A stretch of DNA of 30,776 nucleotides from an uncultured Propionivibrio sp. (lineage in GTDB: Bacteria; Pseudomonadota; Gammaproteobacteria; Burkholderiales; Rhodocyclaceae). The DNA lies in assembly GCA_964484585.1 (NCBI GenBank), contig CAZAGR010000001.1, positions 1 to 30,776 on the forward strand. Direction: 5' to 3'. A program made the translations under genes and the position numbers. The notes below the pieces were generated by a model that ran no database searches, had not been told where the DNA came from, and saw only the letters and a program-made list of their open reading frames with translations. Positions 1 to 30,776 of this stretch are shown piece by piece; the first letter of the stretch is position 1; every line of letters begins with the position of its first letter.

Positions 1-2
1 GT

Positions 3-749
3 TTTCACCCCGAGGGCATCCGCGTTGGTGGAAACTCGGCCGGTAATCGCACGGCAATCAAGGTCTGGGAAAACCGCGAGTACCGCAATCTTGACGACAA
101 GATCGAGCTCGGCACGCGCAATATCAAAGTAGCCTTGCGGCGACTGCGACGCTTCGCACGCGAAGGCGCACAGGATGAACTTGATCTCGACGGCACTATT
201 GCCGGCACGGCCCGCAATGCCGGTTGGCTGGATCTCAAGATGCGGCCGGAACGCCACAACAAGATCAAGGTGTTGTTGTTTCTCGACATCGGTGGCTCGA
301 TGGACGACCATATCACAATCTGCGAGGAATTATTCTCTGCCGCCAAGACCGAGTTTAAACACCTCGAGCATTTTTATTTTCACAACTGCATCTACGACTA
401 CGTCTGGAAAGACAATTATCGTCGCCATAGCGAACGCTTTCCGCTTTGGGACGTACTTCACAAATACGGCGAGGACTACAAAGTCGTAGTCGTCGGCGAT
501 GCCACCATGAGCCCTTACGAGATCATGCAGGCGGGAGGCTCGGTCGAATATAGCAATGAGGAAGCTGGCGCAACATGGCTGCAACGCCTGCTCGACACAT
601 GGCCACGTGCCGTATGGCTGAATCCGGAACCCGAGCGGTTGTGGGAATATCGCCAATCCATACAAATCATCCGCACTATTTTTTCCGACCGAATGTTTCC
701 GCTCACAATAGAAGGACTCGCGCGGGCGATGCGCGAGCTAAACAAGTAG
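3..749 (+). CDS. vWA domain-containing protein, CoxE-like family (5' end outside window)
   Basis: The frame is open from the window edge (FHPEGIRVGG...ELGTRNIKVALRRLR). It contains ELDLDGTI, a MIDAS-like LFLDIGGSMD, YFHNCIY, VVVGDATMSPYEI and WLNPEP, all typical of this family. The true start is upstream of base 1. Confidence 0.85.
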   Translation, partial: FHPEGIRVGGNSAGNRTAIKVWENREYRNLDDKIELGTRNIKVALRRLRRFAREGAQDELDLDGTIAGTARNAGWLDLKMRPERHNKIKVLLFLDIGGSMDDHITICEELFSAAKTEFKHLEHFYFHNCIYDYVWKDNYRRHSERFPLWDVLHKYGEDYKVVVVGDATMSPYEIMQAGGSVEYSNEEAGATWLQRLLDTWPRAVWLNPEPERLWEYRQSIQIIRTIFSDRMFPLTIEGLARAMRELNK

Positions 750-767
750 ACACTGAAGGGCTCGCCC

Positions 768-1232
768 ATGGATCCGATCAGAGACGAGGGACACTTCAAG
801 ATTTATCTGGAAGAGAACATCCTGACCGCCGAGATCATCAACACGGCGTCAGTGCCGAGCGTCAATTACCATACGCTCACGCAGATATTCGCGGCGGTCC
901 AATCTGTCGTGGCGGAACATGATTTGGCGAAGGGCGGCTGGTACATGCTCTACGATTTCAGCGGATTATTGGCCTATGAAATCACTGCAGCAATGGCCTT
1001 CGTCAATTTTTCCCGCTGGGCGCGAAGTAACGGCCGTCGCAAGGCTGCACATATCTTTCCCACGTCCAAACAGGTCAGCGAAGTATCCGTGATCAAACGC
1101 ACTATCGTCAGCCTGGTGAGCCAATTTTCAGACGCTCGCGATGACCACTATACGGCGGCCGACCGTACCGACGCGATGCGCTGGTTCGCTGCCACCTTGA
1201 CACCGGACTCGGCGGAAACGTCGGCAAACTGA
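768..1232 (+). CDS. hypothetical protein, possibly STAS/SEC14 (SpoIIAA-like) fold
   Basis: 154-aa ORF with GAAGGG upstream; its stop overlaps the next ATG. The pattern LYDFS...KAAHI...DAMRW resembles SpoIIAA-like proteins, but this fold call is tentative. Confidence 0.6.
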   Translation: MDPIRDEGHFKIYLEENILTAEIINTASVPSVNYHTLTQIFAAVQSVVAEHDLAKGGWYMLYDFSGLLAYEITAAMAFVNFSRWARSNGRRKAAHIFPTSKQVSEVSVIKRTIVSLVSQFSDARDDHYTAADRTDAMRWFAATLTPDSAETSAN

Positions 1233-1969
1233 TGCCCATATCCGCGACCCGTATGCGCCGTCGCACCTTGCTGCGCCTTTTGGGAGCCACCGGTTTTTGT
1301 GGCGCAGCAGGCATTTCCGGCCTGATTCGACAAGCGCTCGCCGATGGCGACAACCCGGTTGCCCGTGGCATGCACAAGGTCACCGGCGACGTAACGATCA
1401 ACGGGCGGCCGGCCACAAAAGGTAGCGTGCTGCAACCGGGCGACACGATAGCAACCGGAGTTGGGGCCCAAGGTATCTACGTCATCGGTCAGGATGCGTT
1501 TTTGCAGCGTGACAACTCCATCATTCAATTCGGCGCCGACCGCGCGGCCAATGTAATGCGTGTCATCACCGGCAAAATACTGTCGGTCTTTGGCAAAGGG
1601 CAACGTACCATCCAGGTGTCCACCGCTACGATCGGTATTCGCGGCACAGGATGCTACATTGAGGACGAACCTGCAGGCAAAGCGACACCAAAAGTCGGCG
1701 ATAGCGGAACGGCGATCACGACCTCACGCACCTATTTTTGCCTGTGCTACGGCAGTGTTGAACTGATCCCGAATGCTTCGCCCCAACAAAGGGAAATTTA
1801 CAGCACGACTCACCATGACCACCCGATTTACATCCATGATAATCCGATGATGCCTAAATCGATGGTTCCGGCGGCCGTTATGAACCACACAGACTTTGAG
1901 CTGACGCTTTTGGAAAGTATCGTCGGCCGCCCGCCACCGTTCGCCGGGATTTCCGATCGAGCTTACTGA
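1232..1969 (+). CDS. FecR-domain protein with twin-arginine (Tat) signal peptide
   Basis: N-terminus MRRRTLLRLLG...QALA; FecR-like motifs GDTIATG, VITGKILSVF and TATIGIRGT; C-terminal TYFCLCYG...HHDHP...NHTD. Confidence 0.8.
   Translation: MPISATRMRRRTLLRLLGATGFCGAAGISGLIRQALADGDNPVARGMHKVTGDVTINGRPATKGSVLQPGDTIATGVGAQGIYVIGQDAFLQRDNSIIQFGADRAANVMRVITGKILSVFGKGQRTIQVSTATIGIRGTGCYIEDEPAGKATPKVGDSGTAITTSRTYFCLCYGSVELIPNASPQQREIYSTTHHDHPIYIHDNPMMPKSMVPAAVMNHTDFELTLLESIVGRPPPFAGISDRAY
1690..1714 (-). repeat. 25-bp dispersed motif, copy A (CGCCGTTCCGCTATCGCCGACTTTT on the minus strand)
   Basis: The plus strand reads aaaagtcggcgatagcggaacggcg. It lies inside the FecR-like CDS and encodes (P)KVGDSGTA. 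Confidence 0.9.
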
Positions 1970-1973
1970 GGAT

Positions 1974-2013
1974 AAAAAAAGCCGTTCCGGTTTCCCGGAA
2001 CGGCCTTTTGTTT
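1974..2013. terminator. bidirectional rho-independent terminator
   Basis: Perfect 10-bp stem GCCGTTCCGG-TTTC-CCGGAACGGC (1981-2004), with an A7 tract on the left and a T-rich tract on the right, between convergent genes. Confidence 0.9.
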
Positions 2014-2029
2014 CAACAGCTCGACTCGA

Positions 2030-2683
2030 TTAGCGGCCAAGTGAGTCGCGAACTTTGGTTTCCAGATTCTTGGAGAGTTCGGTAACGCGGTCTACAAGCT
2101 TCTTGAACGCATCGCTTTTCGGAAAGCCCAAGCGATCCAACGCCTGCTCGACCTGCGTGTCAAACGTCTTGCCAAATCGATCGATGTTCTTGTCGACCGC
2201 ACCGGCAGCAACATTGATGCTCTTCTTGAGGCGATTGGCATTGCTATCGATAGCTACGCGGCCTTGCTTTTCCATCGTGGCACCGGCTTTCACCAAGGCT
2301 TCAAAAGCTTTCTCGCCCTGCGTACCGGCGGAAGTGCTGGCTTTAGCCAAGGCACCTAGGCCGGCCAACCACACAGCGCGCTGCGAATCGATCAGCTTCA
2401 GTGAGGCATCACGCGTCATATTGACGGCAGCGCTCGCGCCTTTGCGGCTCTGTGCGGTCACTTTCTTCAGGGCGACAGTCGATTTGCTACCCACCTTGGC
2501 AGATTTTGCCTTGGCCTTCGCGCTAGCAACAGTCTTGACAACTTTGGCCTTGACGGCAGCCGCCTTAGGGACCGCAACCTTAGGGACCGCAACTTTGGGA
2601 GCTGCAACTTTCGGTGCAGCGGCCTTGGCGGCCGGCTTTGCAGCAGAAACAGTTTTCTTCGTGGTGGTTGTTGAGGTAGCCAT
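2030..2683 (-). CDS. PHA granule-associated phasin, PhaF/PhaI (poly_gran) family, with N-terminal Lys/Ala/Pro-rich region
   Basis: VWLAGLGALAK...FEALVKAG and FDTQVEQALDRLGFP...L..RVTELS are characteristic of PhaF/PhaI. The N-terminus has AAKP/KVAAP/KVAVP repeats. Confidence 0.85.
   Translation of the reverse strand: MATSTTTTKKTVSAAKPAAKAAAPKVAAPKVAVPKVAVPKAAAVKAKVVKTVASAKAKAKSAKVGSKSTVALKKVTAQSRKGASAAVNMTRDASLKLIDSQRAVWLAGLGALAKASTSAGTQGEKAFEALVKAGATMEKQGRVAIDSNANRLKKSINVAAGAVDKNIDRFGKTFDTQVEQALDRLGFPKSDAFKKLVDRVTELSKNLETKVRDSLGR
2564..2623. repeat. 15-bp coding tandem repeat (2 perfect + 2 degenerate units)
   Basis: cttagggaccgcaac at 2564 and 2579, then tttgggagctgcaac and tttcggtgcagcggc. 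It encodes the KxAxP pentapeptides of the phasin. Confidence 0.85.
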
Positions 2684-2818
2684 GGTAATTCTCCAGTTTC
2701 TCGATTAAAAAATTGAATTCAGGTTTTTCACCGGTCATTAAGTTGCTGGATTTCCAGTGTGTGGAACGCAGTATCGCAACAAGTATCTAGAGCGTTCAAC
2801 CTAACCGTCACGACTGGC

Positions 2819-4621
2819 TTAGGTCGCCCAATCAACCTCTGCCGGTGGCGTCACCTTCAGCACTTCCTCAACGGTTGTCAAGCCGGCTGCGACTTTTCGT
2901 GCACCGGCGATTCGCAAAGGCTTCATGCCATCGCGAATGCCTTGCTCGCGCAGCTTTGCCAAATCGGCACGCGACGCGACCAGACGCTTGATGTCGGTCG
3001 TCATATGCATGATTTCGTAAATTCCGATTCGCCCCATGAAGCCAGTCATGCGACATTCAAGGCACCCGACCGGACGATAAATCTGCTGCGGCAGGTTTGA
3101 CTTCCACGGCGCCACCAAGCCTGTCCAAGCCAGTTCGTCTTCCTCCCGCAAGCCGCCGGGTTGCTTGCAATGCGGACACAAGGTCCTTACCAAACGCTGC
3201 GCCATCACGCCGACAACGGTAGCCGAAAGCAGATAAGGCGGCACGCCCAAATCGATCAGTCGTGTCATTGCGGACGGCGCATCATTGGTGTGCAAAGTTG
3301 ACAGCACCAGATGACCGGTCAAGGCCGCCTGAATCGCCATTTCGGCAGTCTCCAGGTCACGAATTTCGCCCACCATGATGATGTCCGGATCCTGCCGCAT
3401 CAATGAACGGATTCCGGCCGCAAAGGTCACACCGAGGTCAGGCTGCACCTGCACCTGGTTGAATGACGATTCAACCATTTCAATCGGATCTTCCAGAGTG
3501 CAAACGTTCACCTCCGGTGTCGCCAGGGTCTTTAACGTGGAATACAGGGTGACCGTTTTTCCGCTGCCTGTCGGTCCGGTGACCAGGATGATCCCATTGG
3601 GCTGCGCCGACATTTTTGACCAGGCCACCGACTCGTCCGGATCAAAACCAAGTTCCGAAAAATCACGCACCAGCACATCCGGATCAAAAATCCGCATCAC
3701 CAGTTTTTCACCAAACGCGGTTGGCAAAGTCGAAAGTCGCAACTCCACTTCCGTGCCATCGGGCATACGAGTCTTGATGCGCCCGTCTTGCGGTCGGCGT
3801 TTCTCGACCACGTCCATGCGACCCAAAATTTTGATCCGGCTGGTCATGGCATTCAGAACAGACATCGGAATCTGATAAACCTGATGCAACACGCCGTCGA
3901 TGCGAAATCGCACCTGTCCCATGTTGCGCCTCGGCTCGACATGAATATCGGACGCGCGCTGATCGAACGCGTATTGCCACAGCCAATCCACAATGCGGAT
4001 GATGTGCTGGTCATTGGCATCGAAATTCTTATTGGTTTTACCGAGCTCGACAAGCTGCTCGAAATTCGATGCCCCGCCGGCAACGTCGCCCTTACCCATC
4101 GCGCCTTTGACCGACTTCGCCAGGTTATAAAACTCGACCTGGAAGCGTGCAATATCGGCCGGACTGGCAACAACGCGGCGAATCTCCTTCTTCAAAATGG
4201 GCGCCATTTCGGCTTCCCAGCATCGTTGCCAAGGCTCCGCTGTGGCGATGACCACCTCAGTTAACTTCACTTCCACCGGCAGAATGCGAAAACGTGTTGC
4301 GTACGTGCTGCTCATCACTTCGGTGATGGCCGCGAAATTTACTTTCAGAGGATCAATATGCAGATAAGGCAACCCGCTCCATGTGGCGAGCCATTGGGTC
4401 AAGCTGTCCAGATCCAGGATCCGGTGCGGCGGCTTGAACGACTTCCAGTGCTGCTCGGATATGGCGACCAGCGGATGCGCATCGCCGCGGAAATAACGCC
4501 GCTCCTGCTTGAAGGAATCGGCAACGGCCGGATCGACCAGACCGTCGGCCACCAGCGCATCGGTGACCTCGGGCAAGGTAAGGCGATGTTCGTTCGAAGT
4601 TTCGGTCGGTACAGCAGCCAT
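2819..4621 (-). CDS. GspE/PulE/PilB-family secretion/pilus assembly ATPase
   Basis: ASDIHVEP, Walker A GPTGSGKT, Asp box LEDPIE, RQDPDIIMVGEIRD, His box GHLVLSTLHTND and a CxxC...CxxC zinc site. Confidence 0.95.
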   Translation of the reverse strand: MAAVPTETSNEHRLTLPEVTDALVADGLVDPAVADSFKQERRYFRGDAHPLVAISEQHWKSFKPPHRILDLDSLTQWLATWSGLPYLHIDPLKVNFAAITEVMSSTYATRFRILPVEVKLTEVVIATAEPWQRCWEAEMAPILKKEIRRVVASPADIARFQVEFYNLAKSVKGAMGKGDVAGGASNFEQLVELGKTNKNFDANDQHIIRIVDWLWQYAFDQRASDIHVEPRRNMGQVRFRIDGVLHQVYQIPMSVLNAMTSRIKILGRMDVVEKRRPQDGRIKTRMPDGTEVELRLSTLPTAFGEKLVMRIFDPDVLVRDFSELGFDPDESVAWSKMSAQPNGIILVTGPTGSGKTVTLYSTLKTLATPEVNVCTLEDPIEMVESSFNQVQVQPDLGVTFAAGIRSLMRQDPDIIMVGEIRDLETAEMAIQAALTGHLVLSTLHTNDAPSAMTRLIDLGVPPYLLSATVVGVMAQRLVRTLCPHCKQPGGLREEDELAWTGLVAPWKSNLPQQIYRPVGCLECRMTGFMGRIGIYEIMHMTTDIKRLVASRADLAKLREQGIRDGMKPLRIAGARKVAAGLTTVEEVLKVTPPAEVDWAT

Positions 4622-4629
4622 GGCAAAGA

Positions 4630-4654
4630 AAAAGTCGGCGCTAGCGGTACGGCG
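4630..4654 (-). repeat. 25-bp dispersed motif, copy B (CGCCGTACCGCTAGCGCCGACTTTT on the minus strand)
   Basis: The plus strand reads aaaagtcggcgctagcggtacggcg. It is intergenic, 8 nt from the ATPase start codon. Confidence 0.9.
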
Positions 4655-4712
4655 ACTATAACTCAGGATGCGGCTATCATGCGCCCAGTCGAACCCGCTT
4701 TAAGCGAAAATT

Positions 4713-5201
4713 GTGATGGACCCTAAAAATCCTCGCCAGCCCGGCCAAGCCCGCCAGATACGCCTGCTCCTGCTTGCAAGCCTGTGCGCGTTCCCATATC
4801 TGGCAATGGCACAATCCGCAACCGAAACTGAAGGATGCGCCCTGGCACGCGATCCCGTGCGCTGCCTTGCGCGTACAGAAGCAATCGCCACCTGCGCAGA
4901 CCTTCACGGCGAAAAGAAGCATGACTGCCTCCTTGTGCGCCTGCCACCCCCCGACTGCGGTGCCGCGCCGGACTCGCGACGCTGCCAGCTTGAACAGGAT
5001 GCACGAGAGGCCTGCAAGGGTCGCGAAGCGCAGGCTCTGCGCGATTGCCTGCGCGACCAGGGCATCGAGGCGCCGAAGAAATCAAAGTCGAAGTCGACCG
5101 CGAAGTCGAAGTCGACCGCGAAGTCAAAGGCGACGTCAAAAAAGAAGCCTGCGGCCAAAAAAAGCAAACCTGCCTATACCGCGGCGCCGAAGCAAAAATA
5201 A
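4713..5201 (+). CDS. secreted Cys-repeat protein with Lys-rich C-terminal tail
   Basis: Signal-peptide-like RLLLLASLCAFPYLAMA; two units of C-x8-C-x9-C-x10-C; KSKSTA repeats. No family recognised. Confidence 0.7.
   Translation: MMDPKNPRQPGQARQIRLLLLASLCAFPYLAMAQSATETEGCALARDPVRCLARTEAIATCADLHGEKKHDCLLVRLPPPDCGAAPDSRRCQLEQDAREACKGREAQALRDCLRDQGIEAPKKSKSKSTAKSKSTAKSKATSKKKPAAKKSKPAYTAAPKQK
5085..5138 (+). repeat. 18-bp coding tandem repeat (KSKSTA x2 + one degenerate unit)
   Basis: aagtcgaagtcgaccgcg at 5085 and 5103, then aagtcaaaggcgacgtca. Confidence 0.85.
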
Positions 5202-5211
5202 CGTGCGCTCT

Positions 5212-5252
5212 GTAAATAAAAATCGCGACGAAGCCTAGACGTCGTCGCGATT
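5212..5252 (-). terminator. probable rho-independent terminator of htpG
   Basis: 11-bp perfect stem AATCGCGACGA / TCGTCGCGATT (5221-5231, 5242-5252). It is followed on the minus strand by TTTATTTA and lies 22 nt past the htpG stop. Confidence 0.7.
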
Positions 5253-5274
5253 CGCGCAGTGCTGAGAGTTCGAA

Positions 5275-7233
5275 TTACTGGGCGTTCGGCGTGGTGCCGC
5301 CCCCCATTTCCAGCATCAACTGATTCATCCGCTTCACAAAGGTCGCCGGGTCATCAAGCTGCCCGCCTTCGGCCAAAAGAGCCTGATCGAACAACACCGC
5401 CGCCCAATCATCGAAACGCTTGTCTTCATATTTCAAGCGCAAAACGACCGGATGGCGCGGGTTGATTTCCAGAATCGGTTTCGACACCGGAGCGCTCTGT
5501 CCCGCGGCCTTGAGGATACGGGCAAGATTTCCCGAGACGTCATGCTCGTCTGCGACCAGACAGGCAGGCGAATCGGTCAGACGATGGGTCACCCGTACCT
5601 CCTTGACACGCTCGGTCAGCGAAGCTGCAATCTTGTCCGTCAGTTCCTTGAAGTCACCTGCGTCTTTCTCCTGCTCCTTTTTCTCAGCTTCATCTTCCAG
5701 TTTGCCCAAGTCCAGTCCGCCCTTGGCGACAGAAATCAATGATTTGCCGTCAAACTCGGACAGGTTTGAAACCACCCACTCATCGACGCGATCCGTGAGC
5801 AGGAGGACCTCGATGCCCTTTTTGCGGAACACCTCAAGGTGCGGGCTGTTCTTCGCCGCATTGAATGTCTCGGCCGTCACGAAATAGATTTTTTCCTGTT
5901 CCGGTTTCATTCTCGCGATGTAGTCGGCCAGCGAAACACTCTCTTCGGTTGTATCAAGGTGGGTCGAGGCAAATCGCAACAAGCCGGCGATTTTCTCTTT
6001 ATTGGCAAAATCTTCGCCGATGCCTTCTTTCAGCACACGGCCGAACTCGCCCCAGAATTTGCTGTACTTCTCCTTATCGGCCGCCTCGTCACTCTCGGCG
6101 AGGTCAGACAGCATGCCGAGCACCTTTTTCGAGCAGCCATTGCGAATCGACTCGATGTCCTTCGATTCCTGCAATATTTCACGCGACACGTTGAGTGGCA
6201 AATCGGCCGAATCGACAACCCCGCGTACGAAACGAAGGTACGTCGGCATCAATTGCTCGGCATCGTCCATGATAAAAACGCGACGCACATACAGTTTGAC
6301 GCCATGTCGCGCATTGCGATCCCACATGTCGAACGGAGCTCGGGCTGGAATGTAAAGCAGCTGGGTGTATTCGGTCTTGCCTTCAACACGGGCATGGGTC
6401 CACGTCAGCGGGTCCTCAAAATCATGGCCGACGTGCTTGTAGAACTCTTTGTATTGCTCCTCGGTGATGTCGTTCTTGCTGCGCGCCCACAAAGCCGACG
6501 CCTGATTGACCGTCTCGTCTTCGTCGGTCGTCACTTGTGCGCTCTTCTCCTTGTCCCACTCTTCCTTCTTCATCACGATCGGCTGCACAATATGATCGGA
6601 ATACTTGCGGATGATCGAACGTAGCTTGTATCCGGCCAGCAAGTCGTCCTGACCTTCCTCACGCAGGTGAAGCGTGATTTCGGTACCACGAGTCGCCTTA
6701 GCGGCCATTTCAATGGTGAATTCGCCGGCGCCCTCCGATTCCCAAAGCACCCCCTGATCGGCCGCCAGACCGGCGCGACGGGTCAGCACGGTGACGCGAT
6801 CGGCGACGATAAAGGACGAATAAAAACCGACGCCAAACTGGCCGATCAGGCTGGCATCCTTTTTCTGATCGCCGGACAGTTGAGTAAAGAACTCACGCGT
6901 ACCCGACTTGGCGATCGTGCCCAGATTAGCGATCACCTCTTCACGACTCATGCCGACACCGTTATCCGAAATGCTCAAGGTTCGAGCATCTTTGTCAAAG
7001 CTCACCCGAATCTTGAAATCCGAGTCACCTTCAAACAGCGCGTCATTGTGTAACGCCTCAAAGCGCAGCTTGTCACAGGCGTCCGAGGCATTGGAAATAA
7101 GTTCACGAAGGAATATCTCGCGATTGGAATACAGCGAGTGAATCATCAGTTGCAGAAGTTGCTTGACCTCGGTCTGAAAGCCAAGGGTTTCACGGTTGCC
7201 GCTGGTTGCGGCGGAGGGAGTGGCGGTGGTCAT
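5275..7233 (-). CDS. htpG: molecular chaperone HtpG (Hsp90)
   Basis: [67 protein letters not shown] and ILEINPRHP. Confidence 0.99.
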
Positions 7234-7283
7234 GTGGTTTCCTTCACGCAGTCAAAGATAGGTAAAAAGCACAGCATGCCGCG

Positions 7284-7311
7284 ATCTGGGGGCAAGTTTC
7301 AGGTTTTCAAG
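7284..7311 (-). promoter_or_regulatory. sigma32 (RpoH) heat-shock promoter of htpG
   Basis: The minus strand reads CTTGAAA-acctgaaacttg-CCCCCAGAT, matching the established RpoH consensus CTTGAAA-N13-14-CCCCATNT, about 50 nt upstream of the htpG ATG. Confidence 0.85.
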
Positions 7312-7333
7312 ACCAAAATAAAACGCTTGTAGC

Positions 7334-7358
7334 AAAAGTCGGCGCTAGCGTGACGGCG
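7334..7358 (-). repeat. 25-bp dispersed motif, copy C (CGCCGTCACGCTAGCGCCGACTTTT on the minus strand)
   Basis: The plus strand reads aaaagtcggcgctagcgtgacggcg. It lies in the htpG/kef divergent intergenic region. Confidence 0.9.
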
Positions 7359-7370
7359 CAACGTATTACC

Positions 7371-9170
7371 ATGGCGCCTATGCCGCCACTCTCCCAAGCT
7401 GTCGTCTTGCTCGCCGCCGCGGTTGTTGCGGTTCCGCTGCTCAAACAGTTCGGCTTGGCCTCCGTGATGGGCTTTCTCGTCGCCGGCGTAACAATCGGGC
7501 CTTGGGGCCTGAGCCTTATCGACCAACCCGACGTGATCCTGCACACCACCGAGTTCGGTGTCGTGCTGTTGCTGTTCATCATCGGACTGGAACTCCAGCC
7601 AACCCGCCTGTGGGTTCTGCGCCGTGCCGTATTCGGACTCGGCGGAGCCCAGGTCGCCCTGACGACGGTCAGCGTGGCAATAATTGCGTGGCTGCTTGGC
7701 TTGCCGCCGCTGGCCGCCGTTCTCGCCGGCTTGGCCTTGTCCATGTCGTCGACTGCATTTGTGCTGCAGATGCTGGCTGAAAAGAAACAGCTCACGACCC
7801 GCTATGGACGTGACGGATTTGCGGTCCTGCTGTTCCAGGATCTTGCAGTCATTCCCCTGCTGGCCATTTTTCCCCTGCTTTCTCCCATGGCGGCGACGGC
7901 CGATCGGCCACCGGCCTGGGTCTCACTCACCGTCTTACTTGCAGTGGTGCTGGGCGGGCGGCCGCTCTTGCGTTTTCTGCTACGTCGGGTTGCCGGCACG
8001 GACAGCCATGAACTGCTGGTAATGGCGACACTCCTGATCGTCATGGCAATGGCGTGGAGCATGGAGGCAGCGGGCTTGAGCATGTCGCTCGGCGCATTTC
8101 TGGCCGGCGTATTGCTGGCCGATTCCGAGTATCGACATGAACTCGAAGCCAATATCGAACCGTTCAAAGGCGTACTGCTCGGACTGTTTTTTGTCGCTGT
8201 CGGCATGTCTGCCAATCTCGGCTTGGTGGTGGAGCGACCGCTGTTGATATTCGGGCTCGCCATCGGGCTAATGGCCGTCAAGGCCACTGTGCTTCTTGGG
8301 CTTGGTCGATTTACAGGCATGAACGCTTGCAGCGCGCGCCGCTTTGCCATCTACCTGTCACAAGGCGGCGAATTCGCCTTTGTCCTGCTGGCATTGGCTG
8401 CCGGGCAACAACTGATGGACGCGGCTACGGCAGATCTGCTGGCCATGGTGGTAACCCTGTCGATGGCTCTGACGCCCGTTCTGCTGGGCGCACACGAACG
8501 CTGGCTGGCTCCGCTCGAGAACCGCGGGGTGCAGAGGCCATTCGATGAAATCAAGACTGAGGATCATCGCGTCATCATTGCCGGCTTTGGCCGCTTCGGG
8601 CAAATCATCGCGCGCGTGTTGCGAATGCGCAAGATCGGCGTCACGGTGCTGGAATCCAATTCAGAACAGGTCGACTTCGTCCGTCGATTCGGCAATCGCA
8701 TCCATTACGGCGACGCCTCGCGGCTCGATCTTCTGCGCGCCGCCGGCGCAGAGAAAGCCGAAGTATTTGTTCTCGCGATCGACGACATTGAGAGTTCCTT
8801 GAAAACGGCGGCGGTGGTGCGCAAACATTTTCCGCACCTGAAAATTTACGCGCGTGCACGAAATCGCTTTCACTACTACCGCCTTCGCGATCTGGGCATC
8901 CAACTGATCACGCGTGAAACCTTCGCCGCCAGCGCCGAACTCGCCGGCGACGTTCTGGAGGGGCTGGGTATTTCTTTCACCTCCGCCAAGCGCAGTATCG
9001 GATCGTTTCGCGCCTACGATGAGGCCATGCTGGAAAGGCAATATGCGGTCAATCAAGATGAAGCCAAACTGATCCAGACTTCGCGCGATGCAGCGCTCGA
9101 ACTCGAGGAGTTATTCGAGGCGGACAATGCCAGCGCGGATGCGGACGTTGACGAACATACGCGGACGTAG
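7371..9170 (+). CDS. KefB/KefC-family glutathione-gated K+ efflux protein (CPA2 antiporter + KTN/RCK domain)
   Basis: EFGVVLLLFIIGLEL, LLFQDLAVIP, LSQGGEFAFV, and a KTN domain IIAGFGRFGQ...YGDASRLDLL...HLKIYARARNR. I prefer the ATG at 7371 (or 7380) to the GTG at 7350, which lies inside motif copy C. KefB and KefC cannot be told apart by eye. Confidence 0.93.
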   Translation: MAPMPPLSQAVVLLAAAVVAVPLLKQFGLASVMGFLVAGVTIGPWGLSLIDQPDVILHTTEFGVVLLLFIIGLELQPTRLWVLRRAVFGLGGAQVALTTVSVAIIAWLLGLPPLAAVLAGLALSMSSTAFVLQMLAEKKQLTTRYGRDGFAVLLFQDLAVIPLLAIFPLLSPMAATADRPPAWVSLTVLLAVVLGGRPLLRFLLRRVAGTDSHELLVMATLLIVMAMAWSMEAAGLSMSLGAFLAGVLLADSEYRHELEANIEPFKGVLLGLFFVAVGMSANLGLVVERPLLIFGLAIGLMAVKATVLLGLGRFTGMNACSARRFAIYLSQGGEFAFVLLALAAGQQLMDAATADLLAMVVTLSMALTPVLLGAHERWLAPLENRGVQRPFDEIKTEDHRVIIAGFGRFGQIIARVLRMRKIGVTVLESNSEQVDFVRRFGNRIHYGDASRLDLLRAAGAEKAEVFVLAIDDIESSLKTAAVVRKHFPHLKIYARARNRFHYYRLRDLGIQLITRETFAASAELAGDVLEGLGISFTSAKRSIGSFRAYDEAMLERQYAVNQDEAKLIQTSRDAALELEELFEADNASADADVDEHTRT

Positions 9171-9243
9171 CGATACTCCCGATCATCTTGTGAATGTCGG
9201 CTTGGCCCCCAAATATCACCCGACTACCGCATGGAAATAATGT

Positions 9244-9863
9244 CCGCCAACAGCCCACCCGCTTATATCCGGCGACACGGGCACTCAAGGCGAAGGCAAA
9301 ACCCGGATTGAACTCAATACGGACCGCGGCGTCTATGAACAAAACAATGTCCGCGCTCACGCACGACGTCTGCCGATATACCTGCCAACAGCGGAGCGGG
9401 CGACGTCTCACTGCTCGCCGAGTGGCGTTTTTGTGAAAAAGACGGGATGAGCTGGGGCATCAATCCGCAACTGAATTTGCCGACCGGGGACGACAACAGG
9501 GGCTTGGGAAATGGCAAAGCCAGCGCAGGTGTTCATGGGCTGGTGACTTACAGCGCGGACAGATGGACGCTGACTGGCGATCTCGGTACAGCCCGCAATA
9601 GAAACGTTCCGGGCGCGCGGACGTCCTTATGGAATGCGTCTGCGGCGGCGATGTTCACGGTCAGCGATGCGCTCAAACTGGTACTCGATACTGGCGTCAA
9701 TCGGAACTCCGATAGCGCCGCAGACACCAACCCCGCCTTTGCCTTGGTCGGAGCGGTCTGGACGCTCAACCCGTCAATTGACCTGGATCTGGGTTACCAG
9801 CACGGACTCAATAACGCGGAAGTAAAACACAGCATCGGTGCAGGTATAACCCTGCATTTCTAG
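9244..9863 (+). pseudogene. degraded outer-membrane beta-barrel transporter gene (phenol MetA-degradation/SphA-like family)
   Basis: One frame gives AHPLISGDTGTQGEGKTRIELNTD (from 9253), preceded by an in-frame TAA at 9238. A different frame, from about 9360, gives SGAGDVSLLAEWRFCEKDG...LPTGDDNRGLG...DLDLGYQHGL...GITLHF. This implies a frameshift near 9355-9365 and no intact signal peptide. Confidence 0.75.
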
Positions 9864-9882
9864 GCAACGGTTGAAGGCTGGG

Positions 9883-11508
9883 TCAGGCGACGCTGAACCG
9901 TTCCGTCAGCTCATGCAGAGACGCAGCGAGCTCGTTCAACTGACGAGTCGCGTCGGCGATCTCATTGGCCGCCTCGCTATTGTTCGACGACATCTGCGAA
10001 ATGCGTTCAACATTAGTGGCAATTTCGGTGCTGGCAAGTCGCTGCTCCTGCAAGGCCAGGGAAATCTGACCGAGTGCTGCAACCACCTGATCGGTGCCCG
10101 AACGCACTGCCACCATCGAGCTGCCGGCATTATCCGCCAGCTTCACGCCCGCGATCGCCCGCTCTTGTCCTGCTTCGACACCAACAACAGCCTGCTGAGT
10201 GCTGGCCTGGATATCGTGGATGACCGACGTAATTTCATTGGTCGAACTGGCCGTGCGCTCGGCCAATTTGCGCACTTCATCAGCCACGACCGCAAAACCG
10301 CGCCCTTGCTCGCCAGCGCGGGCGGCCTCAATTGCCGCGTTAAGCGCCAGCAGATTGGTTTGGTCAGCGATATCCTTGATGATGCCAATTATGCTGTTGA
10401 TGCGCTGGCTTTGTTCGCCCAGCCCGACGACGACGCCGCGCACGTGTCCAACAGCCTCGGCGATTTGACGCATTTCCGCAGCCGCACTTTGTACCGACTC
10501 CTGGCTCTGCACCGTCAGCCCGCCAGCCGCCTGCGCGGCCCGGTCGGAATCCTTGGCACTATCGGCCATGTTACCGATGCCGACCGTCATTTCCTCCACT
10601 GCCGCGGCAGTGCTGGCGGTAGCTTCATTTTGACTATGAGAACCTTGCGCAACTTGTCCGGCCAGGCCGGACAGTCTGCCGGCAGAGGTCGCCACCGCCT
10701 CCGCGTTTTGCTTGATCTCGCGGATGATCGTCGTCAATGCAATTCGCATAGCGTCGATATTGGCGAGCAAACTGCCGCGATCGCCCGGCGCCAACTCGAT
10801 GCGGGTCCGCAGGTCACCGCCGGCAATTTTCTGCGCCACACTCGCGGCATAGGCGGGCTCGCCGCCCAAGGTGGCGAGCAGGTCGCGAACGATCCAGCCA
10901 ACGATCACGACCAGTGCAACCACGGCGAGGATGCCGATCAAGATATTGTTCCGCACGGCGTCGGCGCGGGCCGAGTCAAACTCTACGTCGGCGGCGGCTA
11001 ATTGTTGCTTGGTTTCCTTGGCGGCCTTGTTCAGGCTTTCCGAAATCAGCGCGGCCAGTTTGTCGATTTTGTCATCCGCAGCGCGGATCGCCGGCCAGTC
11101 GGGTGGATCAGCCTTGGCCAGAGGCAGCGTCTCCGTTTCGTAGAGCTGAATCATCGCCATAACGGCAGTCTTACCCTCTTTCAGCGCAGCAATTTCGCCA
11201 GCTGTGTCAGCATGCTTGGTCACATTTTCAAGCAGGGCCAATTCGTCGGCCTTGGCTTTCGCCCAGTCTTTCTCCGACTCCGGAAAGTTCTGGTTGATGA
11301 TCGTATCGGCAACGATCTGATACAGGCGCGCGCCTATGTCGGCCGCCAGCTGGGCATTTGCCGCCTCGTCGGCCGTTTGCGCGCCTCGATCCTGCAAAGC
11401 ACCCATGCGCGACATGGCCAGAGTTGAATTGACGGCAATCGTGGCACTGGCCAACACGGCAATCACCAAAACCAGATACAGCTTCGCTCGAACGGTCAGT
11501 TGTTTCAT
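9883..11508 (-). CDS. methyl-accepting chemotaxis protein (TM - periplasmic helical domain - TM - HAMP - signalling domain)
   Basis: [40 protein letters not shown] signature and two hydrophobic TM segments. Confidence 0.97.
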
Positions 11509-11757
11509 GATTTCCCTTGTGGATTGACGCTTGCTTAAACGGCCGGTCAGGACCGCAGTCTGCCATAAAAAATGTACGCTCGCAGCATCACCATTAAGGC
11601 AATATGGTTATGACGCCACAACATTAGCGATATGCACAAATTCAACCAGTCTCTAACATTTACAGCAGCCCAATACTCCGGCCCCAATTTAGATAAAAGC
11701 AACGCCGAAAAAATTGCATGTGCTAATCTGGCTTCACCGCTTTACAAGGCGAACCGA

Positions 11758-13017
11758 ATGAACCCGTTAACTCCCCTGCGCGTCAGCCTGTCCATCGGTT
11801 TAATGTTGGCGACTGTGCTCGCTCATGCCGCCCATGGGCAAAACGACCACGCTCGTACCACCTTCAGCGGCTTCGGCACTCTGGGGTATGTGCACGACGA
11901 TTCCAGCCACCACGCCTTCACGCGAGACCTCGCACAATCCATTGATGTAAGCTCGAACTCGACATGGAAAGCCGACACCCGACTGGGGTTGCAGCTTGTC
12001 CATACGGTTGGGCCAACCCTCGAGTTTGTTGGGCAACTGGTCATTCGCGACCAAGCGCAAGCAAGTCTCGACCGCTCCATCGAATGGGCCTTTGTCGGGT
12101 ACCGCCCGACCTCCGAGTTGAATCTTCGCGCCGGGCGCGTCGGCGTCGATGTTTTTCTGATGTCGGATTCACGGCACATCGGCTACAGCTACCCGTGGGT
12201 GCGGCCGCCCATGGAGGCCTATGCCTGGATGCCACTCTACTACCTCGAGGGCGGTGATATCACCTGGCAAAAGGATGGTCTTGATGCTACCTGGCGCGTC
12301 AAGGCGCAAGCAGGAAAAGGCCGCATGCGCATTCCGTTCTTTAACCGCATCTTGAACTTCGAGACCAAGGCTTTTTGGGACGCCACGGTCAGCCGCGAAA
12401 CCGGCCCACTGACGCTGAAGGCGGGCTACGCCGGTTTTCGCGCTGCCAAGCAAGGACCTATAGAAGAATTGCTGGCCGGACTTGATTCCGTTGCGGGAGC
12501 CGGACTCGGACCCTTCAGCGATGAAGCGGCACAACTGCGCGGCGACGTCTCCTTCAAGGACGCACGCATCGGCTATTCGTCCATCGGCGCAGCCTACGAC
12601 GACGGCGTCTGGCTACTGCAAAGCGAGTTAAGTAATGTCACCGGCAGCACGGCCATCGTCCCGCGAGGGCAACGCGCCTACGTCAGCGTCGGTCGTCGTT
12701 TTGGCGCATGGACACCTTACGTCCTGTTAGCCACCAGCCGCTCGCCGGGGGCCAGGACCGCAGTCAATGACTGGAGCCCTCTTGGCCCGGCGGCGGCCTT
12801 GCAGGCAGGCGCGATCGGTGCCATCAACGCCACGCGCATTGCACAGAAAACCGTCGCGCTCGGCGTGCGTTGGGATTTCCACAATAGTGCCGCGCTCAAA
12901 GTGCAGTGGGATTCAGTCCGTGGCGAATCGAATGGGTGGGCACTCTGGTCGAAAGATCGCGAATTCGAGGCGGCCAGAGTAAACCTGCTGTCGACCACGC
13001 TGGACTTTTCGTTTTGA
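11758..13017 (+). CDS. putative outer-membrane porin / beta-barrel protein
   Basis: Signal peptide ending AHA; FSGFGTLG, LDRSIEWAFVGY, LRAGR.G.D.FLMSDSRHIGYSYPWVRPP.E.Y, ALGVRWDF...AALKVQWD; C-terminal LDFSF beta-signal. The start is placed at MNPL rather than at 11632. Confidence 0.8.
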   Translation: MNPLTPLRVSLSIGLMLATVLAHAAHGQNDHARTTFSGFGTLGYVHDDSSHHAFTRDLAQSIDVSSNSTWKADTRLGLQLVHTVGPTLEFVGQLVIRDQAQASLDRSIEWAFVGYRPTSELNLRAGRVGVDVFLMSDSRHIGYSYPWVRPPMEAYAWMPLYYLEGGDITWQKDGLDATWRVKAQAGKGRMRIPFFNRILNFETKAFWDATVSRETGPLTLKAGYAGFRAAKQGPIEELLAGLDSVAGAGLGPFSDEAAQLRGDVSFKDARIGYSSIGAAYDDGVWLLQSELSNVTGSTAIVPRGQRAYVSVGRRFGAWTPYVLLATSRSPGARTAVNDWSPLGPAAALQAGAIGAINATRIAQKTVALGVRWDFHNSAALKVQWDSVRGESNGWALWSKDREFEAARVNLLSTTLDFSF

Positions 13018-13028
13018 AACTGGCGAAC

Positions 13029-13466
13029 ATGCTCATGCGTAGAAAAATAAGGCTGATTGCACTAGTCGCCGTCGGTCTCGCGTCCGGGTTGGCCCGTGCT
13101 GACCTGACCGTGATTGTCAATGCCAACAGCCCGATCAAGGCATTGACTGCAAAACAGGTGGCCGAGTTTTATCTGGGTCGCAACCGGTCATTTGATCATG
13201 GAGAATACGCTCTGGTGATCGACCAAGGTCGTGACACTCCTCAGCGCGAACGGTTTTTCAAGGCTGTCACGGGCATGGCCATGCCGCAAGTGAATGCCTA
13301 TTGGTCACGTCTTAAATTCACCGGCCAGATCCAGCCGCCGCAACAGATTGATACCGAATCCGTGGTCATCGACATGGTGTCGCGCAACCCGACGGCCATT
13401 GCCTACGTGACAGGCAATGTGGTTGGCAATCCGCAAGTCAAGTCCGTGCTTTTCATCCGCGAATAG
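13029..13466 (+). CDS. small periplasmic protein of the phosphate-ABC-SBP-like single-domain family
   Basis: Signal peptide ending ARA; VIVNANSP...YLG...YWSRLKFTG..QPP...V..NPTAIAYV pattern; 145 aa; 11 nt downstream of the porin gene. Confidence 0.75.
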   Translation: MLMRRKIRLIALVAVGLASGLARADLTVIVNANSPIKALTAKQVAEFYLGRNRSFDHGEYALVIDQGRDTPQRERFFKAVTGMAMPQVNAYWSRLKFTGQIQPPQQIDTESVVIDMVSRNPTAIAYVTGNVVGNPQVKSVLFIRE

Positions 13467-13500
13467 AACCGGCAATCAAGTGGCAATACACGAAAACAAG

Positions 13501-15123
13501 ATGACCTCAAGCCTGAAGCACGGATTGGTGCTTTGGGTCTCGATCGGATCTCTGATATTCGCCGCACTTGCCGGCGCTGCCCTGTTTGCGTTTGAATTTC
13601 AAAGCCAACGCAGCGAGGCGAAGGAACAGCAGAAACAATTGGCAGCTACGGTCAAATCCTCTGCAGCAGTTGCGGCCTTTGTGGCCAATGAAGAAATTGC
13701 TCGCGATGTCGTCAAAGGACTGTTGTCAAATTCACTGGTCGCCGCAGCCGCAATCGAGAATGAAGCGGGAAAGGTAATCTACTCGAACCACAAGGTAACC
13801 GGCGCCGAATTACGCAGGGAGGCCGCGACCAGATATCCGCTGCCATCGCCCATCAGTGTAGACGACATCAGCGGACTCTTATTGATTGAACAGGATGATG
13901 CCTACATTGATGCCCGGGCAATGCAAATCGCGTTCTGGCAATCGGTAATACTTGTTGTTCAAATCGCGATATCCGGGATCTTGCTGATCTTGCTGTTCGA
14001 CCACACCGTGGGACGTCCGCTCGGAGCATTGGCGCGAATGGTTGCGCAGGCGATTCCCGGCAGCGGCACCCGGCTGGTGGCGCCACCCGGCCAGACCGAT
14101 ACGGAAATTGGTTTGCTGGTTCTGTGCACCAATGCACTGCTTGGAACAGCCGAGAGCGCGATCGACGAGGAGCGCGAGCTGCGCGCCAAAGTTGAAAAGA
14201 TGGAAGCGTACTACCGGCGAATTTTCGAGACGACCAATGTCGGCATCATGGTGCTCAACGAACATGGAAACTTGATCAACAGCAATCCCGTACTGCTGTC
14301 GCGCATCGTCGGCATTCACTTTGACGGCGGTCACGTCAAGGAGAGCAACAAGTTCATCGAAACGATATTTTGCGAGCCCGACGTCGTCTGGTCCTTGATC
14401 AACGAAGCCGCAAAAACACACCGCTCGGTTTCTGCCGACTGTCAGTTGCGTACCGCAAACGACAGTGAAAAGTGGGCGCACTGCATCATCTCTGTGGTAC
14501 TCGGACGTAAGGGTCAGATTGAATTGATCGAAGGCGTGCTCTACGATGTCACCGACCGTCGGATCGAAGAAGACAAAATGCGCCGGCAGGCCGACCACGA
14601 TGCTCTGACGGGCCTGCGCAACCGGCGCGGCATGGAATCATTTCTCGATCGCAGCCTGCGTCATGCCGCCGAAAATGAGCAGTGCGTGGGTGTGTTGCTG
14701 ATTGACCTGGATGGCTTCAAAGCAGTGAATGACACCCAGGGTCACGACGCCGGCGATCAGGTGCTCAAAGGCGTTGCCGAGCGATTGCTGGGACGAATCC
14801 GGCGCTCTTCGGATGCCGTGGCACGTCAAGGTGGCGACGAGTTCGTGATTATTGCAAACAACTGCGGGAACGACACGAAGGCCGTCGAGGAGATCGCGAC
14901 GGACGTGGTCAGCTTGATGCGGGAACCCTTCCAGCTCGACGATGGCAGCTTCGCCCAGATCGGCGCCAGCATCGGCATTGCGCGTTACCCGCTAAATGGC
15001 CACACCCGCACCACGGTGATCGCCGCCGCCGACGCAGCGATGTACGTCGCCAAGAAGTCGGGCAAGAACCGCCATTCGATAGCGCCCACGGATGATCATC
15101 CGCCGGATAGCGACTTGGTCTAG
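13501..15123 (+). CDS. membrane-bound diguanylate cyclase (TM - periplasmic - TM - HAMP-like - PAS - GGDEF)
   Basis: DALTGLRNR, LLIDLDGFKAVNDTQGHDAGD, intact RSSD..ARQGGDEF (RxxD I-site plus GGDEF) and SIGIA. The start could instead be the GTG at 13480. Confidence 0.93.
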   Translation: MTSSLKHGLVLWVSIGSLIFAALAGAALFAFEFQSQRSEAKEQQKQLAATVKSSAAVAAFVANEEIARDVVKGLLSNSLVAAAAIENEAGKVIYSNHKVTGAELRREAATRYPLPSPISVDDISGLLLIEQDDAYIDARAMQIAFWQSVILVVQIAISGILLILLFDHTVGRPLGALARMVAQAIPGSGTRLVAPPGQTDTEIGLLVLCTNALLGTAESAIDEERELRAKVEKMEAYYRRIFETTNVGIMVLNEHGNLINSNPVLLSRIVGIHFDGGHVKESNKFIETIFCEPDVVWSLINEAAKTHRSVSADCQLRTANDSEKWAHCIISVVLGRKGQIELIEGVLYDVTDRRIEEDKMRRQADHDALTGLRNRRGMESFLDRSLRHAAENEQCVGVLLIDLDGFKAVNDTQGHDAGDQVLKGVAERLLGRIRRSSDAVARQGGDEFVIIANNCGNDTKAVEEIATDVVSLMREPFQLDDGSFAQIGASIGIARYPLNGHTRTTVIAAADAAMYVAKKSGKNRHSIAPTDDHPPDSDLV

Positions 15124-15168
15124 GTTTACCGCAATCCAATGCGCCGACATTGCCTGCCTGGCGACAAG

Positions 15169-17268
15169 TCAAGAACGAGTCAAGCGGCGGTAGGTTTCAG
15201 CCAAGCGCAACGGAAGTTTTGTGACATCGGCAAGCACAGAATAGCTGGACTCGCCATAGAGCCGCTTGAGGTAATCCGCACCGTGGCGATCAATCGTCAC
15301 GCCATAGCTGCGAATTCCCGCTTGAGTCGCCTCTTGCAAGGCACGCCGCGTATCCTCGATGCCGTAATGTCCGCGGTATTCGTCACCATGGTCGTCGGGC
15401 CGGCCATCGGTCAGCGTTACCAGCAACGTGTGCCGCGCCGGTTGTGCGGATAGCAATCTGGACACATGGCGGATCGCCACGCCCATACGCGTGTAATCCT
15501 TTGCCTCGATACCTGCAATGCGCTCGCGCACCTCGTCGCTATAGACTTCATCAAATGACTTGATGCGATAAATCTCGCAACGCGTGCGTGTCCAGCCGGA
15601 GAATCCGTAAATGGCGTAGCGGTCGTCCAAGGCCTCAAAGGCTTCGCACAGCATCACCAACGCCTCGCGCTCGGCATCATTGACCCAACCCTTGGTCGAG
15701 CCGCTCATATCAACCAGGAACATGACCGCCAGCGACCGCTCGGAGCGCACGCGCCGGCGAAAGACATTCGACTCCGATTCGGCACCTGCCCTCAGATCGG
15801 CGAACGCATCAACCAGGGTATCGAGATCGATCTCTTCGCCTTCCGGCTGACGCCGATGAACCTTGTCTTCACCTCGAAGGGCTTCGAAACGGCGGCGAAT
15901 CTGGCGAATCAATGGCGCATGGCGTTGCCGCACCTCGGTGACATAGTCGCCATTACCACCACTACCACCATTGCCGCCACTGATTTCACATGCATAGACG
16001 TGGCACCAATCGCGCCGGTAGGCCTTGCGATGGTAATCCCACTCGTCGTAACGGTAATCGGGGTCGCCCTCGCTCGCGGCCACGGTCGGTTCGTCAGCTG
16101 ACGCGACCGGCTGCCAAACGCCTTCACCCGCCGGCTGCAAAAGCTCCAAGGGCAATTCGCCTAAATCCTGTTTCAACGACTCGGCTGCCGCGTGCGCATC
16201 CGGTGGAAGATTCAACAGCATTTCTGCCAAGTCTGAGGCTTGAGGCGCAATATCCTCTGGGCTCGACTGCGGCAACTGGGCGGTATTGCCTCGCATTCGA
16301 TCGCTGCTCCGCAGCACGTGCAGCGCGCGTCTGACTCGTTCGACATTGCGCTCCACGCGGACATCACGCGCCCGCATCGCAGCCTCTGGATCGAGCATGC
16401 CGGAATGGACCAGATTCGGCACCGCATTGCCCTGGTCGCGCAAACTATCGAGCAAGCGCAGACTGTCTCCAACGTCGCTAACCGCGGTTAATTGATCAAC
16501 CGCGACCGCCAGTTCAATCGGCCACGGCCCACGCACAGCGGCGATTTCCGCCGCCAACCCGGGCAGTTCCTTGCCAATACAGGCTTCAAGACGTACGGCT
16601 TCCAATGCCACCAACCAACGCAAGGCTTGCTGGCGATCCGCCCAGAGACCGACGTGCGCCTCGAGATCGACTGAAAATGTGCCGAAGTGCGTCTGCGCCC
16701 ACAACAGGACTGCCGTCGCCTTATACAGGCCGCGGTTGGCGTTCGTGTCCGCCAGAGCATTGAGACTGGCCGGGAGAAAAATCGTTTCAGTATCAGTCCA
16801 GGCGCGCTCGCCGACAGCCACAGTCAGCGCACGACTGTTCAGCTGACCACCCAAAGCCTGCAGCAGGCGCGACAAACGCGCCTCAACATCGGCGAGGTGA
16901 GCTACGCCCTGACCCTGGTTAGCCGAAAAAAAGCCCTCAATATCCTCCAGCACCTTTGACGCCGAAACGGAGCCAGAGCGATCAAACTCATCGAGGCCGT
17001 GGCGAACCCACGCGGCAAACTCATCCTCGCCCTGCGGTGCCAACACTGTTGCAAACACTTGAGGCGCCAGCATACAAATTCGGTGCGCAAAATCCGCGTC
17101 CGTTATCGCGGCCACCCGCGCCCAATGCAACACTGCATCCTGTTGCGTCCGCGAAAGCGCTTCCAGCCCGCTGGCCGCAAGATTCAACGCCCGATGCGAT
17201 GGCGAGGCAAACAGCAGTTCATCAAGCCGAACCATCAGTTCTTCGGCGAAAAATTTTCTCTCTGTCAC
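15169..17268 (-). CDS. CbbO/NorD-family von Willebrand factor A domain protein
   Basis: YDEWDY, GEEIDLD, MIDAS FLVDMSGST, YAIYGFSG, YTRMGVAIRH, LTDGRPDD and YGIEDTR. The GTG at 17268 forms a GTGA overlap with the upstream stop, so it is preferred over 17301. Confidence 0.88.
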   Translation of the reverse strand: MTERKFFAEELMVRLDELLFASPSHRALNLAASGLEALSRTQQDAVLHWARVAAITDADFAHRICMLAPQVFATVLAPQGEDEFAAWVRHGLDEFDRSGSVSASKVLEDIEGFFSANQGQGVAHLADVEARLSRLLQALGGQLNSRALTVAVGERAWTDTETIFLPASLNALADTNANRGLYKATAVLLWAQTHFGTFSVDLEAHVGLWADRQQALRWLVALEAVRLEACIGKELPGLAAEIAAVRGPWPIELAVAVDQLTAVSDVGDSLRLLDSLRDQGNAVPNLVHSGMLDPEAAMRARDVRVERNVERVRRALHVLRSSDRMRGNTAQLPQSSPEDIAPQASDLAEMLLNLPPDAHAAAESLKQDLGELPLELLQPAGEGVWQPVASADEPTVAASEGDPDYRYDEWDYHRKAYRRDWCHVYACEISGGNGGSGGNGDYVTEVRQRHAPLIRQIRRRFEALRGEDKVHRRQPEGEEIDLDTLVDAFADLRAGAESESNVFRRRVRSERSLAVMFLVDMSGSTKGWVNDAEREALVMLCEAFEALDDRYAIYGFSGWTRTRCEIYRIKSFDEVYSDEVRERIAGIEAKDYTRMGVAIRHVSRLLSAQPARHTLLVTLTDGRPDDHGDEYRGHYGIEDTRRALQEATQAGIRSYGVTIDRHGADYLKRLYGESSYSVLADVTKLPLRLAETYRRLTRS

Positions 17269-17756
17269 GATGTATCGCCGATTGTCAACGCCACGCGCCA
17301 CTGATCCAACTTGTCTTCAAAACGCATTCCGGCATGAGCCGGGCTGGTCGATGGGAGAGACATCGTTTCCAATCCCAGTGCAGTAAATTCACGCACTCTG
17401 CGTGCCGCAACACGCCCATTGAAGCAGACGCGCCGTAGCGCCGGCGCCGACTTTTTGAGTGTCGCAATATCGTTCGGGATGCTATTTCCAATGGCGCTAT
17501 CGAGGCTGCCGGCGCGCTCGCACGCGGCGTAACTATCCCAGATCGCCAACCGCGCCGCCCTCACCGCGACAAGGCGCTCCGCGTAGGACAATTCCGCCAA
17601 CGGTCGCCCGAGCACTGCGCCAAGAATGCGCCAGAACTGATTGCGCGGGTGCGCGTAGTACTGTTGTGCGGAAATCGATGCTACTGACGGAAACGAGCCG
17701 AGAATCAACACTCGCGCATTTTCGTCAAACACCGGCGGCAAGCCACTCAGCAACAT
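17265..17756 (-). CDS. uracil-DNA glycosylase superfamily protein, DNA-deoxyinosine (hypoxanthine) glycosylase type
   Basis: VLILGSFPS...QYYAHPRNQFW, WD...CER.GSLDS.I, FNG and LPSTSPAHA. Confidence 0.88.
   Translation of the reverse strand: MLLSGLPPVFDENARVLILGSFPSVASISAQQYYAHPRNQFWRILGAVLGRPLAELSYAERLVAVRAARLAIWDSYAACERAGSLDSAIGNSIPNDIATLKKSAPALRRVCFNGRVAARRVREFTALGLETMSLPSTSPAHAGMRFEDKLDQWRVALTIGDTS
17431..17455 (+). repeat. 25-bp dispersed motif, copy D (CGCCGTAGCGCCGGCGCCGACTTTT)
   Basis: Read directly from the sequence. It lies inside the glycosylase CDS and encodes KKSAPALRR on the minus strand. Confidence 0.88.
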
Positions 17757-17786
17757 TCGGAAGCCCCTACGCGAGCCCTGCCCCTT

Positions 17787-19481
17787 TTACGACCGGGCTT
17801 GCAGCACTCCGGTGATTCCCACCGGACGCCACTCAGGATCGATCAACACGCCGGGGTTCATGATGCCCTGCGGATCAAGGCTGGATTTCGCTTTCACCAA
17901 CGCAGAGCGAAACAGCGGTGCCGTCTCCTTCTCGTAACCGCTGCGATGGTCGCGGCCAACCGCGTGATGGTGCGTGCTGGTGCCGCCCAGATCAATCACT
18001 AACGCATTGGCTGCCGCCTTGATGTCGCGCCACGCCGCCAATGCACTGGCCAAATCACCTGTTTTACTGCCCAGTGCAGCGAAGGTGAAGTAAGGCGCGA
18101 CGCCATCGGGATAAACGTGGGTAAAGCGACACGAGACGAAGCCGCCAAGCCCGGTGGCGCGTGCGATCGCGGCCTGCATGCCTTCAAGCACACCCTCGTA
18201 GAACGCCTCAAAGCGATCCCAGGTCACCGCCGTCTCAAAGGTGTCGAGAATCGCTCCGCGCCCAACCATGGGATCACGCAGATACGGCATACGGATAAAC
18301 GTATCACGCCAGACGCCAGCATCACCACTGCGCTGCCCGCTATCTGCCGCGCCTGTGCTGATCGCCATTGACGCCTCCACGGCTGCCGCGTCATACGTGC
18401 CGGAATTCTCGTCCACAATCTCCAGCGCGCGCTGCATCCACGCGCGCACGGGATGATCGGCTGACTCGAAACCCAAAACCAGCGTCGGGCTGCGTCCATC
18501 GCCGATGCCGAAAAAGGCGACTTCGTTGCTATCAAGCAGACGACAATTACTCGGATACAAACCCGACTGTGCCAACAGACGCACGCAACGCACGGCGTTT
18601 TTCATATCGGCAAAGCGAACGCTGGCCGCGGCGCGGAATCGTGGACGCTCCTGCAAACGCACCCAGGCTTCAGTGATCACGCCACAGGTACCTTCCGAAC
18701 CGATGATCAAGCGATCCGGTGCCGGCCCGGCACCACTGGCCGGCAGGCGGCGCGTAGCAAGTACGCCGGCCGGAGTCACGGTTCGCGTCGATTGCACCAT
18801 GTCGTCAATGTGCGTTGCCAGAGTGGCGTAATGGCCACCGGCCCGCGTAGCGATCCAGCCGCCCAGAGTGGAGAACTGGAAGCTCTGCGGAAAATGGCGC
18901 AAGGTCAATCCGTGAGGCTTTAGCTGCGCTTCGAGATCCGGACCGAACACGCCAGCCTGAATACGCGCGGCGCGACTGACACTGTCCACCTCGAGCACAC
19001 GATTCAAATTCTGCAAGTCCAGCGAAACCGTCGCTGCATAAATATCGCCCACAGCGGGCTCCACCCCGCCGCACACGCTGGTGCCCCCGCCGAACGGAAT
19101 CACGGCCACGTTATTATGCGTTGCCCAATCCAGCACGTCCACCACAGCTTGCTCGTCCGCGGGGAAGGCTACCCAGTCGGGTGGATTGGGCACATCCCGC
19201 TGCCACATGCGCGAGCAATCGGCAAACGACTTGCCATAGCTGTGACTCAGTCGGTCGTGCATCGATGCGGAAAAGCAGCCTCGCAGCGAATCCGGCGGCA
19301 TCAAGCGCGTTGCGGGCAGAGTGTAGTCATCTTCAGTTGGCGGCGCAGTCGCCGCGCCTTTGGCACCCAACATGGCCAGGGTGCCCTCAATCTGCTGCTG
19401 CTCCGCCACTGTCAATGTGTCAGAGGCATTCCCCCAGCCCCAAAAGCGTCTTATCGGCCTGTGCGACATCGTTTCGATCAT
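17787..19481 (-). CDS. FAD-binding oxidoreductase, alkyl-DHAP synthase / GlcD-like family
   Basis: IPFGGGTSVCGG, LRHFPQSFQFSTLGGWIATRAGG, GSEGTCGVITE, RFTHVYPDG, HHHAVGRDH and MNPG. GGAG lies 8 nt before the ATG. Confidence 0.92.
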   Translation of the reverse strand: MIETMSHRPIRRFWGWGNASDTLTVAEQQQIEGTLAMLGAKGAATAPPTEDDYTLPATRLMPPDSLRGCFSASMHDRLSHSYGKSFADCSRMWQRDVPNPPDWVAFPADEQAVVDVLDWATHNNVAVIPFGGGTSVCGGVEPAVGDIYAATVSLDLQNLNRVLEVDSVSRAARIQAGVFGPDLEAQLKPHGLTLRHFPQSFQFSTLGGWIATRAGGHYATLATHIDDMVQSTRTVTPAGVLATRRLPASGAGPAPDRLIIGSEGTCGVITEAWVRLQERPRFRAAASVRFADMKNAVRCVRLLAQSGLYPSNCRLLDSNEVAFFGIGDGRSPTLVLGFESADHPVRAWMQRALEIVDENSGTYDAAAVEASMAISTGAADSGQRSGDAGVWRDTFIRMPYLRDPMVGRGAILDTFETAVTWDRFEAFYEGVLEGMQAAIARATGLGGFVSCRFTHVYPDGVAPYFTFAALGSKTGDLASALAAWRDIKAAANALVIDLGGTSTHHHAVGRDHRSGYEKETAPLFRSALVKAKSSLDPQGIMNPGVLIDPEWRPVGITGVLQARS

Positions 19482-19520
19482 GCTGTTTTCTCCATCATAT
19501 TGGCGCTCATCAGATCCGAG

Positions 19521-19545
19521 CGCCGTCCCGCCATCGCCGACTTTT
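19521..19545 (+). repeat. 25-bp dispersed motif, copy E (CGCCGTCCCGCCATCGCCGACTTTT)
   Basis: Read directly from the sequence, in the divergent intergenic region between the FAD oxidase and the DUF2721-like gene. Confidence 0.9.
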
Positions 19546-19608
19546 CAAATCAGGACGGCACCGCAAATGCTACAGTGAACCGTCTTCCGGCTAAGAATAC
19601 CTTACTCT

Positions 19609-20043
19609 GTGGAATCCCAACTCACCGATATCAGTCATGTGATCCAGCTCGCCGTCGCGCCGGTTTTTCTGCTGACCGCGATTGCGACACTGATCAATGC
19701 CATGAACACCCGACTCGGGCGAATCGTGGATCGCCGCCGCGTAATACTTGATCGCCTTGATCTTGCCGTGACCCGCGACTCACCCGACATGGAGCACGAA
19801 CTGGAACTGCTGCGCTCGCGCAGCCGTCTTGTCTATTTCGCAATTTTCGGCGCCGTCCTGTCCGCGCTGTTGGTGTGCATGGTGGTGGCCGGATCCTTTC
19901 TCGGTGCCCTGCTTGGCTTTGAGATATCGCGCCTGATCGCGGGACTGTTCATCGCCGCCATGTTGGCGATGATTGGCGCGCTCGGCTTGTTTCTGCGCGA
20001 GGTCTATCTGGCGGTTCGCACGAACACCCACACGCGACGTTGA
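19609..20043 (+). CDS. DUF2721-like inner membrane protein
   Basis: IQLAVAPVFLLTAI......NTRLGRIVDR.R...L..R...., followed by two TM helices ending FLREV.LA. Confidence 0.8.
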   Translation: MESQLTDISHVIQLAVAPVFLLTAIATLINAMNTRLGRIVDRRRVILDRLDLAVTRDSPDMEHELELLRSRSRLVYFAIFGAVLSALLVCMVVAGSFLGALLGFEISRLIAGLFIAAMLAMIGALGLFLREVYLAVRTNTHTRR

Positions 20044-20089
20044 GCCTTTGGCACGCAAACGTCGGAGGCCGCCAATCCGCCAGCGGCGT

Positions 20090-20923
20090 CTAAAACACTG
20101 CGCTGATTAGATCGTCCAGGGTGGACGTCATTTCGGGGTCGTCGGTAAGCGCTCGGGCCACTGCCGCGGTGCACGCGATTGAAGGCAACATTCCCGTGCC
20201 GATCAACTGTGCCGCATGCACCAGCAGGCGCGTGCTGGCGCCTTCATCCAGACCCTGCCCTTTCAGATTCCGCGTCAGCTCGCCCAGCTTGACCAGGCGC
20301 CGCGCGATCTCAAGCTCGATGCCACCTTCGGTGGCGACAATACTGGCTTCCGCCGCACTGTCCGGATAGGCAAATTCCAGCGCCACAAACCGCTGCCGCG
20401 TGCTTTGCTTGAGCTCCTTCATCACACTCTGGTAGCCGGGATTGTAAGAAATCACCAACATGAAATCATCAGCGGCCTTGATCAGTTCGCCGTGCTTTTC
20501 GATCGGTAACATTCGCCGCGTGTCGGTCAGCGGGTGAATCACTACCGTGGTGTCCTTGCGCGCCTCAACCACTTCGTCGAGATAACAGATAGCCCCCGCT
20601 CTCACCGCTGCAGTGAGCGGGCCATCGAGCCAGACCGTATCTGCGCCGACGATGAGATAGCGGCCCACCAAATCCGCAGTGGTCAAATCATCGTGGCAGG
20701 AAATGGTCACCAGCGGGCGCTTGAGCCGCCATGCCATGTATTCGACGAAACGCGTCTTACCGCAACCTGTCGGGCCTTTGAGTAACACGGGCAAATGGCG
20801 CTGTGCCGCCGCTACAAAAACGGCGATCTCGTCACCGCTAGCTTGGTAATGCGGCTCGGCAGCTATCCGTTCAAGCTGCGCTCCAAGGCTCGACCCGGTT
20901 TTAAGATTTGGGCTCGGATTCAT
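20090..20923 (-). CDS. CbbQ/NirQ/NorQ (MoxR-class) AAA+ ATPase
   Basis: [62 protein letters not shown] and EGASTRLL. The start is placed at MNPSP (20923). Confidence 0.93.
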
Positions 20924-22448
20924 AATCAAAATAGCGACAATACTCCGGCATCGGACGACGCTGGCGAAAGGCTGAGTTGCCTCCATTCAGTAGCCGCAGC
21001 TCATCGCACAACTGAAATTTAAGTTCGCGAATTCTGGCATCGACCTGCGATTGCTCATAAAAATTGCCATCGCCTTCCTTCTGTGCCAACGTCAGTTGTT
21101 CAATGGCGGCAGTGACCTGACGATTCAACACATAGGCCTCCGCCTGCGCACGATGCTGTGCCAGCCGGCGACCCATCTGCGCGTAGGTCTTGGCTTGCAG
21201 CGCGTGCAATTCCGGATCACTGGGGTAACTCAACAGATTTTCGGTTGCCACGCGCAGCGCTCCCTCGTTATCGCGCAACTCGAGCTTGGTTTCGATCAGC
21301 GCATAGGTGATGGCTCTTTCTTGCGGATACCGGGCGTGCGCTGTCGTCAACAAAGCGGCTGCGCCGGCCGCATCTTTACCGCGTCGCCGGAACTCGGCGG
21401 CCAGAGTTTCAAACATCGGCGACGCGATTTTCTGCTGCCGCAGTTTTGCCAGTTCGCGCTCGCCGTTAACGTAGTCACGCGCCCGCAACAGCGCGCGCGC
21501 CAGACCGTAGCGCGCCACGCTCTCAGCGCTTCCGCTCAAGCCGCCGGCCAAGCGCTGGGTAAAGTCGGTCACTGCTTCCTGGCCGGTGCCCAGATCCGAT
21601 CGCAATTTTGCACGCACCAAGAGAAACTCCAGCGAATCTTCAACCTGCTTGTAGGGTCGCCCTTCAATGCGGTTGCCCATGTCGGCGATGCGCTCGGTCG
21701 TCAATGGGTGCGTGCGCAGGTAACTGGGCGCATTGTTGTCAAAGACGCGACCGGATTTTTGCATGCGCTCAAAGAAAGTGGCCATGCCGCGAATATCGTA
21801 GCCAGAGCGCTCCAATAACTCGAGACCCGTGCGATCAGCTTCGCGTTCAAAATCACGCGAAAAATTGAGTTGATTCTGAATTCCGGCAGCCTGACCAGCC
21901 ACCGCAGCGCCCATCGCCACGTCAGGATTATTGCGCGCGGCCAAGATGGCCAAGGCCATGGCGACCATGCTGACAAGCTGCCCCTGGCCGGATGCAACGA
22001 TATTTCGTGCCAGATGATGTTGGGTGACGTGCGATATCTCGTGGGCCAACACCCCACCCAATTCCGACTCGGACTGTGCAGCCAGAATCAGCCCGGTATG
22101 CACCCCGATATAACCGCCGGGCAGAGCAAAAGCATTCAGGGTGGAGTCGCGCAGCGCAAAGAAATCAAAGCTCTGCCCGCCTTGTTCGATGTTTGCCGCC
22201 AACTTCCCGCCAAGATGATTCAGGTAGCCGGAAATCTCTGGATCATCGACATAACCGGATTCGGTGGCACGAATTTCGTGAATGATCGCATCCCCATAGC
22301 GTCGCTCCGCATGTGGCGAAAACACGGCCTGCGCGCCTTCACCGAGATCAGGCAGACCATCTGCAATTGAAACCTGGGTAGGTGAAAACAAGCCCGCCCC
22401 GGCCAGCATGAGTATCAACAAACGTCGGTGAGCGAATAGTCGATCCAT
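20901..22448 (-). CDS. bepA: M48-family periplasmic metalloprotease/chaperone BepA (YfgC) with TPR domain
   Basis: Signal peptide then [25 protein letters not shown] zinc motif, [17 protein letters not shown] and a TPR-like C-terminus. The start is placed at MDRL (22448). Confidence 0.9.
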
Positions 22449-22539
22449 GCGGCTATGATAGCGACTCGGAAATTTCACCGTGTGACAAATTATCTCAAAG
22501 CAGCCTTCAGACCGAGAGTTGCCCTGACGACTTCACTAC

Positions 22540-23067
22540 ATGACTAAGAAAAAGCCCTCCCCACTAAGCCACTTTGACGCCGCCGGCCAGGCGCACATGG
22601 TTGATATTGCGGCGAAGCCTGAATCCTTGCGAAGTGCCCGTGCCGCAGGCGCAATCTCCATGCAAGCCGCCACGTTTGAACTTCTGCAGGCAGGCAATGC
22701 AAAGAAAGGTGACGTATTGGGAATTGCCCGGATCGCGGCGATTCAAGCCAGCAAGCGCACGTCCGAACTAATTCCGCTATGCCACCCGATCGCGCTGACA
22801 CATGTAAGCGTCGACTTCACATTGGACTCAGAAAGATCACAGGTCAGCATCGAAGTCACCGCCGAAACGACCGGTCGTACCGGCGTCGAGATGGAAGCGC
22901 TGACCGCCGCCAGCGTCGGACTGCTCACCATTTACGATATGCTGAAAGCGGTAGATCGCGGCATGGTGATTGAACAGGTTCGGCTACTGGAAAAGTCAGG
23001 CGGTAAGTCGGGAACGTGGAAAGCCGTCGCCACACCCGCTAATAAATTACCTCGTAGGAAATCCTGA
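22540..23067 (+). CDS. moaC: cyclic pyranopterin monophosphate synthase MoaC
   Basis: LSHFD..GQAHMVD, KKGDVL..ARIAAI.A.KRT..LIPLCHP and TGVEMEALT...[11 protein letters not shown]. Confidence 0.98.
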
Positions 23068-23596
23068 TTACATCGACTTCGCGCCAGCCCAAAGGACTTT
23101 GAAATTTCACGAGATCGCCTTCGCGGGCTTTTAGTAGCGCGCGCGCCAGCGGCGAAATCCAGCTGATACGTCCCTCGGACGCATTCGCTTCGTCAATACC
23201 AACGATCTGATAACGAAGCTCTTCACCATCAGGATCCGCAATAACGACGGTCGCACCAAAGAACACCTGATCGACGTTTTGCTGCAGCGCCGGATCGACG
23301 ACGACAGCCGTGTCCAGGCGCTTGGACAAAAATCGGATGCGCTTGTCGATTTCGCGCAGTCGTTTCTTTCCGTAGATGTAATCGCCATTTTCCGAACGGT
23401 CGCCGTTACCGGCCGCCCAGGAAACAACCTTGACCAACTCAGGGCGGTCAATCTTGACCAATTGCTCAAATTCCGCACGAATCGCAGCGTGACCGCGGAT
23501 CGTCATATAGTTGCGCGTACCGGCCGGCAAATCTGGCGCACCGGCCGATTCGTCCTCGTCATCGTCAGTGGACTCTTTTACGAAAGCCTTGTTCAT
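23039..23596 (-). CDS. greB: transcription elongation factor GreB
   Basis: [50 protein letters not shown] and [13 protein letters not shown]. The start is at MNKAF (23596). Confidence 0.96.
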
Positions 23597-23647
23597 AGCC
23601 TTATGGTTCTTAACTGGAAACCGATGGTAACACCCGGCACACATCAC

Positions 23648-23682
23648 AAAATACACTCAGAAAATACACTCAGAAAATACAC
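23648..23682. repeat. 13-bp tandem repeat x2.7 (AAAATACACTCAG)
   Basis: Perfect units at 23648 and 23661 plus a partial AAAATACAC at 23674, in the greB/fbpA divergent intergenic region. Confidence 0.9.
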
Positions 23683-23684
23683 GC

Positions 23685-23713
23685 TTGCAAATGCGAACAA
23701 TTCTCAATACAAT
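23685..23713 (+). promoter_or_regulatory. sigma70 promoter overlapped by a Fur-box-like site
   Basis: TTGCAA (23685)-17 nt-TACAAT (23708). AATGCGAACAATTCTCAAT at 23690-23708 differs at three positions from the dyad AATGAGAATNATTCTCATT and lies upstream of an iron transporter gene. Confidence 0.75.
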
Positions 23714-23746
23714 AATTTCCTGAGACTTTTTACACGGAAATCCCTC

Positions 23747-24769
23747 ATGCTATCTCGCCTTACCACAGCGCTTTTTGCCGCTACGGCCTTGATTTGTTTG
23801 ACGCACAAGGCAAGTGCCGAAGACAAAGTGCTCAACCTCTACTCCGCCCGCCATTACCAGACCGATGAAGCCCTTTATAGCAATTTCACCCAACAAACGG
23901 GCATAAAGATCAAGCGGATCGAAGCCAAAGAAGACGAATTGCTCGAGCGCATTCGCAATGAGGGCGCCAACAGCCCGGCGGACGTCTTTATTACCGTCGA
24001 CGCGGCACGACTGGCAAAGGCCGACGAATTGGGTCTTTTCGCTCCGGTCAGTTCCAAAGTTCTGGAAAGTCGCTTGCCGGCACATTTGCGTAGCGCAACT
24101 TGGTTCGCCTTCTCGACCCGCGCGCGGGTAATCATTGCCAGCAAGGACATCAAGGCCGGCGATGTACAAAACTATGAAGACCTCGCCGATCCGAAATTGA
24201 AAGGCAAAGTGTGCACACGATCCGGCTCGCACCCGTATAACATTTCGCTGATGGCGGCACTGATTGATCATCTCGGTGAAGCCAAGGCTGAGGCATGGGC
24301 CAAAGGTGTTGTCGCTAATTTTGCACGCCAGCCCAAGGGCGGCGATACCGACCAAATCAAGGCCGTGGCTGCCGGCGAATGCGGCGTGACGATTTCCAAC
24401 AGCTACTATGTCGCCCGACTGTTGCGCTCCGAAAAAGCGGAAGACCGGAAGTTGATGGAGCGCGTCAACATCATCTGGCCCAATCAAGCGAACTATGGCA
24501 CGCACATCAATGTGTCTGGCGGTGGAATGCTCAAAACAGCGCCCAACAAAGCAGCCGCGATCGTGTTCCTCGAATACCTCGCGAGTGATGACGCGCAGCG
24601 TTACTTTGCCGACGGCAACAACGAATGGCCTGCCGTGGCCGGCGTCGTCGTAAAGAATCCGGCGCTCGAGGCCATGGGCAAGTTCAAGCCGGACATGATG
24701 CCCATCGCAACACTAGCGAAAAATGCCGCGCTGGCCCAAAAACTGTACGACCGCGCCGGTTGGCAGTAA
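23747..24769 (+). CDS. fbpA: Fe(III) ABC transporter substrate-binding protein (FbpA/FutA family)
   Basis: Signal peptide ending ASA; LNLYSARHY, SPADVFITVDA, GGDTDQI, the tandem Tyr ligands NSYY, THINVSG and NNEWP. The start is at MLSRL (23747). Confidence 0.92.
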   Translation: MLSRLTTALFAATALICLTHKASAEDKVLNLYSARHYQTDEALYSNFTQQTGIKIKRIEAKEDELLERIRNEGANSPADVFITVDAARLAKADELGLFAPVSSKVLESRLPAHLRSATWFAFSTRARVIIASKDIKAGDVQNYEDLADPKLKGKVCTRSGSHPYNISLMAALIDHLGEAKAEAWAKGVVANFARQPKGGDTDQIKAVAAGECGVTISNSYYVARLLRSEKAEDRKLMERVNIIWPNQANYGTHINVSGGGMLKTAPNKAAAIVFLEYLASDDAQRYFADGNNEWPAVAGVVVKNPALEAMGKFKPDMMPIATLAKNAALAQKLYDRAGWQ

Positions 24770-24788
24770 GCGTCTGGTTAAAACTCAC

Positions 24789-25853
24789 GTGCACACGCTG
24801 TCCATCCGCTGCGGTTCGCGCGCCCTTGCAACACTTAAGAGCGACGGATTGCAACCTGGCGCGGTCGATATCATTCCAGCCGCGGCCGGCGGCCCAAAAG
24901 GCCTGGCCTTGCAGGGCTTGGATAAGGTGCTGTTCGGCGAGTGGCTGCCACGCCAGCCTCGAATCCGTTTTCTCATCGGCTCGTCGATCGGCTCATGGCG
25001 CATGGCAGCCCTTGCGCTGGCGGACCCGATCGCCGGCATCGAACGGCTGGCCGATCTTTACTGCGGACAGCGCTACGCACCCAAACCCAGTCGCGCAGTG
25101 GTTTCCCGATACTGCGAACAACTGGTACACGATCTGATCGCGGACCGCAGCGCGGAGATTCTGCAAAATCCGCACTATCGCCTCAACATACTTGCCGTTC
25201 GTGGCAAAAAACTGCTCGCGTCCGACGGGCCGCGCCGCACTCCGGCCGGTTTCGCAGCCGCTGCTCTGAGCAATTTCGTCTCGCGCCGTCATCTGCGTCA
25301 TTGGCTGGATCGCACCTGGTTTCACGATCCGCGCGATTTACCGCCGATTCTTCCTTTGCACGACTTCCACACCCACGAAGTTGCACTCTCGCCAGACAAT
25401 CTGCACTCGGCATTGCTCGCCTCCGGCTCGATCCCCATGATCCTCGATGCCGTCAAGCACATCGCCGGCGCGCCCAGCGGCAACTATTGGGACGGCGGCA
25501 TCATCGACTATCACCTGCACCTCCCCTATGACCGCAGCCCGGGGCTCGTGCTGTATCCGCATTTCACCGACCATATTGTGCCCGGCTGGCTGGACAAGTC
25601 ACTGCCCTGGAGACGTGCGCGGGACACCTGGTTGGATAACGTCATCCTGATCTCGCCGTCACGCGAATTCATCGCCAGCCTGCCGGGCAAAAAACTGCCC
25701 GACCGGCGGGATTTCAAACGCTACGGACCCTCCGAACAGGAAGAACGAATTCGCGTGTGGCGCCACGCGATAGGCGAGAGTCAGCGGCTCGGCGAGGAAT
25801 TCCTGCGTCTGGTTGATAGTGGAGAATTCGCCCAACGTGCAAAGGCACTTTAG
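24789..25853 (+). CDS. patatin-like phospholipase family protein
   Basis: AAGGPKG oxyanion loop, GSSIG nucleophile elbow, LLASGSIP and YWDGGIIDYH. The start is placed at the GTG at 24789, after the fbpA stop. Confidence 0.82.
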   Translation: MHTLSIRCGSRALATLKSDGLQPGAVDIIPAAAGGPKGLALQGLDKVLFGEWLPRQPRIRFLIGSSIGSWRMAALALADPIAGIERLADLYCGQRYAPKPSRAVVSRYCEQLVHDLIADRSAEILQNPHYRLNILAVRGKKLLASDGPRRTPAGFAAAALSNFVSRRHLRHWLDRTWFHDPRDLPPILPLHDFHTHEVALSPDNLHSALLASGSIPMILDAVKHIAGAPSGNYWDGGIIDYHLHLPYDRSPGLVLYPHFTDHIVPGWLDKSLPWRRARDTWLDNVILISPSREFIASLPGKKLPDRRDFKRYGPSEQEERIRVWRHAIGESQRLGEEFLRLVDSGEFAQRAKAL

Positions 25854-25980
25854 TCTGCAACACCCTACAGATGAATGGGTATAAGCCCGTGACGTTAGCC
25901 AAAGGCTGGGGATCGTCATCCAGCAACAAAACTTGGGTGAAGTCTCAATCACCGATAGTCTCGGTCTTTTTTGCCAGAAA

Positions 25981-26005
25981 CGCCGTCTCGCCGGCGCCGA
26001 CTTTT
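25981..26005 (+). repeat. 25-bp dispersed motif, copy F (CGCCGTCTCGCCGGCGCCGACTTTT)
   Basis: Read directly from the sequence; intergenic, 118 nt upstream of the RCC1-repeat gene start. Confidence 0.9.
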
Positions 26006-26123
26006 CAGAAGAGGCTACACTCGCGGCACGATGTCTTTGCGCTTCAGGCGTAAATCCTCCATTCAACTCGGCATCCGCAGAAATGATAACTTATCGCCAC
26101 GATCCAATTTGAGGGGCGCGACA

Positions 26124-28799
26124 ATGCTGCACATATTTCGAAAATATTGGTTCGTAGCGACGGTGGTCGGTTTCACTCTTCCCTCAGTGGCCGGACCGGT
26201 GGGAATTGCGACTGGTTCGGGACACAGCGTCGCGCTTGCGGCAAGCGGACAGCTCTATGCTTGGGGTGATGATGCGAGCGGGCAACTTGGCCTGGGTCGA
26301 GTAGTAACTGTGCCGTCGCCCCAGCGTGTCCGAAATTTGAATGCTCTGCAAGCCGACAAACAATCCGGGAATGCACGTCTGGCTTCTGGCGATTTTCACA
26401 ATCTGTTGGTGCAAGTCGACGGCAGTGTCTGGTCCTGGGGTTGGAACTTTTCCGGGCAACTGGGCAGCGGCGATACGGCAATGCGCTCAACACCCGTGCG
26501 AGTGCGAGGCTTGAGTGGAGTCATTGCCGTCGCCGCTGGACGTGATCACAGCCTGGCGCTCAAGAGCGACGGCAGCGTCTGGGCTTGGGGCAGCAATGCA
26601 TGGGGTCAGATTGGCGACGGCACGGCAAACAATAGAAGTGAGCCCGTTCGGGTTCTCGACGGAATCGTCGCCATTGCCGCAGGGTATGCCCACAGTCTCG
26701 CGGTAGGTGCGAACGGTCGAGTTCATACATGGGGCTGGAATGGCGAAGGACAGTTGGGAAACGACTCCCTGAGTGACAGCAATCGCCCCCTTATCGTGCC
26801 GGGGCTGACGGACGTGCAGTCAGTGGCAGGTGGCTTCGCGCACACACTGGCAGTGACCAAAGGTGGCCAAGTCTGGTCGTGGGGATGGAACCGTTGGGGA
26901 CAATTGGGCGACGGAACCACAACCAACCGAACGACAGCGGTCACCGTAGCCGGACTAAATTCAGTGACTTCGATAGCTGCGCCAAGCGGCGGTTGGGACG
27001 GCGGACATTCGGTGGCACTCAAGTCTGATGGCACGGTCTGGACGTGGGGCTACAACTGCTGCGGCCAACTCGGCGACAACAGCAACACTCCGCGGTCCGA
27101 AGCGAAACAAGTGGTCGGTCTGAGCGAGGTGGCGAGCCTGGCCGCAGGACATGCGCACGTGTTGGCAATCCAACGTGATGGCACGATGTGGTCTTGGGGT
27201 GACAATTGGAATGGGCAGTTGGGTGACGGGAGCACCGCCTCACACGGCGTTCCCACCCGAATGACTGGCTTGGTTCCGATGGCGGCCGTCGCGGCAGGCT
27301 ACTTTCACTCGATGACCATTGACACCAGCGGTGGCGTTTGGGCCTGGGGCAGCAACTATTACGGTGAGGTGGGTGACGGTTCACGGGTATCGCGGGCCTT
27401 GCCCGGCCCGATTCCAGGATTGTCGGATGTAGCCGCGGTTGCTGCTGGCGACGAACATACGCTGGCGGTCCGCACCGATGGCAACGTATGGGCGTGGGGC
27501 TGGAATGACTGGAGCCAGCTTGGCGATGGCGGTACTTTGGTTCAATCCATTCCTCAAACAATTGCCGGCTTGCCGGCAGTAGATCGTGTCTTTGCGGCCG
27601 GCGCGCGCAGCCTGGCCCTTGCACGGGATGGCAGCGCCTGGGCTTGGGGTAATAACGAGTACGGACAGCTCGGCGATGGCACAACGACCGGGCGCTCCCG
27701 GCCAACAGCCGTGCCGTTGCTAGCCAATGCTCGGAGTGTGGCGCTCGGACGCGATCATGGGCTTGCAATTCTTAACGGCGATCAGGTCGTCGCCTGGGGC
27801 CGTAATCAGCGTGGACAACTCGGCAATGGAAGTTCCAACGCAAGCAGTACGCCACTTGTCGTTCCCGGTCTGACAGGAGTGACTGGGCTAGCGGCCGGGC
27901 GCGATCACAGCCTGGTGTTAAAAAATGACGGTAGTGTCTGGGCCTGGGGCAGCAACGACTTTGGGCAACTCGGCGACGGCAGTACAGTAGCGAAACTCTC
28001 GCCTCAACGGGTACCCGATCTTAGCAGCGTAGTCGCGGTGTATGCCGCTCCGGGCGGCTGGGAGGGTGGTCACTCGATGGCGCTCAAGGCCGATGGCACA
28101 GTTTGGGCATGGGGATACAACCGCACCGGTCAGCTCGGTGATGGCAGCACCACTGACCGCACGAAGCCGGTTCAGGTGGCTGAACTGACCGACATGACAA
28201 TGCTGAGTCTCGGCCTGCGCCATACACTAGGCGTCAAGCGTGACGGTACATTGTGGGCGTGGGGTAATAACTGGTATGGCGAGTTAGGCGGTGGATTATT
28301 GAACCAGGCTTTAACGGCGCAACGGGTTGTCAACGAGACACTAGACGGGTTCCTTGACCTCGACCCGGCAACCGCCAATCAAATTGGCACAGCAGCGATC
28401 CCACCTTTCCTGGGCAGAGCAGAAAAGACCGGCGACCTGTCTTTGTTGAGCCTAAGCGTCGACGTGCGCGGCCTGTTTTCAGCTGCGCCCGCTCGCGCGG
28501 CCAGCCGCGCCGCGACCTATCAACTTTATGTCGGAGCGCTCGCCGGGGCGGGCGGCACATTCAACTGGTTTCAACTTGCCGCCAACAAAAACTGGAGCAA
28601 TTTGTCGTGGCCAATGGCGGAATTTCTCTCCGGCGTCGGCCTGAGTAGCAGGTTCGATTCTATCGCCGTCCAAATCCTGACCGAAGTTGATGTCTCAAGC
28701 CTCATTGGCTCGCGAATTTATGTCGGCTACGGTACCGATGCTAACGAAATGCTAAACACGGGTCGGTACCGCGAAGTCATGACAATTTCTGCGCCGTGA
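26124..28799 (+). CDS. secreted RCC1/BLIP-II-type repeat protein (14 repeats) with a C-terminal domain of unknown function
   Basis: GAGGGG RBS 7 nt before the ATG at 26124; signal-peptide-like MLHIFRKYWFVATVVGFTLPSVA; 14 copies of H(S/T)xAxxxDGxVWxWGxNxxGQLG; a non-repeat tail of about 156 aa. Confidence 0.92.
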   Translation: MLHIFRKYWFVATVVGFTLPSVAGPVGIATGSGHSVALAASGQLYAWGDDASGQLGLGRVVTVPSPQRVRNLNALQADKQSGNARLASGDFHNLLVQVDGSVWSWGWNFSGQLGSGDTAMRSTPVRVRGLSGVIAVAAGRDHSLALKSDGSVWAWGSNAWGQIGDGTANNRSEPVRVLDGIVAIAAGYAHSLAVGANGRVHTWGWNGEGQLGNDSLSDSNRPLIVPGLTDVQSVAGGFAHTLAVTKGGQVWSWGWNRWGQLGDGTTTNRTTAVTVAGLNSVTSIAAPSGGWDGGHSVALKSDGTVWTWGYNCCGQLGDNSNTPRSEAKQVVGLSEVASLAAGHAHVLAIQRDGTMWSWGDNWNGQLGDGSTASHGVPTRMTGLVPMAAVAAGYFHSMTIDTSGGVWAWGSNYYGEVGDGSRVSRALPGPIPGLSDVAAVAAGDEHTLAVRTDGNVWAWGWNDWSQLGDGGTLVQSIPQTIAGLPAVDRVFAAGARSLALARDGSAWAWGNNEYGQLGDGTTTGRSRPTAVPLLANARSVALGRDHGLAILNGDQVVAWGRNQRGQLGNGSSNASSTPLVVPGLTGVTGLAAGRDHSLVLKNDGSVWAWGSNDFGQLGDGSTVAKLSPQRVPDLSSVVAVYAAPGGWEGGHSMALKADGTVWAWGYNRTGQLGDGSTTDRTKPVQVAELTDMTMLSLGLRHTLGVKRDGTLWAWGNNWYGELGGGLLNQALTAQRVVNETLDGFLDLDPATANQIGTAAIPPFLGRAEKTGDLSLLSLSVDVRGLFSAAPARAASRAATYQLYVGALAGAGGTFNWFQLAANKNWSNLSWPMAEFLSGVGLSSRFDSIAVQILTEVDVSSLIGSRIYVGYGTDANEMLNTGRYREVMTISAP

Positions 28800-29012
28800 C
28801 GTCCCGATGTCGCCCGGTTGATTTGCGTCCAACACACACCGTATTGCCGCCGATTTGAAAGCCGACGAGGATCATTTCAGTCGTACCTGCACGCACGGTA
28901 TGCTGTATGACATAACGTACTTACAGCGACACGGCGAAAACCACGATTGAGGGCCAAGCTTTTATTTTGTGTCGTGTAGCTGTGCGCGTCGATTAAAAAT
29001 TTACTCACCGCG

Positions 29013-30665
29013 CTAACAGACACCACTCCCTGATCCGCGGCCCGTTGCGATTTGACGGGCGAGCACAATAATCGGAATCAGGCCAACGATCACAATCGCC
29101 AGCGCCGCTGTCGATGCCTCGGCAAGTCGCTCGTCCGATGCCAATGTGAATGTCTGGGTCGCCAGCGTATCAAAATTGAATGGTCGCATCACCAGCGTGG
29201 CGGGCAGTTCTTTCATGACGTCGACAAATACCAGGAGCCCTGCGGTGAGCATGCTGCCGCGCAGCAACGGCAGATGCACGCGCCGCAAGGTCTCGGCGGG
29301 GCCGCTCCCCAGGCTGCGCGCTGCCGACTCCATACTTGGCGTGATACGTGAAAACCCCGCTTCCATCGTCTGCAAGGCAATGGCCAGAAAACGTGCCAGA
29401 TAGGCATAAATCAATGCAGCAAGACTGCCGGTGAGCAGCAGGCCTGGGTTAATGCCGGAAACGTGCTCCCACCAACCGGCCAGCAGATGATCCAGGCGCG
29501 TCACCGGAATCAGGACACCGACAGCGATGACCGAACCAGGCACGGCATAGCCAAGGCCGACGATACGACGCGCCAAATCCGGCAAACGCTCGCCACGACG
29601 TGCGGTGTAGGCCAAGAGCAATGCCAATGCCGCGGCAAGTACGGCAGTAATTCCAGCCACCAGCAGACTATTGCGCGCCAGCAGAACGAATCGCGTGCCG
29701 AACTGGGCGTCGCCGGTTTCGAACGCCAGTCGCAGCAGCAGTCCGCCAGGTATAAGGAAGCCCACAAGAATCGGAATCAAGCACGCAACTTGTGCCATTC
29801 GCGCACGCAGGCCGACCAGCGGCCGTCGACGGTTGCGTTGCTGACTCGCACTGCCGTGGTAGCGGGCGCGCCCGCGACTGGTCTGCTCTACGGCGAGCAG
29901 CAAGACAACGAAACCGAGCAGACAGGCGGCGAGTTGCGCTGCCGCAACCCGGTCGCCGAGCGAGAACCAGGCGCGGTAAATACCGGTGGTAAATGTTGCC
30001 ACAGCGAAATAGGCCACCGTGCCGTAATCGGCCAGGGTCTCCATCAGCGCCAAAGCCACTCCCGCGGCGATAGCCGGTCGCGCCATCGGCAAAATCACCC
30101 GCCAGAACGCCTGTCCTGGCGACAAGCCGAGCACCCTTGCCGCTTCGGCCATGCTGCCCGCCCGCTCCAGAAACGCCGTGCGCACCAGCAGATATACGTA
30201 GGGATAAAGTACGCTGGCAAACAGAACAATGGCGCCGCCGAGGCTGCGCACATCGGGGAACCAATAATCACCCTTGCTCCAGCCAAAAGTCTCGCGCAAG
30301 GCGCTTTGAATAGGCCCGACGAACTGCAGAAAATCGGTATAGGCGTACGCCAATACGTAGGCCGGCATGGCGAGTGGCAACAGCAATGCCCACTCAGCCA
30401 CACGGCGACCCGGGAAATCATGCAGCGTAACGAGCCATGCCGCACCGGTGCCCATGGCGGCGACGCCGATCCCGACGCCCACGCACAGCCAAAGGGAATT
30501 CAAAACATAGTCGCCCAGCACCGTCTGGCTCAAATGTCGCCAGGTATCGCTGGTTCCACCCGTGAACAGGTTCATGCCGACCGCCAGCACCGGCAACGCC
30601 ACCAGAAAGGCCAGCGCGAGTGCGGAAATGCTCAGGGGCGAGAAGGAGGAATGGACGCGCGACAC
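29013..30665 (-). CDS. fbpB: Fe(III) ABC transporter permease (FbpB/FutB family)
   Basis: LPLAMPAYVLAYAY, LYPYVYL, EAARVLG (EAA loop), METLADYG, GYAVPGSV, ESAARSLG and DVMKELPATLVMRPFNFDTLA. Confidence 0.94.
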   Translation of the reverse strand: MSRVHSSFSPLSISALALAFLVALPVLAVGMNLFTGGTSDTWRHLSQTVLGDYVLNSLWLCVGVGIGVAAMGTGAAWLVTLHDFPGRRVAEWALLLPLAMPAYVLAYAYTDFLQFVGPIQSALRETFGWSKGDYWFPDVRSLGGAIVLFASVLYPYVYLLVRTAFLERAGSMAEAARVLGLSPGQAFWRVILPMARPAIAAGVALALMETLADYGTVAYFAVATFTTGIYRAWFSLGDRVAAAQLAACLLGFVVLLLAVEQTSRGRARYHGSASQQRNRRRPLVGLRARMAQVACLIPILVGFLIPGGLLLRLAFETGDAQFGTRFVLLARNSLLVAGITAVLAAALALLLAYTARRGERLPDLARRIVGLGYAVPGSVIAVGVLIPVTRLDHLLAGWWEHVSGINPGLLLTGSLAALIYAYLARFLAIALQTMEAGFSRITPSMESAARSLGSGPAETLRRVHLPLLRGSMLTAGLLVFVDVMKELPATLVMRPFNFDTLATQTFTLASDERLAEASTAALAIVIVGLIPIIVLARQIATGRGSGSGVC

Positions 30666-30757
30666 TCGAAGGTGGCAGTAACTATGGCGATCAACATAAG
30701 AGGCAACGGAACAGTCAAGGTAACAGCGAACGTAGCAGCCAACGCAACAGCAGCGTG

Positions 30758-30776
30758 ATTATAATTGAGAGTCACT
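30758..30776 (-). promoter_or_regulatory. probable -10 box and partial Fur-box-like site for the permease gene
   Basis: The minus strand reads AGTGACTCTCAAT-TATAAT, echoing TCTCAA-TACAAT at the fbpA promoter. The site is cut off by the window end. Confidence 0.5.

What the first reader, a model, noticed from the sequence alone, without database searches (positions are those of the whole stretch)
1690..26005. Unrecognised 25-bp dispersed motif CGCCGT-NN-CGC-YR-K-CGCCGACTTTT present six times in 31 kb
Seen in sequence: six copies at 1690, 4630, 7334 (minus) and 17431, 19521, 25981 (plus) share 20 invariant positions out of 25, and the flanks are unrelated. Every CGCCGACTTTT I found by eye also carries CGCCGT 14 nt upstream and the central CGC. 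Assuming 60% GC, 0.3^14 x 0.2^6 is about 3e-12 per position, or about 2e-7 per window, though the pattern was defined post hoc. It is not a hairpin like a REP, has no terminal inverted repeats like a MITE, and is not arrayed like a CRISPR. Established: short, polar, highly iterated motifs act as DNA uptake sequences (Neisseria DUS, Pasteurellaceae USS), replication/segregation signals (KOPS, Chi, matS) or protein operators. I recognise none of these here. Inference: about 1 copy per 5 kb would extrapolate to hundreds per genome, suggesting an undescribed genome-wide DNA signal with a dedicated reader protein.
Basis: partly seen in the sequence, partly recalled or inferred. Interest (0 to 1): 0.9.

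Follow-up and report, generated by a model that had tools for sequence, protein, structure and literature searches.

The report
Candidate DNA uptake-type motif, Sterolibacteriaceae
A 25-base DNA "watermark" recurs every few kilobases in this bacterium, in about 67 related uncultured species and in their phages; it behaves like the DNA uptake sequences that Neisseria and Haemophilus use to recognise their own DNA, which would make this a third, much longer example.

Summary
There are six exact copies of CGCCGT-NN-CGC-NNN-CGCCGACTTTT in the window and none in shuffles. The motif is not local. An exact-pattern scan found at least 120 stretches, from about 67 species-level assemblies. Nearly all are Sulfuritalea, Sulfurisoma, Rugosibacter or other Sterolibacteriaceae/Rhodocyclaceae MAGs. 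A second scan found at least 120 stretches of phage contigs.

Conservation stops at the 25-bp edges, and the two halves almost never occur alone. About 60% of the copies in relatives lie inside genes. They occur on either strand and in five of six frames, in unrelated proteins. Two window copies are coding. Motif-bearing and motif-less orthologs align without gaps, so copies arise in place by substitution. There is no hairpin, no strand polarity and no fixed position relative to genes. These results exclude a promoter or operator, REP/MITE elements, Chi/KOPS and att/pac sites.

Every property I could test matches DNA uptake sequences (DUS/USS), including carriage by phages of the lineage and one inverted-pair terminator. 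The motif is not a DUS or USS dialect. It carries about 32 bits and is 5-10 times sparser than known uptake sequences. Uptake itself is untested. Best explanation: an undescribed uptake-type self-recognition sequence (confidence 0.55). I found no description of it in the literature.

The parts
1690..1714 (-). Motif copy 1 (CGCCGTTCCGCTATCGCCGACTTTT). It lies inside the conserved hypothetical gene 1232-1969(+), on the antisense strand, and is read as ...PKVGDSGTA...
   Evidence: Exact match. The host ORF is 61% identical to the L110 ortholog, E=1e-96. The motif lies in a 13-aa (39-nt) segment that L110 lacks.
4630..4654 (-). Motif copy 2 (CGCCGTACCGCTAGCGCCGACTTTT). It is intergenic and ends 9 nt upstream of the ATG of the type IV pilus ATPase gene tfpB (2819-4621, -).
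   Evidence: Exact match. The copy is retained at the same place and in the same orientation in L110, while the surrounding spacer has diverged completely. The gene is a TfpB equivalog: NF053534, 902.6 bits against a cut-off of 850.
7334..7358 (-). Motif copy 3 (CGCCGTCACGCTAGCGCCGACTTTT). It is intergenic, between the divergent htpG (5275-7233, -) and kef-type Na+/H+ exchanger (+) genes, upstream of the sigma-32-type htpG promoter.
   Evidence: Exact match. L052 carries a copy at about the same place but in the opposite orientation.
17431..17455 (+). Motif copy 4 (CGCCGTAGCGCCGGCGCCGACTTTT). It lies inside the DNA-deoxyinosine glycosylase gene 17265-17756(-), on the antisense strand, and is read as ...KSAPALR...
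   Evidence: Exact match. The ORF matches TIGR04274 with 175.5 bits (cut-off 80), residues 5-153 against profile positions 1-150, so it is collinear with no insertion at the motif. The ORF has a positive coding score.
19521..19545 (+). Motif copy 5 (CGCCGTCCCGCCATCGCCGACTTTT). It is intergenic, in the 127-nt spacer between the divergent FAD-linked oxidase (17787-19481, -) and DUF2721 (19609-20043, +) genes.
   Evidence: Exact match.
25981..26005 (+). Motif copy 6 (CGCCGTCTCGCCGGCGCCGACTTTT). It is intergenic, 128 nt after the patatin-like gene stop (25853) and 25 nt before the likely ATG (26031) of the RCC1-repeat protein gene.
   Evidence: Exact match. The sequence context is and the gene identities.

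Best explanation
The 25-mer is a lineage-specific self-recognition sequence of the DNA uptake type, functionally analogous to Neisseriaceae DUS and Pasteurellaceae USS.

Proposed mechanism (inferred): a DNA receptor of the competence type IV pilus machinery prefers double-stranded DNA that carries CGCCGT-NN-CGCC(A/G)G-CGCCGACTTTT. Conspecific fragments with the motif are taken up and recombined more often. Point mutations that improve a match therefore spread by molecular drive until selection on coding capacity limits them.

Shown here: the motif is a DNA-level unit of about 32 bits. It is strongly over-represented, independent of orientation, present in coding and non-coding DNA with a frame bias, created in place by substitutions, retained at orthologous sites while the flanks diverge, shared by about 67 species of one family, and carried at lower density by their phages.

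For: 1. Over-representation and lineage restriction. There are at least 120 genome stretches against about 3-5 expected in the whole collection. Nearly all come from Sterolibacteriaceae/Rhodocyclaceae MAGs.

2. One indivisible 25-bp unit. Information drops to zero at both edges. 203 of 224 GCCGACTTT occurrences carry the 5' block with 2 or fewer mismatches. Degenerate copies follow a graded spectrum of 147/32/37/26 at 0/1/2/3 mismatches, against 0 in shuffles.

3. Coding and intergenic copies. 84 of 141 copies are in coding DNA, which makes up 83% of the sequence. That is a 2.4-fold intergenic enrichment, p=3e-11.

4. Frame bias in unrelated proteins. Five of six frames are used (28/15/11/5/3/0, chi-square p=1e-9), and sense versus antisense is 29 versus 33. 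Uptake sequences show the same pattern (PMC2817400).

5. Origin in place. In at least six ortholog pairs the motif aligns without gaps to diverged ordinary sequence. Window copy 4 is collinear with its family profile.

6. Retention at orthologous sites while the flanks diverge, with turnover and an orientation flip.

7. No replication or neighbour polarity. Copies split 69 versus 85 by GC skew, and adjacent copies are 52 same versus 43 opposite.

8. Real phages of the lineage carry the motif. It sits in many different genes at about half the host density. Pasteurellaceae phages accumulate USS in the same way (PMC6776037).

9. An inverted pair forms a perfect bidirectional terminator hairpin between convergent genes in L044, as described for DUS/USS (bioRxiv 10.1101/2025.10.24.684340).

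10. The window encodes a TfpB-type type IV pilus extension motor. That motor is needed for efficient transformation in A. baylyi (PMC8213720).
Against: - No experiment or genomic evidence here shows that these bacteria are competent or take up motif DNA preferentially.
- No receptor was identified.
- The motif is 2-3 times longer and far more information-rich than known uptake sequences (9-12 nt), and 5-10 times sparser (about 0.1-0.2 per kb against about 1 per kb).
- Only one inverted-pair terminator was seen among about 250 host copies.
- Depletion in compositionally atypical DNA could not be shown: 2 copies against 3.9 expected in only 16 kb.
- Window copy 1 sits in a 13-aa segment absent from its ortholog, so not every copy is demonstrably a pure substitution.
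Confidence: 0.55

Rival explanations
1. A Chi-like or other intracellular self tag. A lineage-specific nuclease/helicase, repair complex or defence system would read the 25-mer on DNA already inside the cell and spare or process DNA that carries it. Selection, not uptake drive, would maintain the copies, and phages would mimic the tag to escape.
For: The density of 1 copy per 5-9 kb resembles that of Chi in E. coli (my own knowledge). Phages of the lineage carry the motif inside essential genes. Copies are retained while the flanks diverge.
Against: There is no strand polarity relative to GC skew (69 versus 85) or between neighbouring copies (52 versus 43), whereas Chi and KOPS are strongly polar. 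Known Chi sites are 5-8 nt, not 25 (my own knowledge). Selection on hundreds of individually dispensable sites is weak compared with a drive. No candidate reader was found.
Confidence: 0.15
2. A transfer signal for a different route: a packaging-initiation (pac-like) site for a generalized transducing phage or a gene transfer agent. Chromosomal DNA near the motif would be packaged and transferred preferentially, and the motif would spread by the same kind of drive.
For: The motif is asymmetric and about as long as known pac sites (P22 pac is 22 bp; my own knowledge). It is abundant in phage contigs. It shows the same drive-type signatures as in the best explanation.
Against: In phages it lies in 61 different sequence contexts and in many different genes (methylase tail, gpA terminase tail, Mu and lambda portals, polyvalent proteins). 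It is not at one conserved place near a small-terminase gene. It also occurs in phages with different packaging systems.
Confidence: 0.1
3. An array of binding sites for a lineage-specific nucleoid-associated or chromosome-organising protein.
For: The motif has a high copy number, is independent of orientation, and occurs in both coding and non-coding DNA.
Against: Known nucleoid proteins read short or degenerate sites. A site of about 32 bits maintained in hundreds of places, and also inside phage structural genes, is hard to explain by chromosome organisation. No positional regularity was seen: the median spacing is 2 kb and the range is wide.
Confidence: 0.08
4. Remnants or solo ends of a mobile element (REP/RAYT, MITE or IS terminal repeat), or a recombination target (att/dRS3-like).
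For: Copies are dispersed and enriched in intergenic DNA. In L074 a low-GC gene is bracketed by inverted copies.
Against: There is no conservation beyond the 25 bp and no hairpin. Copies occur inside long genes in five frames. Motif-less orthologs align without gaps. In phages the motif sits inside terminase and portal genes, where an att site would be destructive.
Confidence: 0.03
5. A promoter, operator or 5'-leader element of a large regulon.
For: In the window, four copies are intergenic and point towards the downstream gene. Copy 2 is conserved 9-31 nt upstream of tfpB.
Against: Most copies in relatives are intragenic, on either strand. Intergenic copies occur in convergent, divergent and tandem arrangements. 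The htpG spacer copy is inverted in L052, and htpG has its own sigma-32 promoter downstream of the motif. There is no Rfam match.
Confidence: 0.02

Closest known systems
Pasteurellaceae uptake signal sequences (USS; Hin-type AAGTGCGGT core plus AT-rich flanks, about 29-32 bp in extended form)
   Same: It is an asymmetric DNA-level motif with a GC-rich core followed by a T-run. Both orientations occur. About 60% of copies are in genes, compared with 65% of H. influenzae USS (PMC2817400). There is a strong reading-frame bias. The motif is conserved across a bacterial family. Temperate phages of the hosts accumulate it (PMC6776037).
   Different: The sequences are unrelated: rc-USS is ACCGCACTT, whereas this motif has GCCGACTTT. 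Here about 20 positions are near-invariant (about 32 bits), against a 9-bp core. Density is about 0.1-0.2 per kb against about 0.8 per kb. Uptake function and competence are untested in this lineage.
Neisseriaceae DNA uptake sequences (DUS, GCCGTCTGAA and dialects; receptor ComP)
   Same: Both occur in betaproteobacterial hosts. Both are family-wide watermarks with possible dialects. Copies occur in genes and in spacers. Inverted pairs can form terminators; one clear case was found here (L044). The 5' block shares GCCGT(C) with DUS.
   Different: The CTG core is conserved in all DUS dialects and required for transformation (PMC3630211). It is absent here: this motif reads GCCGT-CY-CGC. The length is 25 nt against 10-12. 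Density is about 10 times lower. No ComP-type receptor has been identified.
Chi / KOPS-type polar octamers
   Same: Both are genome-wide over-represented DNA words that occur inside genes. The density is similar to that of Chi.
   Different: Chi and KOPS are 8-mers with strong replication-strand polarity. This motif is a 25-mer with none.
REP/BIME and MITE-type dispersed repeats; Neisseria dRS3
   Same: All are short, dispersed and enriched in intergenic DNA.
   Different: Those elements are palindromic or have terminal inverted repeats, are extragenic, and are inserted as blocks. This motif has no hairpin, occurs in coding frames, and arises by substitution in place.

Membership tests
DNA uptake enhancing sequences (functional class: DUS/USS) | Massive genomic over-representation of one short motif, with hundreds to thousands of copies per genome | tested here: met
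   There are six copies in 30.8 kb against 0 in shuffles. Relatives carry about 0.11 extra copies per kb. At least 120 stretches were found against about 3-5 expected in 596 Gb. The per-genome total is extrapolated, not counted.
DNA uptake enhancing sequences (functional class: DUS/USS) | Both orientations, with no dependence on transcription or replication direction | tested here: met
   Sense versus antisense is 29 versus 33 in genes. GC-skew strands split 69 versus 85, p=0.23. Neighbouring copies are 52 same versus 43 opposite.
DNA uptake enhancing sequences (functional class: DUS/USS) | Present in coding and intergenic DNA, under-represented in coding DNA, with a reading-frame bias | tested here: met
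   60% of copies are in coding DNA, which makes up 83% of the sequence (p=3e-11). Frame counts are 28/15/11/5/3/0. Compare PMC2817400.
DNA uptake enhancing sequences (functional class: DUS/USS) | Copies arise in place by point substitution, and are retained or turned over at orthologous sites | tested here: met
   At least six ungapped presence/absence ortholog pairs were found, along with several pairs in which both orthologs retain the motif despite 70-88% flank identity. One exception lies in an indel-bearing loop.
DNA uptake enhancing sequences (functional class: DUS/USS) | Restricted to one bacterial family, with dialects | tested here: inconclusive
   Restriction to Sterolibacteriaceae/Rhodocyclaceae-type MAGs is clear. 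Dialects at the 20 fixed positions could not be searched, because the single genome scan was exact. The window lacks the consensus CAG at positions 12-14 in 6 of 6 copies.
DNA uptake enhancing sequences (functional class: DUS/USS) | Accumulation in temperate phages of the host lineage, at lower density | tested here: met
   At least 120 IMG/VR stretches carry the motif. There are 61 contexts, including terminase, portal and methylase genes. The extra-copy density is 0.053 per kb, against 0.11 per kb in hosts. The precedent is PMC6776037.
DNA uptake enhancing sequences (functional class: DUS/USS) | Inverted pairs that act as intrinsic terminators | tested here: inconclusive
   One perfect case was found: L044 1358-1413, dG -61.5 kcal/mol, z -10.5, between convergent genes. 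It is rare among about 250 copies.
DNA uptake enhancing sequences (functional class: DUS/USS) | Competent cells preferentially take up DNA that carries the motif | not testable with these tools
   This requires uptake and transformation assays in a cultured member.
DNA uptake enhancing sequences (functional class: DUS/USS) | Cognate extracellular DNA receptor (ComP or ComN/PpdA-type minor pilin) and competence genes in the genome | not tested
   Only a TfpB-type type IV pilus extension ATPase was seen in the window. Whole genomes could not be read.
Neisseriaceae DUS (sequence family) | A 10-12-mer with the conserved, essential 5'-CTG-3' core (PMC3630211) | tested here: not met
   The consensus is CGCCGT-CY-CGC..., with no conserved CTG after GCCGT.
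Pasteurellaceae USS (sequence family) | The 9-bp core AAGTGCGGT or ACAAGCGGT | tested here: not met
   The core is absent from the consensus on either strand.
REP/BIME (RAYT-associated) | An imperfect palindrome that forms a hairpin, and a strictly extragenic location | tested here: not met
   The motif does not fold better than shuffles. 60% of copies are intragenic.
MITE / IS end | Terminal inverted repeats, a target-site duplication, and block insertion relative to empty sites | tested here: not met
   Nothing is conserved beyond the 25 bp. Alignments to motif-less orthologs are ungapped.
Chi / KOPS polar motifs | An octamer with strong co-orientation to the leading strand | tested here: not met
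   Searches show no polarity. The length is 25 nt.
Promoter / transcription-factor operator | A position upstream of regulated genes, with constrained orientation and distance | tested here: not met
   Most copies are intragenic, and all intergenic arrangements occur. The orthologous copy in L052 is inverted.
Phage att / pac / cos site | One copy at a conserved functional position in each phage genome | tested here: not met
   There are 61 contexts in many genes, including inside terminase and portal coding sequences.

The most novel reading that the evidence does not exclude
The 25-mer may not be an uptake signal at all. It could be a new kind of genome-wide self-identity tag of about 32 bits, read inside the cell by an unknown lineage-specific machinery (repair, defence or recombination). 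It would be maintained across about 67 species and copied by their phages as mimicry. That would be a DNA self-marking principle with no described precedent.
Probability: 0.2. Interest if true: 0.95.

Novelty: new variant of a known kind. Interest (0 to 1): 0.8.

Why it matters
Sequence-specific DNA uptake is currently known from only two families, Neisseriaceae and Pasteurellaceae, both host-associated. Whether it is a rare oddity or a general strategy is an open question (bioRxiv 10.1101/2025.10.24.684340; bioRxiv 10.1101/2025.06.16.659825).

A third, unrelated and much longer motif would bear on that question in several ways:
- **Ecology.** It would point to self-specific transformation shaping genomes in free-living freshwater, groundwater and wastewater betaproteobacteria.
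- **Receptor specificity.** A motif of about 32 bits in three blocks would be a stringent test case for how receptor specificity evolves.
- **Practical marker.** The motif could help bin these MAGs and assign phages to these hosts.
- **Experimental access.** Cultured relatives exist, so the idea can be tested directly.

Tried and rejected
1. Promoter or operator. This was my first idea, because four window copies point at downstream genes and one ends 9 nt from an ATG. I rejected it after mapping 141 copies in relatives, finding the inverted ortholog in L052, and finding the separate sigma-32 promoter of htpG.

2. Protein-level motif. Rejected: five frames are used in unrelated proteins, and the variable positions show no 3-base periodicity.

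3. Mobile 25-mer insertion. Rejected by the ungapped ortholog alignments. Copy 1's 13-aa extra segment remains the only indel case.

4. RNA element. There is no Rfam hit and no structure.

5. Replication polarity. None was found.

6. Single phage site (att/pac/cos). Rejected: there are 61 contexts.

7. Gene calls and the source contig through the look-up of encoding contigs. Four window proteins are not on record, so I used my own codon-statistics caller. It is crude and misses low-GC genes, for example in L074.

8. Depletion in low-GC windows. Inconclusive, because only 16 kb of such DNA was available.

9. Literature search for the sequence itself. It returned only unrelated primers. There were no papers linking uptake sequences to Rhodocyclales or Sulfuritalea.

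10. Relatives of the phage methylase among isolated phages. Only distant hits were found (36% identity or less), so a tail comparison was not informative.

Full report
**1. The observation**

The pattern CGCCGTNNCGCYRKCGCCGACTTTT has exactly six matches in the 30,776-bp window, even when three mismatches are allowed. They lie at 1690-1714(-), 4630-4654(-), 7334-7358(-), 17431-17455(+), 19521-19545(+) and 25981-26005(+). None appeared in 100 dinucleotide-preserving shuffles. All six exact CGCCGACTTTT 11-mers belong to these sites, and the flanks are unrelated.

**2. Context in the window**

The window is an ordinary bacterial chromosome segment of 55-60% GC. Its genes include a phasin, the type IV pilus ATPase TfpB, htpG, a Kef-type exchanger, an MCP, a GGDEF protein, VWA/NorD-like and CbbQ/NorQ-like proteins, an FAD oxidase, DUF2721, an M48 peptidase, MoaC, a solute-binding protein, a patatin, an RCC1-repeat protein and an ABC permease.

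Four copies are intergenic:
- Copy 2 ends 9 nt before the tfpB ATG.
- Copy 3 lies in the htpG/kef divergent spacer.
- Copy 5 lies in the FAD-oxidase/DUF2721 divergent spacer.
- Copy 6 lies between the patatin and RCC1-repeat genes.

Two copies are inside genes, on the antisense strand:
- Copy 1 is in a conserved hypothetical gene (1232-1969; 61% identical to its L110 ortholog, E=1e-96).
- Copy 4 is in the DNA-deoxyinosine glycosylase gene (17265-17756; TIGR04274, 175.5 bits against a cut-off of 80).

**3. Distribution beyond the window**

About 3-5 hits are expected by chance in all 596 Gb.

The stretches come from about 67 different assemblies, and the collection holds one genome per species. 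Nearly all are MAGs labelled Sulfuritalea, Sulfurisoma, Rugosibacter, Sterolibacteriaceae, Rhodocyclaceae/Rhodocyclales, Propionivibrio or 'Methyloversatilis'. Sulfuritalea and Rugosibacter belong to Sterolibacteriaceae in the NCBI taxonomy. A few outliers (Fimbriiglobus, Verrucomicrobiota) fit the chance expectation. The window's closest relative among the loci is a Sulfuritalea MAG (L110, 75-81% nucleotide identity).

**4. Anatomy of the motif**

- Across 143 exact instances, information content is zero outside the 25 bp. The consensus is CGCCGT-CY-CGC-CAG-CGCCGACTTTT.
- The unit is indivisible: 203 of 224 occurrences of GCCGACTTT carry the 5' block with 2 or fewer mismatches.
- Degenerate copies are real. 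The counts are 147/32/37/26 at 0/1/2/3 mismatches, against none in shuffled loci.
- In 136 copies that did not serve to ascertain a locus, the 25 positions carry about 32 bits.
- After removing one ascertaining hit per locus, the density is about 0.11 per kb (2 or fewer mismatches). The window has 0.19 per kb. That extrapolates to several hundred copies per genome, but this total was not counted.
- The motif does not fold, and there is no Rfam match in the window.

**5. Position relative to genes**

I used a codon-statistics gene caller trained on the loci.

- 84 of 141 exact copies lie inside coding regions, which make up 83% of the sequence. That is a 2.4-fold intergenic enrichment (p=3e-11).
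- Some host ORFs are 1,000-1,750 codons long, so the coding location is not in doubt.
- The 57 intergenic copies occur in tandem, convergent and divergent arrangements. Many lie within 10 nt of a stop codon.
- In genes, sense and antisense orientations are equally frequent (29 versus 33).
- Five of six frames are used, with a strong bias (28/15/11/5/3/0, p=1e-9). The peptides are ...KVGAG[GED]TA......AV[SP]PAPTF... and ...RR.ASADF..., in unrelated proteins.

This is a DNA-level signal that proteins tolerate. It is not a protein motif, and not a promoter, operator or RNA element.

**6. Origin of copies**

Loci that overlap orthologous regions allowed direct presence/absence comparisons.

- In at least six pairs the motif aligns without any gap to diverged, ordinary coding sequence in the relative. 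Examples are L004/L009 against L082, L034 against L002, L037 against L023, L082 against L009/L004 and L106 against L028. Copies are therefore made in place by substitutions, not inserted as a block.
- Window copy 4 lies in a stretch that is collinear with its family profile.
- Window copy 1 is the one exception. It sits in a 13-residue segment that the L110 ortholog lacks.
- Where both orthologs have the motif, the 20 specified bases stay nearly identical while the flanks are only 70-88% identical. Upstream of tfpB the flanks no longer align at all.
- In the htpG-kef spacer, L052 has the motif at about the same place but inverted. It lies upstream of a conserved sigma-32-type promoter.

Sites are thus both retained and turned over, and orientation is free.

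**7. No polarity**

Orientation does not follow the local GC skew (69 versus 85, p=0.23). Neighbouring copies are as often opposite as alike (52 versus 43). Within the window the orientation changes while the GC skew stays negative. This excludes Chi- and KOPS-type signals.

**8. Phages**

- The contigs are real phages. The motif lies inside gpA-type large terminase genes, Mu-type and lambda-type portal genes, polyvalent proteins, a PAPS-reductase-like gene and an N6/N4 DNA methylase (distant isolated-phage relatives of the methylase).
- It uses the same tolerated frames as in the hosts.
- There are 61 distinct sequence contexts. The largest (33 sites) is the 3' tail of the methylase gene.
- The extra-copy density is 0.053 per kb, about half that of the host loci.

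A single att, pac or cos function is therefore excluded. Phage carriage at lower density is what has been reported for USS in temperate phages of Pasteurellaceae (PMC6776037).

**9. One terminator pair**

In L044, two copies in inverted orientation lie 5 nt apart between convergent genes. They form a perfect 25-bp-stem hairpin flanked by A and T runs (dG -61.5 kcal/mol, z -10.5). This arrangement is typical of intergenic DUS/USS (bioRxiv 10.1101/2025.10.24.684340), but it is rare here.

**10. Interpretation**

Every property that could be tested computationally matches what is described for DNA uptake sequences:
- over-representation;
- independence of orientation;
- presence in both coding and intergenic DNA, with a frame bias (PMC2817400);
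- origin in place by substitution;
- family-level conservation;
- accumulation in phages (PMC6776037);
- terminator pairs.

The window also encodes a TfpB equivalog. TfpB is the second type IV pilus extension motor, needed for efficient transformation in Acinetobacter baylyi (PMC8213720). This is only circumstantial.

The most likely mechanism is biased uptake of motif-bearing conspecific DNA by the competence pilus machinery, followed by recombination (molecular drive). The uptake step is inferred.

**11. Membership versus analogy**

The motif is not a dialect of DUS. It shares GCCGT(C), but it lacks the CTG core that is conserved and essential in all DUS dialects (PMC3630211). It is not a USS either.

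It differs from both in three ways. It is 25 nt long, against 9-12. About 20 positions are near-invariant. Its density is 5-10 times lower.

In late 2025 the literature still recognised uptake sequences in only those two families. My searches found nothing on this sequence or on uptake sequences in this lineage.

**12. Rivals**

- An intracellular self tag (Chi-like, defence or repair) would also explain phage mimicry and the density. It lacks the expected polarity and has no precedent at 25 nt.
- A packaging signal for transduction or a gene transfer agent fits the length and asymmetry, but not the many positions in phages.
- Nucleoid-protein sites, mobile-element remnants and regulatory sites are poorly supported or refuted.

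**13. Limits**

Total counts, the full host range and dialects at the fixed positions are therefore unknown.
- Only 8-kb blocks of the relatives could be read.
- My gene caller is crude.
- The test for depletion in atypical DNA was underpowered.
- Nothing here shows competence or a receptor.

**14. Verdict**

The feature is real and lineage-wide, and I found no description of it. It is best explained as a new, unusually long DNA uptake-type self-recognition sequence of Sterolibacteriaceae-type betaproteobacteria and their phages (confidence 0.55). A real possibility remains that it is read by something other than the uptake machinery.

Noticed in passing
window 7284-7311 (-): A sigma-32-type heat-shock promoter (cTTGAAA-N13-CCCCAGAT) lies between motif copy 3 and the htpG start. 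The same boxes are conserved upstream of htpG in L052.
   Followed up: partly
L044 1358-1413: Two motif copies in inverted orientation, 5 nt apart, lie between convergent genes. They form a perfect 25-bp-stem hairpin with A/T-run flanks (dG -61.5 kcal/mol, z -10.5), which looks like a bidirectional intrinsic terminator. It is the only such pair among about 250 host copies.
   Followed up: yes
L074 1617-4982: A low-GC gene (1722-4868) encodes a PLD-nuclease/ResIII-helicase/DUF3427 protein of defence-island type. It is bracketed by two inverted motif copies (1617-1641 -, 4958-4982 +) and sits next to a UvrD-like helicase gene. This may be an acquired cassette between uptake-type motifs.
   Followed up: partly
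L172 3110-4138 and 32 other viral loci (e.g. L126, L135, L144, L164, L233, L234): 33 of 127 phage motif sites lie in the 3' tail of one family of phage N6/N4 DNA methylase genes (...FEDAKVGAGDTAVQGDMLLPANA*). The gene is shared by phages with otherwise unrelated neighbouring sequence. Isolated phages have only distant relatives (36% identity or less).
   Followed up: partly
L165 5529-7175 (-) and L173 10999-13158 (+): Two gpA-type large terminase genes from phage clusters with no detectable DNA similarity both carry the motif 28 codons from the C-terminus, on the antisense strand in the KVGAG.TA frame.
   Followed up: no
window, all six copies, motif positions 12-14: The window copies read TAT/TAG/TAG/CGG/CAT/CGG at positions 12-14. 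None has the family consensus CAG, which is found in about 65% of copies elsewhere. This may be a dialect, or relaxed positions in this lower-GC (58%) genome.
   Followed up: partly
window 2819-4621 (-): The ATPase gene is a TfpB equivalog (NF053534, 902.6 bits) with an MshEN domain. TfpB is the second type IV pilus extension motor described in Acinetobacter baylyi. A motif copy just upstream of it is conserved in L110.
   Followed up: partly
window 1232-1969 (+) vs L110 2486-3163: This conserved hypothetical protein has no Pfam or NCBIfam match. It follows two small ORFs (3-749, VWA_CoxE-like; 768-1232). The window version has a 13-aa insertion that holds motif copy 1.
   Followed up: partly
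window 25971-28799 (+): A large bacterial RCC1-repeat protein (13-14 RCC1 repeats, PF25390/PF00415) lies directly downstream of motif copy 6. It has no NCBIfam match.
   Followed up: no

Follow-up and report, generated by a model that had tools for sequence, protein, structure and literature searches.

A 25-bp motif kept at the DNA level within and between genes of Sterolibacteriaceae as a candidate uptake sequence

The window, i.e., the whole 30.8-kb stretch of DNA analysed here (30,776 nucleotides), raises the question of why one and the same sequence is found inside two unrelated proteins, a FecR-like protein and a DNA glycosylase, and whether it came to lie there by substitution or by insertion. 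The sequence was defined as a 25-nt motif, AAAAGTCGGCG-NN-RGCG-NN-ACGGCG, of which both intragenic copies (A and D) are exact examples, matching also AAAAGTCGGCGNNRGCGNNACGGCG exactly, while the family-wide consensus reads AAAAGTCGGCG-CT-GGCG-RN-ACGGCG. Its 11-mer core occurred six times in the window compared to an expectation of 0.05, and none of 100 shuffled sequences reached six (Table 1). The first three copies are located on the plus strand and the last three on the minus strand. Motif position 1 falls on codon position 3 in copy A and on codon position 2 in copy D; therefore, the frames and the peptides differ, confirming the original prediction of a motif tolerated in two unrelated proteins in different reading frames. 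Three of the remaining four copies (starting at 4630, 7334, 19521, and 25981) are intergenic, and copy C at 7334 either lies between genes or extends over a possible GTG start (7350) of a Na+/H+ exchanger ORF. Given that about 90% of the window is coding, finding at most two of six copies inside genes has a probability of about 0.001.

Table 1. Motif copies in the window and the genes discussed in the text
Feature	Position	Strand	Details
FecR-like periplasmic protein	1232..1969	+	Tat-type (twin-arginine) signal; without Pfam hit; fold like PupR/FecR C-terminal domain
Hypervariable loop hosting copy A	1664..1729	+	residues D145-R166; from alignment, loop table, and AF2
Motif copy A	1690..1714	+	AAAAGTCGGCGATAGCGGAACGGCG; sense strand of the FecR-like gene; frame K-V-G-D-S-G-T-A
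Type IV pilus assembly ATPase (TfpB)	2819..4621	-	NF053534, 902.6 bits (cutoff 850); copy B in leader region
Motif copy B	4630..4654	+	intergenic; 8 nt upstream of the tfpB start codon (ATG)
Motif copy C	7334..7358	+	ca. 100 nt upstream of htpG
DNA-deoxyinosine (hypoxanthine) glycosylase, UDG superfamily	17265..17756	-	PF03167, TIGR04274; AF2 pLDDT 86.5
Motif copy D	17431..17455	-	AAAAGTCGGCGCCGGCGCTACGGCG; sense strand of the glycosylase gene; frame (K)K-S-A-P-A-L-R-R
Motif copy E	19521..19545	-	intergenic, between divergent FAD oxidase and DUF2721 genes
Motif copy F	25981..26005	-	intergenic, between the end of a patatin-like gene (25853) and the probable ATG of an RCC1-repeat gene (26125)

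The label of the glycosylase was verified by a score of 175.5 bits against TIGR04274 (curated equivalog cutoff of 80) together with PF03167. Copy D reads AAA AAG TCG GCG CCG GCG CTA CGG (KKSAPALR), directly precedes RVCFNG, and lies in a segment of normal length that is well folded in the AF2 model. Among eight orthologues, every synonymous site inside the motif was kept, the codons TCG GCG .. GCG CTA were identical, and CTA, a rare leucine codon (3.2% of Leu codons), was fixed in all eight. Columns with a single codon comprised 4/4 of those fully constrained by the motif compared to 14/48 elsewhere (Fisher P = 0.011), and the third base of the codon straddling the 3' end of the motif varies freely. 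The Arg of 'RES' is encoded by AGA, which makes up 1% of Arg codons. Glycosylases of this group read KS (AAG TCG) or ES (GAG TCG), with close homologues divided about half and half, and this Lys/Glu difference seems to track the motif dialect of each genome. Distant glycosylases, including those of Lautropia and a Rhodospirillales MAG, revealed equal length at this segment and different peptides, sharing only the loose pattern xAPxL[RK] (xAPxL[RK]x[IV]xFNG), and the peptide SAPALRR was confined to the motif-bearing clade. The same peptides at the same length in motif-free orthologues would have indicated mere protein conservation; the length was the same, but the peptides differed. Since distant homologues have the same length and no indel was found at this site in any homologue, the predicted normal-length segment built by substitutions held. 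A pre-adapted xAPxLRR segment was turned into the motif by substitutions, and the motif now fixes which codons and amino acids are used there.

Copy A (CCA AAA GTC GGC GAT AGC GGA ACG GCG, PKVGDSGTA) is placed between YIEDEP and RTYFCLC at the tip of a beta-hairpin loop, where the consensus peptide is KVGAGGTA. In the AF2 model, this loop spans between strands 132-146 and 166-180 with a pLDDT of 63-74. It comprises 22 aa here and 5 to 29 aa among homologues, in agreement with the expected lineage-specific segment of variable length. For the label 'FecR-like', the outcome was divided: neither Pfam, even at E <= 10, nor NCBIfam gave a hit, the sequence signature PF04773 being absent as well, while the AF2 model matched the C-terminal domain of the FecR-family protein PupR (6OVK) and also 4M0H at the level of the fold (E of about 3e-4, TM 0.40-0.46), so that the label is supported only as a description of the fold. 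In orthologues with a short loop, GGCGNNGGCGNNACGGCG, which corresponds to the last 18 nt at the 3' end of the motif, is already encoded, intermediate loops differ from short loops by 9-nt indels, and the flanks within the loop are unrelated between relatives. A clean 25-nt insertion at the loop was not found among the compared relatives, a comparison in which the DNA of P0009 (L335) stood in for that of the closest FecR-like relatives, P0002, P0004, and P0005. The loop tip gained the motif via small indels and substitutions. The segment had been described as an insertion, of which the longer, variable loop was recovered but not a clean inserted unit. Further, the proposed dichotomy of substitution for an uptake sequence and insertion for a mobile element did not stand, since this loop grew by indels and substitutions and about 6% of coding copies in known uptake-sequence systems also fall at alignment gaps (PMC2817400, Table 3).

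Both intragenic sequences are ordinary members of a genome-wide and family-wide 25-bp motif. Exact matches were found in at least 120 genome-contig stretches, nearly all of them from Sulfuritalea, Sterolibacteriaceae, or Rhodocyclales MAGs, with copies also in cultured S. hydrogenivorans. Across 465 kb of loci chosen without regard to the motif, 62 matches with at most three mismatches were detected vs. none in shuffled sequences, so that over-representation like that of DUS and USS applies to these loci as well as to the window. The density in Sulfuritalea/Sterolibacteriaceae genomes and MAGs ranged between about 0.15 and 0.32 per kb in both orientations. Three dialects, AAAAGT, AAGAGT, and GAAAGT, were each consistent within a genome, the first occurring in the window, L210, and L211 and the second in all four copies of L204 and mostly in L332. 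The genome scan thus revealed a single lineage with sub-lineage dialects, as in DUS and USS. One relative with a GC content of 54%, L337, showed no match with up to four mismatches in 9.6 kb, with decayed remnants of the motif at the FecR loop and at the tfpB leader, and represents a lineage holding relics only. In our literature search, the core sequence did not appear in a relevant setting in any paper, nor did any paper link uptake sequences with Rhodocyclaceae, Sterolibacteriaceae, or Sulfuritalea.

About 28-35% of the copies were intragenic, based on called genes plus a two-sided GC3 test limited to loci of at least 60% GC; earlier classifications by stop-to-stop ORFs with a GC3 threshold or by a self-trained codon-usage score with 150-nt flanks had failed on the window with its GC content of 58%. 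Intragenic copies occupied several frames on both strands, the counts favouring the frame K-V-G-A-G-G-T-A, and others were located after stop codons and in divergent promoters. Altogether, the copies lie mostly between genes and are found inside genes only at positions where the protein tolerates them. Synonymous sites, rare codons, and the use of two frames bear out the assumed conservation at the DNA level: the motif is kept as DNA, whatever peptide it encodes.

Most orthologous motif sites revealed graded matches at equal length. In the DUF1841 gene, orthologues showed such graded matches without indels, and intergenic sites decay or improve in place. Like DUS and USS, copies within coding DNA evolve in situ where the protein is permissive, favour certain frames, and are accommodated by codon choice, as seen in the glycosylase, DUF1841, and the frame counts. 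The position of copy B is conserved across the family, and in many genomes the tfpB-site copy separates a -10-like box from the start codon; upstream of htpG, the motif was found at a distance of 81-108 nt in four genomes. Pooled identity across orthologous pairs (0.77 at motif positions vs. 0.73-0.77 in the flanks) was not discriminating because the flanks are BLAST-selected conserved coding DNA and most of the sample comes from the FecR site. What was genuinely inserted is a separate, conserved module of about 24 nt, TATGCGTAGCGGTATCCC(N2-4)GGGA. It splits the motif between T6 and C7 at no fewer than five unrelated loci, once in frame inside the FecR-like loop. Here, a clean in-frame addition of 24 nt (IMRSGIPG) inside the motif sets L181 apart from L170, to which it is closely related, so that clean presence/absence was observed for the module. 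A survey of 2.5 Mb with 494 right halves yielded only seven such long-form sequences, spread over at least five loci. A pure mutation-and-drive model would not predict a module at a fixed point of the motif at five or more loci.

With respect to orientation, 84 copies were co-oriented with the G-rich strand and 71 opposed (P = 0.34; 155 instances in loci with measurable skew), and neighbouring pairs had the same orientation in 61 cases and opposite orientation in 50. Replication polarity was therefore rejected, and both orientations are used without it, as in DUS and USS. A position weight matrix of 138 copies revealed an asymmetric motif without information outside the 25 nt, and thus no inverted repeats, target-site duplication, or conserved ends as in mobile mini-elements. 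An internal hairpin or terminator, for which arms C10-G14 and C21-G25 could pair, was rejected as well, since window copies break the pairs (A at 12 or 14). None of the non-coding copies in the window was called a terminator, coding copy D alone giving a weak terminator-like hairpin match; inverted motif pairs, as in terminators formed by DUS and USS, were not seen in the window, and Rfam yielded no family match across it.

Among known systems, DUS of Neisseriaceae comprise 10-12 nt and are bound by the minor pilin ComP, and the reverse complement of the motif shares the hexamer GCCGTC with them, which is a lead only. USS of Pasteurellaceae combine a 9-nt core with phased flanking tracts over about 29 bp, and this core begins with AAAGT as does the motif (USS AAAGTGCGGT vs. 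AAAGTCGGCG here). HIP1 (GCGATCGC) of cyanobacteria is likewise a lineage-wide over-represented word in coding and non-coding DNA with conservation at synonymous sites, but it is an 8-nt palindrome, whereas the motif has 25 nt and is asymmetric. Like the motif, DUS occur as hundreds of near-perfect lineage-specific copies in both orientations and in dialects, about one third of them in ORFs, in particular frames and with accommodation of codons and amino acids, and both lineages are betaproteobacterial. In contrast to DUS, the motif is tripartite with 25 bp, lacks the CTG core and the TGAA end of all DUS dialects, has an approximately 4-fold lower density, and is not built into inverted-repeat terminators. 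With USS it shares the extended multi-block design, but it is GC-rich throughout without AT tracts, belongs to another bacterial class, and has about 30% of its copies in ORFs compared to 65% in H. influenzae. REP/BIME and MITEs are also short, interspersed, and mostly intergenic, with the 24-nt module being similarly polymorphic in presence or absence; the motif differs by lacking a palindrome, terminal inverted repeats, target duplication, and flanking conservation and by its in-frame genic copies and graded in-place matches. Chi and KOPS are over-represented chromosomal words tolerated in coding DNA, too, but are 8-mers skewed to the leading strand, unlike the 25-nt motif without skew. The intragenic share of DUS in N. 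meningitidis (34.5%) is close to that of the motif, and USS resemble it in that coding copies lie at poorly conserved positions, the encoded peptides being doubled in frequency; USS spread is by mutation and recombination and not by insertion (PMC2817400). About half of DUS/USS copies are located in terminators (bioRxiv 10.1101/2025.10.24.684340).

Based on these sequence comparisons, we consider it about an even call that the motif is a DNA-level self tag spread by mutation and recombination, most likely a candidate uptake sequence. A sequence-specific recognition step would act on any DNA of the lineage and give motif-bearing alleles an advantage in transmission, through which the motif would spread by mutation and homologous recombination (molecular drive), with selection at the protein level filtering where copies persist. 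The most likely recognition step would be preferential uptake in type IV pilus-dependent natural transformation, which would make the motif a putative DUS/USS-type uptake sequence of Sterolibacteriaceae. Besides the over-representation, the self-contained 25-mer, the DNA-level constraint, the dialects, the in-place evolution, the lack of polarity, and the DUS-like intragenic share, the type IV pilus ATPase gene within the window and the relics in L337 count in favour of this reading. Against it count the greater length compared to DUS/USS cores (25 bp with about 21 fixed positions), a density 3- to 5-fold below the 0.8-0.9 per kb of DUS/USS (PMC2817400), the lack of terminator calls among the non-coding copies of the window, the module at a fixed point of the motif, htpG-upstream copies in both orientations, and exact copies in a contig of genuine phage origin. 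Many of the same signatures would also arise from any cellular DNA-binding protein whose sites are numerous and under selection. A binding site of an abundant chromosomal protein (for nucleoid organisation, global regulation, or protection from host nuclease), with each copy kept by selection for a local or collective cellular function and not by uptake bias, appears rather unlikely. It would fit the footprint-like tripartite design of fixed blocks with 2-nt variable spacers, the strong enrichment in intergenic DNA and at gene boundaries, the conserved sites at tfpB and htpG, dialects as protein-site co-evolution, and a protective or 'self' role inside the cell for the phage copies. Near-perfect conservation of 21 positions at hundreds of sites is, however, unusual for regulatory or architectural sites, the copies take arbitrary positions in both orientations relative to genes, and coding copies pushed onto rare codons are hard to justify by local function; palindromy and replication polarity are lacking, too.

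That the motif is, or was written by, a small mobile or duplicating element, with units of 24-25 nt copied to new sites, including in-frame coding loops, by insertion or gene conversion, seems improbable. FecR-like loops carrying the motif exceed the others by 8 to 20 aa, and the in-frame addition in L181, the single module splitting unrelated loci, and the two orientations upstream of htpG point in this direction, as do L169 and L170, which are 92.6% identical overall with a clustered patch of differences exactly at a motif-like site. These observations are opposed by the glycosylase copy without indel, graded matches at unchanged length, missing terminal repeats, target duplications, and flanking conservation, the rarity of the long form, and short FecR loops which already hold most of the motif, intermediates differing by 9 nt and not 25. 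A polar signal for chromosome processing, comparable to Chi or KOPS and aligned with replication, is very improbable: the strand order in the window and a density of Chi in E. coli resembling the motif's approximately one per 5 kb would suit it, but the GC skew of the window shows no switch between the two groups of copies, the orientation counts are balanced, and 25 nt is far above the length of any known Chi or KOPS site. Hardly credible at all is that both intragenic matches reflect protein conservation or chance without a signal in the DNA. The Rhodospirillales glycosylase homologue reads LAPRLRRVCFNG, and since distant glycosylases share the loose pattern, part of the copy D peptide is typical of the family; yet the same 25-mer in two frames and at four sites counted as non-coding, rare codons fixed in all orthologues, and the clade-restricted SAPALRR already contradict this explanation.

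Returning to the candidate uptake sequence, a 2025 survey described uptake sequences from no more than two bacterial families, each of them host-associated (bioRxiv 10.1101/2025.10.24.684340). From the sequence data, we tentatively suggest, as possible rather than probable, that Sterolibacteriaceae have a putative uptake specificity system of their own, 25-bp and tripartite, with dialects and an optional 49-bp long form, dictating rare codons and amino acids even of housekeeping proteins, and the first outside Neisseriaceae and Pasteurellaceae. If true, these environmental, sulfur- and hydrogen-oxidising Betaproteobacteria would represent a third lineage of this kind, a free-living one whose signal is unrelated and much longer, meaning that self-preferential DNA uptake evolves repeatedly, and would offer a new system for receptor identification by comparing motif-bearing genomes with relatives that carry decayed relics only. 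In practice, the motif can also serve as a marker by which metagenomic contigs and prophages are assigned to this lineage, and, whatever its function, it is a clear natural case in which a signal in the DNA overrides codon usage and shapes the sequence of proteins.

Both coding copies of the motif in the window were re-found with the coordinates, codons and peptides given in the original prediction, which held that the motif is tolerated in two unrelated proteins in different reading frames. Motif base 1 occupies codon position 3 in copy A, located in the FecR-like gene, and codon position 2 in copy D, located in a gene for a DNA-deoxyinosine glycosylase (TIGR04274), and both copies match the 25-mer AAAAGTCGGCG-NN-RGCG-NN-ACGGCG exactly. 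The 11-nt core occurs six times in the 30.8 kb of the window (0.05 expected). Of the four remaining copies, those starting at 4630, 19521 and 25981 are located between genes, and the one starting at 7334 lies either between genes or across a potential GTG start codon. For two or fewer of six copies within genes, P is ~0.001, given a window that is about 90% coding. The copies at 1690, 4630 and 7334 display a flavour of the motif that is this genome's own: A occupies position 14 in 3/6 window copies compared to 4% of the family set, and 2/6 have AT, rare elsewhere, at positions 12-13.

In the glycosylase, the motif segment covers a helix end, a turn and a strand start of the predicted model (pLDDT ~90), and it has the same length in 32/32 close and 150/150 distant homologues, with no indel at this segment in either set. 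SAPALRR or SALALRR, which occurs in the motif clade only, was found in 84/117 close homologues, and the distant glycosylases, including those of Lautropia and a Rhodospirillales MAG, have only a loose xAPxL[RK] pattern in common; therefore, the site was pre-adapted and then converted by substitution. This agrees with the predicted build-up by substitution in a segment of normal length, and protein conservation does not account for both peptide and length, since the distant homologues share the length but only the loose pattern.

Conservation of copy D at the DNA level, as originally proposed, was confirmed in eight orthologues (proteins ~65-75% identical to that of the window), which all read TCG GCG CC[G/C] or CTG, then GCG CTA CG[G/C] CG. 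For Leu, all eight use CTA, a codon with a share of 3.2% among Leu codons (275,000 training codons). All four columns wholly on fixed motif positions show a single codon in all eight sequences vs. 14/48 of the other invariant four- or six-fold columns (P = 0.011); the eight are related by ancestry, but flanking synonymous sites nevertheless vary. The third base of the Arg codon across the motif 3' end is free (CGC, CGA, CGG), and the Pro-to-Leu variant (CCG to CTG) brings the copy nearer to the family consensus. Preceding the Ser is Lys (AAG) in genomes with the AAAAGT variant of the motif 5' end and Glu (GAG) in those with AAGAGT, xK-S and xE-S being about equally frequent among close homologues; the Arg of 'RES' is encoded by AGA, a very rare codon.

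The label 'FecR-like' for the host gene of copy A is backed by its AlphaFold model, which resembles the C-terminal domain of the FecR-family protein PupR (6OVK, E 3e-4), but not by sequence models. In this model, copy A lies in a loop between strands 132-146 and 166-180 (pLDDT 63-74). The loop comprises 5 aa in the most distant homologues and 9 aa in 86/120; the minority with longer loops ranges from 12 to 29 aa, and the window's loop has 22 aa. Translated in the frame of copy A, the family consensus gives KVGAGGTA, and the loops of relatives carry KVGAGGTA, KVGADGTA, KVGVGGTA or KVSAGGTA, flanked by residues unrelated from relative to relative; for one relative (L335), the DNA at this site was confirmed as AAAAGTCGGTGTTGGCGGGACGGCG. 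The 9-aa loop DNA, e.g., GAT GAA GGC GCG GGC GCC ACG GCG in S. hydrogenivorans, already matches the motif over its 3' 18 nt, and two loci (L164, L169) have only 9 nt more, providing AAATGTC or AAAGGGC. Of the earlier impression that this loop looks like an insertion, the variable length stands, but the extra length is no clean unit. In a crude, quick NJ tree of about 160 residues, basal groups and the clade of the window contain the long motif-bearing loops, and the 9-aa form fills a large Sulfuritalea crown with a few long forms nested in it, so that the direction of change is uncertain. The FecR-like gene ends a conserved cluster with an AAA ATPase and a VWA_CoxE protein, and a second AAA/VWA pair is encoded in the window (see the table). 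A further gene encodes a large, secreted-looking protein with at least 13 RCC1 repeats (PF25390/PF00415), probably starting at ATG 26125 and not at TTG 25971.

Coordinates of motif copies, related sites and neighbouring genes (L-numbers are loci of other genomes)
Feature	Locus	Position	Strand	Remarks
Copy A	window	1690-1714	+	in ORF 1232-1969; CCA AAA GTC GGC GAT AGC GGA ACG GCG = PKVGDSGTA, between YIEDEP and RTYFCLC
Copy D	window	17431-17455	-	in ORF 17265-17756; AAA AAG TCG GCG CCG GCG CTA CGG = KKSAPALR, before RVCFNG
tfpB-leader copies	window	4622-4680		
	L121; L106; L210; L332	14227; 5009; 15408; 17835		and others
htpG-upstream copies	window	7334-7358		
	L204; L210; L211	7871; 1542; 7838		
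Phage copies	L228	744-768	-	
	L228	5701-5725	+	
Loci with ~24-nt module	L181	1800-1850		
	L173, L104, L127, L129, L204/L207			
DUF1841 site	L170	95-135		compared with L169
FecR loop	L337	4683-5429		
tfpB leader relic	L337	about 8164-8230		
AAA ATPase, VWA_CoxE, FecR-like cluster	window	135-1969		
	L121; L337	7522-10681; 2641-5429		
CbbQ/NorQ-like ATPase	window	20090-20986		second AAA/VWA pair
VWA protein	window	15169-17301		second AAA/VWA pair
RCC1-repeat protein	window	25971-28799		

Scanning one genome per species revealed at least 120 stretches with the exact pattern, and exact copies were also present in at least 120 IMG/VR stretches (viral contigs), the pattern in both scans requiring the AAAA dialect. 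Among the genome matches listed, nearly all belong to Sulfuritalea, Sterolibacteriaceae or Rhodocyclales MAGs (taxonomy as deposited; NCBI places Sulfuritalea in Sterolibacteriaceae), and cultured S. hydrogenivorans harbors copies as well. One viral contig, L228, is a genuine phage fragment encoding an anti-repressor Ant, internal virion proteins and a tail fibre (PHROGs); both of its copies lie within genes. From 138 full copies, we obtained the family consensus AAAAGTCGGCG-CT-GGCG-(G/A)N-ACGGCG, with no information beyond the 25 nt; hence, there is no larger element of which the motif would be the core. Positions 1-4 differ between lineages: AAAAGT is the dialect of the window, L210 and L211, AAGAGT is found in 4/4 copies of L204, and GAAAGT is frequent in S. 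hydrogenivorans. Loci that were retrieved through two genes (465 kb), and hence not selected for the motif, contained 62 matches at ≤3 mismatches (shuffles: 0), with a density of 0.15-0.32 per kb; motif counts cover contigs and loci rather than whole genomes. Orientation showed no association with GC skew (84 vs. 71, P = 0.34), and no skew switch separates the three + copies from the three - copies of the window. Copies within ORFs amounted to ~8/23 using called genes and to 51/181 in GC-rich loci using a two-sided GC3 test, an approximate classification, their most frequent frame being K-V-G-A-G-G-T-A. No Rfam family and no paper in the literature searched accounts for the motif.

At orthologous intergenic sites, the motif improves or decays in place. 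In four genomes, the spacer upstream of htpG contains a copy at a distance of 81-108 nt, parallel to the gene in two and antiparallel in two, with differing upstream neighbours, which points to separate gains within this spacer. In many genomes, the leader of tfpB (type IV pilus assembly ATPase) harbors, at a conserved position, a copy that follows a -10-like box (TATAGT/TATAAC) and precedes the start codon, with no Shine-Dalgarno visible there; this copy may either tie the motif to expression of the pilus or be just an old one. Orthologues of a DUF1841 gene match the motif from poorly up to 18-19/21 at unchanged length. Between L169 and L170, which are 92.6% identical over 420 nt, ~9-10/15 bases differ exactly at this motif-like site, and the two versions find their matches in different groups of more distant relatives, which looks like a short recombination patch.

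Thus, the motif is maintained at the DNA level, and its coding copies originated in place. As a whole, its pattern matches that of uptake sequences: it is limited to one lineage, has dialects, does not depend on orientation and is mostly intergenic, its coding copies are fitted by codons and residues at permissive positions, and some relatives have relics only. On this likeness, we infer that the motif would promote DNA uptake. Unlike known uptake sequences, which a 2025 survey still listed only for Neisseriaceae and Pasteurellaceae (bioRxiv 10.1101/2025.10.24.684340), it is longer, occurs at lower density, lacks an association with terminators and comes with a module of ~24 nt. The main rival reading is that the motif is the site of a cellular DNA-binding protein. 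A mobile or duplicating element is the weaker rival, and the glycosylase copy speaks against it.

The conserved module, TATGCGTAGCGGTATCCC(N2-4)GGGA, splits the motif exactly between T6 and C7 at at least five unrelated loci, giving a long form of 49 bp; it includes a small TCCC/GGGA palindrome, and its centre (TAGCGGTA) retains the spacing seen in the middle block of the motif. In the FecR loop, it accounts for a clean in-frame gain of 8 aa (IMRSGIPG) in L181 vs. L170 and is present in Sulfurisoma as well, and L183 carries a related insert splitting the motif after G11. Among coding copies of known uptake sequences, 9/140 in H. influenzae and 5/91 in N. meningitidis are located at alignment gaps (PMC2817400).

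The clade of L337 (GC 54%) kept the long FecR loop as PVGAGNTP with decayed synonymous sites, its tfpB leader holds only a decayed relic, and its single 9.6-kb locus contains no motif at ≤4 mismatches. From this one locus, it looks as if this lineage has lost whatever maintains the motif; if the maintaining system has indeed been lost, the lineage would help to trace a putative receptor by phylogenetic profiling.
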